DNA of 64,000 bases from Bacteroidales bacterium (GTDB lineage: Bacteria > Bacteroidota > Bacteroidia > Bacteroidales > VadinHA17). The stretch spans positions 70,226 to 134,225 of the forward strand of contig JAJFVL010000049.1 of assembly GCA_021371855.1 (NCBI GenBank). Reading direction: 5' to 3'. The translations under genes and the position numbers were made by a program. The number at the start of each line of letters is the position of its first letter. Position 1 is the first letter of the stretch. Under the pieces are notes generated by a model. It was not told the origin of the DNA. It worked only from the letters and a program-made list of their open reading frames with translations, and did no database searches. Of the stretch, positions 1 through 64,000 are shown one piece after another.

Positions 1-980
1 ATTATAAACAACTTAAAGAAAACCTCAAGGATACAAATATAAAAGTTTATGCCGGGAGTGAAGCCGTTGAACAGATTGTTGTTTCATCAACTATTGATGT
101 AGTAATTGCTTCTATTGTAGGTTATTCAGGTTTGAGGCCAACCATAGCTGCGATAAAAGCGGGGAAAAAAATTGCCCTTGCAAATAAAGAAACTATGGTT
201 GTTGCTGGCGAGATAATCAAAAGGCTGGTAAGTGAATCGGGATGCCATATTATTCCTGTTGATTCGGAACATTCAGCCATCTTTCAATGTCTCGCAGGTG
301 AGTTGGGAAACCCTGTGGAAAAAATCTCTCTGACAGCTTCAGGCGGGCCATTCCTTAACTGGCCTTTGGAGAAGCTTAAGGATGTGAAACCAGAGGAGGC
401 TCTTAGTAACCCAAACTGGGATATGGGCAAAAAAGTGACAATCGATTCAGCTTCTCTTATGAATAAAGGACTTGAAGTTATAGAAGCAAAATGGCTCTTT
501 GACCTCTCTCCTGAACAAATATCAGTGGTCATTCATCCCCAGTCAGTTGTTCATTCACTTGTGCATTTTGCAGATGGATCGGTTAAAGCTCAGCTGGGAG
601 TCCCCGATATGAGAATCCCAATTCTGTATGCTCTTTCTTATCCTGACAGGTTCGTTTCAGATCTTCCCCGTCTTGATTTTAAAAACTATCCAACTCTCAC
701 ATTTATTGAACCGGAAATGAAAAAGTTCCGGAACCTGACTATTGCATATGACGCCTTGAAGAAGGGAGGAAACATGCCTTGCATTATGAATGCTGCCAAT
801 GAAATGGCTGTCAGTGCGTTTCTGGAAAAAAAAATAGGATTTTTGCAGATGTCCAACGTTGTGGAATACACAATGGATAATAGCATATATTCTTCATCTC
901 CCGATCTGGAGTTTCTTGAGGTTTCTGATTGTAATGCCAGAGAGATTGCATTAAAATATATTACTAAACATCATAAATAA
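1..980 (+). CDS. dxr: 1-deoxy-D-xylulose-5-phosphate reductoisomerase (N-terminus lies upstream of the window)
   Basis: The frame is open from the window edge (codons in phase with nt 3) to the stop at 978-980. The translation carries Dxr signatures ALANKETMVVAGE, PVDSEHSAIFQC, LTASGGPF and NWDMGKKVTIDSASLMNKGLEVIEA. Confidence 0.93.
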   Translation, partial: YKQLKENLKDTNIKVYAGSEAVEQIVVSSTIDVVIASIVGYSGLRPTIAAIKAGKKIALANKETMVVAGEIIKRLVSESGCHIIPVDSEHSAIFQCLAGELGNPVEKISLTASGGPFLNWPLEKLKDVKPEEALSNPNWDMGKKVTIDSASLMNKGLEVIEAKWLFDLSPEQISVVIHPQSVVHSLVHFADGSVKAQLGVPDMRIPILYALSYPDRFVSDLPRLDFKNYPTLTFIEPEMKKFRNLTIAYDALKKGGNMPCIMNAANEMAVSAFLEKKIGFLQMSNVVEYTMDNSIYSSSPDLEFLEVSDCNAREIALKYITKHHK

Positions 981-982
981 AG

Positions 983-2317
983 ATGACAATACTTATTAAA
1001 ATCCTGCAATTTGTTTTAAGTCTTTCAATCCTTGTAATATTACATGAGTTTGGACATTTTGTTATGGCTAAACTATTCAAAACAAGAGTTGAAAAGTTCT
1101 ATTTGTTTTTCGATCCATGGTTTTCACTTTTTAAATTTAAAAAAGGAGAAACTGAATATGGTGTGGGGTGGCTCCCTCTTGGCGGATATGTTAAGATTTC
1201 TGGAATGATCGATGAATCGATGGACAAAGAGCAAATGAAACTTCCGCCGCAGCCATATGAATTCAGGTCAAAAACATCGTGGCAAAGACTACTTATAATG
1301 ACAGGAGGCGTAGTCTTTAATTTTATTTCCGCGTTACTTATATATGTACTTGTATTATATGCCTGGGGCGAAACATACCTGCCAACTGCAAATGTTAAAT
1401 ATGGTATAGTGACCGACTCACTTGGACATTCAATCGGACTCAGAAACGGGGACAAGCTTCTTACAATTGATAATCAATATGTGGATAACTTTATGCAGAT
1501 CACTCCCGATATTGTATTGAACGGCCGTAAAACAATTCAGGTTGAACGCGAAGGTCAGATTATAAATATCGATATCCCTAAGGATTATCTTCCGCAATTG
1601 TTAAAGGGTAAAGGACAAATAAGTTATCGTACTCCTTTTGGCCCTTTTGTAATAAAAGCATTCGGGAAAGAATCACCTGCTAAAAATGCAGGTGTACTTG
1701 TTGATGATGAGATAGTTGGCATTGATAGTATAAAGTTTACATATTATGATGAGTTTCAGAATTACCTGTCAGAAAACAAGTCGAAACCCATAGTGCTTAA
1801 CTTGCTCCGCAACGGGAAATCCCTCGATATTACGGTTACTCCTACAGTTGCAGGACTGCTTGAGGTCAGAAGTGCCGGCAGATCCCTTGATCAGATATTT
1901 GACCTGAAAACTTTAAAATATGGTTTTCTGCAATCAATTCCTGCCGGTATTGATAAAGGATTCAAAACAATGGTTGATTATCTTAAACAATTCAAGATCA
2001 TTTTCTCAAAAGAGACTAAAGCATACGAATCGCTTGGAGGATTTATTACAATTGGCAATATTTTCCCCGGCGTATGGGACTGGCACTCGTTCTGGAACCT
2101 TACAGCTTTCCTCTCGATTATACTTGCTGTAATGAATATACTGCCTATACCTGCTCTTGATGGAGGACACGTGATGTTTTTGTTATTTGAGGTAATTACA
2201 GGAAGAAAACCAAGTGACAAATTCCTCGAAAATGCACAGATAGTAGGAATGATAATCCTTTTTGGACTGCTGATTTTTGCTAACGGTAACGATATTATAA
2301 GACTTTTCAGGAAGTAA
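983..2317 (+). CDS. rseP: RIP (site-2) zinc metalloprotease RseP
   Basis: 444-aa ORF with the HEFGH zinc motif in the first hydrophobic helix, a central PDZ-like segment and the C-terminal NILPIPALDGGH motif. It starts 3 nt after dxr, which is the usual dxr-rseP pairing. Confidence 0.9.
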   Translation: MTILIKILQFVLSLSILVILHEFGHFVMAKLFKTRVEKFYLFFDPWFSLFKFKKGETEYGVGWLPLGGYVKISGMIDESMDKEQMKLPPQPYEFRSKTSWQRLLIMTGGVVFNFISALLIYVLVLYAWGETYLPTANVKYGIVTDSLGHSIGLRNGDKLLTIDNQYVDNFMQITPDIVLNGRKTIQVEREGQIINIDIPKDYLPQLLKGKGQISYRTPFGPFVIKAFGKESPAKNAGVLVDDEIVGIDSIKFTYYDEFQNYLSENKSKPIVLNLLRNGKSLDITVTPTVAGLLEVRSAGRSLDQIFDLKTLKYGFLQSIPAGIDKGFKTMVDYLKQFKIIFSKETKAYESLGGFITIGNIFPGVWDWHSFWNLTAFLSIILAVMNILPIPALDGGHVMFLLFEVITGRKPSDKFLENAQIVGMIILFGLLIFANGNDIIRLFRK

Positions 2318-2334
2318 ATTTATTTTGATGCCGG

Positions 2335-2365
2335 TTTGTTTATGATTAAAGTATTTATAACTTTG
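2335..2365 (+). promoter_or_regulatory. Bacteroidota sigma-A type promoter upstream of tatA
   Basis: TTTG at 2335-2338, a 19-nt spacer, then TAACTTTG (TAnnTTTG -7 box) at 2358-2365, 24 nt before the tatA ATG. Confidence 0.4.
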
Positions 2366-2388
2366 CACAAATTCTAATACTTAAAATT

Positions 2389-2568
2389 ATGGGAAATTTT
2401 GGAGTTACAGAGATAGTACTGATATTACTTGTTGTTGTTCTTCTTTTTGGTGGCCGTAAAATTCCTGAACTGATGAAAGGTATTGGTCAGGGTATGAAAG
2501 AATTTAAGAAAGCTTCAAAATATGATCCGGCAACTGATAAAGAAGTAGCAGACAAGGATAAATTTTAA
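2389..2568 (+). CDS. tatA: Twin-arginine translocase subunit TatA/TatE (59 aa, below the ORF-track size cutoff)
   Basis: Hand translation gives [59 protein letters not shown]. This is the canonical TatA layout: an N-terminal TM helix, the LLFGxxKxPEL hinge and an amphipathic helix. Confidence 0.85.
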
Positions 2569-2587
2569 TCTTAAAATATTCACGTGA

Positions 2588-2617
2588 AACCTGCATCTCA
2601 TGATGCAGGTTTTTTTA
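2588..2617. terminator. Intrinsic terminator between convergent tatA and the radical SAM gene
   Basis: Stem AACCTGCATC / GATGCAGGTT with a 4-nt loop, followed by TTTTTT (2611-2616). Confidence 0.7.
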
Positions 2618-2681
2618 TCCCCCCTGATTGGGAGCATAATGGCATGTAACTCAGTGATAATGAGAGATAGTATAATAAGGA

Positions 2682-3770
2682 TCAATTTATTAGTTCGTAT
2701 TTCTGATTCCTTCTTCCTGGAATAAATCCGGCTTCTTTTATAATCGATTGCATCTCATTTGCATCGAAACGGTTATTTGCACCTGCAGCGCTTACTACAT
2801 TTTCTTCAATCATTATTGACCCAATATCGTTGGCTCCCGCATGTAGCGACACCATCCCAACATTCTTACCGACTGTAAGTATTGAAGCCTGAATGTTTTT
2901 TATGTTATTCAATATGATACGACTTATTGCAATCATCCTTATATAATCAGGACCGTTGTACCGGCTCCTGATTCCATGTTTCTGCAAAAGAACTGTACCT
3001 TCATCCTGAAATGGCCATGGAATAAAAGTTATAAATCCATAGCTGTTCTCAGGTTTTTTATTCTGAAGGTCTCTTAAATGGATAAGATGTTCAATTCTTT
3101 CTTTTATTGTTTCGACATGACCATACATCATGGTTGCTGAAGTGGGAAGATTTAGCTTGTGAGCTTCTTTCATCACTTCAAGCCATTCTCCGGTTGTGGC
3201 TTTCGCAGGAGAAATCAATTTTCTTACACGGTCTGAGAGAATTTCGGCACCTGCCCCCGGTAAACTGTCGAGCCCGGCTTCAACTAATTTCGAAAGAACT
3301 TCTGAATAGGATAATCGCTCTTTTTTTGCCAGAAAAACAATCTCAGGCGGTCCGAGTGCATGCAACTTTATTGTTGGGTATAGCTTTTTAAGATTCCTGA
3401 AAAGATCAGTATAAAAAGCAAGGTCCAGTTCGGGATTCATCCCTCCCTGCAACAGGAGCTGATCTCCTCCAAGGGCATACAACTCATCAATTTTATTTAT
3501 GTATTCATTTATTGATGTAACATAAGCATCGGTTGATCCTTTTCTTCTGCAAAAATTACAAAATAAACATTGCGAAAAGCAGATATTCGTCAGGTTAACA
3601 TTCCTGTCGATCATCCATCCTGCAACATTACCAGGATTATGCAAATGCCGGAGGTTATCGGCGACAAAAACCAGCTCCTCAAGCGGTGCCTGAGAGTAAA
3701 GGACAACTCCTTCATCCGCATTAAGTGGAATAAGCCGCAGAGCCTTTTCATATAATCGTTCCAGATCCAT
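2682..3770 (-). CDS. Radical SAM enzyme of the MqnC/MqnE/CofH family (futalosine-route menaquinone biosynthesis type)
   Basis: 362-aa ORF with the CX3CX2C cluster motif (CFSQCLFC) preceded by NVNLTNIC. LLLQGGMNPELD and the overall length match the MqnC/MqnE/CofH subfamily. I cannot tell MqnC from MqnE by eye. Confidence 0.75.
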   Translation of the reverse strand: MDLERLYEKALRLIPLNADEGVVLYSQAPLEELVFVADNLRHLHNPGNVAGWMIDRNVNLTNICFSQCLFCNFCRRKGSTDAYVTSINEYINKIDELYALGGDQLLLQGGMNPELDLAFYTDLFRNLKKLYPTIKLHALGPPEIVFLAKKERLSYSEVLSKLVEAGLDSLPGAGAEILSDRVRKLISPAKATTGEWLEVMKEAHKLNLPTSATMMYGHVETIKERIEHLIHLRDLQNKKPENSYGFITFIPWPFQDEGTVLLQKHGIRSRYNGPDYIRMIAISRIILNNIKNIQASILTVGKNVGMVSLHAGANDIGSIMIEENVVSAAGANNRFDANEMQSIIKEAGFIPGRRNQKYELIN

Positions 3771-3913
3771 TACTGTAAAAAATACTCAATCGTTGTCAAA
3801 AGTTAAGTGCCTTATCAGGTGTCAGGATTTATCACAGCAAAGGTAATAGTTTGGGACCGAAACAATCAATATTTTATATTAACTTTACTTCTTCAAAAAC
3901 TGTAATACCTTTT

Positions 3914-5365
3914 ATGAAACCGGAAATCCTAAAAATATCTCAAATATCAATTGATCAGTCTGTTGTTTGTATTCTCGGGAGCAGCCATGTGCCTGAAAGA
4001 TTAAAACTCTCAAAATCAGAAACGGAGTATGCTGAAAAACGTATGAAAGAGAAGGATGAATACGTTTTTATAAATTCTTATAATAAGTGCACTTACCTGA
4101 TCAGATTGAAAGAGGGAATAAGCCAATATAAAATAAGGGAGGAATTACGAAAAACTTCTTATAATTTACGAAAACTAATTAAAGATAATAGCCATCCCGA
4201 ACTTGTAATTACTTCCTCTGATACATATAAGGGTGCCGTTGAAGATTTTGCTGAGGGACTTGTCCTTAGTATTTATTCGTTCGAAAAATACAAAAAGAAG
4301 GAGGAAGGGAAAGATAAGTATCCTGAAAAACTTCTGCTTGATGGGGATATAGACGATTCGGATATAAAGTGGCTTGTTGAACTGACAAATGCAGTCTATC
4401 TTGTACGTAATCTGATCAATGAGCCTGTGAATCATTTGAATGCAACGGCTCTTGCCGGGGAGATTAAAAAAGCCGGAGATTCTGCCGGTTTTAACGTTGA
4501 GATTTTAACAAAGGGGAAGATTGAAGCTCTTAAAATGGGCGGACTTCTGGCTGTCAACAGAGGGAGTGTCGATCCTCCTGTGTTCTGCATACTTGAATGG
4601 CACCCGGAAAACTGTTTTAATGACCGGCCGATTGTTCTGGTCGGGAAGGGGATCGTTTATGATACAGGAGGCCTGAATATTAAAACCGGTGAATTTATGA
4701 GTGGCATGAATGGGGATATGGCAGGTGCAGCGACAGTTACAGGTGTTTTATATACTGCTGCGCGAACAGGTATCCCGCTTCATATCATCGGACTTGTCCC
4801 TTCAACTGATAACAGGCCGGGAGGAAATGCCTATACTCAGGGCGATATCATCACCATGTATAATGAACTGACTGTTGAAATCGGAAATACTGATGCTGAA
4901 GGCCGGCTTATCCTTGCCGATGCTATCAGCTATGCTTCAAAATATTCTCCGGAACTTATAATAGATATTGCGACCCTGACAGGTTCGGCAGCAAGAACCT
5001 TCGGTAACCAGGCAATTGCAGTGATGACCAATGCTGACAGAAAATATATAGACCTGCTTGAAGAGTGTGGAAATGATGTTTATGAAAGGATTGCTGAATT
5101 GCCTTTCTGGGAAGAATATGCAGAATCGCTGAAGTCTGATATTGCTGACCTTAATAATATTGGGGCCCGTGAAGGCGGAGCTATTATAGCCGGAAAATTC
5201 CTTGAGAGGTTTGCAGAGTCTCCCCTGATTCATCTGGATATTGCAGGGACAGAGATGCTTAAAAAGGATGATTATTACAGGACAAAGAATGGAAATGGAT
5301 CAGGATTAAGGCTGCTGTCGACATTTTTGAAAAAAATTGCAGCTAATTATTTAGAAAAGAAATAA
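3914..5365 (+). CDS. pepA: Leucyl aminopeptidase, M17 family
   Basis: M17 signatures VGKGIVYDTGGLNIKTG and NTDAEGRLILAD. I prefer the ATG at 3914 (MKPEILKI) over the TTG at 3851 used by the ORF track. Confidence 0.9.
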   Translation: MKPEILKISQISIDQSVVCILGSSHVPERLKLSKSETEYAEKRMKEKDEYVFINSYNKCTYLIRLKEGISQYKIREELRKTSYNLRKLIKDNSHPELVITSSDTYKGAVEDFAEGLVLSIYSFEKYKKKEEGKDKYPEKLLLDGDIDDSDIKWLVELTNAVYLVRNLINEPVNHLNATALAGEIKKAGDSAGFNVEILTKGKIEALKMGGLLAVNRGSVDPPVFCILEWHPENCFNDRPIVLVGKGIVYDTGGLNIKTGEFMSGMNGDMAGAATVTGVLYTAARTGIPLHIIGLVPSTDNRPGGNAYTQGDIITMYNELTVEIGNTDAEGRLILADAISYASKYSPELIIDIATLTGSAARTFGNQAIAVMTNADRKYIDLLEECGNDVYERIAELPFWEEYAESLKSDIADLNNIGAREGGAIIAGKFLERFAESPLIHLDIAGTEMLKKDDYYRTKNGNGSGLRLLSTFLKKIAANYLEKK

Positions 5366-5370
5366 CACCT

Positions 5371-6471
5371 ATGGAAAAGAAAACAATAATTGCCGGTATC
5401 TCACAGGGAGATATAAATGGTATTGGTTATGAGGTTATTATCAAGGCCCTTTCGGATCCGATGATAAATGACATCTGCACACCCGTAGTATATGGTTCGC
5501 CTAAAGTAGCCGCATATCATCGTAAAGCATTGAATATTAGTAATTTTAGTTTTAATAATATCAGATCTGCTGAAGAAGCTCATGCCAGGAAGGCCAATAT
5601 AATCAATTGCCTTGACGATAATACAAGGGTAGAACTTGGAAAACCCACTCATCAGAGTGGGGAAGCCGCACTGATTTCTCTCGAGAAAGCAGTTTCCGAT
5701 CTGATAAGTGGTAAAATTGATGTTCTTATTACAGCCCCTATCGATAAACATAATGTACAGTCCGAAAATTTTCATTTCAACGGACATACTGAGTATCTGA
5801 AATCAAAAGCAGGTGCAGAAGAAGTCCTGATGTTCCTGATAGGTGAGAGTATGAGAATTGGGGTTGCCACAGGACATGTTCCCCTCAGCAAAGTTCCGGA
5901 ACTTATCACTATTGATCTGTTGATGAAAAAGATGAGACTGATGAATCAATCTCTGACCATCGACTTTGGGATACGGAAACCGCGGATTGCCGTGCTTGGA
6001 CTAAATCCTCATGCAGGAGATAACTCATTACTGGGATCTGAAGAAGCTGAAATAATAGCACCTGCAATTAAGAAGGCACAGCAGGAAGGGATACTTGCCT
6101 TCGGCCCTTTCCCATCTGACGGATTTTTCGGTGCAGGATCATTTGCTAAATTCGATGGGATTCTTGCTATGTACCATGACCAGGGACTTGCTCCTTTTAA
6201 AGCAATAACTTTCGATTCGGGAGTCAACTTTACTGCCGGCTTACCTTTCGTCAGGACATCCCCCGATCATGGGACGGCTTTTGCAATTGCCGGAAAAGGT
6301 GAAGCCTCTGAAAATTCATTTCGCCAGGCCATCTTTCTTGCCTGTGACATTTTCAGAAACAGAAAATTCAATACAGAAATATCTCAAAACCCTCTTAAAC
6401 ATCAGGACGTCGAAATTCACAGTGACCGCATTGACGAACTTCCTCCGGATATTTTTAACGGCGAACAATAA
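5371..6471 (+). CDS. pdxA: 4-hydroxythreonine-4-phosphate dehydrogenase
   Basis: 366-aa ORF with PdxA motifs GDINGIGYEVIIK, LGLNPHAGDNSLLGSEE, MYHDQGLAPFK and VRTSPDHGTAFAIAGKG. Confidence 0.92.
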   Translation: MEKKTIIAGISQGDINGIGYEVIIKALSDPMINDICTPVVYGSPKVAAYHRKALNISNFSFNNIRSAEEAHARKANIINCLDDNTRVELGKPTHQSGEAALISLEKAVSDLISGKIDVLITAPIDKHNVQSENFHFNGHTEYLKSKAGAEEVLMFLIGESMRIGVATGHVPLSKVPELITIDLLMKKMRLMNQSLTIDFGIRKPRIAVLGLNPHAGDNSLLGSEEAEIIAPAIKKAQQEGILAFGPFPSDGFFGAGSFAKFDGILAMYHDQGLAPFKAITFDSGVNFTAGLPFVRTSPDHGTAFAIAGKGEASENSFRQAIFLACDIFRNRKFNTEISQNPLKHQDVEIHSDRIDELPPDIFNGEQ

Positions 6472-6473
6472 TT

Positions 6474-7055
6474 ATGATAGATTATATTAAAGGGACAATT
6501 ACCCAGGTCAATCCCACATCTATTATTCTTGAGGCAGGAGGTATTGGTTATTTTATCAATATTTCGGTCACATCATTTTCGAAACTTGAAGGGAAAAGCG
6601 AATATAAGATTCTGGTACATGAGATCATCAGGGAAGACAGTCACCAGCTTTTTGGATTCGCCGACAGTGAAGAACGTGATGTCTTCAGATTGCTTATTTC
6701 TGTTACAGGTGTCGGAGCAAACACTGCGAGGATGATGCTTTCCTCGCTTAGTCCGTCGGAAATAGAAAAGGCAATTGCCGGATCAGATGTCAATATTCTG
6801 AAAAGTATAAAAGGGATCGGATTAAAGACTGCTCAAAGAATAATAGTTGATCTGAAAGATAAGCTAGGCAAACAGGCAGGAGGTGGCGAAATATTCGCTT
6901 TTGCTGACAATATTAGCCGCGAAGAGGCGTTATCTGCATTAGTAATGCTAGGATTTGCCAAAAACGCTGTCACAAAAGTCCTTGATAAAATAGTCAGAGA
7001 AGAAAAAGATCTGACGGTGGAGGACCTGATAAAGAGAGCGCTTAAAAACTTGTAA
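6474..7055 (+). CDS. ruvA: Holliday junction branch-migration complex subunit RuvA
   Basis: 193 aa. It has the typical N-terminus MIDYIKGTI...GGIGY, helix-hairpin-helix pairs (GVGANTARMMLS, IKGIGLKTAQRIIVDLK) and a C-terminal domain III. Confidence 0.93.
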   Translation: MIDYIKGTITQVNPTSIILEAGGIGYFINISVTSFSKLEGKSEYKILVHEIIREDSHQLFGFADSEERDVFRLLISVTGVGANTARMMLSSLSPSEIEKAIAGSDVNILKSIKGIGLKTAQRIIVDLKDKLGKQAGGGEIFAFADNISREEALSALVMLGFAKNAVTKVLDKIVREEKDLTVEDLIKRALKNL

Positions 7056-7073
7056 TTCTGAATAAAAGCCGGG

Positions 7074-10000
7074 TTGAGATCAGGGATATTATATAAAAAT
7101 CTTCTGGTATTTTCGTCTCTTGTACTGTTCGCTTCTTTATTTTTAAGATCTGAAGAAGCAAGTAGTCAGAACGTGATACAAAATGCCAGTGCAGATACAA
7201 CTCGCCATTCGGTACTGAGATTAAAAGATAATTCAGGGAATCCCTGGGAACAAAAGAAAAAGGCCCCTCTTTTTCTTGATAATCCGTCGAATATAAAATC
7301 ATCGGTTTTTTACGATCCCGATAAGAATGAATATATATTGTATCAGAAAGTAGGCGCTTTCAATTATCGCACTCCTGTTCATATGAGTCCGCAGGAATAC
7401 CGGAAATATGAATATTCAAAATCGATGCGCGATTACTGGCAATCGCGAATTGCTGGTGACGAATCAGGTTTCAAATCAGGACTTATCCCCCAGATAGAAT
7501 TCGGCGGTGAAGCATTCGATAAAATATTCGGAAGTAACACGATAAATATTATCCCTCAGGGATCTGCCGAACTGATTTTCGGGATGAATATATCAACTAC
7601 TGAAAATCCAATTCTTTCAGAAGAGCTGAGAACTATTCCGACATTTGATTTTGATGAAAAAATCCAGATGAATGTTACAGGAACCATTGGCGATAAAGTG
7701 GAACTTGGAATCAATTATAATACTGATGCCTTGTTTGATTTTGAAAACAAAACAAAACTTCAGTATGCAGGTAAGGAAGATGAGATCATAAAAAAGATTG
7801 AAGCAGGTGACGTCACATTGCCTCTTACCAGTTCTCTGATCTCTGGAAGTTATAGCCTTTTCGGACTAAAAACAGAAATGCAGTTCGGAAAGCTGACAAT
7901 GACTACTGTACTTTCACAACAGAAAGGGGAACTGTCGACTATTAAGGTAAAAGGAGGAGCTCAGCAGACTGCATTCGAAATCTATGCTGATGACTATGAA
8001 GCAAACAGACATTTCTTTCTTTCTCAGTATTTCAGAGACATTTACGACAACGCCCTGCAGAACCTGCCTACTGTCAGCTCAGGCGTTGCCATACAGAAGA
8101 TTGAAGTATGGGTAACGAATAAAACAAGCAGTTATGAGGACGCCAGGAATATAGTTGCTTTCGCTGACCTTGGTGAAGGGAAGAATCATATTTTTAATAA
8201 AATTCCTTCATTTCAGGCAACAGGGTCGACGAAATATCCCGATAACAGCACCAATCAGTTATACGACAAGCTCACCAGTACTTATTCACCCATAAGGGAT
8301 ATTGACCAGGTAATAAATATTCTGGATCCCTTATCACCTGATTTTCAGATCGGGCGGGATTACGAAAAAATAGAGAATGCAAGGAAGCTGAGTCCGAAAG
8401 AATATATAATCAATGAACATCTGGGGTATATTTCACTTAATACTGCTTTGAACACTGATGAAGTGCTGGCTGTGGCTTATGAGTATACACTTAATGGTCA
8501 GCTATATAAAGTTGGTGAGTTTTCGACCGATGGAGTTACAGCACCTCAGACTCTTATACTTAAGTTGCTTAAAGGGACTACTCTCAGTCCTAAATATCCG
8601 ACATGGAACCTGATGATGAAAAATATCTATTCGCTTGGTTCCGGTACGCTTGAGCGTAACGATTTTGAGCTTAATGTGCTTTATGAAGATGATAAAACAG
8701 GAAACTCGATTAACTACCTTCCTGAAGGGAGACTGGCTAATCAAATACTTCTTAAAGTGTTGGGACTCGATAATCTTAACTCATCGCAAGACTGGGCATC
8801 AGATGGTTTTTTTGATTTTATCGATGGTATTACGGTAATGGTCAACAAGGGGAAGGTGATATTTCCAGTCATTGAGCCTTTTGGCAGCTATTTGCGAAAA
8901 AAGATCGGGAATGCCAATGTAGCTGACAAATACGTTTTTCAGGAATTGTACGATTCCACCCAGACAGTGGCTCAGCAAATGGCTGAGAAAAACAAATTCA
9001 AGCTGGCCGGGCATTACTCATCAGAAGCCGGATCGGAAATAAGACTTAACGCAACAAATATCCCTGAAGGTTCTCTTAAAGTCACAGCAGGAGGAGTTAC
9101 TCTTACAGAAAATCAAGACTACACAGTAGATTACAACCTGGGAATAGTAACTATAATAAATTCTTCCCTTATTGAATCGGAAACCCCAATTGATGTTTCT
9201 CTTGAAAGTAACCAGTATTTTGGATTTCAGACAAAAACCCTTGTAGGAACACATCTCGATTACAAAGTATCCAATAATTTCAATATAGGAGGAACATTAC
9301 TTCATCTGAACGAAAGGCCATATACACAGAAAGTCAATTATGGTGAGGAACCTATTTCAAATACTATTTGGGGAATGAATACCTCTTATAAGACAGAATC
9401 ACAATTGCTTACCAAAGCTCTTGACAAAATTCCCCTTCTCGAAACCAAGACTCCTTCATCTTTCTCTTTCGACGGAGAATTTGCAGAGCTGGTTCCGGGT
9501 CATTCCAAATCTATTTCGACTGCAGGCAATTCCTATATTGATGATTTCGAATCGAGTGAAATACCTCTCGACATGAAATCTTTTAACGCCTGGACACTTT
9601 CAAGTATTCCCCAGGGACAGGCTCAGCTCTTTCCGGAAGCCGGATTAACCAACAACCTTACCAGCGGATATAACCGGGCCAGAATAGCCTGGTATGTTAT
9701 TGACCCTCTTTTCCTTGAAAACGGATCCTCAACACCTTCCCATATCAGAAAAAATGCTAATGAACAATCGAGCCATTTTGTGAGGGAGATATATGAAAAT
9801 GAAATATTCCCCAATAAGGAAAGTACAACGGGTTTACCAACAACGATCCCTGTATTGAACATTGCATATTACCCCGAAGAAAAGGGACCTTATAACTTTG
9901 ATGCGGGACCTGGTTCCTATTCAAAAGGAATGGATTCGAAGGGGAAGCTAAAGGACCCGGAATCAAGATGGGGAGGTATTATGAGGGAGGTTTTGACAAG

Positions 10001-13000
10001 TGATTTTGAAACAGCCAATATTCAGTATATAGAGTTTTGGATGATGGATCCTTTCGTTGAGGACTCCTCCCATGAAGGAGGCGATCTCTACTTTAATCTG
10101 GGAAACGTTTCTGAAGATATTCTTCGCGATTCAAGGAAGAGTTTTGAGAACGGGCTTCCTGGTTCAGCTCTTAATATTAATATTGATACTACAGAATGGG
10201 GAAGGGTTCCTTCTGTCCAGTCGGTCGTTAATGCATTTGATAATAACCCGCAATCAAGGGAATATCAGGATGTGGGATTGGACGGCTTAAAAGATGTGGA
10301 TGAGGAAACATATTTTTCAGATTATCTTCAGAAGGCCGCACTTGTTGTTGACCAGAATGTATATCCGGAAATCTACAAAGACCCTTCAAATGATGATTTT
10401 CACTATTTCAGGGGATCAGATTATGATTCAGAAGAGAAAGGAATTCTTGAAAGATACAAGAAATATAACGGGCCGGACGGTAACTCACCTACTTCTGAAA
10501 TGTCAAAAGAATCATATCCGACAGCCGGATCTACTTTGCCGGATATGGAAGATGTTAACCGGGATAATACTTTGAGCGAAACAGAGAGTTATTATCAGTA
10601 TAAGGTTAGTCTGAGACCTGGTGACTTGAAAGTTGGTTCGAATTATATTGTTGATGAGATTGAATATAATGCTAAAATGGCTAATGGAACGAAGTCAGCC
10701 GTGAAATGGTATCAGTTTAAAATCCCTATATCGGAGTATCAGAAAAAAGTAGGTGTGATTAGCGATTTTAAATCGATTCGTTTTATGCGAATGTTTATGA
10801 AGGATTTCAATAAGCCTGTTATTATGCGTCTGGCAGAGCTTAACCTTGTGAGGGCTGATTGGAGGAAATATAATCTTGCATTTATGGAAGGAGGCGAACG
10901 GGTAACTGTACCAGAAACATCCGACGCAACATTTGAATTAAGCTCAGTGAGTATTGAGGAAAATGCAAGCAAAGTTCCTGTTAATTATGTATTGCCCCCG
11001 GGGTTCGACAGATCAATTGATCCAACGAATACCCAGCTGACACAACTTGATGAACAGTCAATGGTCCTGAAAGTACAGGATATCGCCGATGGTGATGCCA
11101 GGGCGGCATACAGGTCTGTAAACCTGGATCTCAGGCAATACCGGAGTATGAAAATGGAAGTTCATGCCGAAGCAATACCCGGTACACCTCTGAACGATGA
11201 TGAATTGACGGCCTTTATAAGGATAGGGTCTGATTATAAATCGAATTTTTATGAATACGAAGTTCCATTAAAGATTACTCCTCCTGGTGATTATGACAAT
11301 AACTCAGATGAATCGAGAAGGTTAGTGTGGCCTGAAGAAAATAGTTTTAAAATAAACTTTTCGGTTCTTCAGGAAGCTAAAAAGGAACGGAACAGACAAA
11401 TGAATAAAGAGGGATCAACATTAAGCCTTTCGGATGTCTTTGCCTTTGCTGACGATTCAAATAAGGTATATGTGGCTGGAAATCCAAACCTGAGCAATGT
11501 TAAAGTAATCATGGTAGGTGTGAGAAATCCTATCAAAACCAGAAGTCCCGAAACAGATGATGGCATTTCAAAATCAGGAGAGGTTTGGGTAAATGAATTA
11601 AGACTTAGCGATTTTGTTGAAGATGGAGGGTGGGCCGCAAATGGACATATGCAATTGAAACTGGCCGATCTCGGTTCTGTTGACCTTGTTGGACAGGCCA
11701 GTTCAGCAGGCTGGGGCAGTATCGACTCAAAAGTAAATGAGAGGAGCCTTGACAAAACATTGGAATACGACTTGTCCTCAAGCCTGGAACTGGGAAAATT
11801 CTTCCCTGAAAAGGTGGGAGTTCGCCTTCCTGTTTATTTGGGTTTGTCTGAATCGAGAATTACTCCCCTTTACGATCCTCTCAACCCTGATATCCATCTG
11901 GATGAAACATTGGCTGAAGCTCCCAATGAACACACCCGGGACTCAATACTGGCTATCGCTCAGGATTATTCCCGGCGAAAAACGTTTACAATAAGTAATG
12001 CCGGAATCACAAAGAGGGGAGAGAAGCCACATGCATGGGACCTGGCAAACTTAAGTATAAACTATACCTATAATGAAATTTACCATAGAAATACCACAAC
12101 TGAGATTGATCTTGAAAAGACGTATAAGGGTGCATTAAACTATAACTTTGAAGCAAACCCTTCCAATATTATGCCTTTTAAAAATGTAAAACTTTTTAAT
12201 GGGCCTCTTTTTAAACTGATCAAAGATTTCAACTTTTATCCGTTCCCTAAAAGTATATCCGTCAGGAATGAATTATACCGGTATTATAATGAAGTGAAAA
12301 TGAGAAATATTAACAATCCTGGTCTTCTTATTGAACCTACCTTCGACAAAGATTTCACTTGGACCAGGATATATGACGTTAAGTGGGATTTAACGCGGCA
12401 GTTAAAATTTGATTTTACTGCTACTAACATAGCAAAAATTGACGAACCTTTCGGAGGAGTCGACAAGAAGAGATACAGGAGTGAGTATGAGAACTGGAAA
12501 GATTCGGTTCTTACAAATCTGAAACACTTCGGGAGAAATAAGACATATAATCATAATATTGACATAACATATACCCTGCCAATAAATAAAGTTCCACTTC
12601 TATCATGGGTGAATGCAAATGCCCGATACAGTGCGGATTATCAATGGCAGGCCGGAACGATCTACCCCGATAGTTTGAAAATTGATCTGGGCAATATAAT
12701 TGAAAATAATAATGAGTTTACATTCACTGGAATGGCCAATCTTTCGACTCTTTACAACAAGTCGAAGTTTCTGAAAAACATTGAGAACAACACCCGTCCT
12801 GACGCAGCAAAAAGAGCAAGACTGGATTTAAAGACTGTTACCTATGAAAAAGAAAATGTAAACTTTAAACGCAATACTTTAAAAGGGATTGTTCATAACC
12901 TGAAAACTTCTGAAGTAAAAGTCAGGATAACCGATAAGAAAGGGGCAGAAGTAAAGGGAAAAATGGTCATTGTGAATGATAACAGAATAAATTTCACTCC

Positions 13001-14483
13001 TTCTGAGAAAGTCGACAGTGCGAAGGTGGTAATTGAAGGAAAAATTCAGCAAAAACGCAATCCTCTGACAGTAGCTGGCCAATATATGATCCGGGCGCTA
13101 ATGGGCCTCAGATCGGTAAGTCTTACCTATACCTCAGCCCAGGGACAATTTCTTCCTGGTTTTCTGCCAGGGACAAGTTACCTGGGTATGTCAAAAACCA
13201 ATGGTGTCCTTGCTCCCGGGCTGCCATTCGTATTCGGTTTTTCTGATGAAAATTTCTTCGATAAAGCAATGAACAGGGGTTGGATTACAACTGACACACT
13301 TCTTAGTACACCAGCTATTCAGAATAATAAATTTGATCTTTCTTTTCGCGGTACAATTGAACCTTTCCCGGGATTGCGGATTGATGTAAATGCTGACAGA
13401 CGATTTTCTGAGAATATCAGTTCATATTATATGGCCGATAGTAATGGAAATTTCCCCGACAGTACACGTAACCGTAATACTTCTGGCAGCTATTCAATTT
13501 CTATTATCTCATGGGGAACAGCTTTTGAGAAAATATCAAAAAGCAGTAATTATGTTTCGCCTACCTTTGAAGCGTTTAAGGAGAATACTTTAATCATTTC
13601 TCGGAGAAGAGCAGAGGAGAGGCAGAAAGCTGATGCCAGTTATAACCCTGATGGTGGTTCTGAAGAATCATACAAGAGTGGATACGGGAGCACCTCGAGA
13701 GAAGTTTTGATACCTTCATTTATTGCAGCATATACAAAAACAGATCCCGGTAAGGTAAGCCTCGAAACATTCCCTTCCGCTTTAAAAATGATGCCAAACT
13801 GGAGAATAAATTTTGAAGGATTGTCAAAGTTTGAATTTATTAAAAAAACTTTCAGATCGGTGACTCTGACACATCAGTACAGAAGCGTTTATCAGATCGG
13901 TTCGTATACGACAAATCTGAATTATATTGATCAGGGAAATGGCATAAACTCGATCAGGGATCTTCAGGACAATTATATTCAGAAATATGAGATTGATGCT
14001 GTGGCAATCAGCGAACAGTTCAGCCCGTTGATAAATGTCGATATGAACTGGCAAAATAGTCTGACAACAAGATTTGAATGGAAAAAATCAAGAACAGTTA
14101 CTCTTAACCTGTCAAGTAATCAGATTACGGATTCACATGTAAATGAGCTTATTATCGGAGCCGGATACAGGTTTGATGATGTTCAGATAATTCTAAAAAC
14201 TGGCGGAGGGCAAAAGGCTCTTAAAAGTGACCTGAACCTGCGACTGGATTTCTCGGTCCGCGATAATAAAACTCTGACCAGAAAATTTATCGAAGATGTT
14301 AATCAACCGGTTTCGGGACAGAAAGTATTTACCACAGGAATCACTGCCGATTATGTCTTAAGTGATAGGTTCAAATTGCAGGTATTTGCTGATCATGCCT
14401 TGAATAATCCATTTGTTGCAACTACTTATCCTACTGCAAATACTAACTTCGGATTCAGCCTTGAGTTCACACTTGCTCAATAA
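7074..14483 (+). CDS. sprA: Type IX secretion system translocon / cell-surface protein SprA (Sov)
   Basis: A single 2469-aa ORF with an N-terminal signal-like segment (LLVFSSLVLFASLFL) and a beta-rich composition ending in a barrel-like C-terminus (NFGFSLEFTLAQ). The size and character match Bacteroidota SprA. It appears to start at TTG 7074. Confidence 0.85.
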   Translation: MRSGILYKNLLVFSSLVLFASLFLRSEEASSQNVIQNASADTTRHSVLRLKDNSGNPWEQKKKAPLFLDNPSNIKSSVFYDPDKNEYILYQKVGAFNYRTPVHMSPQEYRKYEYSKSMRDYWQSRIAGDESGFKSGLIPQIEFGGEAFDKIFGSNTINIIPQGSAELIFGMNISTTENPILSEELRTIPTFDFDEKIQMNVTGTIGDKVELGINYNTDALFDFENKTKLQYAGKEDEIIKKIEAGDVTLPLTSSLISGSYSLFGLKTEMQFGKLTMTTVLSQQKGELSTIKVKGGAQQTAFEIYADDYEANRHFFLSQYFRDIYDNALQNLPTVSSGVAIQKIEVWVTNKTSSYEDARNIVAFADLGEGKNHIFNKIPSFQATGSTKYPDNSTNQLYDKLTSTYSPIRDIDQVINILDPLSPDFQIGRDYEKIENARKLSPKEYIINEHLGYISLNTALNTDEVLAVAYEYTLNGQLYKVGEFSTDGVTAPQTLILKLLKGTTLSPKYPTWNLMMKNIYSLGSGTLERNDFELNVLYEDDKTGNSINYLPEGRLANQILLKVLGLDNLNSSQDWASDGFFDFIDGITVMVNKGKVIFPVIEPFGSYLRKKIGNANVADKYVFQELYDSTQTVAQQMAEKNKFKLAGHYSSEAGSEIRLNATNIPEGSLKVTAGGVTLTENQDYTVDYNLGIVTIINSSLIESETPIDVSLESNQYFGFQTKTLVGTHLDYKVSNNFNIGGTLLHLNERPYTQKVNYGEEPISNTIWGMNTSYKTESQLLTKALDKIPLLETKTPSSFSFDGEFAELVPGHSKSISTAGNSYIDDFESSEIPLDMKSFNAWTLSSIPQGQAQLFPEAGLTNNLTSGYNRARIAWYVIDPLFLENGSSTPSHIRKNANEQSSHFVREIYENEIFPNKESTTGLPTTIPVLNIAYYPEEKGPYNFDAGPGSYSKGMDSKGKLKDPESRWGGIMREVLTSDFETANIQYIEFWMMDPFVEDSSHEGGDLYFNLGNVSEDILRDSRKSFENGLPGSALNINIDTTEWGRVPSVQSVVNAFDNNPQSREYQDVGLDGLKDVDEETYFSDYLQKAALVVDQNVYPEIYKDPSNDDFHYFRGSDYDSEEKGILERYKKYNGPDGNSPTSEMSKESYPTAGSTLPDMEDVNRDNTLSETESYYQYKVSLRPGDLKVGSNYIVDEIEYNAKMANGTKSAVKWYQFKIPISEYQKKVGVISDFKSIRFMRMFMKDFNKPVIMRLAELNLVRADWRKYNLAFMEGGERVTVPETSDATFELSSVSIEENASKVPVNYVLPPGFDRSIDPTNTQLTQLDEQSMVLKVQDIADGDARAAYRSVNLDLRQYRSMKMEVHAEAIPGTPLNDDELTAFIRIGSDYKSNFYEYEVPLKITPPGDYDNNSDESRRLVWPEENSFKINFSVLQEAKKERNRQMNKEGSTLSLSDVFAFADDSNKVYVAGNPNLSNVKVIMVGVRNPIKTRSPETDDGISKSGEVWVNELRLSDFVEDGGWAANGHMQLKLADLGSVDLVGQASSAGWGSIDSKVNERSLDKTLEYDLSSSLELGKFFPEKVGVRLPVYLGLSESRITPLYDPLNPDIHLDETLAEAPNEHTRDSILAIAQDYSRRKTFTISNAGITKRGEKPHAWDLANLSINYTYNEIYHRNTTTEIDLEKTYKGALNYNFEANPSNIMPFKNVKLFNGPLFKLIKDFNFYPFPKSISVRNELYRYYNEVKMRNINNPGLLIEPTFDKDFTWTRIYDVKWDLTRQLKFDFTATNIAKIDEPFGGVDKKRYRSEYENWKDSVLTNLKHFGRNKTYNHNIDITYTLPINKVPLLSWVNANARYSADYQWQAGTIYPDSLKIDLGNIIENNNEFTFTGMANLSTLYNKSKFLKNIENNTRPDAAKRARLDLKTVTYEKENVNFKRNTLKGIVHNLKTSEVKVRITDKKGAEVKGKMVIVNDNRINFTPSEKVDSAKVVIEGKIQQKRNPLTVAGQYMIRALMGLRSVSLTYTSAQGQFLPGFLPGTSYLGMSKTNGVLAPGLPFVFGFSDENFFDKAMNRGWITTDTLLSTPAIQNNKFDLSFRGTIEPFPGLRIDVNADRRFSENISSYYMADSNGNFPDSTRNRNTSGSYSISIISWGTAFEKISKSSNYVSPTFEAFKENTLIISRRRAEERQKADASYNPDGGSEESYKSGYGSTSREVLIPSFIAAYTKTDPGKVSLETFPSALKMMPNWRINFEGLSKFEFIKKTFRSVTLTHQYRSVYQIGSYTTNLNYIDQGNGINSIRDLQDNYIQKYEIDAVAISEQFSPLINVDMNWQNSLTTRFEWKKSRTVTLNLSSNQITDSHVNELIIGAGYRFDDVQIILKTGGGQKALKSDLNLRLDFSVRDNKTLTRKFIEDVNQPVSGQKVFTTGITADYVLSDRFKLQVFADHALNNPFVATTYPTANTNFGFSLEFTLAQ

Positions 14484-14620
14484 GATAGGACCAGTGGAAT
14501 TAAGGAATTAGGCCCCATTTCGAAAATTAATATTCTATTAGGATATTCATGAAGAAAAAAATCTTTATTTTTGATCAGTCCAACAAAAAAGATTCTAATT
14601 AAAACCTAAAACCTTAAGAT

Positions 14621-14995
14621 ATGAATGTTCCTGTAGATTTATTGTACACCAAAGACCATGAATGGCTTCGCGTTGAAGGTGACATGGGTTATGTGGGAGT
14701 CACCGATTTTGCACAGGGTGAATTAGGGGATATTGTTTTCATAGAAATAGAAACCCTTGGAGAGACACTTAATAAAGAGGATGTATTTGGCACCATTGAG
14801 GCTGTTAAGACAGTATCAGATATGTTTATGCCTGTAAGCGGAGAGATACTTGAAGTAAATCCTGCTCTTGAAGAATCTCCTGATGTGGTAAATAAAGATC
14901 CGTATGGAAAAGGATGGATGGTCAAAATCAAGATCAGTGATCCTTCCCAGGTCAATGATCTTCTCACTTCGGAAAAGTATAAGGCAATTATTTAA
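14621..14995 (+). CDS. gcvH: Glycine cleavage system protein H
   Basis: 124 aa with the lipoyl-lysine motif IEAVKTVSDMFMPVSGEI and the LLYTKDHEW N-terminus. Confidence 0.93.
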   Translation: MNVPVDLLYTKDHEWLRVEGDMGYVGVTDFAQGELGDIVFIEIETLGETLNKEDVFGTIEAVKTVSDMFMPVSGEILEVNPALEESPDVVNKDPYGKGWMVKIKISDPSQVNDLLTSEKYKAII

Positions 14996-15024
14996 TTCTT
15001 CCTCATGGGGTAGTTTAAAGAGAT

Positions 15025-15063
15025 AAAAAAAATAGCGCAGTGTTCAACTGCGCTATTTTTTTT
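15025..15063. terminator. Bidirectional intrinsic terminator between convergent gcvH and infB
   Basis: 9-bp stem ATAGCGCAG / CTGCGCTAT with a 7-nt loop, flanked by an A-run on the left and a T-run on the right. Confidence 0.75.
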
Positions 15064-15103
15064 ACGATTATCCTTGTGTACTTCAGGATGTTCCAAACAG
15101 AAT

Positions 15104-18100
15104 TTAAAGTGTCTTCTTAACTTCAAACTCCTTATAACCTTCAACTATATCTCCGGTTTTTATGTCGTTGAAATTATGGATGTTAAGCCCACATTCATAT
15201 CCGCCAACAACTTCCTTGACGTCATCTTTAAAGCGTTTGAGTGATCCGAGTTCTCCCGTATGAATTACAATACCATCACGGATGATCCTAACCTTTGTGT
15301 TCCTTGTGATTTTGCCTTCTTTTACATAGCAACCGGCCACTGTTCCGACTTTTGTGACTTTAAATATTTCGCGTATTTCAAGCGTTGCAACAATCTCCTC
15401 TTTTACCTCCGGCATTAGCATTCCTTCCATAGCTGATTTGATCTCTTCGATAGCATTGTAAATTATGGAATAGAGGCGTACATCAATTTCTTCTTTCTCA
15501 GCAAGTTTTCGTGCACTTGAAGAGGGCCTGACCTGAAATCCAACTATAATTGCATTTGATGCAGCAGCCAGAAGTACATCAGATTCGGATATCTGTCCAA
15601 CAGCCTTGTGAATAATATTCAGCTCAATCTCAGGTGTTGAAAGTTTAATAAGCGAGTCGCTCAATGCTTCAACAGAACCGTCAACATCACCTTTAACAAT
15701 GATGTTAAGCTCCTGGAAGTTACCGATAGCAATTCTTCGGCCTATTTCATCAAGGGTTATATGTTTCTGGGTGCGGAGACCCTGCTCCCTCTGAAGCTGA
15801 GCTCTTTTTGTGGCGATATCTTTTGCCTCATGGTCATTCTCCATTACGTTAAATTTATCACCGGCCTGAGGTGCTCCGTTTAGTCCTAATATAAGGGCGG
15901 GCGTGGCAGGACCAACTTCGATAACCCTGTTTCCTCTTTCGTTGTACATAGCTTTGATGTGCCCGTAGCAGGCACCAGCGATTACAATATCACCAATTCT
16001 GAGAGTTCCTGCTTTAACCAGTACTGTCGACGTAAATCCTCTTCCTTTGTCGAGGGCTGATTCAATTATTGTTCCGATTGCCGGTTTGTCAGGATTTGCT
16101 TTAAGGTCAAGCATTTCGGCTTCTAAAAGGATCTTGTCAAGAAGAAGGTCAATATTAAGGCCACTTTTCGCCGATATCTCCTGCGATTGATATTTGCCAC
16201 CCCAGTCTTCAACCAGATAATTCATATTAGCCAACGCCTCTTTAATCCTGTCAGAATTTGCAGTAGGCTTATCAATTTTGTTGATAGCAAATATTATCGG
16301 AACCCCTGCTGCTGAGGCATGATTTATAGCTTCAATTGTCTGAGGCATAACACCGTCATCGGCAGCAACTACGATTATTGCAATATCTGTTATCTGAGCG
16401 CCACGGGCACGCATAGCAGTAAAGGCTTCGTGACCTGGTGTATCAAGAAAAGTTATCTGACGTCCATCGTTGAGGATGACTGAATAAGCCCCGATATGCT
16501 GAGTAATACCTCCTGCTTCGCCACCTATAACATTGGTGTTTCGTATATAGTCGAGGAGTTTTGTTTTACCATGATCAACATGTCCCATTACGGTCACAAT
16601 AGGCGGCCTTGGTTTCAGATCTTTATCATCATCTTCAGTTTCCCTTACAGCTTCCTGTAATTCAGCACTGACAAATTCTACCTTAAAGCCAAATTCATCT
16701 GCAAGAAGTGACATTGTTTCAGCATCAAGACGCTGGTTAATCGAGACAAAAAGCCCAAGGTTCATACATGTCGAAATAATATCGGTAACAGGAGTATTCA
16801 TCATCGAAGCAAGTTCATTAACCGATACGAATTCAGTCACCTTAAGAATATTCTTTTCCTGTTCAATCTTGTCAACTTCCTCTTTTTGTTTTTGGCTTAA
16901 TGCCTCTCTTTTGTCTCTTCTGTACCTTGACCCTTTTGATTTACCTTTAGTGATAAGTCTGGCCAGGGTCTCTTTAATCTGCTTCTGAACTTCTTCTTCA
17001 TTCACTTCAGCCCTGATAGGTCTTTTTCTGACAACCTTCTTAGTGCCGGCTTTATCTTTTTTGTCAGTAGGAACCGGCTTCACAACAGGAGTTCCCTCTT
17101 TTTCTTTCAGTATTCTCTTTCTTCTCTTCTTCCTCCTGAAATCTGAATCTCCACCTACTCTTACCGGTTGGAACGGAGTAGTTTTCTTTTTCTCTTCTAC
17201 CGGTAAATCAATTTTCCCAACAACTCTGGGGCCTGTTAGTTTTTTAAAATCTGTTTTATATAAAGCTATAACATCCTCTTCCTGTTCAGATATGAGAATG
17301 TCTTCAATTTTGTCCACAGGAATGGGCTGTTCAATCACCGGTTCAGGAATAACCTCTTTGACAACATCCGGCTCCTTATTGCCGGCAATCAATGGTGCCT
17401 CATTTTCAAGGTCTTTTTCTTTAACAATAACAATCTTTTTAACAGGCTTTTCCCTGTGTTCCTTTTTGTGCTCTTCTTTCTTAACGGGCTTTGTCTCTTT
17501 TTTAACCGCATCAAGATCAATTTTCCCAACAATATGAAAGTCAATATTTACTTTTGGTTTCTCTTCTTCAAAAGGAGCATAAACAACGGGAACTTCCTTC
17601 ACGGGTGCTGATTTTTTTTCCTCAGTTTTAACTGGTTCAACCGGAGCTATTGGGGGCTTTGGAACCGCTACTTCTTTCACAGGGGGTTCCTTTTCAACCT
17701 TTGGCCTTAAAGTTTTTTCGAGATCTATTTTGCCAACAAGCTTAATATCAGGTTTTTTGATCTCTGTCTTTATATCAACAGTTGTTTTGATACCTGTGGA
17801 GTCTTTTACAAGGACATCTTCATCCCGTTCTGACTCTTCAGTGTCGACTGTTTCTGAAAAATCATCAATAGAAACAGATTCTTTTTTCTTGTGAAGATCT
17901 TTAAGAATGAGCTTTTCAGATTCCTTTTTTACGCTGATATCTGTACTATATTCTTTTACAAGCAAAATATAAGCTTCGTGCGGAAGTTTAGTATTTGGGT
18001 TGGGATCAAGATCAAACCCCTTCTTGTGCAGGAAGTCCACAATAGTGGATATTCCCACATTGAATTCGCGGGCTGCTTTGCTTAATCGTGTACCCTTAAT

Positions 18101-18112
18101 TTCCTCTGTCAT
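15104..18112 (-). CDS. infB: Translation initiation factor IF-2
   Basis: 1002 aa. The G-domain motifs GHVDHGKTKLLD, DTPGHEAF and NKIDK are present, along with the K/E/P-rich low-complexity N-terminal region typical of IF-2. Confidence 0.95.
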   Translation of the reverse strand: MTEEIKGTRLSKAAREFNVGISTIVDFLHKKGFDLDPNPNTKLPHEAYILLVKEYSTDISVKKESEKLILKDLHKKKESVSIDDFSETVDTEESERDEDVLVKDSTGIKTTVDIKTEIKKPDIKLVGKIDLEKTLRPKVEKEPPVKEVAVPKPPIAPVEPVKTEEKKSAPVKEVPVVYAPFEEEKPKVNIDFHIVGKIDLDAVKKETKPVKKEEHKKEHREKPVKKIVIVKEKDLENEAPLIAGNKEPDVVKEVIPEPVIEQPIPVDKIEDILISEQEEDVIALYKTDFKKLTGPRVVGKIDLPVEEKKKTTPFQPVRVGGDSDFRRKKRRKRILKEKEGTPVVKPVPTDKKDKAGTKKVVRKRPIRAEVNEEEVQKQIKETLARLITKGKSKGSRYRRDKREALSQKQKEEVDKIEQEKNILKVTEFVSVNELASMMNTPVTDIISTCMNLGLFVSINQRLDAETMSLLADEFGFKVEFVSAELQEAVRETEDDDKDLKPRPPIVTVMGHVDHGKTKLLDYIRNTNVIGGEAGGITQHIGAYSVILNDGRQITFLDTPGHEAFTAMRARGAQITDIAIIVVAADDGVMPQTIEAINHASAAGVPIIFAINKIDKPTANSDRIKEALANMNYLVEDWGGKYQSQEISAKSGLNIDLLLDKILLEAEMLDLKANPDKPAIGTIIESALDKGRGFTSTVLVKAGTLRIGDIVIAGACYGHIKAMYNERGNRVIEVGPATPALILGLNGAPQAGDKFNVMENDHEAKDIATKRAQLQREQGLRTQKHITLDEIGRRIAIGNFQELNIIVKGDVDGSVEALSDSLIKLSTPEIELNIIHKAVGQISESDVLLAAASNAIIVGFQVRPSSSARKLAEKEEIDVRLYSIIYNAIEEIKSAMEGMLMPEVKEEIVATLEIREIFKVTKVGTVAGCYVKEGKITRNTKVRIIRDGIVIHTGELGSLKRFKDDVKEVVGGYECGLNIHNFNDIKTGDIVEGYKEFEVKKTL

Positions 18113-18176
18113 AAAAATGCCTTGCCTTTATTATACTTCAAAAACGAAATAACTGCTAATATTTAATATAATTATC

Positions 18177-19415
18177 TTATTCAAATTCAGCTTTGAGAAT
18201 GTTAACAACTTCTTTTACTGTTTCCTCTTCAAGATCAGTCCTTTTAACGAGGTCGCTGATAGAAAGATTTAAAACACTTCTTGCAGTATCACATCCGATA
18301 GCTTTGAGCTCTTCAATGATCCAATCTTCGATTTCATCACCAAATTCCTCAAGATTGACATCTTCTTCATCTTCTCCATCGGGTTCTCTGTAAACATCAA
18401 TCTCATAACCGGTGAGCTGGCTGGCAAGTTTTATATTAAGGCCCCCTTTACCAATCGCAAGTGAAACCTCATTCGGTTTAAGATAAATTTCAGCCCTTTT
18501 TGTCTCTTCAATAAGTTTGATAGAGGTAATTTTTGCAGGGCTGAGTGCTCTCTGAATAAAAAGCTGGTTGTTTGATGTATAGTTGATTACATCGATATTT
18601 TCATTGCGAAGTTCCCTTACAATACCATGTATCCTTGACCCTTTCATTCCTACACATGCACCAACAGGATCAATTCTTTCGTCGTACGACTCAACGGCTA
18701 CTTTGGCGCGTTCGCCCGGAACCCTTACAATCTTTTTAATGGTAATCAGACCATCAAAGATCTCAGGTACTTCCAGTTCAAATAATCTTTCAAGGAACAC
18801 AGGAGATGTACGGCTGAGAATAATGAAAGGCGTATTGTTTCTCATTTCAACCTTGATTACCACGGCTCTTATTGAATCTCCTTTGCGGAAATGATCGGAA
18901 GGGATCTGTTCGGTTTTTGGTAGAATAAGTTCATTACCATCATCGTCAAGGACAAGTATCTCCCTTTTCCATACCTGATAGACTTCACCTGCAACAATCT
19001 CTCCTATTCTGTCCTTGTACTTGATGTATATATTATTTTTTTCAAGATCAAGTATTCGGGCAGTAAGGTTTTGCCTTAAAGATAATATAGCCCGTCTTCC
19101 GAAGTCAAGAAATTTAACTTCATCCGAAACCTCTTCGCCAACTTCATAATCTTCATCAATCTTTTTTGCTTGTGAAAGAGGTATCTGAATAACGGGATCA
19201 GTTAAATCCTTATCTTCCACAACAACCCTGTTTCTCCATATTTCAAAGTCGCCCTTATCGATATTGACAATAATATCAAAATTATCAGCTGAGCCATACT
19301 TCTTTGCAAGCATGCTTCTGAATACATCTTCAAGAACGCTCATCATTGTTGGGCGGTCAATATTTTTCAGCTCTTTGAATTCCGAAAAGGTGTCGATCAA
19401 ATTAACATTTTCCAT
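18177..19415 (-). CDS. nusA: Transcription termination/antitermination factor NusA
   Basis: 412 aa with an N-terminal domain, an S1 domain and two KH domains (GMKGSRI, IGKGGLNIK). It sits between rimP and infB. Confidence 0.95.
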   Translation of the reverse strand: MENVNLIDTFSEFKELKNIDRPTMMSVLEDVFRSMLAKKYGSADNFDIIVNIDKGDFEIWRNRVVVEDKDLTDPVIQIPLSQAKKIDEDYEVGEEVSDEVKFLDFGRRAILSLRQNLTARILDLEKNNIYIKYKDRIGEIVAGEVYQVWKREILVLDDDGNELILPKTEQIPSDHFRKGDSIRAVVIKVEMRNNTPFIILSRTSPVFLERLFELEVPEIFDGLITIKKIVRVPGERAKVAVESYDERIDPVGACVGMKGSRIHGIVRELRNENIDVINYTSNNQLFIQRALSPAKITSIKLIEETKRAEIYLKPNEVSLAIGKGGLNIKLASQLTGYEIDVYREPDGEDEEDVNLEEFGDEIEDWIIEELKAIGCDTARSVLNLSISDLVKRTDLEEETVKEVVNILKAEFE

Positions 19416-19435
19416 CTGGTGTAAACCTGTTATTA

Positions 19436-19888
19436 TTATTTAATTGTTAAAACAATTCTTACCGATTTTACCTGGTCGAGATTGAACGAAATATCTTTCA
19501 CTTCTTTTGGTTTCCCTTTTATTTTTAATTCGGTTTCAAGTTCAAATCCGCCATTCGTAACGTTCTTTAATATTCCGGAGTATTTAGAGCCATCGTTGTC
19601 GATAACTTCAACTTTTTTGCCCTCATTTTTATAATACTGTTCAATAACTCCGAAAGGTAGGTCAAGCCCGGGGGAAGAAACCTGTAACTCGAAATCCTCA
19701 ATATCACGGTCAAGGTTACTTTCAATATGCCGGTGAATGTCAACACATTCATCAATTGTTATCCCTTCCATAGTATCTGCAAGAACGGTAATCTTGTTGG
19801 AGCTGCTTACTTTTACGGCTACAATAAAGAGCTCAGTCCCTTTGATGAACTCCTTAACCAGATCCTGTATTTTACTTTTTTCTATCAT
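19436..19888 (-). CDS. rimP: Ribosome maturation factor RimP
   Basis: A 150-aa ORF directly upstream of nusA on the same strand. The length and the pattern FIVAVKV...ITVLADT...ITIDECVDIHR match RimP. Confidence 0.88.
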   Translation of the reverse strand: MIEKSKIQDLVKEFIKGTELFIVAVKVSSSNKITVLADTMEGITIDECVDIHRHIESNLDRDIEDFELQVSSPGLDLPFGVIEQYYKNEGKKVEVIDNDGSKYSGILKNVTNGGFELETELKIKGKPKEVKDISFNLDQVKSVRIVLTIK

Positions 19889-19896
19889 ACTTTGAA

Positions 19897-19930
19897 AACC
19901 GATAACAAAATAGGGGACTTTGGTCCCCTA
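19897..19930 (-). promoter_or_regulatory. Terminator-like leader hairpin in the rimP-nusA-infB 5' UTR (candidate attenuator)
   Basis: On the minus strand: UAGGGGAC-CAAA-GUCCCCUA (8-bp stem, 19911-19930), followed by UUUUGUUAUCGGUUUUC and ending 9 nt before the rimP AUG. No minus-strand gene lies upstream that this hairpin could terminate. Confidence 0.4.
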
Positions 19931-19956
19931 GGCTCATTTACCCCTCATTTCGGATA

Positions 19957-19987
19957 CAAAGGTAAATATTATTATTGTAATGTCAAA
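19957..19987 (-). promoter_or_regulatory. Candidate sigma-A promoter of the rimP-nusA-infB operon
   Basis: The minus strand reads TTTG (19987-19984), a 19-nt spacer, then TACCTTTG (19964-19957). This fits the Bacteroides TTTG-N19-21-TAnnTTTG consensus. Confidence 0.4.
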
Positions 19988-20070
19988 ATTATTAATATTA
20001 TTATTGAACTGTTCTGCTTGTGGTTCAAATAAGTAGGGCTAACTTTACGGACTTTTTAACCGAAACAAAT

Positions 20071-21024
20071 ATGTGCTCTGTAAAAAATGAAAATGCATAT
20101 GACAATGAGGATATTACGCTTCTTAAGGAATGCGTTCTGTGTCCACGCGAATGCCGTGTAAACAGGTTTGAAGGTGGGACGGGCTACTGCGGAGCGGATG
20201 CTGGTATGAACATTGCATCGATATGCGTTCATAAGGGGGAAGAACCATCCATTAGCGGGAAAGACGGAATATGTAATATCTTTTTCAGGGGTTGTAATCT
20301 GCGTTGTGTATATTGTCAGAATTATGAGATAAGCCGTCCGGGAACAGAGTGCGGGCAACAGGGAATGACTATTACCGAAGTTCTGGACACGGTTGAACAG
20401 ATATTGTCAACCGGAATAAAAGCAGTTGGTTTTGTATCTCCTTCACATGTGGTCCCGCAGGTAAAAGCCATAATATACGGGCTTAATAAGCGTGGTCTGA
20501 AACCGATAACAGTTTATAACACAAATAGCTATGATAAGCCTGCAACACTAAGAAGTATTGCTGATATGATCAATGTTTATCTTCCTGATTTTAAATATGC
20601 TTCACCGGAAAATTCAAAGGAGTTTTCAGATGTTCCCGATTATCCGGAGGTGGCATTCAGGGCTATCAGGGAAATGTATTACCAGAAGGGTTCGACTCTT
20701 ACTGTTGGCGATTCAGGACTGGCAGAAAACGGGATTATCCTGAGGCACCTTGTTTTACCGGGGAACGTGGAAGAAAGTAAGAAAGTATTAAAGATGATTG
20801 CTGAAGAATTGTCGGCAGGGATACATCTTTCACTAATGTCACAATATCACCCCACACTTCTTGTAAAAGATCACTCCCTGCTTAAGCGTTCGCTTTACAG
20901 AGCAGAATATGAAGCCGTTGTTGAGACGATGAATGATCTGGGCTTCAGGAATGGCTGGGTGCAGGATATGGATAGCAATCTGAACTATAACCCTGATTTC
21001 AGCAGGGAGAATCCGTTTGAATAA
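20071..21024 (+). CDS. Radical SAM protein, PflX-like (homologue of pyruvate formate-lyase activase)
   Basis: CX3CX2C motif CNLRCVYCQN, preceded by an N-terminal Cys cluster CVLCPRECRVNR...GYCG. I prefer the ATG at 20071 to the GTG at 20020. Confidence 0.8.
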   Translation: MCSVKNENAYDNEDITLLKECVLCPRECRVNRFEGGTGYCGADAGMNIASICVHKGEEPSISGKDGICNIFFRGCNLRCVYCQNYEISRPGTECGQQGMTITEVLDTVEQILSTGIKAVGFVSPSHVVPQVKAIIYGLNKRGLKPITVYNTNSYDKPATLRSIADMINVYLPDFKYASPENSKEFSDVPDYPEVAFRAIREMYYQKGSTLTVGDSGLAENGIILRHLVLPGNVEESKKVLKMIAEELSAGIHLSLMSQYHPTLLVKDHSLLKRSLYRAEYEAVVETMNDLGFRNGWVQDMDSNLNYNPDFSRENPFE

Positions 21025-21144
21025 TTAATTTTCAGGCAGGTTTCATTTTGAGTGGACATTGCCATCTGTCCTACGGCGGTCACCTCAAAAATCATTTGAC
21101 ATCCATGTATCTTCCTTACTTGACTATCAGACTCTTAATCCCTG

Positions 21145-21189
21145 AAAATAATTGCAGCCGTATAATGACGGCTGCAATAATTATTTTTT
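21145..21189. terminator. Bidirectional intrinsic terminator between convergent genes
   Basis: 11-bp stem ATTGCAGCCGT / ACGGCTGCAAT with a 6-nt loop (21151-21178). A T-run at 21184-21189 lies downstream and AAAATA lies upstream. Confidence 0.65.
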
Positions 21190-21217
21190 AGTAATAATCA
21201 AAGGTTAGCACTTCTGA

Positions 21218-22699
21218 TTACCTGGCCCTTCGGGTAGTCTGAGAAGAACCGGAACTTTCGTTTCTTTTGTTTTCATTTATGGTTGTTCCTGAATTGCTGC
21301 TTCCACTGCTTCTTCGGCTGGATGAACTCGCGTTTGTTGTCGATGGTCTGCCCGACGGACGGGTTGTGCCAGTACTTTGCCGTGCTGAAGGATTTGAGGC
21401 CGGTCTGGTTGTCACAGTGGAAGACGATCTTCTGGTTGTGCTGGTGCTTTGCCCTGCTGACGGACTAGTGGCTGATCTGGTTGTCACAGTAGAAGAAGAT
21501 CTTCTGGTTGTGCTGGTGCTTTGCCCTGCCGAAGGACTAGTGGCTGGTCTTGTGGTAACAGTGGAAGTCGATCTTCTGGTTGTGCTGGTGCTTTGTCCTG
21601 CTGACGGACTAGTTGCTGGTCTGGTTGTCACAGTAGAAGAAGATCTTCTGGTTGTTGTACCAGCATTTTGTCCTGCAGAAGGATTTGTTGAGGATCTGCC
21701 AGTCATAGTGGAACTTGACCGCCGTGTAGAAGTAGCATAGGGATATGTACCTATAGAACGGTTACCCATACTTGCCTGGGATCCGGATCTCCGTCCGGAG
21801 TTATTCCCTGCAGAGTATCTTCTTCCGTCTTGGTTCTGCTGTGTCCTTGCGTACATAGCCTCTCCTGCCTTTCTCATCTCCGGGCGTGAATATGTATCTT
21901 TGTATCTGCCGTTCCTGATTCCCGCACTTACAAAAGGAGAATGTGAATGCCGTCCAACATAATAGTAGTCATTCCAGTGAGAATAGCGGTGTTGGTTCCA
22001 GTGACGGTAATGACTATAATAGTGAGGATACCAGTTATGATGATATCCGTAATAATAATGCCAGTAATACGGTTGCCATGGATTCCAGTAAGGAGGGTAA
22101 TAGCCCCAGCGCCATGAAGAGTGCCAGTATCTATAATCCGGGAGAAAGATAAATCGTACTACCGGCCAAGCGGCAATTTCAATCATTGAGGTTCTTGTAA
22201 CTACGACTCTCTGTCCATTAACTTCTACGTTATTACCGAGATAACCCGGATTAGCTGTTTCGTTACGCGAATCATCAAATATTGGCTCGATTATGTAATT
22301 CCTGCCATATAATTCCTCATCACCGGTCAGCTGGATCTGAACCTGACCATTGGAAAAACGCTGCACGGTGAAAACGGCTACATCCTGAATCTCCCTTGCA
22401 TTCACTGCCACCTGAAGAACAATATTGTGGACATCGCCATAAATATTGTCGGATACCATTATGTAATCGACCATGTTATCGCCATTCAGGTCAAGATTGT
22501 TGATCCTGGAATCCCTCTCATTCAGGCGTCTTTCGAAACCTTCAAGTGTTTCTGATTCCTGGAACAACTTCATGACGGCATAGAGATTAAGATTATCTCC
22601 GGGCAGCCCCAGATATTCCACTTGCTCATTCTGTGCAAGAAGTGTAGTGCCAGTCGTAACCAGCGCTATCAGGATTGAGGTGATCATAAACTTTTTCAT
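21218..22699 (-). CDS. Secreted hypothetical protein with a Trp/Tyr/His-rich block and a Ser/Thr/Arg-rich tandem-repeat tail
   Basis: The likely start is ATG 22699 (MKKFMITSILIALVTTGTTLLAQ, signal-peptide-like). A DLNGDNMVDY calcium-loop-like motif is present. The C-terminus holds five 24-aa repeats of TTRRSSSTVTTRPATSPSAGQSTS. Confidence 0.75.
   Translation of the reverse strand: MKKFMITSILIALVTTGTTLLAQNEQVEYLGLPGDNLNLYAVMKLFQESETLEGFERRLNERDSRINNLDLNGDNMVDYIMVSDNIYGDVHNIVLQVAVNAREIQDVAVFTVQRFSNGQVQIQLTGDEELYGRNYIIEPIFDDSRNETANPGYLGNNVEVNGQRVVVTRTSMIEIAAWPVVRFIFLPDYRYWHSSWRWGYYPPYWNPWQPYYWHYYYGYHHNWYPHYYSHYRHWNQHRYSHWNDYYYVGRHSHSPFVSAGIRNGRYKDTYSRPEMRKAGEAMYARTQQNQDGRRYSAGNNSGRRSGSQASMGNRSIGTYPYATSTRRSSSTMTGRSSTNPSAGQNAGTTTRRSSSTVTTRPATSPSAGQSTSTTRRSTSTVTTRPATSPSAGQSTSTTRRSSSTVTTRSATSPSAGQSTSTTRRSSSTVTTRPASNPSARQSTGTTRPSGRPSTTNASSSSRRSSGSSNSGTTINENKRNESSGSSQTTRRAR
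21365..21730 (-). repeat. In-frame 72-bp tandem repeat (about 5 copies) inside the CDS
   Basis: GATCTTCTGGTTGTGCTGGTGCTTTGCC recurs at 21426, 21498 and onward with a 72-nt period. The region is GC-richer than its surroundings. Confidence 0.85.
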
Positions 22700-22908
22700 A
22701 GCAAATAATATTAAATGATCGAGAAAGAACATAATATCAATAGCAAAACTTGTACCAATATTTTTCGATCCCAATTGAAGACAACAAAGATAATAATTCA
22801 CAAATGAAGATAATTAAATCATTAAAAACATGATAAAATTTATTGAATGTTGATCTTATAGTATGTATCTGTTAATAGTACCTGACCGTGAAAACATTGA
22901 CAAAGTTT

Positions 22909-24009
22909 TCAATAATTACATTTATTCTCTCTGAAACCCCTGAGCCGTTCAGCAGTCTCTCTGACAAGCCGCTGGACCTGTAACCCGTGTTCAATATCTG
23001 GTATCACCACTTCGTCGGAGTGGCCGGTAAAAAACACATAATGAGCATGGACCATCGGCCTTAGCCATCCGGGAGGAACATGCCCCGAAGGGAAACTGGT
23101 AACAGGTTTGTAATTGCTTCCGACCATCTTTTTTACCCATAAATCTGTCTCTTCATTGTAATATTCGAAATAATCTGATGAACAGGAGGAGTAACGCAGA
23201 GAACCCTTCTCAGCATAGAATTCAAGTGAGAGATTATCGCCGGAACCTGAGCTGATCCGGCTTGCCGAAAGTGTGCCAACAGCATTGGTTATCTCATCAT
23301 AAAGAGATATCTGGCTGAAGAGATCCGACTTATCTGTCACGTCGTCAAAATGACCTGACTGCAAAGCTCCGGTGATATGTAACCTGTTTCCCAGGAATGC
23401 TATAAGAAGACTCACTGCATGTGACCCAAGATCTGCCATAGCTCCTCCATCGGGAGCCGGAGTGAGACGGGATGCTCTTTTGTCACGGTATTCCTTCTTC
23501 AGATAGTCGCTATGGTAATATTTAATGTCAAAATGGAGAGGCATACCCAGTTTCCCCGATTTCCAGAAGATAAGCGCTTCCCTGATTGCAGCTGTAAAAA
23601 GATACTGAAACCCAACCTGAATTTTTATCCCTGGATGAGTTTCTGCTAGTTTCCTTATTGCATTCTCTTCATCAAGATTTGAGCAGACCGGTTTTTCAAT
23701 ATATATCCGCTTTATGGAACTCATTTCAAGAACTGCTTTAATATGTTCGAAGTGAACTTTGTTTGGGCCAAGGATAAAAACAGTATTTATTCTTTTATCA
23801 GCAAGGAACTTCTTGAGATCGCACGATTTTAAGAAGCCGAATCGTTTTGCAAACGGTTCACGACTATCTTGTTTAGTGGTACATACTGCTGCAGATTCGA
23901 TTTCAGGAGCATCGTTATAATAATATTTCAACGAATTGAGGGAGTAGGCATGTGAACGAGCAATACCTCCTGCTCCAATAAATCCGACAATGGCTTTTTC
24001 CTTGTCCAT
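22909..24009 (-). CDS. Gfo/Idh/MocA-family NAD(P)-dependent oxidoreductase
   Basis: 366 aa with the N-terminal Rossmann motif VGFIGAGGIARSHA, the EKP motif (IYIEKPV) and a C-terminal alpha/beta domain. Confidence 0.85.
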   Translation of the reverse strand: MDKEKAIVGFIGAGGIARSHAYSLNSLKYYYNDAPEIESAAVCTTKQDSREPFAKRFGFLKSCDLKKFLADKRINTVFILGPNKVHFEHIKAVLEMSSIKRIYIEKPVCSNLDEENAIRKLAETHPGIKIQVGFQYLFTAAIREALIFWKSGKLGMPLHFDIKYYHSDYLKKEYRDKRASRLTPAPDGGAMADLGSHAVSLLIAFLGNRLHITGALQSGHFDDVTDKSDLFSQISLYDEITNAVGTLSASRISSGSGDNLSLEFYAEKGSLRYSSCSSDYFEYYNEETDLWVKKMVGSNYKPVTSFPSGHVPPGWLRPMVHAHYVFFTGHSDEVVIPDIEHGLQVQRLVRETAERLRGFRENKCNY

Positions 24010-24261
24010 GTGGTTATGGGTTTTATTTTTTCTTCAAAAATAAACTAATATGCCGTAAAGACAAAAAACGGCTCAATGGCGCGACGGTACAACGGAGGAA
24101 GAGCCTTTAGGGAAAAGGGGAGAAGAGAAGAAGAGGAGAGTGGGAGAATGGGGGAAATCAGGTAATGAAATCACCCTCAAAAAGGTAAAGCTATAGATAT
24201 ACAATAAGACTGCAAAACATCGAGACAACAAGCAGGCCAGCAACCAGAAACAGGAATCAGG

Positions 24262-24981
24262 TCACATGAACTTCTCCCTTTTTTGCAGGTTCGAGAGAGC
24301 TGCAAGTAAAAAAAGGATTGAACATGTAACGAGTATGATCCTGTTCTTAAAAGTGATTAACGCCCAGACTGTTTCATTGACGTTATTTGGAAGATCGTAA
24401 GGATTTAAAAATACATTCCACTGGCTTCTTTGCAGCGACGAATCCTGAAGTATCATGAAAAATATCCCGAAGATTATCATTAACACTGCAGTTCCGTTTC
24501 CGTTTCGTATGACGGTTGAAAGCATAAAAGCCATCATTCCCAAAAACAGAACCGGGATCATCACCTGCATGGTCATATTTGTAAAGCGGAACTTTACTAT
24601 CAATACTGAGGTAAGGAATGTAAAGACAAGCATTATAAGGAAAGCAATAACAAAGATCAGTACAATTCTTACCAGCCACACTTTGTATCTGTAATTTGGG
24701 ATGCCGAATAAAATCTCTATAGTTCGGGCATCCTGATCATTCTGTATCCCAAATACTGATGGATAAAATACCAGAAGTATTCCGGAGAAGATGAAGATCC
24801 CATACATATCCTCCATTCTTGAGACATCATTTGAAAAAACATAAATCACTGATAATCCGATATAAAACAATATCGACCCGGCAAGGAACCAGATAAATTT
24901 GTTTGCAAAGATGATCCTGAGATTATAAATGATCATTCTCCTGATCAATGTGAAGTAATTATATAATGTGTGAGGTTTCAT
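24262..24981 (-). CDS. ABC-2-type transporter permease (6 hydrophobic helices)
   Basis: A 239-aa polytopic protein. After TM1 it has the ABC-2-like motif DQDARTIEILFGIP, paralogous to the N-terminal domain of the 1170-aa protein (LDTNEVLYTRS). It is the last gene of the efflux locus. Confidence 0.7.
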   Translation of the reverse strand: MKPHTLYNYFTLIRRMIIYNLRIIFANKFIWFLAGSILFYIGLSVIYVFSNDVSRMEDMYGIFIFSGILLVFYPSVFGIQNDQDARTIEILFGIPNYRYKVWLVRIVLIFVIAFLIMLVFTFLTSVLIVKFRFTNMTMQVMIPVLFLGMMAFMLSTVIRNGNGTAVLMIIFGIFFMILQDSSLQRSQWNVFLNPYDLPNNVNETVWALITFKNRIILVTCSILFLLAALSNLQKREKFM

Positions 24982-25011
24982 CCGTAAATAATTTTTAGTT
25001 TAAGGTTGGAT

Positions 25012-25075
25012 GGAACCTCCATGTTTTAAAGATTATCTTCATTCTTGATTGTATTTCGTTAAACATGGAGGTTTC
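25012..25075 (-). other. Intercistronic stem-loop between the RND::ABC fusion gene and the ABC-2 permease gene
   Basis: 13 contiguous Watson-Crick pairs (25014-25026 with 25061-25073), extendable to 15 with a G-U pair, and a 34-nt loop. The right arm overlaps the stop codon at 25074-25076. No U-tract follows on the minus strand. Confidence 0.5.
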
Positions 25076-28000
25076 ATAATGAATTATTTTGCTTCCGTCC
25101 GTTTTCAACGGAGTTGTTTACATTTCTACGTAACAGCCACAGATAGGCATCTTCGAGGTTGGGACTTACATTTACCGCATTATCCCATGGTTTTGTGTCT
25201 GATATAACTCTCACTCTTATATTGTCACCTTCCGACATGTGATGCACTACCAGATGGTCTTCTATAAATTTTCCAAAGTCTTTCGCCGGAATATTGAACT
25301 GCCACACATGTTCTTCAGCTTCTTTTGTCATTTCGATCGGTTTTCCCAGGTATCTTAACAATCCTTTGTCGAGGACTGCAACCTGATTACAGGAGCTTGA
25401 TATATCCTCGATGATATGAGTGGAGAATATCACAATACGTTCACGGCTGAGTTCCACCAGCAGGTTACGGAACCTGATACGTTCCCTTGGATCCAACCCT
25501 GCCGTTGGTTCATCAACAACCAGTATACGGGGTAGGTGGAGGAGTATCTGTGCAATGCCCATTCTCTGTTTCATTCCCCCGGAATACGACCCGATCTTGT
25601 CGTGCCGGCGATCTTCCATATGAACAGCATTCAGTACAAAGGTAACCCGTTCTTCCCTTACCTTAGCATCAATGATATTCTTCAGCATTGCCTGGTAATG
25701 GAGATATTCATGAGCAGTCATATTTTCGTAACTTCCGAATTCCTGCGGCAAATAACCTATCAGTCCCTGAAGCTCTTCCCTCTTTTTCTGGGTATCGAGC
25801 CCGTTTATCCATACCTTTCCGTAGCTCTGTTCAAGGATACCACATATTATTCTCATAAGGGTAGTTTTGCCGGCACCATTTGGCCCAAGCAATCCAAACA
25901 TCCCGTTTCCTATATTCAGCGAGACGCAGTTCAGGGCTTTAAAAGGCTTTTTCTTTTTACCGATCAGGGGAACAGCGGCAACAATTTTATATATTGCCTT
26001 TCGTATCTTCTTAAACCTGCCATTAAGCCGGTAGATATCGATATTCTCATTGCTCAGTTTCAACCCTGTCTTATAAATAAAGAGACCGGCGAACCAGAGA
26101 GAACCCAGGATGAGCACGGTAGCAATGTTCTCCCATTTTATCTGAAAATAAACAAGATTGAATAAAGGAACCAGCCAGAATATCGTAAAATCAGCAGCTG
26201 AGATAAATATTCTCAGAGATTTTTTTTCGTTATGAAGTGAAATATCGGCTGACAGATTTTTAAAGGAGATCCATATCCTTGAAAGAGAGAACCACGTTAT
26301 CATGCTGAAGATAAAGATCCAGAATCCCTTACTTAAGTAAAAGTAGGTAAAATAGATTATGAATCCGAGGATTGGTAACTGCCATGTAAGCTGGCTCATA
26401 TCCTTCCACGATTTATATTGCTTTTCAAGTCCGAGCCTTTGTCTTATTTTTGCACCGGCTTTCCATTCCCTCACCCATCGGCTTTCCCTGTCATAAATTT
26501 TAACCAGGCTCTGAATATAAATACTGATATTTTCATCAGCAGGGATGATTGTCTCTCTTGCTTTTCTGAGGCTGTTCATCACGAACCAGGTTCCTGCAGG
26601 TACAATTATTAAAGTCAGTATTATTGTTATGAGCTGCCAGATAAAACTGTCTATATAGCTGTAAATAAGCAACATTAATGCCGAAAAGAAAATCAGTTGT
26701 ATGATTTTGTTCTTCCATGTTAATGAATATATCCAGTTAAGGGCATTTTCGAGTCCTGAGTAGAATGTTGGTATGAATACCAGGGTAAGAAGTGTGCTTA
26801 GCGTCAGTCCTCCGATAACAGTAATTGCAAATGTGGCTCCGATCACAGAAACATATTCGGCAGTGCCCATCGCCAGTGGCAGCATGGCAATAACTGTTGT
26901 TGATGCCGTTATCAGTATTGGTCTTAGCCGTGCTACTCCTGCAGTCATCAATGCCCTTGAACGGCGATATCCTCGCTTTCGTAAAATTTTAGTATAATCA
27001 ATTAACAGGATACCATTGTTTACCACTATACCAAGAAGGATCAGAAAGCCTGTAAGAGTGTTGGCATTAAGGAGTGAATTGCCTGTAAGTATAAGTGCGA
27101 TAAGCGAACCAAGTGCTGCAAGAGGAATGCTGAATATCAGAACGAACGGGATTGAAAGCGATTCGAATACTGCCGCAAGTATCATAAAGATAAGAATGAA
27201 GGCATAGCCCAGCGGTTTGTAAAAATCCTTAAGTTCGTCCTCTTCGTGCACCACCTCAACAGCAATGCCTGAAGGAATGTTCAGATCTGAAACAATTGAT
27301 TCGATGTCAGCCCGGGCCCCTTCCAGGAGATCTTTGGAATCTTTAATATCATCAGTGAAATTATAAGTTACAGTAATCCTTTTTTCCTGGTTTTCCCTGT
27401 GAATATTCCCCATCCCGTATGAAAAGATGATATCCGAAAGTTCCTGCATCTCCATTATCGAACTGCTGCTTTCGCTCACTTCAAGATGCTTCAGGTCGTC
27501 AATGGTTTTATCGGCATTCTTCTTTACTTCCCCTGTTTCATCAGCATATTTAAGCATGATATCGTATTCATCACTTCCCTGCTTAAATGTAGCACCTGAG
27601 GAATATTCCCTTCCGAAGGTGGCCAGTGATGAGGCTAAATTACTGAGAGAGAAATTGTTCCTACTGAGGAAATCCATGTCAAAACGAAGGTGAACTTCGG
27701 GTGTGCTTTCCTGTACATTTACGCTGACGCGGCTGACTGTTGTCAATTCGTCGATATACGATTTTATATCTTCGGCCAGGCTTCTCATCTGCTCAAAATC
27801 CTGTCCCTTGATGATTACACTTTCATTCTGTGCGCCTATACCAAGCAGGTTCATAAAGTTACCTCCAGGGTTGGCTCCTGCGCTGACTCCGCCTCCGGAT
27901 GAAAAGCCTCCGCTTGTTGAAACCTCATCCATGGAGATCTCTGCAGAGGAGATATTTTTAATTTTTTCTTCTATGTCATTTTTTATTTCAGGAAGCGCGC

Positions 28001-29849
28001 GCTTACTCTTCTTGTTCCAGTCATCTGCCAGATTAATCGTTACAGTTGCTTTTTCTTCCTCAATCCTGCTTATTACATCCTCTTTTTCAGGAAGGCCTGA
28101 GAGTCTTGATTCAATTTCAGAAACAACAGCATCGGTTTTTTCGAGTGTCGATCCTGTTGGCATCTTTACAGATAACCTGAAACTGGGAGTCTCGACTTCC
28201 TTAGTGGAATTAATGCTTAATGTAAGACTGATGAGCAGTGCGGCAAAGAAAACAACCAGGGTCCCGATTATCGTGGCTGCAGGCTTCCTCATGCTGGCTT
28301 TCAGTATAAGGTGGTAGGCCTGAATGAGGCGGTTGTGAATGGAAAGCTTCTGGTATACTGCGGAATTGCTTTTTGATGTCCTTGATAGCAGAAAATAGGT
28401 AGCCATAGGAATAAGAAGCATTGCTACAGCGAGTGAAGCCAGAAGCGTTGTGACTATTGAAACGCCGATATTCTTGATAATTATCTTGATAAGGAAGTTT
28501 GATGAAAAGACAAATGGAAGAAATATTATTACAGTTGTAAGGGTTGAAGCAAAAATGGACCTCCACACTTCAGCAGTTCCCTGCATGACAGCCGTTTCAT
28601 TATCTTTTCCTTCGCCCGCAAGCCGGTAAATGTTCTCGAGCACAACCACCGAATTATCGACAAGCATCCCTATGGCAAGAGCCATTCCTACGAGAGTAAG
28701 ACTGTTTATCGATATATTATAGGCATAAAAGAAATTAAAAGCAGCATAAACCGAAACAGGAATAGAAACTGCGATGACGGTTACCAGGCGGAAATTCCTA
28801 AGGAAAAACCATAAGATCAGTACAGCAAGCATACCTCCGGTAATGGCCAGGTTAATGATCTGGTTGATATTCTTTTCCATCACCTCGGCACTGTTGTTCT
28901 GAACAACTATCTCAACCCCCCACGATTTTAACTTCTTGTTTAGTTCTTCAATCTTTTCAATAGCTTTATGTGAGAGATCGATCAGATTAGCCTGGTTATC
29001 ATTCACGAGAGTAATTGTGACGGCATCCAGTCCATTCACACGGCTGTAAGAACTTTGTTCCTTTACTCCGAAAATGATCTCCGAAATATCACGAAGCAGA
29101 ACAGGTCCATCCTGTTTTACAATAATGCTTCCTATCTCATTTACATCGGTGTATTCGGAGGTTATATTCACAAACAATTTGTTTTTACCGTCAAGAACAG
29201 TACCGGCAAAAGTTTTGTTAGTTCCGTTATTATTCAGAAGTGCACTGACCTGTCCCATTGTAATGCCGTAAGCTTTGCAGGCTTTCTCATTCAATCTGAT
29301 CTCAATTGAATTTTCCTGTCCCCCATAAACCTCAACACCTGCAATTCCATCGATGTTTTCCAGTTCGGTTTTGATCTCACGGTCAGCGACATTACGTATC
29401 CTGTCGGCACCTCCTTCACCTCTTACCTGGAGCTCCATGAACTGGTTGGTAAGTTTTTCAAGGTCAATCTTTATGACATTTATTCTAAATTCGGAAGGGA
29501 TAGAGCTCTTTACAGCATTGATTTTTTCCTGGAGCTTCAGATTTGCATATTTCAGATTAGCATTCTGATTGTAGTAGATCATAATGCTTCCATAGCGGGA
29601 AGAAACGGTTGATTCGATCTTCTCGATTCCCTCAAGAGTTCCAATAGCACCTTCAAGCGGTACAACTGCCTGTTTTTCAATGTACGAAGGATCCATCTCA
29701 AGGGGAGTGCCTACCTGTACTATAAGAGTGGGCAGTTCAGCATTTGGAATAAGCTCAACGGACAGTTTCTTATAAGAGACATAACCGAGCATCGTGAGCC
29801 CGGCAAAAAGCATTATAATAAAAATTCTTCTTTTTAAAACGAAGTTCAT
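25074..29849 (-). CDS. Fusion protein: RND (AcrB/HAE1-like) permease + 2 TM linker + ABC ATPase interrupted by a 4-TM insertion
   Basis: An uninterrupted 1591-aa ORF. Residues 1 to about 1043 are a full 12-TM RND permease. Residues 1108-1123 (ISIYIQSLVKIYDRES) align with the N-terminal strand of the neighbouring ABC ATPase. Residues 1304-1591 carry Walker A (GPNGAGKT), the signature (YSGGMKQR), Walker B (ILVVDEPTAGLD) and the H-loop (STHI). Confidence 0.85.
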   Translation of the reverse strand: MNFVLKRRIFIIMLFAGLTMLGYVSYKKLSVELIPNAELPTLIVQVGTPLEMDPSYIEKQAVVPLEGAIGTLEGIEKIESTVSSRYGSIMIYYNQNANLKYANLKLQEKINAVKSSIPSEFRINVIKIDLEKLTNQFMELQVRGEGGADRIRNVADREIKTELENIDGIAGVEVYGGQENSIEIRLNEKACKAYGITMGQVSALLNNNGTNKTFAGTVLDGKNKLFVNITSEYTDVNEIGSIIVKQDGPVLLRDISEIIFGVKEQSSYSRVNGLDAVTITLVNDNQANLIDLSHKAIEKIEELNKKLKSWGVEIVVQNNSAEVMEKNINQIINLAITGGMLAVLILWFFLRNFRLVTVIAVSIPVSVYAAFNFFYAYNISINSLTLVGMALAIGMLVDNSVVVLENIYRLAGEGKDNETAVMQGTAEVWRSIFASTLTTVIIFLPFVFSSNFLIKIIIKNIGVSIVTTLLASLAVAMLLIPMATYFLLSRTSKSNSAVYQKLSIHNRLIQAYHLILKASMRKPAATIIGTLVVFFAALLISLTLSINSTKEVETPSFRLSVKMPTGSTLEKTDAVVSEIESRLSGLPEKEDVISRIEEEKATVTINLADDWNKKSKRALPEIKNDIEEKIKNISSAEISMDEVSTSGGFSSGGGVSAGANPGGNFMNLLGIGAQNESVIIKGQDFEQMRSLAEDIKSYIDELTTVSRVSVNVQESTPEVHLRFDMDFLSRNNFSLSNLASSLATFGREYSSGATFKQGSDEYDIMLKYADETGEVKKNADKTIDDLKHLEVSESSSSIMEMQELSDIIFSYGMGNIHRENQEKRITVTYNFTDDIKDSKDLLEGARADIESIVSDLNIPSGIAVEVVHEEDELKDFYKPLGYAFILIFMILAAVFESLSIPFVLIFSIPLAALGSLIALILTGNSLLNANTLTGFLILLGIVVNNGILLIDYTKILRKRGYRRSRALMTAGVARLRPILITASTTVIAMLPLAMGTAEYVSVIGATFAITVIGGLTLSTLLTLVFIPTFYSGLENALNWIYSLTWKNKIIQLIFFSALMLLIYSYIDSFIWQLITIILTLIIVPAGTWFVMNSLRKARETIIPADENISIYIQSLVKIYDRESRWVREWKAGAKIRQRLGLEKQYKSWKDMSQLTWQLPILGFIIYFTYFYLSKGFWIFIFSMITWFSLSRIWISFKNLSADISLHNEKKSLRIFISAADFTIFWLVPLFNLVYFQIKWENIATVLILGSLWFAGLFIYKTGLKLSNENIDIYRLNGRFKKIRKAIYKIVAAVPLIGKKKKPFKALNCVSLNIGNGMFGLLGPNGAGKTTLMRIICGILEQSYGKVWINGLDTQKKREELQGLIGYLPQEFGSYENMTAHEYLHYQAMLKNIIDAKVREERVTFVLNAVHMEDRRHDKIGSYSGGMKQRMGIAQILLHLPRILVVDEPTAGLDPRERIRFRNLLVELSRERIVIFSTHIIEDISSSCNQVAVLDKGLLRYLGKPIEMTKEAEEHVWQFNIPAKDFGKFIEDHLVVHHMSEGDNIRVRVISDTKPWDNAVNVSPNLEDAYLWLLRRNVNNSVENGRKQNNSL

Positions 29850-29867
29850 GTTCTGTTTTATAAGAAA

Positions 29868-32800
29868 TTATGCCGGATTAACTTTTTTTCTTTCAGACAC
29901 TGTCAGCCATTGGGTGAGACTGTCAAAAATCCAGTAAACACATGGGATCACTATCAGGGTCAGAAGAGTGGAAGAGACCAGACCACCTATTACTGCAAGA
30001 GCCATCGGAGATCTAAGTGATGCACTTTCACCGATCCCGATCGTAAGAGGGAAGAGAGCAAGAATTGTAGTCAGGCTTGTCATCAGTATCGGTCTTATTC
30101 TTTGACTACCGGCAAGAACAATAGCCTCTTTTTTATTCAGTCCTCCTTCCCTGAGTTGATTTATCCGATCGATGAGGAGAATTGCATTGTTTACGGCAAT
30201 CCCTCCAAGCATTATTATTCCGATGTAGGCCATCATATTAAGCGTTTTTCCCAGAAGGAAAAAAATGAGAACTGTTCCGACACCAGCCAGGGGGATGGTA
30301 AGCATTATTATAAAAGGTTGAATTATTGATTCAAACTGTGCTGCAAGAACCATGAAGACAAGAATAAGTGAAAGCATAAGTGCAAACGAAAGATTTGCAT
30401 TCGATTCCTTCCGCTTCATCTCCTCCCCGGTGAGTTGCAGTTTATAATCAACAGGAAGAGTCACTGCCTTTAGAGATTGCCCGGCATCTTTTGCTACATG
30501 ATCAAAAGCAACATCTTTATTCACATTTGCATAGATATAGCAGGTCCTTACCTGATTCCTGCGTGTAATCTCACGAGGACTTAAAACTGTTTTGATGGTG
30601 GCAAACTCACTGAGAGGAACCGATACTGTTCCGGCTGTTATCTTCAGATCTTTTAGCTGATGCAGCGAAATATCCTCAAGCTTAATAGTGATATCTTTCA
30701 TTTCACCATCTTTCTCGAAACTGCCTGCGGAAGAACCCGACAAATAACTTTTTACCTGGCTGATTACATTGTCAGTGGTGACATTGTAATAACTTGTTTT
30801 GAAACGGTCAATGGCCACCTCTACCCCGGGGGTACCTTCATCCATTGATGTGGTAATATTGTACAATCCGCTATTCTTCCCAAGAATAGTTTTTGACTCA
30901 TTAAGAATTCTCTCCAGTTCAGTATAGTCTTTGCCTGAAATTTCAAGTTCAAAAGGAGCTTCTGTGGTCCCAAGAGATGATTGGAGGGCAGTCTCCTCGC
31001 GTGTAAATGTTACTTCAAGATCAGGGATTGAAGAGAGGTAGTTATCAATTGTAGTTATTGCATTTTCCGTAAGTGAGGCGAACTTCTTATCCAGTATTAT
31101 TTTAAGCGAAGCTGTGTTTTCGCCTTCTGTCCCTGTGTTATTGGTAAGAGAGGATGTTTTACCCTTGCCTGCCTGACAATAGATAATATTTATTTTGTCG
31201 CCTAGTAATTCCCTGATAATTCCTTCGGTCTTTGATGCTGTACTGAAAGTGCGTTCGAGACTGGTTCCCTCAGGAAGTTTCAAATTTACAGCAAATTCAG
31301 CTGATTCTGATTTTGGCATGAATTCACTTCCAAGCTGTGGTATCAGCAGAGCAGTTCCTGCCATTAGCACAACTGATAGTATAATTACAAGTTTTCTTTT
31401 TTCAATTGCTTTTTCCAGGAAGCGATAGTACCATCCGAACTTCAGGGGATAGGAAATTTCGTTTTTCTTCTTTTTATCGCTAAAGAGTGTCGACACCATC
31501 ATCGGTATGACAAGCATTGCAACTACCAGTGAAGAGAGAAGAGCAAAAGCTACGGTCCATGCCTGATCTTTGAACATCTCTCCTGAAGCTCCATGCAGAT
31601 ATACTATCGGAAGGAAAACCACAATGGTTGTCACAGTTGAGGCGGTTATAGCCCCGCCAACCTGTCCTGTTCCCTTAATGACGGCCTCTTTAAGAGGGAC
31701 TCCTTCCTCCCTGAGCCTGGTTATATTTTCGAGCACAACAATGGCATTGTCAACCAACATTCCAGCTCCGAGCGCAAGCCCTCCTAATGTCATTATGTTG
31801 AGGGTCAGATGGTTGAAATACATCAGGTTAAAGGTTGCAATTATTGAGACAGGGATTGCAACGCTGATTACAAGAGTAGTACCTATACGTCTCAGGAATA
31901 TGTAAAGAACAAACACCGCCAGAAGAATACCTACAATAAGTGTGTTTTTGACCTCACCAATGGCATTATTGATATAATTTCCCTGGTCCTGCACTTTAAT
32001 GAATTCATAACCCGGTAAGGCTTTGGCAAGGTCGGCAAATGCCTTGTCGAGGCTTTCAACGGCATCTACGGTATTGTATTTTGGTTCCTTATATATTGAT
32101 AATCCAATGCACCGCTCCCCGTTAATTGTGACAATGTTCTCAGGATCTTTATTAGCTAACTTTATTGCAGCAACATCTTTCAGGTATACCGGTACTTTTT
32201 CTGATGCTGAAGCGGAAGTAGCACTTTTGGTGGTCTCTGATGCGGTTGAAGATGAGGGTTGTGTGAATCCGACAATAATATTTTCAAGGTCTTTAATATC
32301 CTCAAGAACTGTTACTCCCTTAACTGTATATTTAGTACCCATATCCACAATTGACCCTCCGGAAACATTTTTATTGTAATTGCTTATTTTGGCAGCAATT
32401 ATATCTGAGGTGATCCCATAAGCTTCAAGCACGTATTTATTTGTTTCAATTACCACCTCGCTCTCTTCCTGTCCTGTCAGCCGTACATCGGCTATCCCTT
32501 CAATCCTTACAAGTTCATTACGGATATAGTTTTCAGCAGTCTTGCGCAGCTCGTCCATATTTGTGATATGGTCGTTCTTAAGTCCCACGATCATAACAGG
32601 AGAAGCATTGGGATCGTATTGGGAGATGGTGAAGTCATCGATATCGGAGTTCTGGGCAAATGAGTTCAGTTCCTTCTGAAGATCGAGAAAGGCTTCATCC
32701 ATATCTTTATTCCAGTCATATTCAACGGTTATAGTAGCTGATCCCACTTTTGAAACTGATGAAACCTGAACAACATCACTCTGTTGCATCGAAAGTGATT

Positions 32801-33005
32801 CGATCTTGTCGACAAAATTCTTTTCAACCTCCTCGGGAGGTTTTTCTCCTGCCGTCAATTCAATATAAATCTTAGGATTGTTAAGATCAGGGAACAGATC
32901 GGTTCTTAATTTACCGAAAGAGATGAAGCCAAGAAGAATTATCCCCAGGACCAGCATCAATACAGTAACAGGGTATTTTACCGCAAATTGGGCAATTCGG
33001 TTCAT
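29868..33005 (-). CDS. Efflux RND transporter permease subunit (AcrB/AcrD/AcrF family)
   Basis: 1045 aa with 12 hydrophobic helices and two large periplasmic loops. The N-terminus (FAVKYPVTVLMLVLGIILLG) and the GMLVDNAIVVLENI motif are typical. Confidence 0.92.
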   Translation of the reverse strand: MNRIAQFAVKYPVTVLMLVLGIILLGFISFGKLRTDLFPDLNNPKIYIELTAGEKPPEEVEKNFVDKIESLSMQQSDVVQVSSVSKVGSATITVEYDWNKDMDEAFLDLQKELNSFAQNSDIDDFTISQYDPNASPVMIVGLKNDHITNMDELRKTAENYIRNELVRIEGIADVRLTGQEESEVVIETNKYVLEAYGITSDIIAAKISNYNKNVSGGSIVDMGTKYTVKGVTVLEDIKDLENIIVGFTQPSSSTASETTKSATSASASEKVPVYLKDVAAIKLANKDPENIVTINGERCIGLSIYKEPKYNTVDAVESLDKAFADLAKALPGYEFIKVQDQGNYINNAIGEVKNTLIVGILLAVFVLYIFLRRIGTTLVISVAIPVSIIATFNLMYFNHLTLNIMTLGGLALGAGMLVDNAIVVLENITRLREEGVPLKEAVIKGTGQVGGAITASTVTTIVVFLPIVYLHGASGEMFKDQAWTVAFALLSSLVVAMLVIPMMVSTLFSDKKKKNEISYPLKFGWYYRFLEKAIEKRKLVIILSVVLMAGTALLIPQLGSEFMPKSESAEFAVNLKLPEGTSLERTFSTASKTEGIIRELLGDKINIIYCQAGKGKTSSLTNNTGTEGENTASLKIILDKKFASLTENAITTIDNYLSSIPDLEVTFTREETALQSSLGTTEAPFELEISGKDYTELERILNESKTILGKNSGLYNITTSMDEGTPGVEVAIDRFKTSYYNVTTDNVISQVKSYLSGSSAGSFEKDGEMKDITIKLEDISLHQLKDLKITAGTVSVPLSEFATIKTVLSPREITRRNQVRTCYIYANVNKDVAFDHVAKDAGQSLKAVTLPVDYKLQLTGEEMKRKESNANLSFALMLSLILVFMVLAAQFESIIQPFIIMLTIPLAGVGTVLIFFLLGKTLNMMAYIGIIMLGGIAVNNAILLIDRINQLREGGLNKKEAIVLAGSQRIRPILMTSLTTILALFPLTIGIGESASLRSPMALAVIGGLVSSTLLTLIVIPCVYWIFDSLTQWLTVSERKKVNPA

Positions 33006-33010
33006 GTTAG

Positions 33011-34063
33011 TTATTTAATTATTTTCACCTTCGATTTGTTGCTGAGAGTTTCAAAGCCGGCTGTTACGATCCGTTCATCTTTGACTAATCCTCTGATTAC
33101 TTCTACTTCCGAAATATTTTCAAGTCCTGTCTCAATTATCTTTTCGACAGCAACACCACGGTCGATTGTAAATACTGTTTTGCCCTTCTGGCGCGACAGG
33201 ATTATGCTTTTAGGAATTACAACAACAGAGTCCTTATGGTTTGTGATAATATCTGCTTTCACAAACATGCCAGGGCGGAGAAGGTAATTGTTGTTGTTTA
33301 TCAGGATATTACCCTTGAAAGTTCTGGTGTTGGCATCGATGGCCGGCGACAGCTGGGTAATCTTACCTATTATGGTATCTCCCGGCAAGGTGTAATTTGT
33401 GAGTCTGACAGTTTGTTCAGGTTTGATTACGGATATATATTTCTCAGGAAGCTGAACATCCATATACATAGTTTTGTAATCCATTATTTTAGCAATTGTC
33501 GAAGCCTGCGCAATCAATGTCCCCTGGGTATAATAGGGGAGGTCGACAATAACACCGTCAATAGGGGCAACTATCTTGGTCTTTTCGAGTTGCAGCCTTG
33601 CATTTTCAACAGTTGTTTTTGCGGTTTCATAATTAATGCTCGCTGTTTTCAGCTCCTTCAGTGTGACGCCTCCTTTCTCATATAGTGACTCCTGTTTTTT
33701 GAGTTCACTTTCAGCAAGTTCAAGGTTCAGCTCGCTGGTCTCCATCTTGACGGAAATGACATACTCCCTGTCCTCAAGCCTGGCTATCAGTGCTCCGGCT
33801 GTAATCTTGTCTCCCATTTGCCATGGTTTGCCAGTATGTGGATTTTTTTCAAGGTAATATGAAGCAGCGATTTTTGAAGCAAGCACAATTTCTCCCTTCG
33901 GGAAGGCAGTGCCTGTTGTGTTGATAAATTCTTCTATCGACCTGAGCCGGATATCTTCAATTGAAACGGGGATTTCAACATCGGCAGTAAGGTTCTGATC
34001 GGTATTCCGGCATCCCGAGAGTGAAATTATTGCAATTGCTGATAAGACTAAAATCTTCTTCAT
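33011..34063 (-). CDS. Efflux RND periplasmic adaptor (membrane fusion protein, HlyD/AcrA family)
   Basis: 350 aa with a lipoprotein-type signal (LSGC), a coiled-coil hairpin region, and lipoyl and beta-barrel segments (IVAPIDGVIV). It lies 5 nt upstream of the RND gene. Confidence 0.9.
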   Translation of the reverse strand: MKKILVLSAIAIISLSGCRNTDQNLTADVEIPVSIEDIRLRSIEEFINTTGTAFPKGEIVLASKIAASYYLEKNPHTGKPWQMGDKITAGALIARLEDREYVISVKMETSELNLELAESELKKQESLYEKGGVTLKELKTASINYETAKTTVENARLQLEKTKIVAPIDGVIVDLPYYTQGTLIAQASTIAKIMDYKTMYMDVQLPEKYISVIKPEQTVRLTNYTLPGDTIIGKITQLSPAIDANTRTFKGNILINNNNYLLRPGMFVKADIITNHKDSVVVIPKSIILSRQKGKTVFTIDRGVAVEKIIETGLENISEVEVIRGLVKDERIVTAGFETLSNKSKVKIIK

Positions 34064-34085
34064 GGGAATATAAGTTATATTTTAT

Positions 34086-35576
34086 TTATTTTTTATTTAA
34101 TGTCATTACCGGCGAAACAGGTTCTTTTTTCTCAAAGTCATAAAGTGTCTGGATTTTAAGATTCAGCAATTCAAGCTTGTAAGAGATAAGAGAATTTGTG
34201 TAAGAGAGTTTTTTTTCAGATAGCTGGTTCTGATAGATATTAAGGTCCATTCCTGTAAGGTCACCGTTCTTGTATTTTTCGAGATTAAGATCATAAGCAA
34301 GCTGGGCATTAACGACATTCTGGCGTGCAATTTCGATCTGGTTTTGCAAATTCAGAAGATTTCTGTATATCTTTCTGATACTAAGAATAATATCATTCTG
34401 TTCTTCCTCAAAAGCAATATTTGCTGACTCGATCGATGCTTCAGATGCTTTTATTCTTGATTTTCTTTCCCCCCAGTCCCAAAGGGGGATTGACAATGAC
34501 AATGAAACGCTTTCGTTATTTGTGGGGGTTTCATATACATTTCCGAATTTTTCATTGTCCCCGAAAAGCCCGACTGAAAGACCCAGGTTTCCTTTAAATT
34601 CGTTCAGCGCTTTAGTCTGAATAAGATTAAACTCGGATGACTCAATATTGATTTTACGTTGTCTTAATTCCATCCTGTTATCAAGCCCCTGATCGATGGC
34701 AAAAGCAACATCAACCTTCACAGTGTCAACTGCAATGTTTGGCAGAACCAGAAGATCTTCATACAAACTCATTCCGATCACGATCTTGAAATTGTCCTTG
34801 GAATTCTCGAAAGACACCTGGCTGTTCTCAAAATCAGATTTTGTTGTGGCAAGGTTAAGCTCAGCCTGGAACATCTCCTCGCGGGCCAGCAGGCCGGCAT
34901 CGACTTTATTCCTGGAGACTTCGTAACTCTTCTGCATATTTTCGTATGCCTGCCTGGATATCTCAAGGCTTTGTTGTTTCTGGTAAACATCATAAAAAGA
35001 TGTTGTGACTTCTTTCTCGAGCGAAAGTAACTGTATTGCATAGCTCAACTTTGCGTTTTCGAGTGCAAGTTGCAGCTCTTTAAGTTCAAGTTTGGTCCTG
35101 TTGTAGGTGAACAGGGGCTGATTAAGATTGAGAGCAAGGTTGTTGCTGAATCCCTTATTTGTTGCACCTGAATATTCGCTGTATGAGTCTTTATATCCAA
35201 ATTTATTCACCAGCGATATGTTTGCGTCAGTTAAGAGTACAGGTTGTGAAATGGTGAATGTGCCGAAACTTTCTGTTGTCTTTGTTGAGTTCCATGCTGA
35301 GATGAGTTCATTAAAGGAACGGTTCTGGCTATATCCTATCGGGTTGACCGATAGCGAAAACTGAGACTTCAGGGCTGCGTTCTGTGCATTCAGGTTTTCC
35401 TGGCTCCTTACAAGGCTGAGCCGTGTTGTTTTCATTGTCGGACTGTTTGATTCGGCAATGCTCATTGCTTCATCAATTGTCATTCCTTTCTGAGAAAAGG
35501 ATATTATGAAGGTGGCCGGGAACAATATTAGAAGCAGGTATAATCTCCTCAGTTTGACGTTGAATCGTTGTTTCAT
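34086..35576 (-). CDS. TolC-family outer-membrane efflux channel
   Basis: 496 aa with a signal sequence and the duplicated alpha-helical/beta repeat pattern of outer-membrane factors. It lies directly upstream of the adaptor gene. Confidence 0.9.
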   Translation of the reverse strand: MKQRFNVKLRRLYLLLILFPATFIISFSQKGMTIDEAMSIAESNSPTMKTTRLSLVRSQENLNAQNAALKSQFSLSVNPIGYSQNRSFNELISAWNSTKTTESFGTFTISQPVLLTDANISLVNKFGYKDSYSEYSGATNKGFSNNLALNLNQPLFTYNRTKLELKELQLALENAKLSYAIQLLSLEKEVTTSFYDVYQKQQSLEISRQAYENMQKSYEVSRNKVDAGLLAREEMFQAELNLATTKSDFENSQVSFENSKDNFKIVIGMSLYEDLLVLPNIAVDTVKVDVAFAIDQGLDNRMELRQRKINIESSEFNLIQTKALNEFKGNLGLSVGLFGDNEKFGNVYETPTNNESVSLSLSIPLWDWGERKSRIKASEASIESANIAFEEEQNDIILSIRKIYRNLLNLQNQIEIARQNVVNAQLAYDLNLEKYKNGDLTGMDLNIYQNQLSEKKLSYTNSLISYKLELLNLKIQTLYDFEKKEPVSPVMTLNKK

Positions 35577-35684
35577 TTTATTGACTTTAAATTCTGATTA
35601 TATTTTTATTTACCTCGGAGTAACGCTAAGATATTCACGGAGATACACGAATTTTACCGATCCCCGGTTTCCCTTTTCCGTAAC

Positions 35685-35772
35685 TCTCTCAGCTCTATGC
35701 TCTACTCTTTGCTCTGCTCTTTTATCTTTTAACTTTTATCTTTTATCTTTTCTGTCTTTTATCTTTTTTTAC
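35685..35772. repeat. Low-complexity pyrimidine tract with CTTTTAT heptamer repeats
   Basis: The plus strand reads CTCTCAGCTCTATGCTCTACTCTTTGCTCTGCTC, followed by about six CTTTTAT-like units (35719-35770). It lies in the 245-nt gap upstream of the TolC gene. Confidence 0.6.
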
Positions 35773-35821
35773 CAAAGAGGCTACGTAGTTTTACTGATTC
35801 TCAGACCTCCCACCTCACACC

Positions 35822-38800
35822 TCAGTTCTGCTTCACCCACTTAATTGCATCGCCAATCACTACTCTTCCGGCCGAAAGATTTGTCAGAGCAACTTTTGCT
35901 GTACCTGGTGAAAGGTAGTAACGGCCAAGTTTGTTCCAACCGGCATCAGCGTCCTGGTATTCAATTGTTATTTCTTCCACACCTTCGTCATGGTATATTT
36001 TGTAATGCATATCCTTATATGGATTGTCTCGCTGGGGTTCACCTCCCGGACCTGCCTGGCTGCCCGGACTACCCCCCGGGGCACCCTGAGCTCCGGCCCC
36101 TCCGGGTCCTCCGCCTGCTCCTCCCGGACCTCTTCTTCCCGTTACCAGAATCCGGTCACGGGTTTTTCCCACATAGCAGAATATATCATAATAGCCTGGC
36201 TCTTTGATAGTGGCAGACCATACTATTTCTTTATCGCCCGAACCACCGCGGGTATATACCGACGAAAGAATATAATCCCCGTAATAATTGGTTTCAACAA
36301 CTTTCTGCCAGTATTCTGGTACATTCATCATTCTGACCTGCTGGTACATTTCGCTTCTATTGTTTTTTATTCCAAGAAGTTTTTTAAGAGGACTGACACT
36401 ATCCCTGACGGCTACAATAAAACCCGGATCTTCGTTATCAACAATTATCTCTGAGGGATCTCTGTATTGCGGGATTGAAGGAAGGATAGCTTCGCCCGCG
36501 AATTCTTCAGCTCTTTTTTCCGATTTTGCTATTTCATTGATTGGCATAGTTATCTGGCCTGGTATGTTCTTCGCGAACAGAGTGTTAACCATCATTGCTC
36601 TTGGGCGGGCATCAAGTACAACACCAACCTTTTTTGCCTCGTTGGGTCCGATAAGCACTATTTTTGAAATATCAGAAGCTTCCATGCCGCGTCCCTGCAT
36701 CGAAATAGCAAAATTCCTTCCTCTTCCGGCTCCTCCCTGTGTAACAGTTGCTGTCACTCTTTGACCTCCTCTTCCCTGTGATCCCGGACCTCCCGTGCGG
36801 AATGATACATTGAATATTCCTGCAACAGGCTCAATATTAGACACAATAAAGGTCACCTGGTATTTCGATCTGTCACCTGTAATAATTTCTGTTGCCTGAA
36901 CATTTGTGAAACGGAAACCAGGCTGCTCTTTCTTATTAAACCAGTCATCAAGATAAGGATAGAACTCAAAACCGAATCTCCCATTTATATCGTCATTCAA
37001 TTGCTTAATATCAACTCTTTTAAACCTGTGATCATCAATGTATTTCTCAAACCAGTCTTTAAACTCTGTAATCCCTGCCTTTGCCCTGATCAGATTAAAG
37101 AGATAATCACCTTTTACAGTCAGGACAGCCCTCATAGTATCACCTGAGGGATTCTTTTCCAGAAGATCCCTGAAACTTGTCTCTTTAAGTATAAGATTTG
37201 CTTTGTCATTTTCGGTAAGCCCTCCCATCATACCACCGAATCGGCCTTGTCCAGGTACAGATACTTTCTGAAGATGAGATTCAAAAACAGCATTTATAAC
37301 AGGATATTCCGAAGAGTAGAAATTGTTTTTGAAAAAGTAGAAACTTGGTGCAAGACGATACCGGGTTGGTTCGTTAAGAACGTTTCCCTTTACAAACCTG
37401 AAATTCTCACCGCTGATAAATGTGTTTCTGATAAAATTGTTAAATGTTCTGACCTGCAGCTCTTTATCAGTAATGACCTGATTGTTTCGGGTCATCCTTT
37501 TTTTCTGTCGTGATATTTGTTTACGGAATCCTGCATTTTGCAATGTCGATAATTTCTCAGGAAGCAAAACCATTGAAGGTTGCAATTCTGCCCTGGTCTG
37601 AGTGTTCATTTTCGGAAAAGAATGAAACTGAACGGGAACTTCAACAAGACTCAGGGTACCAAAAGGGTATTTGCTTGAGAAATTTGTTTCCAGTTCCCTT
37701 AGTATTCCTGAAACAAGTAATGGCAGAGTATCTTTAATTTCAGCAAGATCCTTTTTGTAATAATCATGTCCCGGGAAATTGAAACTTATGAATCTGACCG
37801 AGTCAACTATCAGAGTATCCGACTGATAGTCTCCTATAACAAGTGTCAGGCCGGTCAGTGAAGATTCCGGGACGAAAACGAAATCTCCGTTATCCGTTTT
37901 CCTGTTGCCCTGCGATATTACATTAAGCCCTTCTTCTGTTTTTACCCGCAACGTGAACCTGGTGAAATCAATTTTTATCCGTGCAGGATTCGATGGATAA
38001 TAATTCAGTCCTGTTACAGGATACCATTGTGATTCGGGAGTTAATAAAACATATTTCTTTGTCAGAAATGCCTGCCGTTTGTTCACATTAAGCATAGCAA
38101 TACGGTATGGTGTTTCTTTGATATTATCGGTGTAGTTAGGATAACAAAATGCCTCATTTATTGATCCGCTGTAGGTTATCTTAACGCTGTCGCTCATTCC
38201 GGGTTCAAGAACCTTTCCGGGATCAACCTCAATAATCTGATTTGTTTTTTTAAAATTAAGATTGTTTCCGTTAGAAGTGATTCTGGAAACGGACAAAGAA
38301 GGATTCAGGGAGAAAATATAACTATCAAGCCCCACCCTGTTATCATTAACAAACTTTAAGAGGGCAGATGCCTCAAATGTATCTCCTTTGTGAATGAAAT
38401 TTATTGAAGCATCGGTTATGCTTGTAACGTTACTGTTCTCGAATTCTTTATTGGTTTTAATTGCCAATTCTTTATCGTCAGCTCCTTTTTTATAAGCTGA
38501 ATAAGTATTCAATCCGCAAATGGCTGATCCGGCCAGGAAGATGAGCATAAATATCCAGGAAAAGGTGCTGTGTGTTTTTGATTGTGGTAATCGTTTGAAT
38601 AGCAATACTGTAGCCAATACCATGGCCATCCCTATGAAAAAATACAGGAGGCGTTGATTTAAAATATTATTTAAATTGTCAAATCCGATCACCCCTGATT
38701 TCAATACAGGAAGTCCAAATGCCATGTAATCGAAAATAGATCCGGACCTGTCGTAGAGCCAGAATATATTAAGTGCTGCCAGTCCGAGTAAAATAAGAAA

Positions 38801-39334
38801 GGTTATAGCCTGGTTCCTGATGACCGACATCAGCATAAAAGCAAGTCCGAGACTGAAAATGATTGTTGGGACGCATATAATCAGAAGATAAGAGACGTAT
38901 GACATTAAATCGATTGACATACTTTTTGAAATGATATTCATAATCAATCCTATCGATAAAATGATTAAATCAAGTCCCAGGAAGAGCCGGAGTATCCCCC
39001 AGGTTTTTCCAATAATATATTCAAGATTCGATATTGATCTGGTATAAAGAACTTCATTAGTGTCGAGTTTTTTATCTCTTTTGAGGAAATCGGCTGCAAG
39101 GAAGATGACCACAATAGCCTGACCAATATTAAGGAGGTATAGATTAACAAGAGGAAGAGAAGCAGGTAGTGAAACCAGCTCCCATGTTTCGGAACCTACG
39201 GGAGAAAACAGACCAATGTTTAAAAATGTGAATATCAGTAGTGCAACTATTGAAAAGAGCCTGAAGAACCAGCTCCTCCTTAATGTTTTTGCTTCATATT
39301 GTGCAACAGTCCTTATGTTGTGAAGAAGTACCAT
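35822..39334 (-). CDS. ABC-2 permease fused to an M1-aminopeptidase-like (apparently non-catalytic) ectodomain and a C-terminal beta-rich module
   Basis: 1170 aa. About 290 N-terminal residues form a polytopic ABC-2-like domain. The central region shows the M1 N-terminal/catalytic-domain pattern, but the translation has no HExxH or GAMEN motif. A Gly/Pro linker (36011-36139) precedes a 62-aa C-terminal module. Confidence 0.75.
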   Translation of the reverse strand: MVLLHNIRTVAQYEAKTLRRSWFFRLFSIVALLIFTFLNIGLFSPVGSETWELVSLPASLPLVNLYLLNIGQAIVVIFLAADFLKRDKKLDTNEVLYTRSISNLEYIIGKTWGILRLFLGLDLIILSIGLIMNIISKSMSIDLMSYVSYLLIICVPTIIFSLGLAFMLMSVIRNQAITFLILLGLAALNIFWLYDRSGSIFDYMAFGLPVLKSGVIGFDNLNNILNQRLLYFFIGMAMVLATVLLFKRLPQSKTHSTFSWIFMLIFLAGSAICGLNTYSAYKKGADDKELAIKTNKEFENSNVTSITDASINFIHKGDTFEASALLKFVNDNRVGLDSYIFSLNPSLSVSRITSNGNNLNFKKTNQIIEVDPGKVLEPGMSDSVKITYSGSINEAFCYPNYTDNIKETPYRIAMLNVNKRQAFLTKKYVLLTPESQWYPVTGLNYYPSNPARIKIDFTRFTLRVKTEEGLNVISQGNRKTDNGDFVFVPESSLTGLTLVIGDYQSDTLIVDSVRFISFNFPGHDYYKKDLAEIKDTLPLLVSGILRELETNFSSKYPFGTLSLVEVPVQFHSFPKMNTQTRAELQPSMVLLPEKLSTLQNAGFRKQISRQKKRMTRNNQVITDKELQVRTFNNFIRNTFISGENFRFVKGNVLNEPTRYRLAPSFYFFKNNFYSSEYPVINAVFESHLQKVSVPGQGRFGGMMGGLTENDKANLILKETSFRDLLEKNPSGDTMRAVLTVKGDYLFNLIRAKAGITEFKDWFEKYIDDHRFKRVDIKQLNDDINGRFGFEFYPYLDDWFNKKEQPGFRFTNVQATEIITGDRSKYQVTFIVSNIEPVAGIFNVSFRTGGPGSQGRGGQRVTATVTQGGAGRGRNFAISMQGRGMEASDISKIVLIGPNEAKKVGVVLDARPRAMMVNTLFAKNIPGQITMPINEIAKSEKRAEEFAGEAILPSIPQYRDPSEIIVDNEDPGFIVAVRDSVSPLKKLLGIKNNRSEMYQQVRMMNVPEYWQKVVETNYYGDYILSSVYTRGGSGDKEIVWSATIKEPGYYDIFCYVGKTRDRILVTGRRGPGGAGGGPGGAGAQGAPGGSPGSQAGPGGEPQRDNPYKDMHYKIYHDEGVEEITIEYQDADAGWNKLGRYYLSPGTAKVALTNLSAGRVVIGDAIKWVKQN

Positions 39335-39349
39335 GATTGTAATTTATTA

Positions 39350-40243
39350 TTATTCAATGATATCAGCGTGCAACTTGTGTTCCATATAATATACATAAGC
39401 ATGTTCGATATTTGGCATAATGCCGGTTGAACCGAACTCGGGAGTACTATCCGAAACGATCTGCACCTCCCATCCTGCTTCAACAGGAATCGTTGATATC
39501 ACGTTATAGCGTTCTTTAGCCATTTCATATTCATCAGGGGTAAGCTTAAGTTTAAATACATGGCCTTCAGCATGTTTTATGAGGTTTTCGGGTGAACCGG
39601 AAAAGACCAGTTCTCCTTTATTAAGTAATGCCATTCCCTGGCAGGTAGATGAGATGTCTCCGACAATATGAGTAGATAAAATTATAGTGACATCATGCTG
39701 GCTCAACTGTGAAAGGATATTTCTGAATCGTATTCTTTCATCAGGATCCAGGCCTGTTGTAGGTTCGTCGACTACTATGATCTTTGGATTTCCGATCAGG
39801 GCCTGGGCAATTCCCAATCGCCGTTTCATTCCACCTGATAACCTGTTGGCCTGACGGTCGCGTACTTCAAGAAGGCCCACCTGGTCGAGCAACCGGTCAA
39901 CTTCAGAGATCCTTTCTTTTTTGTTCTTCAATCCGGCAAGAGATCCTGAATAATCAAGAAACTCCCAGGTTTTGAGAGAAGTGAAAAATCTGAAATCTTG
40001 TGGAAGATACCCCAGCAAACTTCTGAGTTCTTTCCTGTTACTCTGAATATTCTTCCCATCCACAAGTACTACTCCTGAAGATGGTTTCATCAATGTAACA
40101 ATTATTCTCATAAGGCTTGATTTCCCGGCTCCATTAGGCCCAAGAAGACCAAACATCCCAGACCCGAATTCAAGATTTATATCTTTTAGTGCATGATTAC
40201 CGTTTGGATAGATTTTGTTAAGTCCCTGAATCTCAATTTTCAT
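39350..40243 (-). CDS. ABC transporter ATP-binding protein (ABC-2/DrrA-like, with a C-terminal accessory domain)
   Basis: 297 aa with Walker A GPNGAGKS, signature LSGGMKRR, Walker B IIVVDEPTTGLD and H-loop STHI. It lies 15 nt upstream of the permease-fusion gene and is clearly paralogous to the C-terminus of the 1591-aa protein. Confidence 0.92.
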   Translation of the reverse strand: MKIEIQGLNKIYPNGNHALKDINLEFGSGMFGLLGPNGAGKSSLMRIIVTLMKPSSGVVLVDGKNIQSNRKELRSLLGYLPQDFRFFTSLKTWEFLDYSGSLAGLKNKKERISEVDRLLDQVGLLEVRDRQANRLSGGMKRRLGIAQALIGNPKIIVVDEPTTGLDPDERIRFRNILSQLSQHDVTIILSTHIVGDISSTCQGMALLNKGELVFSGSPENLIKHAEGHVFKLKLTPDEYEMAKERYNVISTIPVEAGWEVQIVSDSTPEFGSTGIMPNIEHAYVYYMEHKLHADIIE

Positions 40244-40475
40244 AAAACCTGAATTAAGTTCTGAATAGATAACTGATCTTATATTACTTTGATGCTATAA
40301 AGACGGAATTTATTCCATTTGTGACAAAAAAATGCCGATTAAATAATATTTAATAAACTCTCATCTTCCTTTTATGCAAAAATACTCACCTCTAACCTGA
40401 ATTAAAAAGTTGGCTTCAGTTAAGAGCAGATTACACTAAATTAAACAATTAACCTCAAACCTGGGGTTGCAGGCC

Positions 40476-41783
40476 ATGGATTATTGCATTATAAAACTTA
40501 TTCATATTTTTGTAAGGAAAAAATTCAAGGTGGGATATCAGGTCAATAAGCGAAAAATAATTAACGATCCGGTTTATGGTTTTATCAATATTCCGGGTGA
40601 TTTTGTTTTTGACCTTTTTGAACATCCATGGGTTCAGAGGCTCCGGAATATAAAACAACTGGGATTTACCAGTTTTGTATATCCGGGTGCAAACCACAAC
40701 CGGTTTCAACATAGTCTGGGAGCTTTGCATCTTATGGACCTGGCAATAGAAACCCTGCGAAACAAAGGCGTCATTATCTCATCTGAGGAGCAGGAAGCTA
40801 CTTTCATTTCAATCCTCCTGCACGATATAGGACATGGTCCCTTATCGCATGCTCTTGAAAATTCAATTATTGATGGCGTTACGCATGAAGATATTACCCT
40901 CCTTCTCATGCAAAAACTTAACGAAGCAAATGGCGGGAAACTAGATCTTGCAATAGATATATTCAAAGGTACCTACCCAAGAAAATTTTTACACGAGCTG
41001 ATATCCGGACAGATGGATATGGACAGGCTGGATTATTTGCGGAGAGATAGTTTTTTTACTGGTGTTATTGAAGGATCTGTAGGGTCCGACAGGATAATCA
41101 GGATGCTTAATGTTGTTGACGATAGTCTCGTTATTGATGAAAAAGGGATCTATTCAATTGAAAAATTCCTTATTGCACGACGACTTATGTACTGGCAGGT
41201 TTATATGCACAAGACGGTTCTTTCATCCGAAAGCTTGCTTGCTAATATACTGAAACGTGCAAAAGAGCTTGCTGCTGAAGGTGCTGAACTGTATGCCACT
41301 CCTGCTCTCCGGTTCTTTCTTTACAATAAGATTGGACTCTCTGATCTTACCGGCAACAGCGGTTATACCTCCGATATGATCGCTGAGAAATTCACAATGC
41401 TTGACGACTCAGATATCAGAGTGTCAGTCAAATACTGGGTCGGTAATCCTGATAACGTCCTTTCCGACTTATCGGGGAGGTTATTACGACGTGCCCTGTT
41501 TGCTGTTGAATTACAGAATGATCCTTTCCCGGAACAAAGGATGAATGAACTTAGAATTCTGCTGGGTGAAAAGATGAATATTGGTCCGGAATTTGACGAT
41601 TATTATGTTTTTACAAGGAGTATCTCGAACATGGCATATACCCCTGATGCGACAGAAGTGAAAATTTTACTGAAGAGTGGGAAAACAGCCGATATATCAA
41701 CTGTGTCAGATATGTTTGAACACAGATTCCTGTCAGAAAGAATAACAAAGTATTTCCTTTGCTATCCAAAAGAATGTCGATAA
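40476..41783 (+). CDS. HD-domain phosphohydrolase (COG1078, SAMHD1/dGTPase-like)
   Basis: Motifs RFQHSLGALHL, LLHDIGHGPLSH and DMDRLDYLRRDSFFTG. The start is uncertain: ATG 40476 or GTG 40530. The conserved core begins at KIINDPVYGFI. Confidence 0.85.
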   Translation: MDYCIIKLIHIFVRKKFKVGYQVNKRKIINDPVYGFINIPGDFVFDLFEHPWVQRLRNIKQLGFTSFVYPGANHNRFQHSLGALHLMDLAIETLRNKGVIISSEEQEATFISILLHDIGHGPLSHALENSIIDGVTHEDITLLLMQKLNEANGGKLDLAIDIFKGTYPRKFLHELISGQMDMDRLDYLRRDSFFTGVIEGSVGSDRIIRMLNVVDDSLVIDEKGIYSIEKFLIARRLMYWQVYMHKTVLSSESLLANILKRAKELAAEGAELYATPALRFFLYNKIGLSDLTGNSGYTSDMIAEKFTMLDDSDIRVSVKYWVGNPDNVLSDLSGRLLRRALFAVELQNDPFPEQRMNELRILLGEKMNIGPEFDDYYVFTRSISNMAYTPDATEVKILLKSGKTADISTVSDMFEHRFLSERITKYFLCYPKECR

Positions 41784-41799
41784 CTAAAATAATGATATC

Positions 41800-42834
41800 A
41801 TGGAATTTACAGCTAAAACAATTGCCGACTTTTTACATGGGGAGGTAGACGGTAACCCTGATATTAAAGTCAGTACAGTTGCCAAAATTGAAGAAGGATC
41901 TGAGGGTGCGCTTTCATTCCTTGCAAATCCGAAATATGAACATTATATCTATTCAACAGGCTCATCTATTGTGCTGGTGAATAAGGATTTTGTCCCATCG
42001 GAAAAAGTAAAAACAACATTGATTAGGGTTGCAAATGCATATGAAGCATTTGCCTCCCTGCTTCAGCTTGTTGATCAGGCACGGCCAAGAAAAATGGGAA
42101 TTCATGCCACTGCAATTATTGAACCTTCGGCAAAAATAGGGTCAGATGTCTATATCGGTCCATTTGCTTATATCGGTGAGAATTGTGTTATTGGAAACGG
42201 ATGCTCTCTCTTTCCATCTGTTTATATTGGCGACAATACAAAATTAGGGAATAACTGTATTATTAATCCAGGAGTCAAAATTTATAATGATTGTATTATC
42301 GGAGATGGCTGTATTATCCATGCCGGTACGGTAATAGGAAGTGATGGATTCGGATTTGCTCCTCAGTCGGACAGTGAATACATGAAGATACCTCAGTTGG
42401 GAAACGTTGTTCTTGAGGACCATGTGGAAGTTGGAGCAAATACCACTATAGACCGGGCAACAATGGGGTCGACAATAATCCGTAAAGGTGTTAAGATTGA
42501 TAATCTCATTCAGATTGCACATAATGTTGAGATAGGTGAGAATACGGTTATTGCAGCGCAAACCGGTATTGCAGGATCGGCAAAGATCGGAAAAAACTGT
42601 ATGTTTGGCGGCCAGGTTGGCATTGCCGGCCATATTAAGATTGCCGACGGTACAAAAATTGGAGCTCAGGCTGGTGTTTTGGGAGAGATAAAGGAAGAAA
42701 ATACTATCATTCAGGGAACACCGGCGATTGATTATAAACAATTCTTTAAATCTTCAGTTATCTTTAAAAATCTTACCGAGCTTAGAAAGAAGGTTGATTC
42801 CATGGGAAGAGATATTGAATCACTTAAGGATTAA
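41800..42834 (+). CDS. lpxD: UDP-3-O-(3-hydroxyacyl)glucosamine N-acyltransferase
   Basis: 344 aa with an N-terminal uridine-binding domain (LSFLANPKY), a long left-handed beta-helix of hexapeptide repeats and a C-terminal helix. Confidence 0.93.
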
Positions 42835-42954
42835 TTGTCTGTTGGGAAAATTTTAATAGAAATAGTTGAATCACGTTCAGATATATTATTTTTTTTAGAT
42901 TGTTCGAAAATATTTATTTTTTTTGTACAGGAATTTTAATTTAATTTTTTACTG

Positions 42955-44349
42955 ATGAGTGAAAAGCAGAGGACACTTGCTAAGGAGATAAGCCTTACCG
43001 GAAAAGGATTACATACAGGGATCAATGTAAAAGTAACATTTAAGCCGGCTCAGGCAAATCATGGATATAAATTTTGCAGAGTGGACCTTCCCGGGAAGCC
43101 TGTAATTGATGCACTAGCTGAGAATGTTACGGATACATCAAGGGGGACCACACTGACCCAGAACGATGCTTCCGTGTCGACTATCGAACATATTCTTGCC
43201 GCATTCCATGGATTACGTGTTGATAATGCCCTTATTGAAATTGACGGACCCGAAGCCCCGATAATGGGGGGAGCTGCCTGGAAATTTACCGAAGCAATCA
43301 AAGAAGCCGGAATAGTTGAACAAAAGGAAGACAGAAATTATTTTGTTGTCAGGAATAAAATAAGCTTCTCTGATGAAGAACATGGAGTGGATCTGATAGT
43401 ATATCCCGATGATCATTTCAGCATAAATGTTCTTATTGATTATAATTCCAAGGTCCTTGGAAACCAGTATGCAATTCTTGACTCGATTGATGACTTTGAA
43501 AAGGAGATATGCAAGAGTCGGACATTTGTGTTTTTTCATGAACTGGAACCTCTGCATAAACTGGGGCTTATAAAAGGTGGTGATCTCGATAACGCGATTG
43601 TTATTCTTGAAAAGGAGGTAGAACAATCTGAGATAGATCGTATAGCAAAGCTTTTTGAACGTCCTGGCATTACAACTCATACAGCAGGTATATTGAATAA
43701 TACCAAATTACGTTACCCAAATGAACCTGCCCGTCATAAGCTGCTCGACATTATGGGCGATCTGGCTCTGGTTGGTCATCCTATAAAGGGCAAAGTGGTG
43801 GCAACACGTCCCGGCCATTATGCCAATACAAGGTTGGCAAAAGTAATCAGGCAGGAAATGAAGAAAACTCTTTCAAAACGTGACATTCCGGTTTATGATG
43901 TCTCACAACCACCTGTTTTTACAATAGAGGATATTAAGAAACGTCTTCCGCACAGATCACCTTTTTTGCTTGTTGACAAAATAATTTCACTTGAGGAAAC
44001 CTCTATTGTCGGTATTAAAAATGTTACCTTTAATGAACCATTTTTCCAGGGTCATTTTCCGAATGAACCTGTCATGCCTGGAGTTCTTCTGGTTGAAGCC
44101 CTGGCTCAGACCGGCGGATTACTTGTATTAAGCACGGTTGATGATCCGGAAAAATATTCTACATATTTTCTTAAGATTGATAAGCTTAAATTTAAGCATA
44201 AAGTTGTTCCCGGAGATACGGTAATACTTAAAATGGAATTGACCGACGTTATGCGAAGGGGGATAATCACAATGTATGGTCAGGCATACGTAGGAGGTAC
44301 CCTTGTATTGGAAGGAGAAATGACAGCTCAGGTAATAAAAAATAAATAA
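42955..44349 (+). CDS. lpxC/fabZ: Bifunctional UDP-3-O-acyl-GlcNAc deacetylase / 3-hydroxyacyl-ACP dehydratase
   Basis: 464 aa. The N-terminal LpxC part has TIEHILAA and HKLLDIMGDLAL. The C-terminal FabZ hot-dog part has PHRSPFLLVDKI and GHFPNEPVMPGVLLVEALAQ. Confidence 0.93.
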   Translation: MSEKQRTLAKEISLTGKGLHTGINVKVTFKPAQANHGYKFCRVDLPGKPVIDALAENVTDTSRGTTLTQNDASVSTIEHILAAFHGLRVDNALIEIDGPEAPIMGGAAWKFTEAIKEAGIVEQKEDRNYFVVRNKISFSDEEHGVDLIVYPDDHFSINVLIDYNSKVLGNQYAILDSIDDFEKEICKSRTFVFFHELEPLHKLGLIKGGDLDNAIVILEKEVEQSEIDRIAKLFERPGITTHTAGILNNTKLRYPNEPARHKLLDIMGDLALVGHPIKGKVVATRPGHYANTRLAKVIRQEMKKTLSKRDIPVYDVSQPPVFTIEDIKKRLPHRSPFLLVDKIISLEETSIVGIKNVTFNEPFFQGHFPNEPVMPGVLLVEALAQTGGLLVLSTVDDPEKYSTYFLKIDKLKFKHKVVPGDTVILKMELTDVMRRGIITMYGQAYVGGTLVLEGEMTAQVIKNK

Positions 44350-44356
44350 AAGATTG

Positions 44357-45130
44357 ATGATCTCAAATTTAGCTTTCGTCCACCCCGATGCCAGATTAGG
44401 TAAAGATGTTACTGTTGAACCTTTTGCCTATATTGCCGGAAATGTAGTAATTGGGGACGGAACATGGATTGGCCCCAATTCAACAATACTTGATTGGGCC
44501 AGAATCGGAAAACAATGCAGGATCTTCCCTTCTGCAGTTGTGTCAGGTATTCCCCAGGATCTTAAGTTCAGGGGTGAGGAAACAACCGCTGAAATAGGTG
44601 ATAACACAACAATACGGGAATGCGTCACTGTAAACAGGGGTACAGCATCTGTTGGTAAAACCATTGTTGGTAATAATTGCCTTTTAATGGCTTATTCTCA
44701 TGTTGGCCACGATTGTACTGTAGGGAATAACGTTATTATTGGGAATTCATGCGGCCTTGCCGGTGAAGTGAAGGTGGACGATTGGGCTATTCTCAGCGGA
44801 GGAGTCCTTGTTCACCAGTTCTCACATATCGGTGGTCATGTTATGATTGGTGGCGGAACACGGGTGAGAACAGATGTTCCACCTTATATAAAAGCTGACC
44901 GCGACCCTCTTTCTTTCCTTGGATTAAACTCAGTGGGACTTACCCGACGCGGATTCGGAAAGGAACGGATTGATGAAATTCATAATATTTACAGAGTAAT
45001 TTATCAGAGCGGCTTGAATTTTTCAATGGCCTTGGAAAAGGTGGAACAAGATTTCAAACCATCCCCCGACAGAGATTATATCATGGAATTCATAAGAAAA
45101 TCGGAAAGAGGAATCATTAGGGCCAGGTAA
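44357..45130 (+). CDS. lpxA: Acyl-ACP--UDP-N-acetylglucosamine O-acyltransferase
   Basis: Hexapeptide-repeat beta-helix followed by a helical C-terminal domain. It completes the lpxD-lpxC/fabZ-lpxA order. I prefer ATG 44357 over the adjacent TTG 44354. Confidence 0.93.
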   Translation: MISNLAFVHPDARLGKDVTVEPFAYIAGNVVIGDGTWIGPNSTILDWARIGKQCRIFPSAVVSGIPQDLKFRGEETTAEIGDNTTIRECVTVNRGTASVGKTIVGNNCLLMAYSHVGHDCTVGNNVIIGNSCGLAGEVKVDDWAILSGGVLVHQFSHIGGHVMIGGGTRVRTDVPPYIKADRDPLSFLGLNSVGLTRRGFGKERIDEIHNIYRVIYQSGLNFSMALEKVEQDFKPSPDRDYIMEFIRKSERGIIRAR

Positions 45131-45141
45131 GGCCCTTTTTT
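45120..45141 (+). terminator. Short intrinsic terminator after lpxA
   Basis: GGGCC-AGGTAA-GGCCC followed by TTTTTT. The stop codon lies in the loop. The 5-bp stem is weak. Confidence 0.45.
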
Positions 45142-46198
45142 ATTTCTTCTTCCCCCATCCCTGTGCTGACAGAGTAACTTCCGACCCATCATCGCCTACG
45201 AGGAAATAACCCGTTCCTGACGAGGTCATGTGGCCAATGATTTTTATCGACTCTATTGACTCTATCTTCTCCAGCATATCAAGAGGAACTGTAAAGAGCA
45301 GCTCATAGTCCTCCCCACCATTAAGAGCGGGAACAATAGGATCGATATTGAACTCTTCAGCAAGTTTTGACGTCTCGTAGTCAATAGGTATCTTACTGTA
45401 AAATATTCTGCAGCCGGTATCTGATAATTTGCAGATATGCATCAGATCGGATGCCAGTCCGTCAGAAACGTCGATCATCGACGAGGGTTTAATACATGCC
45501 TTTTGAAGTTCTGCCAATGTCGAAACAGGAAACTCCGGTTTGAGTTGTTTGCCGATAATGTATTCATAACCAGCAAGATCAGGTTGTGTAACTTTTTCTT
45601 TTTCAAATAGTTTACGTTCTCTTTCCAGAAGCTGGAGCCCCATAAAGGAGGCTCCGTAATCGCCGGTAACACAAATCAGATCATTTGGATGGGCACCATC
45701 CCTTTTAATTATATCTTCTTTATTAACAGTGCCAACAGCCGTAACTCCGATTGTCAATCCTGTCAGCGAGCTGGTAGTGTCTCCGCCAACAAGGTCTACA
45801 TTGTATTTCTCACAAGCAAGATATATTCCTTCATATATCTCATCAATCTGTTCTACGGTAAATCTTGAACTGATACCAAGCGAAATCAAAACCTGTCCGG
45901 GATTCCCATTCATGGCATAAATATCTGATATTGCCCTGAGTACAGATTTATATCCAAGATGTTTCAATGGTGTGTAAACCAGATTGAAATGAATTCCTTC
46001 AAGAAGAAGGTCAGTCGAAACAAGTGTCATTGATCCGCCCGGATCAATGACTGAAGCATCATCTCCGATTCCCGTAACTGTAGTTTTATTAAACGGAACA
46101 ACCTTCTTTGTTAAATGATCAATCAATCCGAATTTTCCCAATTCGCTGATTGAGGTTCCACCTGTTTCAGAATCTGCCATATTGAAAATTTTACTCAC
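45140..46198 (-). CDS. thiL: Thiamine-monophosphate kinase
   Basis: 352 aa with an AIR-synthase-like fold. Motifs are ISELGKFGLI, GIGDDASVI and DLVGGDTTSS. Confidence 0.88.
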   Translation of the reverse strand: MSKIFNMADSETGGTSISELGKFGLIDHLTKKVVPFNKTTVTGIGDDASVIDPGGSMTLVSTDLLLEGIHFNLVYTPLKHLGYKSVLRAISDIYAMNGNPGQVLISLGISSRFTVEQIDEIYEGIYLACEKYNVDLVGGDTTSSLTGLTIGVTAVGTVNKEDIIKRDGAHPNDLICVTGDYGASFMGLQLLERERKLFEKEKVTQPDLAGYEYIIGKQLKPEFPVSTLAELQKACIKPSSMIDVSDGLASDLMHICKLSDTGCRIFYSKIPIDYETSKLAEEFNIDPIVPALNGGEDYELLFTVPLDMLEKIESIESIKIIGHMTSSGTGYFLVGDDGSEVTLSAQGWGKKK

Positions 46199-46249
46199 AA
46201 TGATCGCGAAATAATTTTTCCCATTCCCTTTTTACCCCCATCCTTTTTA

Positions 46250-46624
46250 TCATATACTAATTATATCCCTGCCAAAGGGGCTCAAAGCAATACCTGTCAG
46301 TTTGAAATGCTGCAGGCCAAATGGGATACCTATAATTGTAATACAAAGAAGCGCTCCGAAAATTGCATGGGTAATAGCAATCCAGATACCTCCGCATATC
46401 AGCCATAATAAATTCATAAATATATAAAGGCACCCTGATGACCTTGAATGAACCCGGGTATCCCTTCCAAATGGCCACAATGAGAGAGAGGCCATTTTGA
46501 GTGTCTGCAAACCGAACGGAATGCCTACTATTGTAATCATGAGTACAATGCTTCCGATAAGGTATTCTATTGCAATGATAATACCTCCAAAGATCAGCCA
46601 GATAAGATTTCCTATCAGATTCAT
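46250..46624 (-). CDS. yccF: YccF-family inner-membrane protein
   Basis: 124 aa with the duplicated motif NLIWLIFGG...IVGIPFGLQ..K...L.PFGRD. Confidence 0.85.
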   Translation of the reverse strand: MNLIGNLIWLIFGGIIIAIEYLIGSIVLMITIVGIPFGLQTLKMASLSLWPFGRDTRVHSRSSGCLYIFMNLLWLICGGIWIAITHAIFGALLCITIIGIPFGLQHFKLTGIALSPFGRDIISI

Positions 46625-46639
46625 TACAATATGACTTAT

Positions 46640-48244
46640 TTATTCAAGAATTATTGTTTTATCTTTTGGATATTTGACCGAGTATGTAAGAATTATCTGT
46701 TTGGTTTCCTGCGGCTTAATTTCCAGATCCCATTTTATTTCACCTGTTTCGGCGTTGTGCTTTCCACCAGATAATTCAACAGGATCAACTGTTATGCCAC
46801 TGTTTGAAGAAACCGGTATCTGATCACTCAGAGTGATCTTAACCGGGTTTGATTTATTATTTCTTACAGTCAGAAGGAATGAATAAGTCTCAGTCTTGTT
46901 TGCCCCGATCACTTTTTTGCTTGTGAAATCTTTACGTTTTTCCCTTTTAACCAGGATGCTGTTGTCTGTCCCAAGTGAAAGTGTAAGAGTGTCTGTCGTC
47001 TGGTTTACATTTAGATTTGATTTTCCGACGAATGAATTCTCAAAATAGAGGGTTGCTTCTCCGCTCTGGAGACTTAATTTTGCCCAGTCGGTAATATTTG
47101 CAGTCAGAAAAGCCAGAGGTGATAACTTTGGCAGAGTAACATATTTATAATCCGCAGGAGCCGTGAGGCGCTGAATTTCAACTGTCTGTATTTTGCCATC
47201 GGAAGGTATGGAATACGGGATGGCGATGTCGAATGTGATTGTTGTTTCTCCAACCTGTTTTTCGACAGCAACAGGTGCTGCTTCTTCAAGTGCATCTTCG
47301 CTCTTAAGTTCCATGGCAGCTTTCTCGAGCATGACAGGAGCATTGCTCCTTTTTACACCTGCAATCATAGGCCTTGGATATGTATAATAATCTATAAACC
47401 ATGGATTTAAAACAGGAACATTTCCTGCCACCCATGGTGTTGCATTTGAGAAACTGAGTTTGACATCTTTCCATTCAACTCCGGACCTCTGATAAACATT
47501 GGCCTTGTACAATATTGTGACTGGTTTCTTTATATCATCCACCCTGATATCATACGAAGGATACCACCCTGCGTTTGCAACAACGTAGCTGAAAGAGAAT
47601 TTACCGGTGAGTTGCTTTTCAGATGTGACAGTCACTAATATTTCTCCTGATGGAAGCTGTCCTTTTCCAAGCTTGTCGGCAACCTGTTGCTGAAGAGCTG
47701 CTATCTGCTTTTCATAATCCTTTATTAACCGGTTTTTCTTAAGTGTTGTTGTTGCGATTTGATCCATATTACTGGTGTACAGTTCTATAACACTTTTAAA
47801 CTGTTCAATGGAGAATGTTGTTGCCTTTACAAGAACAGCTTGATTTGCAGCAAGAAATTTTTCTTTTTCCTTCAGAGTTCCCAGAGCAGCTTTCTCGTCT
47901 TCAACTTTAGTCTGGAGAGCTTCAATCTGGTTCCTTATGCTCTTCATTTCGGGATTATCTTCAAGGTTCTGCAGATAATTATTCTGATGATTTACAGAAA
48001 GAATAGTAAACTCACCAAATCCTTTGACCTGTATACTCTGTACATCAATGTAAGGAGAGAGACCCGAAAGTTTCAGAATTGTCTTTCCCGGTGCCAGCGA
48101 AACGGATGTCTCGTGATCAATTTGTGCCCTGTCAGGAAAAACGGTAACGTGTTTTATTTCTGCTTTTATATCTTTCTCAGTCTGGGCTGTAATATTAAAA
48201 ACAGCCGAAATGAGGAACATTGAAGTGACAAGTAACTTTTTCAT
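46640..48244 (-). CDS. DUF4139/DUF4140-type (MuiA-like) secreted protein
   Basis: The likely start is ATG 48244 (MKKLLVTSMFLISAVFNITAQ signal). A central coiled coil is followed by a GWYPSYDIRV-type motif characteristic of this family. Confidence 0.72.
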   Translation of the reverse strand: MKKLLVTSMFLISAVFNITAQTEKDIKAEIKHVTVFPDRAQIDHETSVSLAPGKTILKLSGLSPYIDVQSIQVKGFGEFTILSVNHQNNYLQNLEDNPEMKSIRNQIEALQTKVEDEKAALGTLKEKEKFLAANQAVLVKATTFSIEQFKSVIELYTSNMDQIATTTLKKNRLIKDYEKQIAALQQQVADKLGKGQLPSGEILVTVTSEKQLTGKFSFSYVVANAGWYPSYDIRVDDIKKPVTILYKANVYQRSGVEWKDVKLSFSNATPWVAGNVPVLNPWFIDYYTYPRPMIAGVKRSNAPVMLEKAAMELKSEDALEEAAPVAVEKQVGETTITFDIAIPYSIPSDGKIQTVEIQRLTAPADYKYVTLPKLSPLAFLTANITDWAKLSLQSGEATLYFENSFVGKSNLNVNQTTDTLTLSLGTDNSILVKREKRKDFTSKKVIGANKTETYSFLLTVRNNKSNPVKITLSDQIPVSSNSGITVDPVELSGGKHNAETGEIKWDLEIKPQETKQIILTYSVKYPKDKTIILE

Positions 48245-48500
48245 ATTTGAATAATTGTTTAAATGGGATCCTGAAATTCTCATCGTTGTAATTATTTTAA
48301 TCAAAAGTAATTGTTTGTATAATATGTCCGGCTTTTAACTCATAATATAACCGGATAAAATTAAGAATTTTCTCTTGTCTTAAATCATCAATTATTGGGC
48401 CATAACTGTGTGTTGACAGCCTGAATATATGTTAAATATCTCTTTTTCAATTTTGTTCCGGTTTATTAGACTATCTTCGCAGAAAATTAATTTATTCAAA

Positions 48501-49577
48501 ATGAAGGGACTGAGAATCGGGAACCTGGCAATAGAGGTTCCAATAATACAGGGTGGGATGGGAGTAGGAATTTCTCTTTCAGGACTAGCTTCCGCTGTTG
48601 CAAATGAAGGAGGAGTAGGGGTTATCTCCAGCGCCGGGCTCGGATTGCTCTATAGGAATTTGTCAGAAAATTATCTTGAAGCAAGTATTCTGGGACTTAA
48701 GGAAGAGATACGGAAAGCAAGGGAGAAAACACGTGGTATTATTGGTGTCAATGTGATGGTAGCCATGTCGAATTTTGCTGATATGATCAGAACAGCAATT
48801 TCAGAAAAAGCAGACCTGATAATTGCTGGTGCCGGTCTTCCTTTGGATATGCCGTCATTCTTAAAAAAAGAAAGTAAAACAAAACTTGTACCTATAGTAT
48901 CATCAGCAAGGGCTGCAAAAATAATTTGTGAAAAATGGAAGACAAATTACGATTATCTGCCCGATGCGGTTATTGTGGAAGGACCCAAAGCAGGTGGACA
49001 TCTTGGCTTTAAGGAAGAGCAGATATTCAACACGGATTATTCTCTCGAGAAGCTTGTTCCGGAAATCGTCAGTGAATTAAAGGTATTTGAAGATAAATAC
49101 AATACGAAAATTCCGCTTTTTGCTGCCGGTGGTATCTATACGGGTGAAGACATAAATAATATTATGAAGCTGGGAGCATCGGGAGTTCAGATGGCAACTC
49201 GTTTTGTGACCACCGAAGAATGTGATGCCTCTGATGCATTCAAACAGACTTATATCGATGCTGTGAGCTCTGATATCGAAATAATAAAAAGTCCTGTCGG
49301 CATGCCGGGACGTGCTATTCTTAGTAACTTCATTATTAAGATGAGAGAGGGTAAGAAGCAACCGAAAAAATGTCCGTTCAAATGCATCAAAACATGTGAT
49401 ATATCAAAAAGTCCGTATTGTATTATTACGGCTCTGATCAATGCTCTTAAGGGTAATTTTGAGAACGGTTATGCATTTGCAGGGGCAAATGCTTTCAGAG
49501 CGACCAGGATATCATCTGTGAAAGAGATATTTCAATCATTAATGACAGAATATAAAGAAAGCAAAAACCGAAGCTGA
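48501..49577 (+). CDS. Nitronate monooxygenase / FabK-like FMN-dependent oxidoreductase
   Basis: Starts at ATG 48501 (MKGLRIGNLAIEVPIIQGGMGVGIS). The TIM-barrel FMN motifs AGGIYTGED and GVQMATRF are present. Confidence 0.8.
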   Translation: MKGLRIGNLAIEVPIIQGGMGVGISLSGLASAVANEGGVGVISSAGLGLLYRNLSENYLEASILGLKEEIRKAREKTRGIIGVNVMVAMSNFADMIRTAISEKADLIIAGAGLPLDMPSFLKKESKTKLVPIVSSARAAKIICEKWKTNYDYLPDAVIVEGPKAGGHLGFKEEQIFNTDYSLEKLVPEIVSELKVFEDKYNTKIPLFAAGGIYTGEDINNIMKLGASGVQMATRFVTTEECDASDAFKQTYIDAVSSDIEIIKSPVGMPGRAILSNFIIKMREGKKQPKKCPFKCIKTCDISKSPYCIITALINALKGNFENGYAFAGANAFRATRISSVKEIFQSLMTEYKESKNRS

Positions 49578-49610
49578 AGACTCCTTCAGGTAGAGAAGAA
49601 TCAAAATAAG

Positions 49611-49640
49611 AAAGGCTGCCCGGGAGCAGCCTTTTCTTTA
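49611..49640. terminator. Bidirectional intrinsic terminator between convergent genes
   Basis: Stem AAAGGCTGC / GCAGCCTTT with a 6-nt loop. T-rich sequence follows on both strands. Confidence 0.7.
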
Positions 49641-49664
49641 AATAATATCCAGATAAAATCAGAA

Positions 49665-51080
49665 TCAGGGAACCAATTTCATATAACTGACTGCTGATGG
49701 TTCCGATACGGATTCAGTTTTAGTCGCCATCGGGCAGCCGGGGACTGGGCAGTTAACTACTTTATGTTCTTTGTTATCTGCAGGTTCCCATCCCATGCTT
49801 AGGAATAATGCAATGAAGCCGATGACATAGGCAGCAGCTACATACCACCCTTTCTTAAGCCAGAGAACTACATTACGTGCTTCGGGAAATTTATTTGTGA
49901 TGGCTACTCCTGCGGATGAACCAAACCATATCATCGATCCTCCGAAGCCAACCGAGTATGCAAGCATTCCCCAGTCATAGTGTCCCTGGTCGAGACATAG
50001 TTTGGTAAGAGGAATGTTGTCGAATACTGCCGAAAGAAATCCGAGAGAAAATGCTGTGATCACTGAAGCGTTGGGGAGTTCTTCTACCGGCATCATTGAA
50101 GCACACAATACAAGACAGAGAAGGAAAACAGTTCCTTTAATTGATCCGGGAACCTCTTTCCAAGGAACAGGCCTTATGAATGCCCCGATAAGGATAGCAA
50201 TCCAGACACCCAGGGCAGGCATATCATATACAATATTTGAAATAATGGCGCCTGCCAGTATAAGCGCAACATTGAAAATTTTCATCCAATCGATTTTGAC
50301 ATTATTATCAGCATCTTTTTGAATTCTCTGATATTTATCCTGCTTATGAGAAGCAAACCATGCAAAAAAGAAAAGCGCCACAAAAGCAGCCACATAAGCA
50401 TGTAATACATTAAAGGCACTTACACCATCAATCCACATCATAGTTGTGGTAGTATCTCCGACAACACTTCCGCAGCCACCGGCATTGCTTGCAGCAACAA
50501 GTGCTGCAATATATCCTATATGAACTTTATTTTTAAAAACGACCAGAGCTATTGTGCCTCCGATCAGTGCAGCTGCTATATTATCAAGAAATGATGACAG
50601 AACAAAAACGAATATCAATAATAAAAACGGACCCTTCCAGTCATCAGGAAGATATCTCGGAAGTACATCAGGGACACCCGATTCTTCAAATATTTTTGAC
50701 AGAATAGCGAATCCAAGTAAAAGACCAAGTAAATTAAGTATAATTCCCCATTCTCCCTGTCGTAAACTTTTATCCATAATCTGCTCTCCCATTGGGGTCT
50801 CTCCAAAAAGATGCTCAAACAGATTAAATCCGGGATCGAAGATAAATTTGAAAGTCAATAATACTGTTAACCCGATAACAGCAACCCAGAATGTCTGTTT
50901 ATGAAACAGAGCTACTCCCAGGAGTATAAACCCGAAAATTATAAATTCAACTCGTATGGGTCCAATCGTTGGAACAGATCCTCCTGCAGCAAAAAGACAG
51001 ACAGGTGATAATAAAATCAAAGATAACATGAATAGTTTCTTAATGTTACGTTGTAAAAGCGATTTGAAATAGTTTTTCAT
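49665..51080 (-). CDS. ArsB/NhaD/CitMHS-superfamily ion transporter (sodium:proton antiporter-like)
   Basis: A 471-aa polytopic membrane protein with about 11-12 hydrophobic helices. The LSSFLDNIAAALIGG and SNAGGCGSVVGDTTTTMMW motifs resemble NhaD/citrate-transporter-type permeases. The substrate is not assignable by eye. Confidence 0.65.
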   Translation of the reverse strand: MKNYFKSLLQRNIKKLFMLSLILLSPVCLFAAGGSVPTIGPIRVEFIIFGFILLGVALFHKQTFWVAVIGLTVLLTFKFIFDPGFNLFEHLFGETPMGEQIMDKSLRQGEWGIILNLLGLLLGFAILSKIFEESGVPDVLPRYLPDDWKGPFLLLIFVFVLSSFLDNIAAALIGGTIALVVFKNKVHIGYIAALVAASNAGGCGSVVGDTTTTMMWIDGVSAFNVLHAYVAAFVALFFFAWFASHKQDKYQRIQKDADNNVKIDWMKIFNVALILAGAIISNIVYDMPALGVWIAILIGAFIRPVPWKEVPGSIKGTVFLLCLVLCASMMPVEELPNASVITAFSLGFLSAVFDNIPLTKLCLDQGHYDWGMLAYSVGFGGSMIWFGSSAGVAITNKFPEARNVVLWLKKGWYVAAAYVIGFIALFLSMGWEPADNKEHKVVNCPVPGCPMATKTESVSEPSAVSYMKLVP

Positions 51081-51342
51081 TTATTCAGAATATCTTAAAC
51101 AGTTAAGGTGAAAATTTTCGAAGTTGCAAATTTAGAAAATTTTATATGCAACCCATGTTAAAAAATAATAATTTACTTTAGTGAACTCCTCTGCTGAATC
51201 AAATTTTACAATAGAATTTATCACAAATCTTATATTTTTTATATTTTTGCATGTTTATTTAGATTAAATATAATTAAGGTAACAACAAAAGGTAAAAAGG
51301 TTTGTTCTTATTATTAGATTAATACTGTTGAAAAACAAGTAG

Positions 51343-52791
51343 ATGGAAAAGGATCAAAATAAGATATTAAGTGACGTAACCTCTGGTGAATACAAATACG
51401 GGTTCTATTCCGATATTGAAACGGAACAGATCCCCAAGGGTCTGAGTGAGGAGGTAATAAAAGTTATTTCGAAAAAGAAAGATGAGCCAGACTGGTTGCT
51501 TGAATTTCGTCTGAAGTCATACAGGCACTGGTTGACTTTGAAAATGCCAGCATGGGCACATCTTGAAATTCCGCCTATCAATTACCAGGACATTATTTAT
51601 TATGCTGCTCCCAGGAAGAAGGAAACTCTTAAAAGTGTTGATGATATTGATCCCGAGCTGAAAAAAACATTCGACAAACTCGGAATATCGCTCGAAGAAC
51701 AGAAACATCTTGCAGGTGTTGCTGTAGATGCAGTAATGGACAGTGTATCGGTTAAAACAACATTCAGGGAAACTCTCGCTGAACTTGGAATAATATTCTG
51801 CTCTTTCAGTGAAGCTGTAAAGGAATATCCGGAACTTGTAAAAAGATATTTAGGTACAGTAGTACCGTATACTGATAATTTTTTTGCATCACTTAACTCG
51901 GCTGTCTTTAGCGACGGTTCATTCTGCTATATTCCTAAAGGGGTAAGATGCCCGATGGAGCTCTCCACTTATTTCAGGATAAACTCGGCTAATACCGGTC
52001 AGTTTGAAAGGACGCTGCTTGTAGCAGATGAAGAAAGTTATGTAAGCTATCTTGAAGGTTGTACAGCCCCGATGAGGGATGAGAATCAGCTCCATGCAGC
52101 TATCGTTGAAATAGTCGTGGAAAAGAATGCGGAAGTTAAATATTCAACGGTTCAGAACTGGTACCCAGGCAGCAGGGAAGGGAAGGGCGGTATATTCAAC
52201 TTTGTTACCAAAAGGGGAATGTGCAAGGGTGAAAACTCAAAAATATCATGGACCCAGGTTGAAACAGGTTCGGCTATTACATGGAAATATCCTTCCTGTG
52301 TGTTAAGGGGAGATAATTCAATCGGAGAGTTTTATTCGGTTGCCGTAACCAATAATTACCAGCAGGCTGATACAGGCACAAAAATGATTCATGTTGGCAA
52401 AAATACAAAGAGTACGATCGTTTCAAAAGGTATTTCAGCAGGGAGAGGACAGAACAGCTACAGGGGGCTTGTAAAGGTTCTGAAAAATGCTGCATATGCA
52501 AGGAATTTTTCGCAATGCGACTCATTATTGCTTGGCGACAGATGTGGAGCCCATACCTTCCCTTATCTTGAGGTAGAGAACCAGACCGCAATAGTTGAAC
52601 ATGAAGCGACCACTTCAAAAATAGGGGAGGACCAGATCTTTTACTGTAACCAGAGAGGAATCTCGACCGAAGATGCTATCGCTCTCATTGTTAACGGCTA
52701 TGCTCGTGAGGTGCTAAATAAACTGCCAATGGAGTTTGCTGTTGAAGCCCAGAAACTTCTGCAGATAAGTCTTGAAGGTAGCATTGGATAA
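51343..52791 (+). CDS. sufB: Fe-S cluster assembly scaffold SufB
   Basis: 482 aa with conserved SufB C-terminal beta-helix motifs ([26 protein letters not shown]). It is the first gene of the suf operon. Confidence 0.95.
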
Positions 52792-52826
52792 ATTAGATTG
52801 ATTATTATATACAATTTCATATTATT

Positions 52827-53591
52827 ATGTTGGTTATAAATAATTTAAAAGCCTCAATTGAAGGCAAGAATATATTAAAAGGAGTAAACCTCGAAATTAA
52901 ACCCGGTGAAATTCATGCAATAATGGGACCAAATGGTTCAGGAAAAAGCACTCTTGCTTCTGTTCTTGCTGGGAGGGATCTGGTGAAAGTCACGGAAGGC
53001 TCTGTTACATATTTTGGAAAGAACCTGCTTGAAATGTCAGCAGAGGACCGTGCAAAAGAGGGAATATTCCTTGGTTTTCAGTATCCCATCGAAATTCCTG
53101 GTGTCAGTATGGTAAATTTCATGAAAGCAGCTGTAAATGAACAGCGTAAACATAAAGGACTTGAACCTCTCTCGGCATCAGATTTTCTAAAAATGATGCG
53201 CGAGAAGAAAGAGTTGGTTGAAATTGATTCGAAACTTGCAAACAGGTCAGTAAATGAGGGATTCTCAGGTGGAGAGAAGAAAAAGAATGAGATCTTCCAG
53301 ATGGCTATGCTCGAACCAAAACTGGCAATACTCGATGAAACTGATTCAGGTCTCGATATTGATGCCTTGCGGGTTGTTGCCAATGGCGTCAATAAGATTA
53401 AACGTCCCGATAATTCATTTATAGTCATAACACATTACCAAAGGTTGCTCGATTATATTGTACCTGATGTCGTTCATGTCCTGTACGACGGGAGAATTGT
53501 TAAGACCGCCGGAAAAGAACTGGCCCTTGAACTTGAGGAAAAGGGATATGACTGGATCAAAAAAGAGGTCGAAAATAATATATTGGCATGA
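52827..53591 (+). CDS. sufC: Fe-S cluster assembly ATPase SufC
   Basis: 254 aa with Walker A GPNGSGKST, signature FSGGEKKK, Walker B AILDETDSGLD and H-loop ITHY. Confidence 0.95.
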   Translation: MLVINNLKASIEGKNILKGVNLEIKPGEIHAIMGPNGSGKSTLASVLAGRDLVKVTEGSVTYFGKNLLEMSAEDRAKEGIFLGFQYPIEIPGVSMVNFMKAAVNEQRKHKGLEPLSASDFLKMMREKKELVEIDSKLANRSVNEGFSGGEKKKNEIFQMAMLEPKLAILDETDSGLDIDALRVVANGVNKIKRPDNSFIVITHYQRLLDYIVPDVVHVLYDGRIVKTAGKELALELEEKGYDWIKKEVENNILA

Positions 53592-54961
53592 GCGGGAACT
53601 CTGAAATAAAGGACAGATATCTGAAACTTTATAAGGATAATATTGAAAGGATTTCCGGAAATTCATCTCCTTATATTAATTTTTTCAGAGAGGCAGCTTT
53701 TGAGAAATTCAAAACACTGGGCGTTCCTTCGAAGAAGGACGAAGCCTATAAGTATACGAACCTCGATACATTTTTTGAGCACGATTATAAGAGCTATTTC
53801 ATGCCGGCTCCCTCTGATTTTAAGAAAGCCGAAGAATTCAGGTGCGATGTGCCTGATCTCGATACTCATGGAATAATTTTGTTGAATGGATTTTATCCCA
53901 CCATCTACGATAAACTACGCCAGCTCCCAAGCGGAGTCTGGATCGGAAGCCTGAATGAAGCGGCAATAAAATTTCCTGACAAGATTGAAAAGCATTATGG
54001 TAAATATGCACAAAGCGAAACAGACGGGCTCATACATCTGAACACTTCTTTGGCCTCAGACGGTGTTTTTGTTTATGTTCCTGAAGGAGTGACTCTGACC
54101 AAGCCTGTTCAGGTCGTCAACCTTGTTCAGTCAGAGGAAGATATGTTCAATCAGCACAGGAACCTTGTGATTGTGGAGAAAAACGCAGAAATTTCTCTTA
54201 TCGTATGCGACCATACGCTTTCACCTCAAAAGTTTCTGACCAATGCAGTAACAGAGGTCTTTGTCGGCGAAAACTCTCATTTCGACATAATAAGAGTGCA
54301 GAATGAACATAATAATGCCTGCAAGATAACTCATACGTTCATCCATCAGGAAAAGGAAAGTGTCACTTCGTCAAATAACATTACCCTTCACGGGGGACTT
54401 ATACGTAACAGTACATATCATTACCTTGGTGGAGAAAAGGCCGAGAGTTATTCATACGGATTGTTCCTGACTGATAAATGGCAGCATGTTGATAATTATG
54501 TAAATGTTGATCATGCTTTTCCGAACTGTACAAGTAATCAGTTGTTTAAGGGAGTACTTGATGATATGTCAACAGGTGCTTTTGCCGGTCGTATACTTGT
54601 ACGTAAGGACGCCCAGGGGACAAATGCATACCAGAAGAATAACAATATTCTTCTCACCGATGATGCCAGGATGTTTACCAAACCACAACTCGAAATTTAT
54701 GCTGATGATGTGAAATGCAGCCATGGAGCGACAATTGGCCAGCTCGACGATGATGCACTTTTTTATCTTCGGTCACGGGGAATAAATAAACGCGATGCCA
54801 GACTTATGCTTATGTTTGGTTTTGCACATGAGCTGATAAAGAATATTAAGATAGAACCTCTTCGGGATAGAATGGATAACCTTGTTATGCAGCGACTTAA
54901 AGGAGAACTTTCAAGATGTGCCAGCTGTCTGGTTAAATGCGATAATTTACAAAATAAGTGA
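53588..54961 (+). CDS. sufD: Fe-S cluster assembly protein SufD
   Basis: 457 aa with ATGA start/stop overlap with sufC. The SufB/D-type beta-helix and the C-terminal motif HGATIGQLDDDALFYLRSRGI are present. Confidence 0.9.
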   Translation: MSGNSEIKDRYLKLYKDNIERISGNSSPYINFFREAAFEKFKTLGVPSKKDEAYKYTNLDTFFEHDYKSYFMPAPSDFKKAEEFRCDVPDLDTHGIILLNGFYPTIYDKLRQLPSGVWIGSLNEAAIKFPDKIEKHYGKYAQSETDGLIHLNTSLASDGVFVYVPEGVTLTKPVQVVNLVQSEEDMFNQHRNLVIVEKNAEISLIVCDHTLSPQKFLTNAVTEVFVGENSHFDIIRVQNEHNNACKITHTFIHQEKESVTSSNNITLHGGLIRNSTYHYLGGEKAESYSYGLFLTDKWQHVDNYVNVDHAFPNCTSNQLFKGVLDDMSTGAFAGRILVRKDAQGTNAYQKNNNILLTDDARMFTKPQLEIYADDVKCSHGATIGQLDDDALFYLRSRGINKRDARLMLMFGFAHELIKNIKIEPLRDRMDNLVMQRLKGELSRCASCLVKCDNLQNK

Positions 54962-56178
54962 AGAATATAAATGAAATAAGAGCTGACTTTCCGATTCTGA
55001 GCAGAAAAGTAAATAATGATATGCCCCTTGTTTATTTCGACAATGGTGCCACTACCCAGAAACCTAAGTGTGTCATTGATACTGTCAGTGAGGTATATGC
55101 CACATATAATGCAAACATACACAGGGGAGTCCATTTCCTGAGCGACATGTCATCAGAAGCTTACGAAAATGCAAGAGAAAAAATCAGATCCTTTATTAAT
55201 GCCGGCAAAAAAGAAGAAGTAGTCTTTACTTCAGGTACTACAGGTTCAATAAATGGACTTGCATTTTCCTTCGGCGAGCGGTTTATAAAACCCGGAGATG
55301 AGATAATTATCAGCTATCTTGAGCATCATGCAAATATTGTACCCTGGCAGATGATGTGCGAAAGAAAAGGAGCCATTTTGCGTGTTATCCCGATTAATGA
55401 TGCAGGTGAGATTATAATGGCAGAATACCTCAGGATGCTTTCCCCAAAGACTCGTCTTGTTTCTGTTACACAAGTGTCAAACGTCCTCGGGACCGTTCTC
55501 CCTTTAAATGAGATAATAGCTGCCGCACATTCGGTTAATGTACCTGTACTTGTCGACGGAGCCCAGGGTATTCAGCACGGGATTGTCGATGTGAAAGCAA
55601 TGGATTGTGATTTTTATGTTTTCTCAGGCCATAAAATATACGGACCTGCAGGTATCGGAGTCCTCTATGGGAAGGAAAATTTGCTTTCTGAATTACCCCC
55701 GTTTCAGGGAGGTGGCGATATGGTCGAAAAAGTAACATTTGAAAAAACTACTTATAACGTACTCCCTTTTAAATTTGAAGCAGGAACCATGAATTATCCG
55801 GGAGCAATCGGACTGATGAGCGCTCTGGATTATATTTCAAGCTTAGGAAGAGAGGAAATAGCAGAGAGGGAGAATGAACTACTGTCATATGCGACTGAAA
55901 GATTATCAGCAATAGAGGGATTGAAGATATATGGTAATGCAACCAGGAAAATTTCATTAATATCTTTTCTCCTGAAAGGTATCCACCAATATGATGCAGG
56001 GATGATCCTCGACAAACTTGGCATTGCCGTAAGAACCGGGACACATTGCGCTCAACCGGTTATGGACCGATATGGAATCAGCGGTACCATACGGGCTTCA
56101 ATCTGTTTCTATAACACAAAAGAAGAGATCGACATCCTTACCTCAGGAATTGAAAAGGTGAAACAAATGTTAGAATAA
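54958..56178 (+). CDS. sufS: Cysteine desulfurase SufS (class II)
   Basis: 406 aa with a GTG start overlapping the sufD stop (GTGA). It has the PLP-lysine motif SGHKIYGPAGIG and the active-site RTGTHCAQP. Confidence 0.93.
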   Translation: MKNINEIRADFPILSRKVNNDMPLVYFDNGATTQKPKCVIDTVSEVYATYNANIHRGVHFLSDMSSEAYENAREKIRSFINAGKKEEVVFTSGTTGSINGLAFSFGERFIKPGDEIIISYLEHHANIVPWQMMCERKGAILRVIPINDAGEIIMAEYLRMLSPKTRLVSVTQVSNVLGTVLPLNEIIAAAHSVNVPVLVDGAQGIQHGIVDVKAMDCDFYVFSGHKIYGPAGIGVLYGKENLLSELPPFQGGGDMVEKVTFEKTTYNVLPFKFEAGTMNYPGAIGLMSALDYISSLGREEIAERENELLSYATERLSAIEGLKIYGNATRKISLISFLLKGIHQYDAGMILDKLGIAVRTGTHCAQPVMDRYGISGTIRASICFYNTKEEIDILTSGIEKVKQMLE

Positions 56179-56187
56179 GTAAATAAT

Positions 56188-56616
56188 ATGACAATCAACG
56201 AAGTACAGGATAAGATTATTGACGAGTTTTCTATGTTTGATGACTGGATGGATAAGTACAGCCTTCTTATTGATCTTGGGAAAGAATTACCGGTCATTGA
56301 TCCGAAGTTCAAAACAAAAGATTTTCTTATCGAAGGGTGTCAGTCGAAGGTATGGCTTCATCCTTATTATGATGGCAACAAAATAACTTTCACTGCTGAC
56401 AGCGATGCAATAATAACAAGAGGCATTGTTGGTCTTCTTATTAAAGTATTATCAGACAGGACGCCGGAAGAAATATTATCTGCGGATCTTTATTTCATTG
56501 AAAAAATAGGTCTTCGACAAAATCTTTCTCCCACTCGTTCAAACGGTCTTCTTTCAATGGTACGCCAGATCAAGCTTTATGCTATGGCTTATGATGCAAT
56601 AAAAAATAATTTGTAA
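56188..56616 (+). CDS. sufE: Sulfur acceptor SufE
   Basis: 142 aa with the EGCQSKVWL active-site cysteine motif. Confidence 0.9.
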   Translation: MTINEVQDKIIDEFSMFDDWMDKYSLLIDLGKELPVIDPKFKTKDFLIEGCQSKVWLHPYYDGNKITFTADSDAIITRGIVGLLIKVLSDRTPEEILSADLYFIEKIGLRQNLSPTRSNGLLSMVRQIKLYAMAYDAIKNNL

Positions 56617-56617
56617 T

Positions 56618-56938
56618 ATGGACCCGGCTGAAAAACTGGAAATTGAGACCAGGATCGGAGAAGTTCTGAAAAGTATTTTTGATCCGGAAATCCCCGTGAA
56701 CATTTATGACCTTGGACTCATATATGAGATCAATGTCGATGATGATCATATTGCTCATATAACAATGACATTGACAGCTCCTAACTGCCCTATGGCTCAG
56801 GACCTTGTTGAAGAGGTAAAATACAAGGTGGTTGGCACCAGAGGCGTAAAGGACATTGACCTGAAACTGACTTTCAATCCTCCCTGGGATAAAAGTATGC
56901 TTAGCGATGCAGCCAAACTTGAACTGGGATTTCTTTAG
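56618..56938 (+). CDS. DUF59 / SufT-like Fe-S assembly protein
   Basis: 106 aa with DPEIPVNIYDLGLIY and TLTAPNCPMA, the motifs of the MIP18/DUF59 family. Confidence 0.85.
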   Translation: MDPAEKLEIETRIGEVLKSIFDPEIPVNIYDLGLIYEINVDDDHIAHITMTLTAPNCPMAQDLVEEVKYKVVGTRGVKDIDLKLTFNPPWDKSMLSDAAKLELGFL

Positions 56939-56950
56939 AATTATTGTCCT

Positions 56951-57895
56951 ATGACCGATACCGGAGATAAGGCCATTTCATTACTCATAAAGGAGAAAGC
57001 TTATAACATGGGCTTTGATCTTTGTGGTATAGCTCCTGCAAGGATTCTTGAAGAACATGAATCCATTATAAAAAGCTGGTGTTCTTCAGGCATGAACGGA
57101 ATGATCACCTATCTGGGTCAAAATATTAAAAAAAGAATTAATCCCGCTCTACAGGTCCCGGGTGCAAAATCAGTTATAGTTACAGGATTAAATTACTATG
57201 CGGATAAAAAGCAGGGTGGCGATGGTATTCCAGTTATATCCAGGTACGCCTATGGCAAAGATTATCATGAAGTAATTAAAGGGAAACTTAACGAAATCCT
57301 GGATTATATCTTAATCCTCAATCCGGGAGCAAAAGGGAAATGTTTTGTCGATTCATCAAGTGTTCTTGAAAAAGCCTGGGCCAGAGAGGCCGGATTGGGT
57401 TGGCCTGGCCGGCATTCCATCCTTATAAACAAAAATATTGGATCCTTCTTTTTTCTGGGTGTCATCATGCTTGATATCGTTGTGGACTATGATGAACCTG
57501 TCCGTGAAGATCATTGTGGTAAATGCAGGTTATGCATCGATTCGTGTCCTACAGGTGCAATAAATGAAAACCGTACATTAGATGTAAGAAAGTGCATTGC
57601 ATATCTGACTATCGAAAGCAAAAATCCTGTTCCCGAGGATATTATTCCTAAAATGGGAGGAAGAATTTATGGTTGTGACAAATGTCAGGAGGTCTGCCCA
57701 TGGAACGAGAATGCGAAACCAAACAGGACCCTGGAATTTCAGATTTCTGATGGACTGAAAAAGATGACGACTGAAGATTGGCTCAACCTCACCAGTGAGC
57801 AGTTTGACAGGCTTTTTAAAAATACACCGGTCAGGAGAAGGACCTATGAACGGTTTATGAGAAATATAACATCTGTTACAAAATCTGATTCTTAA
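56951..57895 (+). CDS. queG: Epoxyqueuosine reductase
   Basis: 314 aa with two ferredoxin-type clusters (CGKCRLCIDSCPTGAI, GCDKCQEVCPWN) and the QueG N-terminal domain. Confidence 0.9.
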   Translation: MTDTGDKAISLLIKEKAYNMGFDLCGIAPARILEEHESIIKSWCSSGMNGMITYLGQNIKKRINPALQVPGAKSVIVTGLNYYADKKQGGDGIPVISRYAYGKDYHEVIKGKLNEILDYILILNPGAKGKCFVDSSSVLEKAWAREAGLGWPGRHSILINKNIGSFFFLGVIMLDIVVDYDEPVREDHCGKCRLCIDSCPTGAINENRTLDVRKCIAYLTIESKNPVPEDIIPKMGGRIYGCDKCQEVCPWNENAKPNRTLEFQISDGLKKMTTEDWLNLTSEQFDRLFKNTPVRRRTYERFMRNITSVTKSDS

Positions 57896-58121
57896 AAATA
57901 ATCTTCTCTCCTTAACCTCTACAAGGTAAAAATTCATGGTATTACATTTCTGCTACAATGGTTAATCGCCTGCGGCAAATGGCAAATTTATCATAATTTT
58001 ATACTGTATAAGGGATAAGGAGGCTAACCTCTGCGATTAATAAAATTTTAGCTTAATTATTCTTCCATTTTTCTTACCTTGTTGTTTATTTGATGTATTA
58101 TAAATACAACACCACATGATT

Positions 58122-58250
58122 GATCCGAATCACAACCGAACCGCCAACCGGCGGTGAGCTCAGCAAAGCTAAACATGAATGAAAATAATTCATCCTCAAC
58201 CGATCCCGACTTGTCGGGAGAGCTCAATGAAGTTAATCACGTGCGATTCC
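58122..58250 (+). other. Nested-hairpin element (candidate structured RNA or leader) upstream of the lipoprotein gene
   Basis: Hairpins are CCGCC-AACC-GGCGG (58141-58154), ATGAAT-GAAAATA-ATTCAT (58175-58193) and TCCCGA-CTTG-TCGGGA (58204-58219). The last two are enclosed by TGAGCTC/GAGCTCA (58155-58161 / 58220-58226). An outer pairing GAATCAC/GTGCGATTC is possible. A CAACC motif occurs four times. Confidence 0.3.
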
Positions 58251-58278
58251 AGCCAACCTTAAAAATAAATCATAACGG

Positions 58279-59331
58279 ATGAAAAGAAAATCATTTAAAC
58301 TGATTGTTTCAATGATCATTATGGTAGCAGCATCATGTGATGAACCGGTAACTGTTGTGACTAACTATGTCCATCGTGATGGATCTGTTACCAGAAAGAT
58401 TGAAATGAGAAATAAGGAAGACAAATTTAAACTATCAACCCTGCAGGTACCGTTCGACAGCACATGGATTGTAAAAGATTTCATCGAGATTAGTGTTAAG
58501 GGTGATACGACGTGGATTAAGTGTGCAGAGAAATTGTTTAAAAATGTGGACGAGATCAACTTAACTTATAAAAATGATCTGGGAGCCAACAAAGGAATTT
58601 CGAGAAAGGCCGGATTTCAAAAGAGATTCAAATGGTTTAATACCCAATACCGGTTTTCAGAAACAATTGATAAAAAGCTGGATTTTGGATATCCTTTAAC
58701 CAAATTCCTGAATGAAGAGGAGCTATTCTATTTTTATTCACCTGAAAATGTGCGGGATGCGATGCAATTTAGCCAGGACAGCTTAAAATACAAGGCTTTA
58801 AATGATTCTGTCAGTAACAAAGTTGAGACATGGGCAATCAAAAATCTGGTTTCGGGCTGGATTGATGAATTTTCAAAACTTGCACAGGAGAAGGATGGGA
58901 GCCACCCACTGCTGGATACCCTGAAATCGAGGGAGGATGAACTGGCCGGACTGTTAAATTTAAATGATGAAAAATTTGATAGTCTGTGGGAGAATGGGAT
59001 TATTTTAAAAGAATATCTTGGCGAAGCTGATTATAAGAAATTCAAGTCAGAAGCTGATACTGCAGCTGTAAATGTTGCGGAGCAGTTCTGGGTTAATTTC
59101 TCAGGTTATTCAGTCAGAATATCAATGCCGGGAAAGGTGATCGGCTCCAATGGTTTCATTGATAGCAGCAAAGTATTGCTGTGGCCTGTGAAATCTGATT
59201 ATTTTTTAACTCAACCTTATGTTATGTGGGCTGAGTCGAGGATCCCTAACAGATGGGCATGGATCGTATCAGGGCTGCTCTCTTTGTTTGTAATTTCAAG
59301 TATGATTATAAAGCTTAAGAAAAAAGGCTGA
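58279..59331 (+). CDS. Hypothetical lipoprotein with a C-terminal transmembrane anchor
   Basis: 350 aa. It has a lipobox-like N-terminus (MIIMVAASC), a soluble middle with no motif I recognise, and a hydrophobic C-terminus WAWIVSGLLSLFVISSMII followed by KLKKKG. Confidence 0.7.
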   Translation: MKRKSFKLIVSMIIMVAASCDEPVTVVTNYVHRDGSVTRKIEMRNKEDKFKLSTLQVPFDSTWIVKDFIEISVKGDTTWIKCAEKLFKNVDEINLTYKNDLGANKGISRKAGFQKRFKWFNTQYRFSETIDKKLDFGYPLTKFLNEEELFYFYSPENVRDAMQFSQDSLKYKALNDSVSNKVETWAIKNLVSGWIDEFSKLAQEKDGSHPLLDTLKSREDELAGLLNLNDEKFDSLWENGIILKEYLGEADYKKFKSEADTAAVNVAEQFWVNFSGYSVRISMPGKVIGSNGFIDSSKVLLWPVKSDYFLTQPYVMWAESRIPNRWAWIVSGLLSLFVISSMIIKLKKKG

Positions 59332-59392
59332 TCAATTCAGCCTTACTGCAAATGTGAAATTGCTGTAATGCATTTTGCTGGTCGTGCAGTTA

Positions 59393-59905
59393 TCAGGTGT
59401 AATCTTTTAATTTCAGCATCAGTTTCTGGCGCGAAAAGAAAATTCTGCTTTTAACCGTACCGATTTTCAATCCGAGTTTATCGGCAATCTCCTTATATTT
59501 ATAACCTTCTATATGCATTCTGAATGGAATTCTGAATTCATCATGCAATGAGTCAATAGCTTTTTCTATTTCATTCTCTGCATAGTCAGATTCCGGAGAA
59601 ATATATCCTTTATCACCTGGTTGGTTGAGGTAATACAGATCTTGAGTCCTGTCAATAATTGTGTACCCTTTTGCATCCCTCCGGTAGTTATTTATAAAGG
59701 TATTTTTCATAATCGTGAAAACCCATGCTTTCAGATTGGTATAGTCGACGAATTTGTCTTTGTATGTTATGGCTTTGACATAAGTATCCTGTACAAGATC
59801 CTGAGCAGTTTCACGATCGGATGTGAGGCTCATTGCAAACCTGTGAAGATTGGTCTTCATTCCGATAAGGTTGTTGTTGAATTCAAATTGTGTCATATTG
59901 CTCAT
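59393..59905 (-). CDS. ECF-type RNA polymerase sigma-70 factor
   Basis: Region 2 (DLVQDTYVKA...AWVFTIMKNTFINNYRR) and the region 4 helix-turn-helix (YKEIADKLGLKIGTVKSRIFFSRQKL). The start is likely ATG 59905 or 59896 rather than 60001. Confidence 0.88.
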   Translation of the reverse strand: MSNMTQFEFNNNLIGMKTNLHRFAMSLTSDRETAQDLVQDTYVKAITYKDKFVDYTNLKAWVFTIMKNTFINNYRRDAKGYTIIDRTQDLYYLNQPGDKGYISPESDYAENEIEKAIDSLHDEFRIPFRMHIEGYKYKEIADKLGLKIGTVKSRIFFSRQKLMLKLKDYT

Positions 59906-60297
59906 ATTTATTATGTTGAGACAAATGTACACAGATAAAAAAAGATAAACAAATCTTAATATCTTAAAATCGTTAAATATCAAATTTATTCTAAATAACA
60001 TGAATTTATAATAAGCTGTTATTCAGTGTTATATTGTGTTATTTCAGAGCTTTTTCTAAATATTATACAAATTATAATACATAGATATATGGCTTCGTTC
60101 TGAATATAATCGGACAGATTTAACTTTCACCACCCTGACCGAAGCGTAAGGGGGAAGAAGTCTGTTTACATTCTATACAACCATGTAATAGTAAAGCTAA
60201 GTGTGTATAAATACTGAAAACATATGGGTTTTATCATATATGGGATTATGGCCTATCGGTTATTTGTCCGGTTTTCGTATTTTTAAAGAAAAATTGC

Positions 60298-61119
60298 ATG
60301 GATTTTAATGTTAAGCTGAGCAACGGACAAGTTTTGAACGGGATAATTCAAAGCCCCGGGGAAAATGCGAAGGGTGTAATAATATTAATACATGGTCTTG
60401 GCGAGCATATACGCCGTTATAATCATTGGGCCGGTCTATTTAATAAATCGGGGATAGGATTTGCAGGAGTTGATCTTCCTGGTCACGGCCGGTCTGATGG
60501 CAGAAGAGGGGATATTAAAAACTATGCTCTGCTTGACGAAATGATTGACATTCTTCTATATAGTTGCAAACAGACTTTCCCCGGAATTCCTCTTTATATC
60601 TATGGGCACAGTTTGGGAGGGGGAATAGTTCTGAATTATATTCTGCGCAGAAATCCCGAAATTAAAGGGGCAATAGTTACATCTCCATGGCTTCGTTTAT
60701 CATTTGAGCCATCAAGAGTTAAGCTTATTATGGCTTCTGTAATGAAGAATCTGGTTCCGGGTCTCGTACAGTCATCAGGGCTAAACGTAAGCCATATATC
60801 ACACAATAAAGATACTGTTGAGAAATATGAAACAGATCCTCTTGTTCACGGAAAAATATCCGTAAGCCTTTTCCATGGGGCAATGACAGCTGCAAAATAT
60901 TCGCTTTCACATGCCTCAGAGCTTAAGGTCAGAACACTTATTCTCCATGGAAGTGATGATCAGATAACTTCTCCCGAAGGAAGCCGGGAATTTGCTGAAA
61001 AAACAGACATGGCTGAACTGATGATTTTCAATGGAGGTTATCATGAGCTTCATAATGAACCATTTAAAGATGATGTATTCATCTATATACTGAACTGGAT
61101 GAACAGAAGGCATACTTAA
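60298..61119 (+). CDS. Alpha/beta hydrolase (lysophospholipase / monoacylglycerol-lipase-like)
   Basis: 273 aa with HGLGEH, the nucleophile elbow GHSLGG, and the late Asp/His region (HGSDDQI, YHELHNE). Confidence 0.85.
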   Translation: MDFNVKLSNGQVLNGIIQSPGENAKGVIILIHGLGEHIRRYNHWAGLFNKSGIGFAGVDLPGHGRSDGRRGDIKNYALLDEMIDILLYSCKQTFPGIPLYIYGHSLGGGIVLNYILRRNPEIKGAIVTSPWLRLSFEPSRVKLIMASVMKNLVPGLVQSSGLNVSHISHNKDTVEKYETDPLVHGKISVSLFHGAMTAAKYSLSHASELKVRTLILHGSDDQITSPEGSREFAEKTDMAELMIFNGGYHELHNEPFKDDVFIYILNWMNRRHT

Positions 61120-61141
61120 AACCTATTATTTTTTGAGAATC

Positions 61142-62128
61142 ATGGAACTCAGGACAATTGTTAATATTGAACCATCACGGCAAAAAATCAGTTATAATGA
61201 TCATGTAATGTTCATAGGATCGTGTTTTGCATCATCAATCGGGATGCAGATGGAGATGGGGCGTATGCCTGTGATGATAAATCCGTCCGGAGCAGTTTAC
61301 AATCCTGTTTCGGTTTGCAACACGCTGGATTCTATAACATCCGGAAAGACGTTTACCATGGATGACTTGTATAATAATAATGGGACCTGGCTTAGTTTTT
61401 ATCATTACACTGATTTTTCATCGGATGATCCTGTTAAAGTCCTTGAAAAGATCAACAGTAAATCGGAAAAAGCTCTGAAATTTTTAAAAAGTGCAGGTTT
61501 TTTATTCATAACATTAGGAACTGCAAGGATTTACAGGTGGAAGAAAACGGGGATGATAGTATCAAACTGCCATAAGATTCCCGCTGACCAGTTTGAGCCG
61601 GGAATGCTGACTGTAAATGAAATAGTGACTTTATGGACCAACCAGCTCGACAGATTACATTCGCTTTTCCCTGAATTGAGATTTGTCTTCACTATCAGTC
61701 CGGTCAGGCACTGGAAAGATGGGGCTCATGGTAACCAGGTAAGTAAATCAGTGTTATTCATTGCGGTGGAGGAGCTGCTTAAGCATTCAGTCTCTCCAGA
61801 ATATTTTCCTGCTTATGAATTGGTTATGGACGATCTTCGCGATTACAGGTTCTATAATGAAGATATGCTTCATCCATCATCCGTGGCAGTCAACTATATA
61901 TGGAATGCATTTTCAGAATGTTATATGGATAAGAACACTTTGAATAACTGGAATAAGGTGGTTAAGATAACCAAAGCCTGTAACCACCGTCTCAATACCG
62001 ATTCTGCCAGTAAAATAAATGATTTCGTTAAGCATATGCTAAAACAGATTTCTGATGCCGAAAACAAGATCCCCGGTATTGATCTTTCAAACGAAAAGGA
62101 TTATTTTCAGGATATCCTAAACAAGTAA
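61142..62128 (+). CDS. GSCFA-domain protein
   Basis: The eponymous GSCFA motif (FIGSCFASSIG) is near the N-terminus, and the size fits the family. I prefer ATG 61142 over TTG 61133. Confidence 0.85.
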   Translation: MELRTIVNIEPSRQKISYNDHVMFIGSCFASSIGMQMEMGRMPVMINPSGAVYNPVSVCNTLDSITSGKTFTMDDLYNNNGTWLSFYHYTDFSSDDPVKVLEKINSKSEKALKFLKSAGFLFITLGTARIYRWKKTGMIVSNCHKIPADQFEPGMLTVNEIVTLWTNQLDRLHSLFPELRFVFTISPVRHWKDGAHGNQVSKSVLFIAVEELLKHSVSPEYFPAYELVMDDLRDYRFYNEDMLHPSSVAVNYIWNAFSECYMDKNTLNNWNKVVKITKACNHRLNTDSASKINDFVKHMLKQISDAENKIPGIDLSNEKDYFQDILNK

Positions 62129-62195
62129 TTTTTTTTCATTTTTCTGAACAATTCCTTTTTGTTTATTGTTAACATTATTTTACAATGTAAACAGG

Positions 62196-64000
62196 ATGGG
62201 AAGAATAGTTCTGGTTTTATCTATACTTATTATAACGGCTATTGTTTCATCAGCCCAACAAAAAGCAGGTGTTATCAGAGGGCGGGTGTATAACTCAAAG
62301 ACAAACGAAGGGATCCCTTTTGCAAGTGTTGCAGTATGGGGAACAAATACCGGCTCGATGACAGATTTTGACGGCAATTTTCTTTTTACAGGCCTTAACC
62401 CGGGTTTTATTGAACTCAGAGTATCTTCAATCGGTTTCAAACCTTATATTTCAGGTGCAGTTATGGTTACAAACAGTAACAAGGTAAATATTGAAGTACC
62501 ACTGGAAGAGGCTGAAATAGGAATTGGGGAAGTGGTGGTAAAGGCTTCTCCTTTCAGAAAAAAGATAGAGACTCCGGTATCAGTAAGAATAATTGGGATA
62601 GATGAAATTGAAAAAAATCCCGGTGGCAACAGAGACATATCAAAGGTCATACAGTCCTTCCCGGGAGTGGCATCAACTCCTGCTTTCAGAAATGATGTTA
62701 TTGTTAGGGGTGGAGGTCCGAATGAGAACAGGTTCTATATTGATAATGTTGAGATTCCATATCTTAACCATTTTTCAACTCAAGGTGCGTCTGGAGGTCC
62801 GGTAGGGATAATCAATGTTGATTTTGTGCAATCGGTTGATTTTATTTCTGGTGCATTTCCTGCATCAAAAGGAAATGCGCTGAGCTCAATTCTTAATTTC
62901 ACTTTTGTCGATGGCAACAAGGAAAAGATGAAGTACAGGACCACTGTAGGGGCATCTGATCTGGGACTAACACTTGATGGCCCCGCAGGCAAAAGGGGAA
63001 CATTGCTGATGTCAGTAAGAAGATCTTACCTTCAATATCTGTTCAGTGCTCTTGAACTCCCGTTTCTCCCGACGTACACTGACTTCCAGTTCAAATACAA
63101 GTTGCGTCTTGATCCCAAGAATGAACTTACGTTAATCGGACTTGGGGCAAAAGATGATTTCAGTCTGAATCTGAAAGCTAATGATACAGAATACCAGCGT
63201 TACATTCTAGATTACATTCCGGTTCAGGAGCAATACAGCTACATCACGGGTTTGGTATACAAACACTATAGAGACACAGGTTATGATACATGGGTGCTTA
63301 GCCGGAACTATCTTAACAACTCCCAGTATAAGTATTTAAACAATATTGAAACCGACACGACCCTGACATTAGATTATTTATCAGGTGAGGGAGAGATTAA
63401 AACCCGGTATGAAAGTACTGTTATCGGGGAGAAAGGATTCAGGTTGAGTTATGGAGTGGGATACGAATATGCTCATTACAGAAACTCTACCTACAGACGT
63501 GTTTTTTACGGAGGCCAGGATAATGAAATTATTTATGATATTAATCTGAAAATGGGTAAGTTCAGTGCTTTCGGACAGGTAAGCCGGTCATATCTGAATG
63601 AGAAACTTAGCCTCTCTTTTGGACTGAGGACTGATTTAAACAATTACTCTTCTTCAATGTCAAATCCTGTAAAACAACTCTCTCCAAGATTTTCGGCCTC
63701 TTATGCGCTAACTGACAAAATGAATCTTAATTTCAATACAGGCCGCTATTATCAGCTTCCACCATATACTGCACTTGGTTTCTCCAATAAAAATGGATTA
63801 TTCATAAATAAACAGAACAATTTAAGTTATATATCAGTTGATCATTTTGTAGCCGGGATTGAGCTGATACCTTCTGAAAATTTTCAGATAACACTTGAAA
63901 GTTTTTACAAGAATTACCAGAATTATCCATTTTCAGTAAGAGATTCAGTTCCATTGTCAAGCAAGAGTGCCGGTTATGGCATATTTGGCGATGAAGAACT
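62196..64000 (+). CDS. TonB-dependent receptor with an N-terminal CarboxypepD_reg domain (3' end outside window)
   Basis: This ORF is absent from the supplied track because it runs off the window end. Hand translation from ATG 62196 gives MGRIVLVLSILIITAIVSSAQQ (signal), GRVYNSKTNEGIPFASVAVWGT...TDFDGNFLFTGL (carboxypeptidase-regulatory fold) and a plug region (GVASTPAFRNDVIVRGGGPNENRFYIDNVEI), then beta-barrel-like sequence that stays open to nt 64000. Confidence 0.85.
   Translation, partial: MGRIVLVLSILIITAIVSSAQQKAGVIRGRVYNSKTNEGIPFASVAVWGTNTGSMTDFDGNFLFTGLNPGFIELRVSSIGFKPYISGAVMVTNSNKVNIEVPLEEAEIGIGEVVVKASPFRKKIETPVSVRIIGIDEIEKNPGGNRDISKVIQSFPGVASTPAFRNDVIVRGGGPNENRFYIDNVEIPYLNHFSTQGASGGPVGIINVDFVQSVDFISGAFPASKGNALSSILNFTFVDGNKEKMKYRTTVGASDLGLTLDGPAGKRGTLLMSVRRSYLQYLFSALELPFLPTYTDFQFKYKLRLDPKNELTLIGLGAKDDFSLNLKANDTEYQRYILDYIPVQEQYSYITGLVYKHYRDTGYDTWVLSRNYLNNSQYKYLNNIETDTTLTLDYLSGEGEIKTRYESTVIGEKGFRLSYGVGYEYAHYRNSTYRRVFYGGQDNEIIYDINLKMGKFSAFGQVSRSYLNEKLSLSFGLRTDLNNYSSSMSNPVKQLSPRFSASYALTDKMNLNFNTGRYYQLPPYTALGFSNKNGLFINKQNNLSYISVDHFVAGIELIPSENFQITLESFYKNYQNYPFSVRDSVPLSSKSAGYGIFGDEE

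What the first reader, a model, noticed from the sequence alone, without database searches (positions are those of the whole stretch)
24262..40243. Seven-gene co-directional locus: two paralogous ABC-2 modules flank a TolC / adaptor / double-RND core
The gene order on the minus strand is: ABC ATPase (39350-40243), ABC-2 permease::M1-like (35822-39334), a 245-nt gap, TolC, adaptor, RND, RND::ABC-ATPase, a 92-nt gap with a hairpin, then ABC-2 permease (24262-24981). The other intergenic gaps are only 5-22 nt. The two ATPases are clear paralogues, sharing GMFGLLGPNGAGK, VVDEPTxGLDPxERIRFRN, STHIxxDISSxC and a conserved C-terminal accessory domain ending PNxExAY. The two permeases also share an ABC-2 motif. 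In each pair one partner is fused to something large: the TMD to an ectodomain in pair 1, the NBD to an RND in pair 2. Tandem RND genes suggest a heteromeric MdtBC-like pump. The overall design suggests a single envelope-spanning export apparatus of unknown substrate rather than a chance neighbourhood.
Basis: partly seen in the sequence, partly recalled or inferred. Interest (0 to 1): 0.75.

Follow-up and report, generated by a model that had tools for sequence, protein, structure and literature searches.

The report
Hybrid RND–ABC envelope export operon
Seven neighbouring genes encode what appears to be one cell-envelope-spanning export machine, in which a proton-driven RND pump is covalently fused to half of an ATP-driven ABC transporter; this hybrid recurs in many bacteria and I found no description of it in the papers I could search.

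Summary
The interpretation also holds. The 1591-aa RND::ABC-ATPase ORF is a genuine, conserved fusion. Its linker occurs in only 106 of 1.84 billion representative proteins, always at about residue 1020-1295 of proteins of about 1570 aa.

All seven parts co-occur in about 45 species genomes and 80 metagenomic loci. Most are Bacteroidota, but Calditrichota, Gemmatimonadota, Latescibacterota, Desulfobacterota and Gammaproteobacteria are also represented. Two deep-branching loci keep all seven parts in a different order.

New findings:
- The fused NBD is split: its β1/A-loop strand is separated from the rest by a 4-TM insertion, after two further extra TM helices.
- The small downstream protein has a type-V (ABC-2) TMD fold.
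- The large permease carries a catalytically dead M1-like domain and a carbohydrate-binding-type (Golvesin_C) domain.
- Both RNDs carry paired D408N/K940N substitutions.

Best reading: a heteromeric RND tripartite pump physically tethered to a heterodimeric type-V ABC transporter, acting as a two-stage exporter of an unknown substrate. I found no description in the searchable literature, and RefSeq calls the fusion only "efflux RND transporter permease subunit".

The parts
39350..40243 (-). ATP1: free ABC ATPase (297 aa), DrrA/GldA-like NBD with a C-terminal accessory domain
   Evidence: ABC_tran E 4e-31. drrA and GldA models score about 184 bits, below their cut-offs. Walker A, Q-loop, signature, Walker B D-E, H-loop and A-loop Tyr are conserved in all orthologs.
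38480..39334 (-). Large permease, N-terminal ABC-2 type TMD (residues 1-285, 7 predicted TM helices)
   Evidence: KD hydropathy. 15 of 28 orthologs hit ABC2_membrane_2, best E 2e-9. hhalign to the small-permease family gives E 9.5e-5.
36815..38479 (-). Large permease, periplasmic M1-aminopeptidase-like pseudo-enzyme domain (about residues 286-840)
   Evidence: The ortholog profile hits M1 peptidases (6a8z, tricorn F3, APN, ERAP1) in two segments, E 5e-7 to 1e-3. 20 of 28 orthologs hit Peptidase_M1. None of the 28 has HExxH or GxMEN.
35825..36337 (-). Large permease, C-terminal Golvesin_C / CBM6-35-36-like domain, interrupted by a Gly-rich stretch
   Evidence: Golvesin_C E 3e-13, present in 28 of 28 orthologs. 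The profile hits the xanthan lyase C-terminal domain 6f2p at E 6e-11. This domain class is described as carbohydrate-binding in PMC9166713.
35577..35821 (.). 245-nt intergenic gap holding a heptamer repeat (about 6.9 copies at 35718-35767); possible internal promoter or processing region
   Evidence: In orthologs the gap at this position is usually under 100 nt or the genes overlap.
34086..35576 (-). Outer-membrane factor (TolC-like, 496 aa)
   Evidence: OEP, two stretches, E 3e-46. TolC family model E 3e-29, below its cut-off.
33011..34063 (-). Periplasmic adaptor (MFP) lipoprotein, 350 aa, lipobox LSGC
   Evidence: TIGR01730 RND_mfp scores 196 bits, above its cut-off of 94.9. Sequence.
29868..33005 (-). 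RND1: stand-alone RND permease (1045 aa)
   Evidence: ACR_tran E 3e-222. The closest solved structure is MdtB, 9lyq, E 6e-91. D407, R971 and T978 are kept; D408N and K940N.
26748..29849 (-). RND2 domain of the fusion protein (residues 1-1034)
   Evidence: ACR_tran 2-1031, E 2e-162. 28% identical to RND1. Same D408N/K940N pattern.
26556..26717 (-). Two extra TM helices (TM13-14, residues 1045-1098) after RND TM12
   Evidence: AF2 helices 16-36 and 40-69, pLDDT 84-91. Hydropathy. No Pfam match.
26493..26522 (-). Displaced β1/A-loop strand of the NBD ('IYIQSLVKIY', residues 1110-1119)
   Evidence: AF2/DSSP β-strand at 81-90. K and Y are invariant in 36 orthologs across phyla. Splicing this strand onto the NBD extends the GldA HMM match from position 16 to position 2 and adds 4.3 bits, while an alternative strand adds nothing. 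In L042 and L045 the same strand sits only about 60 soluble residues before β2.
25974..26480 (-). Insertion in the NBD β1-β2 hairpin (residues 1124-1292): an amphipathic helix plus four TM helices (TM15-18)
   Evidence: AF2 helices 95-110, 119-142, 146-178, 181-210 and 213-238. No Pfam match. A linker-only search finds 106 representative proteins, all within RND::NBD fusions or fragments of them.
25077..25961 (-). NBD2 core (β2 onwards) plus C-terminal accessory domain (residues 1297-1591)
   Evidence: ABC_tran E 6e-28. All catalytic motifs are invariant in the family. Foldseek top hits are TM_1403, NosF, the ABCA NBD-RD and LptB.
25014..25073 (-). RNA hairpin directly after the fusion's stop codon (13-bp perfect stem, no U-tract)
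   Evidence: dG -18.3 kcal/mol, z -3.67. Sequence.
24262..24981 (-). Small permease (239 aa): type-V / ABC-2 TMD
   Evidence: AF2 pLDDT 75, pTM 0.72, with the topology connecting helix / TM1-2 / coupling helix / TM3-6. The top 40 Foldseek hits are all type-V ABC TMDs: PmtCD, NosY, ABCG2, ABCG5/G8 and ABCG25, with TM-scores 0.5-0.6. Sporadic ABC2_membrane hits among orthologs.
40244..40466 (.). Divergent intergenic region shared with the HD-LpxD-LpxC/FabZ-LpxA cluster; presumed operon promoter region
   Evidence: consensus matches only. This adjacency is conserved in 47 of 48 loci of the window's clade but in 0 of 11 loci of the distant clade.

Best explanation
The seven genes encode one portable, envelope-spanning export machine. 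It joins an RND-type tripartite pump to a type-V (ABC-2) ABC transporter.

Shown by the analysis:
1. All seven parts are inherited together across phyla.
2. One RND paralogue (RND2) is covalently continued, through six extra TM helices, into an ABC nucleotide-binding domain. That domain has every catalytic motif intact.
3. The fused NBD is split. Its β1/A-loop strand lies between extra TM helices 14 and 15, and four TM helices are inserted in the β1-β2 hairpin.
4. The small downstream protein has a type-V ABC TMD fold.
5. The large permease is an ABC-2 TMD. It carries a periplasmic, catalytically dead M1-like domain and a carbohydrate-binding-type domain.

Inferred:
(a) The free ATPase and the fused NBD are 41% identical paralogues and both look competent. 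They form one NBD heterodimer that sits under a heterodimer of the large and small permeases.
(b) RND1 and RND2 form a heterotrimer containing a single RND2::NBD2 subunit. This would reconcile trimeric RND with dimeric ABC stoichiometry.
(c) The ABC part uses ATP to extract or flip an amphipathic or glycan-bearing substrate from the cytoplasm or inner leaflet. The pseudo-M1/CBM ectodomain holds or guides it in the periplasm.
(d) The RND part then expels it through the adaptor and the TolC-like channel. It is presumably proton-driven through the retained D407/R971/T978.

The tether keeps the two engines in one complex and may synchronise them. The substrate is unknown. There is no conserved biosynthetic neighbour, which favours a defensive or envelope-maintenance role over export of a dedicated secondary metabolite.
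For: Fusion real and conserved:
- Linker-only phmmer against 1.84e9 representatives gives 106 hits. Every full-length hit is 1550-1587 aa with the linker at about 1020-1295.
- The full-length fusion occurs in about 45 GTDB species across at least 6 phyla.

Co-inheritance:
- Searches show the canonical order in every locus as far as the DNA reaches.
- L042 and L045 keep all seven parts in a different order, with the ATPase/permease adjacency swapped. This argues for one four-part ABC unit.

NBD competence.

Split NBD.

Type-V identity of the ABC part:.

The ancestral ABC cassette (ATPase plus ABC-2 permease, sometimes with an M1 domain carrying an intact HEVAH) exists without RND in other phyla.

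RND side: the closest solved relative of RND1 is MdtB, the subunit of the heteromeric MdtBC pump. A single adaptor gene and an OMF gene lie in the operon.

Precedent for functional cooperation between inner-membrane transporters and tripartite pumps: PMC4338810 (abstract seen).
Against: - No experimental data of any kind. No transcript, interaction or phenotype data.
- AF2 coordinates and PAE were not available to me. That β1 packs into the NBD sheet is inferred from the DSSP strand assignment and from sequence, and is not seen directly. How the six extra TM helices pack against RND or the permeases is unknown.
- The NBD heterodimer and the RND heterotrimer stoichiometry are pure inference. 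Two homodimeric ABC transporters remain possible.
- The fold-search E-values for the small permease are modest (6e-3 and weaker), although the hits are uniform in kind.
- OMF is absent from the gene run in Latescibacterota and Desulfatiglans loci.
- Type-V relatives such as NosDFY act as mechanotransducers and not as transporters, so step (c) may be wrong.
Confidence: 0.55

Rival explanations
1. ABC part as mechanotransducer or loader, not as a transporter. ATP hydrolysis by the ATP1/NBD2 pair is transmitted through the ABC-2 TMDs to the periplasmic pseudo-M1/CBM ectodomain. This would resemble NosDFY, or by analogy MacB, LolCDE and FtsEX. The ectodomain would capture a periplasmic or outer-leaflet substrate and load it into the RND pump, or would gate or assemble the pump. 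Nothing would cross the inner membrane through the ABC part.
For: NosF and NosY are among the best structural matches for both the NBD and the small permease. There is a large, conserved, non-catalytic periplasmic domain with a carbohydrate-binding-type module. RND pumps normally take substrates from the periplasm or outer leaflet (established knowledge).
Against: The structural matches include true exporters equally well: PmtCD, ABCG2 and ABCG5/G8. Nothing in the sequence separates transport from mechanotransmission.
Confidence: 0.22
2. Two separate homodimeric ABC transporters. (ATP1)2(large permease)2 would work on its own. (RND2::NBD2)2(small permease)2 would be tethered to a heterotrimer containing two RND2 subunits and one RND1, as in MdtB2C.
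For: In the main clade each ATPase gene is adjacent to one permease gene. Standalone relatives use one ATPase gene with one permease gene. MdtBC has 2:1 stoichiometry (established knowledge; the review mentions the heterotrimer).
Against: The adjacency is swapped in L042 and L045: ATPase next to the small permease, and the large permease next to RND2::NBD. The four ABC parts never occur separately in this family. Both NBD paralogue lineages are maintained across phyla.
Confidence: 0.13
3. ATP-driven or ATP-gated RND. D408 and K940 of the canonical proton relay are replaced by Asn in both RNDs. The pumps would therefore have weakened proton coupling, and the fused, membrane-anchored NBD would drive or gate the RND conformational cycle directly through TM13-18.
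For: D408N/K940N is present in essentially all orthologs of both RNDs. Six extra TM helices link RND TM12 directly to the NBD's A-loop hairpin.
Against: D407, R971 and T978 are invariant, which is enough for a one-proton relay in other RND-superfamily members (own knowledge, e.g. SecDF). RND1 has no NBD. L042 and L045 lack the TM insertion. I could not test whether DN/N is general for Bacteroidota RNDs.
Confidence: 0.07
4. Chance neighbourhood, mere co-regulation of independent transporters, or an assembly or frameshift artefact that creates the fusion.
For: None beyond the generic frequency of transporter genes. The 245-nt gap could host an internal promoter.
Against: The fusion is present in isolates and MAGs from many independent assemblies. 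The parts list is conserved across phyla and across a rearrangement.
Confidence: 0.03

Closest known systems
MdtABC-TolC (E. coli heteromeric RND tripartite pump)
   Same: Two tandem paralogous RND genes with one adaptor gene and an outer-membrane channel. MdtB is the closest solved structure to RND1.
   Different: This system is not orthologous: the MdtB and MdtC models score about 245-368 bits against cut-offs of 1584 and 1774. The two RNDs are only 28% identical. One RND carries six extra TM helices and an ABC NBD. Two ABC-2 permeases and a second ATPase are obligatory partners. The proton-relay residues D408 and K940 are replaced.
MacAB-TolC and other ABC-type tripartite efflux pumps
   Same: An ABC ATPase module combined with a periplasmic adaptor and a TolC-like channel. 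A large periplasmic domain sits on the permease.
   Different: MacB has a type-VII fold with an N-terminal NBD, 4 TM helices and the periplasmic domain between TM1 and TM2 (review PMC8277102). Here the TMDs are type V/ABC-2. The ectodomain is C-terminal and M1-like. Two RND permeases are also present.
NosDFY(L) and other bacterial type-V (ABC-2) systems (PmtCD, DrrAB, GldAFG)
   Same: The NBD with its C-terminal regulatory-type domain, and the 6-TM permease fold, match NosF/NosY and PmtCD. The ATPases score best with the drrA and GldA models. As in NosDFY, a large periplasmic partner domain is present.
   Different: None of those systems is fused to, or encoded with, an RND pump. There is no NosD or NosL. 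The GldA equivalog cut-off is not reached (184 against 402.6 bits). The NBD here is split by a 4-TM insertion.
Standalone 'ATPase + ABC-2 permease (±M1 aminopeptidase domain)' cassettes in Acidobacteriota, Chloroflexota, Bacillota, Planctomycetota and Heimdallarchaeota (uncharacterised)
   Same: These are the closest NBD relatives (42-47% identity), with an adjacent permease like the pM1 TMD. One carries an M1 domain.
   Different: They have no RND, adaptor or OMF genes, and no linker. The Planctomycetota M1 domain keeps HEVAH, whereas all the RND-associated ones have lost HExxH and GxMEN.
Functional (non-covalent) cooperation of inner-membrane transporters with RND tripartite pumps
   Same: The concept of two-stage efflux: first across the inner membrane, then from the periplasm to the outside (PMC4338810, abstract).
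   Different: In known cases the partners are separate, unlinked proteins. Here the two stages would be hard-wired by a gene fusion and a conserved operon.

Membership tests
RND superfamily, HAE-type tripartite permease | Full-length 12-TM ACR_tran architecture with two large periplasmic loops | tested here: met
   ACR_tran matches 4-1027 of RND1 (E 3e-222) and 2-1031 of the fusion (E 2e-162). PDB hits cover the full length of MdtB, AcrB and MexB.
RND superfamily, HAE-type tripartite permease | Canonical proton relay D407-D408 (TM4), K940 (TM10), R971 and T978 (TM11) | tested here: not met
   D407, R971 and T978 are invariant. D408 becomes N in 36/37 RND1 and 32/36 RND2 (S or T in the rest). 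K940 becomes N in 36/37 and 36/36. The relay is partial.
MdtBC-type heteromeric RND pump | Two paralogous RND genes in tandem served by one adaptor | tested here: met
   RND1, RND2 and a single MFP are present in 34 of 34 loci.
MdtBC-type heteromeric RND pump | Orthology to MdtB/MdtC (NCBIfam equivalog cut-offs) | tested here: not met
   Scores are 368 and 350 bits (RND1) and 245 and 246 bits (RND2), against cut-offs of 1584 and 1774.
MdtBC-type heteromeric RND pump | Physical heterotrimer | not testable with these tools
   This needs co-purification, cryo-EM or multimer prediction.
ABC ATPase (both ATP1 and NBD2) | Walker A, Q-loop, LSGGQ-type signature, Walker B with catalytic Glu, H-loop, A-loop aromatic | tested here: met
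   All are invariant in NBD2 orthologs and in ATP1 orthologs. In NBD2 the A-loop Tyr lies on the displaced β1 strand.
Type-V / ABC-2 exporter TMD | Topology of N-terminal connecting helix, TM1-2, coupling helix, TM3-6, with a fold matching ABCG/ABCA/Wzm/NosY | tested here: met
   Small permease: AF2 topology, and the top 40 Foldseek hits are all type-V TMDs. Large permease TMD: ABC2_membrane_2 in 15 of 28 orthologs, and hhalign to the small permease gives E 9.5e-5. The Pfam gathering score is not reached by the window's own two sequences.
M1 aminopeptidase | Fold or sequence-profile similarity to the M1 N-terminal and catalytic domains | tested here: met
   Profile against the PDB gives two segments, E 5e-7 to 1e-3. 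Peptidase_M1 is hit by 20 of 28 orthologs.
M1 aminopeptidase | Zinc site HExxH(18)E and exopeptidase motif GxMEN | tested here: not met
   Both are absent in all 28 orthologs and in the L042 and L045 homologs. This is a pseudo-peptidase, not a member in the enzymatic sense.
GldA/GldF/GldG gliding-motility ABC transporter | GldA equivalog score; presence of GldG | tested here: not met
   TIGR03522 scores 184 bits (ATP1) and 172 bits (NBD2) against a cut-off of 402.6. There is no GldG-like gene in the locus.
MacB-type tripartite ABC pump | Type-VII fold: N-terminal NBD fused to a 4-TM permease with the periplasmic domain between TM1 and TM2 | tested here: not met
   The architecture and fold are type V instead. 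The MacA model is only a weak hit for the adaptor.
Outer-membrane factor (TolC family) | Two OEP repeats | tested here: met
   OEP, two stretches, E 3e-46.
RND periplasmic adaptor (MFP) | TIGR01730 above its cut-off; lipoprotein signal | tested here: met
   196 bits against 94.9.

The most novel reading that the evidence does not exclude
A truly dual-energised pump. ATP binding and hydrolysis in the split NBD would be transmitted mechanically into the RND transmembrane domain. The path would run through the four TM helices inserted in the NBD's A-loop hairpin and the two helices that follow RND TM12. The RND transport cycle would then be driven or gated by ATP, in addition to or instead of the proton gradient. 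The paired D408N/K940N loss in the proton relay fits this reading. It would be the first ATP-coupled RND transporter and a new class of tripartite pump.
Probability: 0.12. Interest if true: 0.95.

Novelty: new variant of a known kind. Interest (0 to 1): 0.8.

Why it matters
Tripartite efflux pumps are classified by their inner-membrane engine: RND, ABC or MFS. The engines are thought of as alternatives.

Here an RND permease and an ABC ATPase are one polypeptide, within a seven-gene unit that has been kept together across several phyla. This implies a machine that combines a proton-driven and an ATP-driven transporter in one complex.

If the two-stage reading is right, it hard-wires a cooperation between inner-membrane exporters and RND pumps that so far is known only as a loose functional synergy.

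It also raises structural questions:
- How does a trimeric RND accommodate a dimeric ABC?
- What does a membrane-embedded insertion in the β1-β2 hairpin of an NBD do?
- Why do both RNDs carry a neutralised D408/K940 pair?

The system is common in environmental and some gut Bacteroidales and in Cytophagales. It is present in cultured strains: Prolixibacter bellariivorans, Draconibacterium mangrovi, Maribellus maritimus, Marivirga tractuosa and M. sericea, Parabacteroides massiliensis, and Bacteroides spp. 224 and 519. It is therefore directly testable.

Current annotation hides it. The fusion is called 'efflux RND transporter permease subunit' and the small permease 'hypothetical protein'.

Tried and rejected
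- Single-sequence Pfam, NCBIfam and PDB searches of the 1170-aa protein gave no M1 signal. Only the ortholog profile did.
I had to use shallower alignments (50-82% identity) from the protein-search hits.
- AF2 output gives no coordinates or PAE. Packing of the six extra TM helices and direct β1-β2 pairing could therefore not be inspected.
- An alternative β1 candidate (residues 1267-1284, 'NIDIYRLNGRF') was rejected. It adds nothing to the ABC profile match.
- The 6-TM linker has no Pfam family and no convincing structural match separate from the NBD.
- The control for D408N/K940N using unrelated RND genes in the fetched loci failed, because none were present. I cannot say whether the substitution is specific to this system.
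- There is no riboswitch or other Rfam element in or around the operon.
- No regulator or biosynthetic gene is conserved downstream, or upstream in the distant clade.
- Seven literature searches, and a look through the main review of tripartite pumps, found no description of an RND-ABC fusion or of this operon. The library does not cover subscription journals or TCDB.
- The word-indexed protein search listed only hits under 1000 aa for this family. Context look-ups for two of them on long contigs showed frameshift-fragmented genes. The exhaustive search and the genome scan gave the true lengths.
- Assembly artefact and chance neighbourhood were rejected.

Full report
**Observation.** Seven minus-strand ORFs occupy exactly the coordinates given, with gaps of 15, 245, 22, 5, 18 and 92 nt. 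The Pfam and NCBIfam assignments are listed here.

| Coordinates | Product |
|---|---|
| 39350-40243 | DrrA/GldA-like ABC ATPase |
| 35822-39334 | 1170-aa protein with 7 predicted TM helices and a C-terminal Golvesin_C domain |
| 34086-35576 | OEP/TolC-like channel |
| 33011-34063 | Lipoprotein RND adaptor, above its curated cut-off |
| 29868-33005 | Full-length RND permease |
| 25074-29849 | 1591-aa ORF: ACR_tran at 2-1031, ABC_tran at 1309-1450, with about 270 unassigned hydrophobic residues between them |
| 24262-24981 | 239-aa, 6-TM protein with only a sub-threshold ABC-2 hit |

The two RNDs are 28% identical. The 92-nt gap begins with a 13-bp perfect hairpin, dG -18.3 kcal/mol and z -3.7, with no U-tract.

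**Is the RND::ABC fusion real?** I searched the linker alone (residues 1030-1300) exhaustively against 1.84 billion representative proteins. It hit only 106 of them. Every full-length hit is 1550-1587 aa with the linker at about residue 1020-1295, and the rest are fragments. A family alignment shows strong conservation of the RND core, the linker and the NBD, with all catalytic NBD motifs invariant.

A scan of one genome per GTDB species found the full-length fusion in about 45 species. Among Bacteroidales these include Prolixibacter bellariivorans, Draconibacterium mangrovi, Maribellus maritimus, Parabacteroides massiliensis and Bacteroides sp. 224, together with Rikenellaceae and Marinilabiliaceae. 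Among Cytophagales they include Marivirga sericea and M. tractuosa. MAGs labelled Calditrichaceae, Gemmatimonadaceae, Latescibacterota, Desulfatiglans, deltaproteobacterium and Gammaproteobacteria also carry it. The closest relative is a fen Bacteroidales MAG at 81% identity. The window itself matches a Logan assembly contig.

RefSeq holds a 1632-aa version in Bacteroides sp. 519, named only 'efflux RND transporter permease subunit'. The short hits in the word-indexed protein search include genes fragmented by frameshifts on long-read contigs.

**Is the locus one unit?** I labelled all ORFs in 44 genome loci by BLASTP against the seven window proteins. The order found is ATPase | large permease (TMD + ectodomain + Golvesin_C) | OMF | adaptor | RND1 | RND2-linker-NBD | small permease. 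It is co-directional and tightly spaced in essentially every locus.

Counts for the 34 loci with at least 9.6 kb upstream:

| Component | Present |
|---|---|
| Adaptor, RND1, RND2, NBD2 | 34/34 |
| Large permease TMD | 33/34 |
| OMF | 32/34 |
| ATPase | 31/34 (the three misses are flank ends) |

The small permease is found in 38 of 40 loci with downstream DNA. A second, independent sample of 80 metagenomic loci, anchored on the large permease, shows the same order with no violation.

The two exceptions, L042 and L045, are deep branches. Their order is adaptor | ATPase | small ABC-2 permease | RND1 | large permease::M1-like | RND2::NBD | OMF. All seven parts are kept there, but the ATPase/permease adjacency is swapped.

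Paralogue labels (ATP1 against NBD2, RND1 against RND2) are consistent across all phyla, so both duplications predate the spread of the system. Genes outside the seven are not conserved between clades.

**The ABC half.** An ortholog profile of the large permease hits M1 aminopeptidases in two separate segments: the N-terminal β-domain and the C-terminal part of the catalytic domain. It also hits the C-terminal domain of a xanthan lyase. Of 28 orthologs, 28 hit Golvesin_C, 20 hit Peptidase_M1 and 15 hit ABC2_membrane_2. None has HExxH or GxMEN, so the ectodomain is a pseudo-peptidase.

The Golvesin_C class corresponds to a CBM6/35/36-like carbohydrate-binding domain that is also found in Bacteroides lectins (PMC9166713). 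With seven TM helices, the C-terminal ectodomain is predicted to be periplasmic (inference).

The small permease family is large and is annotated 'hypothetical'. Its AF2 model (pLDDT 75, pTM 0.72) has the type-V topology, and its 40 best PDB matches are all type-V TMDs: PmtCD, NosY, ABCG2, ABCG5/G8 and ABCG25. Profile-profile comparison links it to the large permease's TMD (E 9.5e-5).

The NBD and its C-terminal domain match TM_1403, NosF and the ABCA NBD-RD units. Both ATPases keep every catalytic residue.

Outside this system, the nearest NBD relatives (42-47% identity) sit next to ABC-2 permeases without any RND. One Planctomycetota permease carries an M1 domain with HEVAH intact. The ABC half therefore looks like a recruited two-gene cassette that was duplicated and then specialised.

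**The linker and a split NBD.** AF2 of residues 1030-1591 gave pLDDT 83 and pTM 0.67. In order, it predicts:
1. Two TM helices after RND TM12.
2. A 10-residue β-strand (1110-1119, 'IYIQSLVKIY').
3. An amphipathic helix.
4. Four TM helices.
5. The canonical NBD, starting with β2.

The strand resembles β1 of the free paralogue ('IEIQGLNKIY'). Its Lys and Tyr are invariant in 36 orthologs from all phyla. DSSP strand assignment requires a pairing partner, and only the NBD has strands (inference).

I spliced the strand onto residues 1297-1591. This extends the GldA profile match from position 16 to position 2 and adds 4.3 bits, while an alternative strand adds nothing.

In L042 and L045 the same strand lies only about 60 soluble residues before β2, and there are no extra TM helices. 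The 4-TM block is therefore a derived insertion in the β1-β2 hairpin that carries the A-loop Tyr. From my own knowledge, this is the same site as the regulatory insertion of CFTR NBD1, but here it is embedded in the membrane.

The helix counts are even on both sides and the positive-inside pattern holds. Both β1 and the NBD are thus on the cytoplasmic side (sequence).

**The RND half.** Mapped onto AcrB, both paralogues keep D407, R971 and T978 in all orthologs. D408 is replaced by Asn, and K940 by Asn, almost universally. I could not establish whether this is specific to the system, because no unrelated RND genes were present in the fetched loci. It remains unexplained.

**Mechanism.** The following points are shown:
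- Co-inheritance of the seven parts.
- A covalent RND-NBD link.
- Competent NBDs.
- Type-V TMDs.
- A dead M1/CBM ectodomain.

The following are inferred:
- One heterodimeric ABC transporter (ATP1·NBD2 over the large and small permeases), favoured by the adjacency swap in L042 and L045.
- Tethering of that transporter to an RND heterotrimer holding a single RND2 subunit, which would resolve the trimer/dimer mismatch.
- Two-stage export: ATP-driven extraction across or from the inner membrane, then RND-mediated expulsion through the adaptor and channel. This hard-wires a cooperation otherwise known only between separate proteins (PMC4338810).

The main rival is a NosDFY-like mechanotransducer role for the ABC part. 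A bolder possibility is direct ATP coupling or gating of the RND cycle.

**Regulatory and context notes.** No Rfam element was found. In the window's own clade the operon is divergently adjacent to HD-LpxD-LpxC/FabZ-LpxA in 47 of 48 loci that reach far enough. In the Prolixibacteraceae-like clade this holds in 0 of 11 loci. This may be inherited gene order, or a weak hint of a link to outer-membrane lipid biogenesis.

**Novelty.** Seven full-text searches, and the main review of tripartite pumps, gave no description of an RND-ABC fusion or of this operon. The library is incomplete, and TCDB could not be consulted. All components belong to known families. The combination, the split membrane-anchored NBD and the conserved seven-part design are new. 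I rate it a new variant of a known kind (tripartite efflux systems), of high interest.

Noticed in passing
window 40467-45130 (+), and loci L085-L146: The operon is divergently adjacent to an HD-domain gene followed by LpxD, an LpxC-FabZ fusion and LpxA. This adjacency is conserved in 47 of 48 metagenomic loci of the window's clade (LpxA identity down to about 57%). It is absent in all 11 loci of the distant Prolixibacteraceae-like clade. It could be inherited gene order, or a hint of a link to lipid A / outer-membrane biogenesis.
   Followed up: partly
window 35718-35767: A heptamer tandem repeat (TAAAAGA on the coding strand, about 6.9 copies) lies inside the unusually long 245-nt gap between the large permease and the OMF gene. 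Most orthologs have a much shorter gap here.
   Followed up: partly
window 29868-33005 and 26748-29849; all orthologous loci: Both RND paralogues carry the paired neutral substitution D408N + K940N (AcrB numbering) while keeping D407, R971 and T978. Whether this is general for Bacteroidota RNDs could not be tested.
   Followed up: partly
L081:6281-10150 (Planctomycetota MAG): A standalone 1290-aa ABC-2 permease is fused to an M1 peptidase domain with an intact HEVAH motif, next to an ATPase 44% identical to NBD2. It is a possible active ancestor-type of the dead ectodomain seen here.
   Followed up: partly
L042:5690-21001 and L045:476-16391: These are deep-branching versions of the system. They have a shorter fusion (about 1437 aa, no extra TM helices), a large permease without Golvesin_C, and a different gene order ending in the OMF. 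The host phyla are not named in the records.
   Followed up: partly
L155:4094-5493, L158:8437-8835, L159:6796-7383, L161:8270-8878: In 4 of 11 loci of the distant clade, a small (about 195 aa) signal-peptide-bearing β-rich protein is encoded co-directionally upstream of the ATPase gene, in three of them directly (185-240 nt away). It is duplicated in L155. It was not characterised.
   Followed up: no
window 20020-21024 (+): A radical SAM protein gene also lies just downstream of the operon in two close relatives, L004 and L023 (54-67% identity), but not elsewhere.
   Followed up: partly
window 21218-22801 (-): A 527-aa ORF between the radical SAM gene and a GFO/IDH/MocA oxidoreductase has no Pfam match.
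   Followed up: no
window 7074-14483 (+): A 2469-aa SprA homolog, a type IX secretion component (SprA_N E 2e-210), is followed by IF-2 and NusA on the opposite strand. This is ordinary Bacteroidota chromosomal context.
   Followed up: no
L001, L002, L024: Long-read-type metagenome contigs carry the same operon broken into many short ORFs by apparent frameshifts. Gene fragments of this kind are among the hits under 1000 aa listed by the word-indexed protein search.
   Followed up: yes

What the first reader, a model, noticed from the sequence alone, without database searches (positions are those of the whole stretch)
25074..29849. A complete RND permease and an ABC ATPase encoded as one 1591-aa polypeptide
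RND pumps are driven by proton-motive force and ABC transporters by ATP, and they are normally separate machines. Here a full 12-TM AcrB-like permease (about aa 1-1043, nt 26721-29849) continues in frame, without a stop, into two extra hydrophobic helices (aa 1044-1107). It then runs into an ABC nucleotide-binding domain with intact Walker A, signature, Walker B and H-loop motifs. The membrane topology supports a real fusion. The RND C-terminus is cytoplasmic, and an even number (2) of added helices returns the chain to the cytoplasm, where an NBD must sit. I do not know of a characterised RND::ABC fusion. It implies either physical coupling of two energy sources in one tripartite pump, or an ABC module docked onto an RND trimer.
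Basis: partly seen in the sequence, partly recalled or inferred. Interest (0 to 1): 0.85.

Follow-up and report, generated by a model that had tools for sequence, protein, structure and literature searches.

The report
RND pump fused to ABC ATPase
A subunit of a proton-driven efflux pump and the ATP-burning engine of an ABC transporter are made as one 1591-residue membrane protein, kept together with the same partner genes in several bacterial phyla, which points to an undescribed two-engine export machine in the cell envelope.

Summary
Window 25074-29849 (-) is one 1591-codon ORF with a full-length RND permease (aa 2-1031) and an ABC ATPase domain.

The fusion is not an artefact:
- The frame stays open (1570-1646 codons) in about 65 of 68 related genomes.
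- It recurs in other phyla at 25-40% identity.
- Every segment has dN/dS of about 0.02-0.08.
- All ATPase motifs are invariant in 73 sequences.

The extension has six extra helices, not two. TM13-14 comes first, then strand beta1 and the A-loop of the ATPase. A 170-residue insertion with four helices follows, and only then the ATPase core.

The gene is the sixth of a conserved seven-gene cluster (24262-40243, -). The order is free paralogous ATPase, 1170-aa permease with a large periplasmic domain, outer-membrane factor, adaptor, second RND, the fusion, and a 239-aa six-helix protein that is probably an ABC-2 permease.

The best reading is a composite exporter. ABC-2 modules tethered to an RND pair would pass substrate to the RND/adaptor/outer-membrane duct. 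That mechanism is inferred, not shown. No description of such a fusion was found in the literature.

The parts
39350..40243 (-). Free ABC ATPase of 297 aa, a paralogue of the fused ATPase domain and the first gene of the cluster.
   Evidence: Pfam ABC_tran E 4.1e-31. It is DrrA/GldA-like but below the family cut-offs. It is 41% identical to the fused ATPase domain and lacks the 170-aa insertion. It lies directly upstream of the 1170-aa gene in all 27 metagenome loci and in the distant loci L110 and L111.
35822..39334 (-). Membrane protein of 1170 aa with an N-terminal 6-7 helix ABC-2-like permease domain and a periplasmic domain of about 890 aa ending in Golvesin_C.
   Evidence: Hydropathy gives seven peaks within aa 26-275. 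Golvesin_C matches aa 1101-1167. There is no other Pfam, NCBIfam or PDB match. Its position is conserved.
34086..35576 (-). Outer-membrane factor (TolC family), 496 aa.
   Evidence: Pfam OEP E 2.9e-46. TIGR01844 TolC family match.
33011..34063 (-). Periplasmic adaptor (membrane fusion protein), 350 aa.
   Evidence: HlyD_D23. TIGR01730 RND_mfp scores 196 bits, above its cut-off of 94.9.
29868..33005 (-). Companion RND permease (RND1) of 1045 aa, of ordinary size.
   Evidence: ACR_tran E 2.9e-222. It is 29.5% identical to the RND part of the fusion and has the same D-N / N pattern at AcrB positions 407-408 / 940.
25074..29849 (-). The RND::ABC fusion ORF, 1591 aa.
   Evidence: The fusion is conserved.
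26745..29849 (-). RND permease part, aa 1-1035, with 12 helices.
   Evidence: ACR_tran at aa 2-1031. Hydropathy. Best PDB sequence matches are ZneA, MdtB, MexB and AcrB.
26568..26717 (-). Helical hairpin TM13-TM14, aa ~1045-1094.
   Evidence: Hydropathy. AF2 helices 14-34 and 38-67 of the aa 1032-1591 model. dN/dS 0.07.
26490..26528 (-). Strand beta1 and the A-loop tyrosine of the ATPase domain, aa 1108-1120 (ISIYIQSLVKIYD).
   Evidence: It aligns to the N-terminus of the free paralogue, MKIEIQGLNKIYP. AF2 predicts a strand at model residues 79-87. K1117 and Y1119 are invariant or nearly so.
25980..26489 (-). Insertion of about 170 aa inside the ATPase domain: amphipathic helices, then TM15-TM18 (aa ~1157-1267), then a return helix.
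   Evidence: It is absent from the paralogue. AF2 gives four long helices at model residues 126-236. Family-averaged hydropathy and K+R distribution agree. dN/dS 0.06. Only 99 matches were found in 1.84 billion representative proteins. In the 20-odd hits of 1134-1587 aa it lies at aa ~1032-1295; nearly all the rest are shorter pieces.
25290..25979 (-). ATPase core, aa 1291-1520, from beta2 through Walker A, Q-loop, signature, Walker B, D-loop and H-loop.
   Evidence: ABC_tran. Motifs are 73/73 invariant. Foldseek matches TM_1403, ABCA7/ABCA4, NosF and LptB. dN/dS 0.017.
25074..25289 (-). C-terminal beta-rich domain of the ATPase (aa 1521-1591) plus the stop codon.
   Evidence: AF2 strands at model residues 484-518. 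It aligns with the C-terminal domain of the free paralogue. Foldseek alignments of 283-303 columns to TM_1403 and NosF include their C-terminal domains.
24262..24981 (-). Six-helix membrane protein of 239 aa, the probable ABC-2-type permease partner and last gene of the cluster.
   Evidence: It is present directly after the fusion in 80 of 80 loci, often abutting or overlapping its stop. It is also present in distant loci at 25% identity. It has six hydropathy peaks. Pfam matches to ABC2_membrane_2/3/4 are weak only.

Best explanation
The ORF encodes a genuine single polypeptide that is one subunit of a conserved multi-gene envelope exporter.

Shown:
- An ordinary 12-helix RND permease continues through a helical hairpin (TM13-14) into an ABC-2/type V-class ATPase domain.
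- The first strand and A-loop of that domain are separated from the rest by a four-helix membrane insertion (TM15-18). The domain is therefore pinned to the membrane on both sides and lies in the cytoplasm next to the RND transmembrane domain.
- All catalytic motifs are intact and under very strong purifying selection, so it should hydrolyse ATP.

Inferred:
- The fused ATPase works with the six-helix protein encoded immediately downstream as its permease.
- It probably also works with the paralogous pair at the head of the operon (free ATPase plus the 1170-aa permease with a large periplasmic domain), either as a heterodimeric ABC-2 transporter or as two homodimeric ones.
- The two RND paralogues form a mixed trimer, as MdtB and MdtC do, which engages the adaptor and the outer-membrane factor.
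- The ABC-2 part uses ATP to move or extract a substrate made in the cytoplasm or inner membrane to the periplasmic face. It hands the substrate directly to the RND part, which expels it through the adaptor/outer-membrane duct using ion-motive force.
- The covalent link fixes stoichiometry and proximity so that the two steps are channelled.

The substrate is unknown. A lipid, glycolipid or glycan of the envelope is a guess from the transporter class.
For: Reality of the fusion:
- The stop-free frame is 1570-1646 codons in about 65 of 68 species-level genomes with enough upstream DNA. The three exceptions are internally broken frames in which the RND-ABC junction is still intact.
- Twenty representatives of 50%-identity clusters, 1134-1587 aa long (19 of them 1550-1587 aa), carry the linker at aa ~1032-1295, down to 24-30% identity.
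- Members come from Latescibacterota, Krumholzibacteriota, Zixibacteria, Acidobacteria, Spirochaetales and many Bacteroidota MAGs.
- dN/dS is 0.017-0.083 in every segment, including TM13-18.

Active ATPase:
- Walker A Lys, Q-loop Gln, the SGG signature, Walker B Asp, the catalytic Glu and the H-loop His are 73/73 invariant, and the A-loop Tyr is 72/73.
- The ATPase core is the most conserved block.
- The AF2 model has mean pLDDT 78.6. Its best fold matches are ABC-2/type V ATPases with a C-terminal domain: TM_1403, ABCA7/ABCA4 and NosF.

Split ATPase domain:
- Alignment with the free paralogue places the 170-aa insertion exactly between beta1 and beta2.
- AF2 secondary structure agrees.

Cytoplasmic location:
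- There are six hydropathy peaks. K+R per predicted cytoplasmic loop is 14.6, 3.6 and 11.1, against 0.8-1.0 for predicted periplasmic loops.

Operon:
- The order ATPase, 1170-aa permease, OMF, MFP, RND1, fusion, 239-aa protein is kept in all 80 genome loci and 27 metagenome loci as far as the flanks reach.
- In two distant loci (GC 62% and 45%) the order is ATPase, Golvesin_C permease, MFP, RND1, RND2::ABC, 238/239-aa protein. The outer-membrane gene lies after it in L110, and none is called nearby in L111.

The 239-aa protein as permease:
- It has six helices and is directly coupled to the fusion gene.
- ABC-2 Pfam families recur as weak matches among 30 orthologues: 10 to ABC2_membrane_2, 5 to ABC2_membrane_4 and 4 to ABC2_membrane_3.
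- One JGI annotation names it a NosY-type permease.

Background:
- RND pumps take substrates from the periplasm or outer leaflet, and heterotrimers such as MdtBC are known (review PMC8277102, plus general knowledge).
Against: - No direct evidence for hand-over, for the substrate, for the mixed RND trimer or for the pairing of the ATPases.
- The assignment of the 239-aa protein to the ABC-2 family rests on sub-threshold matches only. Its AF2 model failed (pLDDT 53).
- Profile searches of PDB found nothing for it.
- Its similarity to the N-terminal domain of the 1170-aa protein is not significant (hhalign probability 1.3%).
- Three six-helix bundles compete for two ATPases, so the real pairing may differ.
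- Both RNDs lack two residues of the AcrB proton-relay triad (D408 to N, K940 to N). Ordinary proton coupling of the RND step is therefore an assumption.
Confidence: 0.5

Rival explanations
1. ATP-driven or ATP-gated RND pump. ATP binding and hydrolysis in the fused ATPase, transmitted through TM13-18, drives or licenses the conformational cycle of the RND protomers. The tripartite pump would then be powered by ATP alone or by ATP plus ion-motive force. The small membrane proteins would serve as stators rather than as a separate translocation path.
For: - The link is covalent, and the ATPase is anchored twice in the membrane next to TM12 of the RND.
- Both RNDs of the operon have Asn at the positions of AcrB D408 and K940 in all 73 fusions and all companion orthologues seen.
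- In AcrB, substituting either residue abolishes transport (review PMC8277102).
- Related ABC-2 ATPases such as NosF act as mechanotransducers for periplasmic partners (fold match; function from general knowledge).
Against: - D407, R971 and T978 equivalents are invariant, so a reduced proton or ion path may still work.
- Unrelated RND genes in the same genomes have DD but Ser at position 940. K940 is therefore not universal in this lineage, and its absence is not tied to the fusion.
- ABC ATPases must dimerise, which does not match a threefold RND.
- The companion RND has no ATPase.
- No known precedent shows an ABC ATPase driving a non-ABC transmembrane domain of this kind.
Confidence: 0.2
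2. Tethering without mechanistic coupling. The fusion only ensures co-expression, co-localisation or fixed stoichiometry of two transporters that act on the same pathway but work independently, or the ATPase domain acts as a regulatory sensor of cellular ATP.
For: - Gene fusions of pathway partners are common.
- The operon already encodes a complete free ABC pair (ATPase plus 1170-aa permease) and a complete RND/MFP/OMF set.
- One short contig (L112) may carry the TM13-18 plus ATPase module as a separate gene, with a stop codon 17 codons upstream.
Against: - The fusion, the six linker helices and the insertion are kept across phyla with dN/dS of about 0.06-0.08. That is more constraint than a passive tether needs.
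- The catalytic motifs are invariant, which argues against a purely regulatory, non-hydrolysing domain.
Confidence: 0.25
3. Artefact: an assembly chimera, a sequencing frameshift that removed a stop, or a decaying pseudogene.
For: - The window is from a metagenome-assembled genome.
- A few relatives show broken frames: L001, L032, L046, L110 and L111.
Against: - The same junction is open in about 65 independent assemblies made with different methods.
- It is also open in full-length proteins from distant phyla.
- In the broken cases the break lies inside the RND part, not at the RND-ABC junction.
- Purifying selection acts on every segment.
Confidence: 0.01

Closest known systems
MdtABC-TolC (E. 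coli) and other RND tripartite pumps with two RND paralogues (MdtB2C heterotrimer)
   Same: Two adjacent RND permease genes share one adaptor gene and an outer-membrane factor. The permease has the full ACR_tran architecture with 12 helices. D407, R971 and T978 equivalents are kept.
   Different: - One of the two RNDs carries a 560-aa C-terminal extension with six helices and an ABC ATPase.
- The proteins are only 21-25% identical to MdtB, MdtC or AcrB, and NCBIfam scores are far below the MdtB/MdtC cut-offs.
- D408 and K940 are replaced by Asn in both RNDs.
- ABC genes sit on both sides of the RND genes within the same cluster.
ABC-2 / type V ABC systems with a separate ATPase and a six-helix permease, such as NosDFY, GldAFG, DrrAB and TM_1403
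   Same: - ATPase with a C-terminal beta-rich domain.
- Best fold matches are TM_1403, NosF and the ABCA family.
- Best NCBIfam models are GldA and DrrA.
- A small six-helix partner gene of about 240 aa lies directly downstream.
- A second permease has a very large periplasmic domain, comparable in logic to NosD or GldG partners.
   Different: - The ATPase is covalently fused behind an RND permease and is interrupted by a four-helix insertion in the beta1-beta2 hairpin.
- Scores are below the GldA and DrrA family cut-offs.
- The permease partners do not reach any Pfam ABC-2 threshold.
MacAB-TolC, the ABC-driven tripartite efflux pump (type VII ABC)
   Same: An ABC ATPase, a periplasmic adaptor and a TolC-family protein in one system. 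ATP energy is used for export across the outer membrane.
   Different: - MacB has an N-terminal ATPase, four helices and its own periplasmic domain (FtsX/MacB_PCD), with no RND component.
- No FtsX or MacB_PCD match was found here.
- The protein likely to contact the adaptor here is an RND permease.
Functional relays between an inner-membrane exporter and an RND pump (for example enterobactin export via EntS then AcrB/AcrD/MdtABC, or single-component drug pumps feeding AcrAB-TolC)
   Same: The proposed logic is the same. One transporter crosses the inner membrane, and an RND pump takes the substrate from the periplasmic side and expels it. This is from general knowledge and was not tested here.
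   Different: In the known cases the two transporters are separate proteins encoded at separate loci. Here one half of the first transporter is part of the same polypeptide as an RND protomer, and all parts are in one operon.

Membership tests
RND superfamily permease (Pfam ACR_tran; HAE-1-like) | Full-length match to the family profile | tested here: met
   ACR_tran at aa 2-1031, covering profile positions 3-1018 of 1021, E 1.8e-162. PDB sequence matches include ZneA, MdtB, MexB, CmeB and AcrB.
RND superfamily permease (Pfam ACR_tran; HAE-1-like) | Twelve helices in a 1+5+1+5 pattern with two large periplasmic loops | tested here: met
   Hydropathy of the window protein and of the 73-sequence family average.
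RND superfamily permease (Pfam ACR_tran; HAE-1-like) | AcrB-type proton relay: D407, D408, K940, R971 and T978 | tested here: not met
   Alignment with E. coli AcrB, MdtB and MdtC gives D407=D, D408=N, K940=N, R971=R and T978=T. The pattern is invariant in 73 of 73 fusions, and the companion RND shows it too. So this is an RND permease but not a canonical HAE-1 relay. The definition of the relay is from PMC8277102.
RND superfamily permease (Pfam ACR_tran; HAE-1-like) | Encoded with a periplasmic adaptor and an outer-membrane factor | tested here: met
   RND_mfp TIGR01730 scores 196 bits against a cut-off of 94.9. OEP and the TolC family also match. The arrangement is syntenic in related loci.
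RND superfamily permease (Pfam ACR_tran; HAE-1-like) | Trimeric assembly (homo- or heterotrimer) | not testable with these tools
   No multimer modelling was available. This needs cryo-EM or AlphaFold-Multimer.
MdtB/MdtC orthologue pair | Score above the NCBIfam equivalog cut-offs for MdtB or MdtC | tested here: not met
   The fusion scores 245 bits against cut-offs of 1584 (MdtB) and 1774 (MdtC). The companion scores 368 and 350 bits. Identity is 21-25%. Only the gene arrangement is alike.
ABC ATPase (nucleotide-binding domain) | Walker A, Q-loop, signature, Walker B with catalytic Glu, D-loop and H-loop | tested here: met
   All motifs are present and 73/73 invariant. ABC_tran E 6.1e-28.
ABC ATPase (nucleotide-binding domain) | ATPase-domain fold | tested here: met
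   AF2 model with mean pLDDT 78.6. Foldseek E 1e-15 to 1e-13 to many solved ABC ATPases. The first strand is supplied from upstream of the insertion.
ABC-2 / type V exporter | ATPase of the DrrA/GldA/NosF/ABCA class with a C-terminal domain | tested here: inconclusive
   The best NCBIfam models are GldA (171.7 bits, cut-off 402.6) and DrrA (160.5 bits, cut-off 312.45), both below cut-off. The best fold matches are TM_1403, ABCA7/ABCA4 and NosF.
ABC-2 / type V exporter | Six-helix ABC-2 permease partner | tested here: inconclusive
   - The 239-aa protein has six helices.
- Pfam ABC2_membrane_2 gives E 0.014 (15.1 bits, cut-off 27.2).
- Of 30 orthologues, 10 give weak ABC2_membrane_2 hits, 5 ABC2_membrane_4 and 4 ABC2_membrane_3.
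- There is no PDB hit by profile.
- The AF2 model is unusable.
GldA (gliding-motility ABC ATPase) equivalog | Score above the TIGR03522 cut-off | tested here: not met
   The fused ATPase scores 171.7 bits and the free paralogue 184.4 bits, against a cut-off of 402.6.
MacB-type (type VII) tripartite ABC pump | FtsX/MacB periplasmic-domain permease fused after the ATPase | tested here: not met
   No FtsX or MacB_PCD match in any protein of the cluster.

The most novel reading that the evidence does not exclude
The cluster builds one physically integrated machine. ATP hydrolysis by the membrane-pinned ATPase domains is transmitted through TM13-18 to RND protomers that have lost two of the three AcrB relay-triad residues. 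That would make a tripartite RND-type pump driven or gated by ATP, a hybrid of primary and secondary active transport. A 2:1 or 1:2 RND heterotrimer would set the number of ATPase domains.
Probability: 0.2. Interest if true: 0.95.

Novelty: new variant of a known kind. Interest (0 to 1): 0.75.

Why it matters
RND pumps and ABC transporters are textbook examples of separate energy-coupling classes. Every characterised tripartite pump uses one or the other.

This work shows a conserved, selected and widely distributed protein that joins an RND protomer to an ABC engine. It sits inside an operon that also carries a second ATPase, two ABC-2-like permeases, a second RND, an adaptor and usually an outer-membrane factor. 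That gives a concrete system for asking how substrates made inside the cell reach RND pumps, which load from the periplasmic side. It also allows a test of whether an ABC engine can act on an RND scaffold.

Two further features are new to my knowledge. The ATPase domain is split by a four-helix membrane insertion in its first beta-hairpin. And both RNDs naturally lack the D408/K940 pair that is essential in AcrB.

The family occurs in Bacteroidota, Latescibacterota, Zixibacteria and related uncultured groups. Current annotation hides it under names such as 'efflux RND transporter permease subunit' or 'ABC-type multidrug transport system ATPase'.

Tried and rejected
1. **Artefact hypothesis.** Rejected.
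2. **Short database hits.** The protein database behind search for homologous proteins returned only hits under 1000 aa, which at first suggested truncated or unfused relatives.
   - Reading the DNA of the loci showed full-length frames.
   - The short proteins on long contigs are internal-start calls after frameshifts, for example P0029 on the contig of L046.
3. **Relay loss as evidence for ATP drive.** Weakened. The companion RND has the same pattern, and unrelated RNDs in these genomes have Ser at position 940.
4. **AF2 of the 239-aa protein.** Using 33 homologues of 79-87% identity gave pLDDT 53. No fold search was run on it because it would be meaningless.
5. **Profile searches of PDB for the 239-aa protein.** One used close orthologues and one added the distant ones. 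Neither found anything relevant.
6. **Similarity between the 239-aa family and the N-terminal domain of the 1170-aa protein.**
   - hhalign gave probability 1.3% and E 0.04.
   - Pairwise BLASTP gave E 0.004.
   - Paralogy of the two permeases is therefore not established.
7. **PDB sequence search with the periplasmic domain of the 1170-aa protein.** Nothing found. NCBIfam also found nothing.
8. **Promoter and terminator consensus scan of 22000-41000.** Counts were no different from shuffles, so it did not help define operon ends. Bacteroidota promoters are not covered by that scan.
9. **Search for an unfused relative.** P0264 on L112 has a stop 17 codons upstream of the TM13 equivalent. Only 64 nt of upstream DNA exist, so this is undecided.
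10. **Literature searches.** Four searches on RND/ABC fusions and on Golvesin found no description of this architecture.


Full report
**1. The observation**

Window 25074-29849 on the minus strand is a single ATG-initiated ORF of 1591 codons. The window comes from NCBI assembly GCA_039679575.1, contig JBDKUQ010000004.1, where the public gene call is the same 1591-aa product.

Pfam places a full-length RND permease domain (ACR_tran) at aa 2-1031, covering profile positions 3-1018 of 1021 with E 1.8e-162. It places an ABC ATPase domain (ABC_tran) at aa 1309-1450 with E 6.1e-28. Hydropathy shows the RND pattern of helices. Walker A (GPNGAGKT), Q-loop (YLPQ), signature (YSGGM), Walker B plus catalytic Glu (ILVVDE) and the H-loop (STH) are all present.

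**2. Is the fusion real?**

A scan of one genome per species found 121 relatives, and 80 loci were fetched. All are Bacteroidales, Rikenellaceae or other Bacteroidota MAGs, 73-83% identical in the C-terminal part.

In about 65 of the 68 loci with enough upstream DNA, the stop-free frame containing the ATPase is 1570-1646 codons long (one outlier, L025, reads 1741 stop-free codons). The three exceptions (L001, L032, L046) are broken inside the RND part, not at the RND-ABC junction. Short proteins seen in the protein database are internal-start calls on such contigs.

An exhaustive search of 1.84 billion representative proteins with the linker alone (aa 1040-1300) gave only 99 hits. Twenty of them are 1134-1587 aa long (19 of these 1550-1587 aa) and carry the match at aa ~1032-1295. 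That is the same architecture, at 24-42% identity.

Source names place the family in Latescibacterota, Krumholzibacteriota, Zixibacteria, Acidobacteria and Spirochaetales MAGs. Among Bacteroidota they include Prolixibacteraceae, Draconibacterium, Mangrovibacterium, Chryseosolibacter and Odoribacter.

Among 13 moderately diverged pairs, dN/dS per segment is as follows. dS is near saturation, so the values are approximate.

| Segment | dN/dS |
|---|---|
| RND part | 0.055 |
| TM13-14 | 0.071 |
| beta1 region | 0.083 |
| TM15-18 | 0.063 |
| ATPase core | 0.017 |
| C-terminal domain | 0.068 |

In 73 full-length sequences every catalytic residue of the ATPase is invariant, and the ATPase core is the most conserved block. 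Chimerism, frameshift and pseudogene are excluded.

**3. Corrected anatomy of the extension**

There are six helices:
- TM13 and TM14 at aa ~1045-1094.
- TM15 to TM18 at aa ~1157-1267.

Both the window protein and the family-averaged hydropathy show this.

Between the two groups lies ISIYIQSLVKIYD (aa 1108-1120). This aligns with the very N-terminus of the free ATPase encoded at 39350-40243 (MKIEIQGLNKIYP). The alignment resumes only at KALNCVSLNIGNGMFGLLGPNGAGKT. The fused domain therefore equals the paralogue plus an insertion of about 170 residues between strand beta1 with its A-loop tyrosine and strand beta2.

The AlphaFold2 model of aa 1032-1591 used 44 sequences and has mean pLDDT 78.6. 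In order, it gives two long helices, a strand at residues 79-87, amphipathic helices, four long helices, a return helix, and then a normal ATPase core with a beta-rich C-terminal domain.

K1117 and Y1119 are invariant or nearly so. The K+R content of the loops follows the positive-inside rule: 14.6, 3.6 and 11.1 for predicted cytoplasmic loops against 0.8-1.0 for predicted periplasmic loops. I found no precedent for an ABC ATPase interrupted by a membrane insertion at this point. That statement rests on my own knowledge and on the negative literature searches.

**4. What kind of ATPase**

The best NCBIfam models are GldA (171.7 bits) and DrrA (160.5 bits), both below their cut-offs. The best fold matches are TM_1403, ABCA7/ABCA4/ABCA1, NosF of NosDFY, and LptB. 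This is the ABC-2/type V class, whose ATPases work with separate six-helix permeases.

**5. The neighbourhood changes the picture**

The fusion is the sixth gene of a cluster on the minus strand:

| Coordinates | Product |
|---|---|
| 39350-40243 | Free ATPase, 297 aa, 41% identical to the fused one, all motifs canonical |
| 35822-39334 | 1170-aa protein: first ~275 residues form 6-7 helices with an ABC-2-like motif, the rest is a large extracytoplasmic domain ending in Golvesin_C |
| 34086-35576 | TolC-family outer-membrane factor |
| 33011-34063 | RND-type adaptor |
| 29868-33005 | Second RND permease of ordinary size |
| 25074-29849 | The fusion |
| 24262-24981 | 239-aa protein with six helices |

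Synteny is strong:
- The last five genes are syntenic in all 80 genome loci as far as the flanks reach. The 239-aa gene is present in 80 of 80 and often abuts or overlaps the fusion's stop.
- The first genes are syntenic in all 27 metagenome loci.
- Two distant loci (GC 62% and 45%, the latter with flagellin genes) keep the order ATPase, Golvesin_C permease, adaptor, RND1, RND2::ABC, 238/239-aa protein. The outer-membrane factor follows the 239-aa gene in L110, and none is called nearby in L111.

The 239-aa protein matches only sub-threshold ABC-2 Pfam families: 10, 5 and 4 of 30 orthologues for ABC2_membrane_2, _4 and _3. One JGI record calls it a NosY-type permease. Its AF2 model failed and PDB profile searches were empty. 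Its assignment as the permease partner is therefore inferred from size, topology, weak matches and gene coupling.

**6. The RND parts**

The RND portion is divergent. Its best PDB sequence matches are ZneA at 217 bits and AcrB at about 188 bits. It is 21% identical to AcrB and 29.5% identical to the companion RND.

Aligned with E. coli AcrB, MdtB and MdtC, both RNDs of the operon keep D407, R971 and T978. Both have Asn at D408 and at K940. This holds in 73 of 73 fusions and in all companion orthologues detected. In AcrB these residues form the proton-relay triad, and single substitutions abolish transport (PMC8277102).

This fact is striking but does not prove ATP drive, for three reasons:
- The companion RND, which carries no ATPase, has the same pattern.
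- One carboxylate and the arginine remain.
- Six unrelated RND genes in the flanks of related loci have DD but Ser at position 940.

**7. Most likely mechanism**

Shown:
- One polypeptide.
- An active-looking ATPase in the cytoplasm, pinned to the membrane on both sides of its first strand.
- Obligatory co-occurrence with a paralogous ATPase, two small or large polytopic proteins, a second RND and an adaptor across phyla, and with an outer-membrane factor in the Bacteroidota loci and in L110.

Inferred:
- The ABC-2 parts assemble on the RND pair. The ATPases either form a heterodimer (fused plus free), which would need one fused protomer per RND trimer, or homodimers, which would fit two fused protomers per trimer as in MdtB2C.
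- They use ATP to bring a substrate made in the cell to the periplasmic face.
- The RND/adaptor/outer-membrane part then expels it.

I put this at about 0.5. The direct ATP drive or gating of the RND cycle gets 0.2, tethering without mechanistic coupling 0.25, and artefact 0.01.

**8. Comparison with the known, and novelty**

The system shares gene logic with MdtABC-TolC and ATPase class with NosDFY, GldAFG and DrrAB. It shares the idea of an ABC-energised tripartite pump with MacAB-TolC. It is not a member of the MdtB/C, GldA or MacB families by their own criteria.

Current annotations call the protein 'efflux RND transporter permease subunit', 'ATP-binding cassette domain-containing protein' or 'ABC-type multidrug transport system ATPase subunit'. 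Three full-text literature searches on RND/ABC fusions found no description of an RND-ABC fusion. A fourth, on Golvesin, was uninformative.

I rate it a new variant of known kinds. The parts are familiar. The covalent combination, the split ATPase domain and the conserved seven-gene arrangement are not.

**9. Limits**

No multimer modelling, no experimental data and no substrate are available. The family assignment of the two small permease-like parts is weak. One possible unfused relative (L112) could not be resolved. The divergent lipid A genes next to the cluster (lpxD, lpxC-fabZ, lpxA) are only a faint hint about function, because the loci compared are closely related.

Noticed in passing
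window 40467-45130 (+): An HD-domain protein, lpxD, an lpxC-fabZ fusion and lpxA lie divergently next to the head of the cluster. The HD gene and lpxD keep this position in most of the 27 metagenome loci (where the flank reaches far enough). This could hint at an envelope-lipid function, or it could be inherited synteny among close relatives.
   Followed up: partly
window 7074-14483 (+): An ORF of 2469 aa is annotated with SprA_N (type IX secretion translocon) in the gene table of the source contig. The organism is therefore a Bacteroidota member with a type IX secretion system.
   Followed up: no
window 21218-22801 (-): A 527-aa protein has no Pfam or NCBIfam match. Its C-terminal half consists of about five tandem Ser/Thr/Arg-rich repeats (TTRRSSSTVTTRPATSPSAGQSTS). 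Relatives occur in 10 of 80 loci at varying distances from the cluster.
   Followed up: no
L008, L029, L032, L042, L058, L077 (flanks of the cluster): A different RND gene in these genomes has the canonical DD in TM4 but Ser at the position of AcrB K940. K940 is therefore not universal in RND pumps of this lineage.
   Followed up: partly
window ~27800-27920 (-), aa ~645-680 of the fusion: The second periplasmic loop of the RND part contains a Gly-rich segment (GGFSSGGGVSAGANPGGNFMNLLGIG). Counterparts are present in distant family members (P0246, P0312, P0269). Its role is unknown.
   Followed up: no
L112:1-120 (GCA_028748505.1, contig JAMHJE010019392.1): A 526-aa relative starts with TTG just before the TM13 equivalent, and a stop codon lies 17 codons upstream in frame. 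This may be an unfused TM13-18 plus ATPase gene. The contig has only 64 nt of upstream DNA, so it cannot be decided.
   Followed up: partly
L110:5084-11851 and L111:8074-12760: In two distant long-contig assemblies the RND genes are called in pieces with overlapping ends. In L110 the RND part of the fusion seems to lack roughly aa 580-950. This is probably due to indel errors in the assemblies, but a real variant is not excluded.
   Followed up: partly
window 15104-19888 (-) and 14621-14995 (+): An ordinary housekeeping block: rimP, nusA and infB, with gcvH next to it. Nothing unusual was seen.
   Followed up: no
(database behaviour): The 90%-clustered protein database never listed a hit longer than 1000 aa. 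Yet it holds the window's own 239-aa protein, and full-length 1550-1590-aa relatives exist elsewhere. Absence of long hits from that tool should not be read as absence of the fusion.
   Followed up: yes

What the first reader, a model, noticed from the sequence alone, without database searches (positions are those of the whole stretch)
25941..26528. ABC nucleotide-binding domain split by a ~180-aa four-helix membrane insertion
ISIYIQSLVKIYDRES (nt 26481-26528) aligns residue for residue with the first beta-strand of the paralogous free ATPase (IEIQGLNKIYPNGN). The next aligned segment, KALNCVSLNIGNGMFGLLGPNGAGK (matching HALKDINLEFGSGMFGLLGPNGAGK), resumes only about 180 residues later. The intervening sequence (nt 25941-26480) contains four hydrophobic segments: LPILGFIIYFTYFYL, FWIFIFSMITWFSL, FTIFWLVPLFNLVYF and ATVLILGSLWFAGLFIY. 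Because the number is even, both halves of the NBD remain cytoplasmic. A membrane domain inserted in the beta1-beta2 hairpin of an NBD is highly unusual. It could form the contact surface with the RND or with the 239-aa permease.
Basis: partly seen in the sequence, partly recalled or inferred. Interest (0 to 1): 0.7.

Follow-up and report, generated by a model that had tools for sequence, protein, structure and literature searches.

The report
ABC ATPase domain split by membrane helices
An ATP-burning ABC domain fused to the end of a drug-efflux (RND) pump has its first strand separated from the rest by four membrane-spanning helices, an uncharacterised layout conserved in hundreds of uncultured bacteria that may physically link ATP use to an RND pump.

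Summary
ORF 25074-29849 (-) encodes a 1591-aa protein with an RND permease (aa 2-1031) fused to an ABC nucleotide-binding domain (NBD).

- **Split strand.** The NBD's first strand and A-loop tyrosine (ISIYIQSLVKIY, aa 1108-1119) lie about 180 residues before strand 2 and Walker A. The normal gap is about 5 residues.
- **Sequence evidence that the distal segment is the real beta1.** It is near-invariant across the family. Splicing it onto the core adds 11 bits and extends the GldA profile match to position 1; a shuffled control adds nothing.
- **Structural evidence.** A confident AlphaFold2 model (pLDDT 87.5) makes it a paired strand. Its variable positions covary reciprocally with the end of beta2.
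- **Membrane helices.** The insertion holds one amphipathic helix, four long hydrophobic helices (pLDDT 91-96, positive-inside pattern) and a return helix.
- **Distribution.** At least 480 species genomes carry the architecture, mostly Bacteroidales MAGs plus Latescibacterota. It always sits in one cluster: ABC ATPase, giant ABC-2 permease, adaptor, RND1, RND2::NBD and a 239-aa ABC-2-like permease.
- **Precedent.** No stand-alone homologue of the insertion and no literature were found.

The function is inferred: a membrane staple that couples the ATPase to the RND and permease.

The parts
26757..29849 (-). RND permease domain (aa 1-1031) of the 1591-aa fusion protein (RND2)
   Evidence: Pfam ACR_tran matches aa 2-1031, E 1.8e-162. 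The closest solved structure by sequence is ZneA, followed by MdtB.
26556..26717 (-). Two extra membrane helices (aa ~1045-1065 and 1069-1098) between RND TM12 and beta1
   Evidence: Hydropathy peaks. AF2 helices 14-34 and 38-67, with 10-residue-block pLDDT of about 78-97. Helix-helix covariation at 1054-1076 and 1058-1079.
26481..26528 (-). Displaced NBD strand beta1 with A-loop Tyr1119 (ISIYIQSLVKIYDRES, aa 1108-1123)
   Evidence: 7/10 identities to the paralogue's beta1, unique in the window. Adds 11 bits and extends the profile match to position 1 when spliced to the core. Motif [LV]xKx[YF] found in 26/26 diverged representatives. AF2 strand at model residues 79-88, pLDDT about 90. Covaries with beta2 residue N1312.
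26436..26480 (-). Conserved basic amphipathic helix (RWVREWKAGAKIRQR, aa 1124-1138) directly after beta1
   Evidence: R, E, W, G, R and R are invariant in A2. AF2 helix 93-107.
26046..26408 (-). Four long hydrophobic helices forming two hairpins (aa 1148-1171, 1175-1207, 1210-1239, 1242-1268): the membrane insertion
   Evidence: AF2 helices 117-140, 144-176, 179-208 and 211-237, with 10-residue-block pLDDT mostly 91-96. Four family-averaged hydropathy peaks. Insertion energies comparable to the protein's RND helices. Positive-inside pattern. Covariation 1168-1181.
25977..26012 (-). Cytoplasmic return helix (aa 1280-1291), followed by the conserved P-x-IG-KKKK-PF lead-in to beta2
   Evidence: AF2 helix 249-260. 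P, I, G, P, F and K are invariant in A2.
25077..25943 (-). NBD core from beta2 onward (aa 1303-1591): Walker A 1322, Q-loop 1367, signature 1423, Walker B/Glu 1442-1447, H-loop 1476, plus a C-terminal domain
   Evidence: Pfam ABC_tran E 6e-28. Motifs located. The AF2 NBD superposes on 1vpl (TM 0.81, rmsd 1.9 A) and LptB.
24262..24981 (-). 239-aa six-helix protein, the probable ABC-2-type permease partner of the fused NBD
   Evidence: Six hydropathy peaks. Weak, sub-threshold ABC2_membrane_2 match, E 0.014. Found immediately downstream in 78/82 related loci and in distant members with weak ABC2_membrane_2/3 hits.
29868..33005 (-). Second RND permease (RND1, 1045 aa) immediately upstream
   Evidence: ACR_tran E 2.9e-222. 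Syntenic in 78/82 loci.
33011..35576 (-). Periplasmic adaptor (33011-34063) and TolC-like outer-membrane factor (34086-35576)
   Evidence: NCBIfam RND_mfp E 6.6e-58 and type_I_sec_TolC E 2.9e-29. Syntenic.
35822..40243 (-). Free paralogous ABC ATPase (39350-40243, 297 aa) and a 1170-aa protein with an N-terminal multi-helix permease-like region and a Golvesin_C end (35822-39334)
   Evidence: The same gene pair heads the cluster in Latescibacterota and marine relatives.

Best explanation
The C-terminal ~500 residues of this RND-ABC fusion are a catalytically intact ABC nucleotide-binding domain. Its beta1-beta2 turn, just after the A-loop tyrosine, has acquired an insertion of about 180 residues. 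The insertion consists of an amphipathic helix, two transmembrane helical hairpins (four helices) and a return helix.

Beta1 folds back in cis onto beta2, so the ATP site is complete. Beta1 is flanked on both sides by membrane helices: two before it and four after it. The NBD therefore hangs from a six-helix membrane module next to the RND transmembrane domain.

The following steps are inferred. This module anchors the NBD at the membrane. It forms part of the interface with the 239-aa ABC-2-type permease and/or the RND helices. Because beta1 carries the adenine-stacking tyrosine, the module could pass ATP-binding movements into the membrane. The NBD must dimerise to work. Its partner could be a second RND2::NBD protomer in a mixed RND1/RND2 trimer, or the co-conserved free paralogous ATPase. 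Either way the result would be an ABC-2 exporter hard-wired to a tripartite RND pump, giving two-step efflux from cytoplasm or inner leaflet to periplasm to outside.
For: Shown:
- The fusion and its domains.
- The contiguous alignment lacks beta1.
- The distal segment behaves as beta1 in profiles. GldA score is 174.4 bits for the core alone, 185.5 with the distal segment spliced on (profile positions 1-211), and 175.1 with a shuffled control.
- PDB alignments to ABCA1 and LptB extend over their beta1.
- The motif [LV]xKx[YF] lies 190-230 aa before Walker A in 26/26 representatives at the 50%-identity cluster level. Its columns are among the most conserved outside the NBD core.
- The AF2 model built from a diverse alignment has pLDDT 87.5 and pTM 0.76. 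Residues 1110-1119 form a DSSP strand with pLDDT about 90. Every other strand lies in the NBD or its C-terminal domain (model residues 272 onward), so the partner must lie there. The model's NBD is canonical.
- Reciprocal covariation links N1312 with Y1111 and S1109 (rank 72 of 153,181 pairs, with Y-N, R-E, K-D and R-D pair types), and K1304 with R1121.
- Four membrane helices are supported.
- All catalytic motifs are intact.
- A single ORF of about 1590 codons occurs in at least 60 of 79 independent loci. 480 species genomes encode a relative of the beta1-insertion segment.
- The cluster is conserved across phyla.

Inferred: the anchoring and coupling role, the dimer partner and the two-step efflux model.
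Against: - No model coordinates were available, so the beta1-beta2 pairing is deduced from DSSP states and covariation rather than seen directly.
- The first AF2 run, on a shallow alignment, gave low confidence for beta1 and the NBD N-terminus.
- Covariation rests on an effective sample of about 46 sequences and is not corrected for phylogeny.
- No dedicated transmembrane predictor was run. The third insertion helix is marginal on the Hessa scale (4.6 kcal/mol).
- Two proximal segments also look weakly beta1-like. HMMER aligned AIYKIVAAVPLIG to beta1 of ABCA1 NBD2. Splicing in NIDIYRLNGRF added 5 bits to the RbbA model.
- Nothing tested here bears on substrate, stoichiometry or energy coupling.
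Confidence: 0.75

Rival explanations
1. Beta1 is donated in trans. The long insertion lets the strand of one protomer complete the NBD of a neighbouring RND2::NBD protomer, a domain swap that would cross-link protomers of the RND trimer.
For: The insertion of about 180 aa gives ample reach. RND pumps are obligate trimers and NBDs obligate dimers. The covariation and profile evidence cannot distinguish cis from trans pairing.
Against: The monomer AF2 model closes the sheet in cis with high confidence (pTM 0.76). Beta1 is only about 10 residues from the end of the preceding membrane helix and 4 residues from the following amphipathic helix, so it is tightly tethered to its own membrane module.
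Confidence: 0.1
2. The distal beta1-like segment is a relic or has another role, such as a regulatory strand. The working first strand of the NBD would then come from sequence just upstream of beta2 (NIDIYRLNGRF or AIYKIVAAVPLIG), so the NBD is not really split.
For: HMMER aligned IYKIVAAVPLIGKKKKPF with beta1 of ABCA1 NBD2. The NIDIYRLNGRF splice added 2-5 bits in two models (PQQ_ABC, RbbA). The I..R..G.F pattern is conserved among close relatives.
Against: The NIDIYRLEGRF-type segment is absent or unrecognisable in the diverged members P0149, P0111, P0072 and P0090, while the distal motif is present in all 26. AF2 models aa 1280-1291 as a helix, not a strand. Neither proximal candidate carries an invariant aromatic residue at the A-loop position. 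The closest profile (GldA) gains 11 bits only from the distal segment. Beta2 covaries with the distal segment.
Confidence: 0.06
3. The four hydrophobic helices do not span the membrane. They would form a soluble or peripherally bound helical bundle attached to the NBD.
For: On Kyte-Doolittle with a 19-residue window, only two of the four exceed 1.6. The helices are rich in Tyr and Trp. AF2 helices of 24-33 residues run beyond a bilayer's thickness. No dedicated transmembrane predictor was available.
Against: The Hessa and Wimley-White sums are in the range of the protein's own RND helices and far from the NBD. Hydrophobicity is conserved across 26 diverged sequences although the sequences themselves drift. 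The connecting loops are short (SKG, QIKWEN) and the charge pattern is positive-inside. The segments lie next to two unambiguous membrane helices.
Confidence: 0.08
4. Artefact: a chimeric or frameshifted assembly joined an RND gene, a small membrane-protein gene and an ABC ATPase gene.
For: Many public gene calls for this family are fragments of 180-500 aa. L001 shows frame changes inside the gene.
Against: One uninterrupted ORF of about 1580-1610 codons holds both beta1 and Walker A in at least 60 of 79 independent MAG loci and in 18 full-length representatives at the 50%-identity cluster level. The fragments trace to contig ends or to frameshift-prone assemblies.
Confidence: 0.01

Closest known systems
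CFTR (ABCC7) NBD1 regulatory insertion
   Same: An extra segment sits between strands beta1 and beta2 of an ABC NBD, after the A-loop aromatic residue. This shows the site tolerates insertions. (Stated from my own knowledge of the published NBD1 structures; not tested here.)
   Different: The CFTR insertion is about 30 residues, soluble, largely disordered and phosphoregulatory. Here the insertion is about 180 residues and forms a well-ordered four-helix membrane domain.
ABC-2 / type V exporter ATPases (DrrA, GldA, NosF, ABCA-family NBDs; solved relatives TM_1403 4yer, TM0544 1vpl)
   Same: They are the best sequence and fold matches for the NBD core, and all catalytic motifs are shared. The gene order is also the same, with an ATPase followed by a small six-helix ABC-2-like permease.
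   Different: Those ATPases are contiguous soluble subunits. This protein scores below the GldA and DrrA family cut-offs, is fused to an RND permease and has beta1 displaced by a membrane domain.
Heteromeric RND pumps with two adjacent RND genes (MdtABC, MuxABC-OpmB)
   Same: Two paralogous RND permease genes lie side by side with one adaptor and an outer-membrane factor. MdtB is among the best PDB matches.
   Different: None of these carries an ATPase. Here one of the two RND paralogues is extended by six membrane helices and an NBD.
MacAB-TolC tripartite ABC pump
   Same: An ABC ATPase works in the same envelope-spanning assembly type (adaptor plus TolC-like duct). The NBD is fused to a membrane domain.
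   Different: The MacB membrane domain is a four-helix type VII ABC fold with no RND domain, and its NBD is contiguous. No homology between the insertion and any Pfam family was found.

Membership tests
ABC ATPase superfamily (nucleotide-binding domain) | Walker A, Q-loop, LSGGQ-type signature, Walker B with catalytic Glu, and H-loop | tested here: met
   GPNGAGKT at 1322, LPQ at 1367, SGGMKQR at 1423, ILVVDE at 1442, STH at 1476. Pfam ABC_tran scores 98.6 bits against a cut-off of 25. These columns are invariant in A3.
ABC ATPase superfamily (nucleotide-binding domain) | A-loop aromatic residue at the end of beta1 | tested here: met
   Y1119 is Y or F in 26/26 diverged representatives. It aligns to the A-loop position of the GldA profile, ABCA1 and LptB when spliced to the core.
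ABC ATPase superfamily (nucleotide-binding domain) | Contiguous beta1-turn-beta2 hairpin with about 5 residues between the A-loop aromatic and beta2 | tested here: not met
   185 residues separate Y1119 from A1305. Across the family the motif lies 190-230 residues before Walker A. This is the variant feature.
GldA (TIGR03522) and DrrA (TIGR01188) ATPase families | Score above the curated NCBIfam cut-off | tested here: not met
   GldA 171.7 bits (185.5 when spliced) against 402.6. DrrA 160.5 bits against 312.45. The protein resembles these families but is not a member.
RND permease superfamily (ACR_tran) | Full-length match to the 12-helix, two-loop RND profile | tested here: met
   PF00873 covers aa 2-1031 and profile positions 3-1018 of 1021, at 542.9 bits against a cut-off of 28.
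Multidrug RND subfamily (NF033617 / AcrB type) | Subfamily cut-off, and the AcrB proton relay (Asp-Asp in TM4, Lys in TM10) | tested here: inconclusive
   NF033617 scores 448.7 bits against a cut-off of 1250. TM4 reads VDN and TM10 reads VNN in both RND paralogues (read from the sequences). Only an alignment to ZneA was inspected. The mapping to AcrB residues is from memory.
ABC-2 type permease (for the 239-aa partner) | Pfam ABC2_membrane family match, and six membrane helices | tested here: inconclusive
   ABC2_membrane_2 E 0.014, 15.1 bits against 27.2. Six hydropathy peaks. Orthologues in L083-L085 carry weak precomputed ABC2_membrane_2/3 hits.

The most novel reading that the evidence does not exclude
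The cluster encodes a single supercomplex in which an ATP-driven ABC-2 exporter is covalently built onto a proton-driven tripartite RND pump. The exporter would comprise the fused NBD, the free paralogous ATPase or a second fused NBD, the 239-aa permease and possibly the giant permease. The split NBD would act as the mechanical coupler: ATP binding at the A-loop tyrosine on beta1 would move the six-helix module and gate or drive the RND transmembrane domain. That would make it a dual-energised (ATP plus proton-motive force) efflux machine.
Probability: 0.15. Interest if true: 0.95.

Novelty: new variant of a known kind. Interest (0 to 1): 0.78.

Why it matters
ABC NBDs are among the most studied protein folds, and I know of no case where a membrane domain is inserted inside the fold. 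The only insertion I know of at this site is CFTR's short soluble regulatory insertion. A covalent RND-ABC fusion is also undescribed in the literature I could search, although the architecture is conserved in at least 480 species genomes and across phyla. Public annotation labels the pieces "RND permease", "ABC ATPase" or "hypothetical", and many gene calls are truncated.

If the ATPase is functionally coupled to the RND pump, two ideas become directly testable. One is cooperative two-step efflux. The other is that an RND machine can be regulated or powered by ATP. The beta1 staple also offers a natural example of how an NBD can be wired to membrane helices through its adenine-sensing strand.

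Tried and rejected
1. The first AF2 run, on a shallow alignment of 57 sequences mostly 60-86% identical to the window protein, gave pLDDT below 50 for beta1 and the NBD N-terminus, and a distorted NBD (rmsd about 12 A to PDB NBDs). It was uninformative and was superseded by the run on a diverse alignment.
2. I tested whether the six extra helices are a degenerate ABC-2 permease related to the 239-aa protein. hhalign of the two family profiles gave probability 0.2%, so there is no support.
3. I searched with the NBD core alone to find the nearest relatives lacking the insertion. The 120 listed hits were all fragments of the same family at 67-91% identity, so the origin of the insertion and any intermediate forms remain unknown.
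4. The proximal beta1 candidates were rejected on conservation, AF2 secondary structure and the splice test.
5. Pfam has no family for the insertion; the best hit was DHHC at E 7.8.
6. Five literature searches for an RND-ABC fusion found nothing relevant.
7. Model coordinates are not exposed by the tools, so direct contact measurement was impossible.
Full report
**What is in the window.** The finding lies inside ORF 25074-29849 on the minus strand, which encodes a 1591-aa protein. Pfam places an RND permease (ACR_tran) on aa 2-1031 (E 1.8e-162) and an ABC ATPase domain (ABC_tran) on aa 1309-1450 (E 6e-28). The gene sits in a minus-strand cluster with the following members:
- a free ABC ATPase of 297 aa (39350-40243);
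- a 1170-aa protein with an N-terminal multi-helix permease-like region and a Golvesin_C end (35822-39334);
- a TolC-like outer-membrane factor (34086-35576);
- a periplasmic adaptor (33011-34063);
- a first RND permease (29868-33005);
- the RND::ABC fusion;
- a 239-aa six-helix protein (24262-24981) with a weak ABC2_membrane_2 match.

**Checking the observation.**
Residue i of the protein starts at nt 29849-3(i-1).
- ISIYIQSLVKIYDRES is therefore aa 1108-1123, the proposed insertion is aa 1124-1303, and Walker A starts at aa 1322.
- BLASTP against the free paralogue gives 41% identity but begins at the paralogue's residue 18, so beta1 is missing.
- Profile matches to full-length ATPase models likewise start at about profile position 10.
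- The upstream segment shares 7 of 10 residues with the paralogue's beta1 (I.IQ.L.KIY).
- In all six frames of the 64-kb window it is the only 10-mer other than the paralogue's own with 6 or more identities.
- Only 8 of 20,000 shuffles of the 272-aa linker reach 7.

**Is the distal segment really the first strand of the NBD?** Four independent lines say yes.
1. *Profile test.* I joined aa 1100-1123 directly to aa 1304-1591 and scored the result against NCBIfam.
   - The closest model (GldA, TIGR03522) rose from 174.4 bits (core only, profile positions 16-211) to 185.5 bits, with the alignment reaching profile position 1.
   - The native contiguous sequence gave 175.6, a shuffled version of the 24 residues gave 175.1, and a proximal candidate (NENIDIYRLNGRF) gave 175.2.
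   - Against PDB sequences, the spliced construct's alignment to ABCA1 NBD1 extended 19 residues further N-terminal (chain residue 896 instead of 915). The alignment to LptB started at residue 6-7 instead of 10-11.
2. *Conservation.*
   - A profile of aa 1092-1305, searched against 1.84 billion representative proteins, found 119 relatives. Every full-length one is 1550-1590 aa, so all are RND-fused.
   - In 26 representatives from different 50%-identity clusters, the motif [LV]xKx[YF] lies 190-230 residues before Walker A. In distant members it reads as the textbook IRNLTKIYG.
   - Columns L1115, K1117, I1118 and Y1119 are among the most conserved outside the NBD core.
   - By contrast, the proximal NIDIYRLEGRF-like segment is lost in several diverged members.
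3. *Structure prediction.*
   - With a diverse 40-sequence alignment, AlphaFold2 gave mean pLDDT 87.5 and pTM 0.76.
   - Residues 1110-1119 are a DSSP strand with pLDDT about 90. All other strands lie at model residues 272 onward, in the NBD or its C-terminal domain, so the strand must be paired there.
   - The modelled NBD is canonical, with TM-score 0.81 and rmsd 1.9 A to 1vpl, and 0.81 to LptB.
   - An earlier run on a shallow alignment was uninformative.
4. *Covariation.*
   - In 122 family sequences (effective number about 46), the two best partners of N1312, at the end of beta2, are Y1111 and S1109 in the distal strand, and the relationship is reciprocal.
   - The 1111-1312 pair ranks 72nd of 153,181 pairs. 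Its residue types switch from Y-N to R-E, K-D and R-D.
   - K1304, at the start of beta2, has R1121 as its best partner.
   - This is the register expected for an antiparallel hairpin closed near Y1119 and A1305. The register argument is my inference.

**What is inserted.** The confident model shows the following sequence of elements:
- beta1;
- a conserved basic amphipathic helix (aa 1124-1138);
- four long helices (aa 1148-1171, 1175-1207, 1210-1239 and 1242-1268; 10-residue-block pLDDT mostly 91-96) joined by 2-3-residue turns;
- a cytoplasmic return helix (aa 1280-1291);
- the conserved P-x-I-G-KKKK-P-F lead-in to beta2.

Several results support membrane embedding:
- Family-averaged hydropathy has exactly four peaks in the insertion and two more before beta1.
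- Summed insertion energies are 2.3, 1.6, 4.6 and 1.1 kcal/mol, against -2.5 to +2.3 for the protein's own RND helices and at least 10 for the NBD. Wimley-White octanol sums are -10 to -17 (scale values recalled from memory).
- K+R counts in the successive loops are 14, 0, 5, 1 and 13, which fits in-out-in-out-in.
- Helix-helix covariation (1054-1076, 1058-1079, 1168-1181) supports the hairpins.

No dedicated transmembrane predictor was available, and the third helix is marginal. With them, beta1 is flanked on both sides by membrane helices.

**How widespread and how real.**
- A pattern scan of one genome per GTDB species found 480 genomes encoding a relative. The 80 loci returned are all MAGs labelled Bacteroidales, Bacteroidia, Bacteroidota or Rikenellaceae.
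- In at least 60 of 79 loci, a single stop-to-stop ORF of about 1580-1610 codons contains both the beta1 motif and Walker A. The shorter cases are at contig ends or in assemblies with frame changes.
- Gene order (giant permease, OMF, adaptor, RND1, RND2::NBD, 239-aa permease) is conserved in essentially all loci with enough flank.
- Distant members share only 36-39% identity in this region. They include a cluster with Candidatus Latescibacterota records and a marine metagenome contig.
- These distant members keep the same cluster: ATPase of about 296 aa, M1-peptidase/Golvesin_C permease of about 1130 aa, adaptor, RND1, RND2::NBD, and an ABC-2 permease of about 240 aa.
- Source names are generic: "efflux RND transporter permease subunit", "hypothetical protein", and "AcrB/ABC-type multidrug transport system ATPase subunit".

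**How it most likely works.**
- *Shown.* The NBD has every catalytic motif and a complete fold, with beta1 supplied from 180 residues upstream.
- *Inferred: the role of the module.* The six-helix module holds the NBD at the membrane beside the RND domain. It probably contributes to the interface with the 239-aa ABC-2-type permease encoded immediately downstream, following the usual ATPase-then-permease gene order of ABC-2 systems.
- *Inferred: a route for ATP-driven movement.* Beta1 bears the adenine-stacking tyrosine and is tied to membrane helices on both sides, so nucleotide binding could be passed straight into the membrane module.
- *Inferred: the dimer partner.* NBDs act as dimers. The partner could be a second RND2::NBD protomer in a mixed RND1/RND2 trimer (heterotrimers are established for MdtBC). 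It could instead be the strictly co-conserved free paralogue (41% identical, motifs intact).
- *Inferred: the overall machine.* Either way, the simplest functional reading is an ABC-2 exporter hard-wired to a tripartite RND pump for two-step efflux. Substrate and energy coupling are unknown.

**Rivals.**
- Trans (domain-swapped) donation of beta1 cannot be excluded with these tools.
- A proximal substitute for beta1 is disfavoured by conservation, AF2 and the splice test.
- A non-membrane helical bundle is disfavoured by hydrophobicity, charge pattern and context.
- An assembly artefact is excluded by cross-genome conservation.

**Comparison with known systems.**
- The NBD core resembles the DrrA, GldA, NosF and ABCA-type ATPases but scores below their curated cut-offs.
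- The RND part is a bona fide ACR_tran protein. It is closest to ZneA and MdtB among solved structures. Its TM4 reads VDN and its TM10 reads VNN, rather than the AcrB Asp-Asp and Lys (the AcrB mapping is from memory).
- The only precedent I know for an insertion at the beta1-beta2 site is CFTR's regulatory insertion of about 30 residues, which is soluble and disordered (from my own knowledge).
- The insertion has no Pfam family, no homology to the neighbouring permease, and no stand-alone relatives.
- Five literature searches found no description of an RND-ABC fusion.

**Verdict.** All the building blocks are known, but the architecture appears undescribed: an NBD whose first strand is separated from the rest of the fold by a four-helix membrane domain, fused behind an RND permease, in a cluster conserved across phyla. 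I rate it a new variant of a known kind, with high interest.

Noticed in passing
window 35822-40243 (-): A second ABC system heads the same cluster. It consists of a free ATPase (297 aa, 41% identical to the fused NBD) and a 1170-aa protein with about 6-7 N-terminal membrane helices, a large extracytoplasmic region and a Golvesin_C domain. Orthologues show Peptidase_M1 hits. The pair is co-conserved with the RND::NBD gene even in Latescibacterota-like and marine relatives. This raises the possibility of a heterodimeric ABC unit spanning both ends of the cluster.
   Followed up: partly
window 26757-33005 (-), TM4 and TM10 of both RND paralogues: Both RND permeases read VDN in TM4 and VNN in TM10, where AcrB has Asp-Asp and Lys (residue mapping from memory). 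The closest solved relative by sequence is the metal pump ZneA. Their proton-relay chemistry may differ from the AcrB type, which bears on how the pump is energised.
   Followed up: partly
window 21218-22801 (-): This 527-aa ORF has no Pfam or NCBIfam match. Its C-terminal half consists of near-identical Ser/Thr/Arg-rich repeats (…STTRRSSSTVTTRPATSPSAGQ…). Relatives (57-65% identity) lie within a few kb of the efflux cluster in 10 of the related loci.
   Followed up: no
L001 7650-8100; L003, L023, L041, L045, L059, L070, L076: In several public MAGs the fusion gene is broken by frame changes. Gene callers therefore emit orphan 'ABC ATPase' proteins of about 450-500 aa that start at an internal Met (MNSLRKARET…), plus truncated RND proteins. 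These fragments dominate database hits and hide the true architecture.
   Followed up: partly
window 7074-14483 (+): A very large ORF (2469 aa) lies upstream on the opposite strand. It was not examined.
   Followed up: no
L069, L075, L081 (three contigs of one MAG, CAZGGZ01): One MAG carries the fusion gene on three different contigs, two of them with identical layout. This points either to paralogous copies or to strain-level redundancy in the bin.
   Followed up: no
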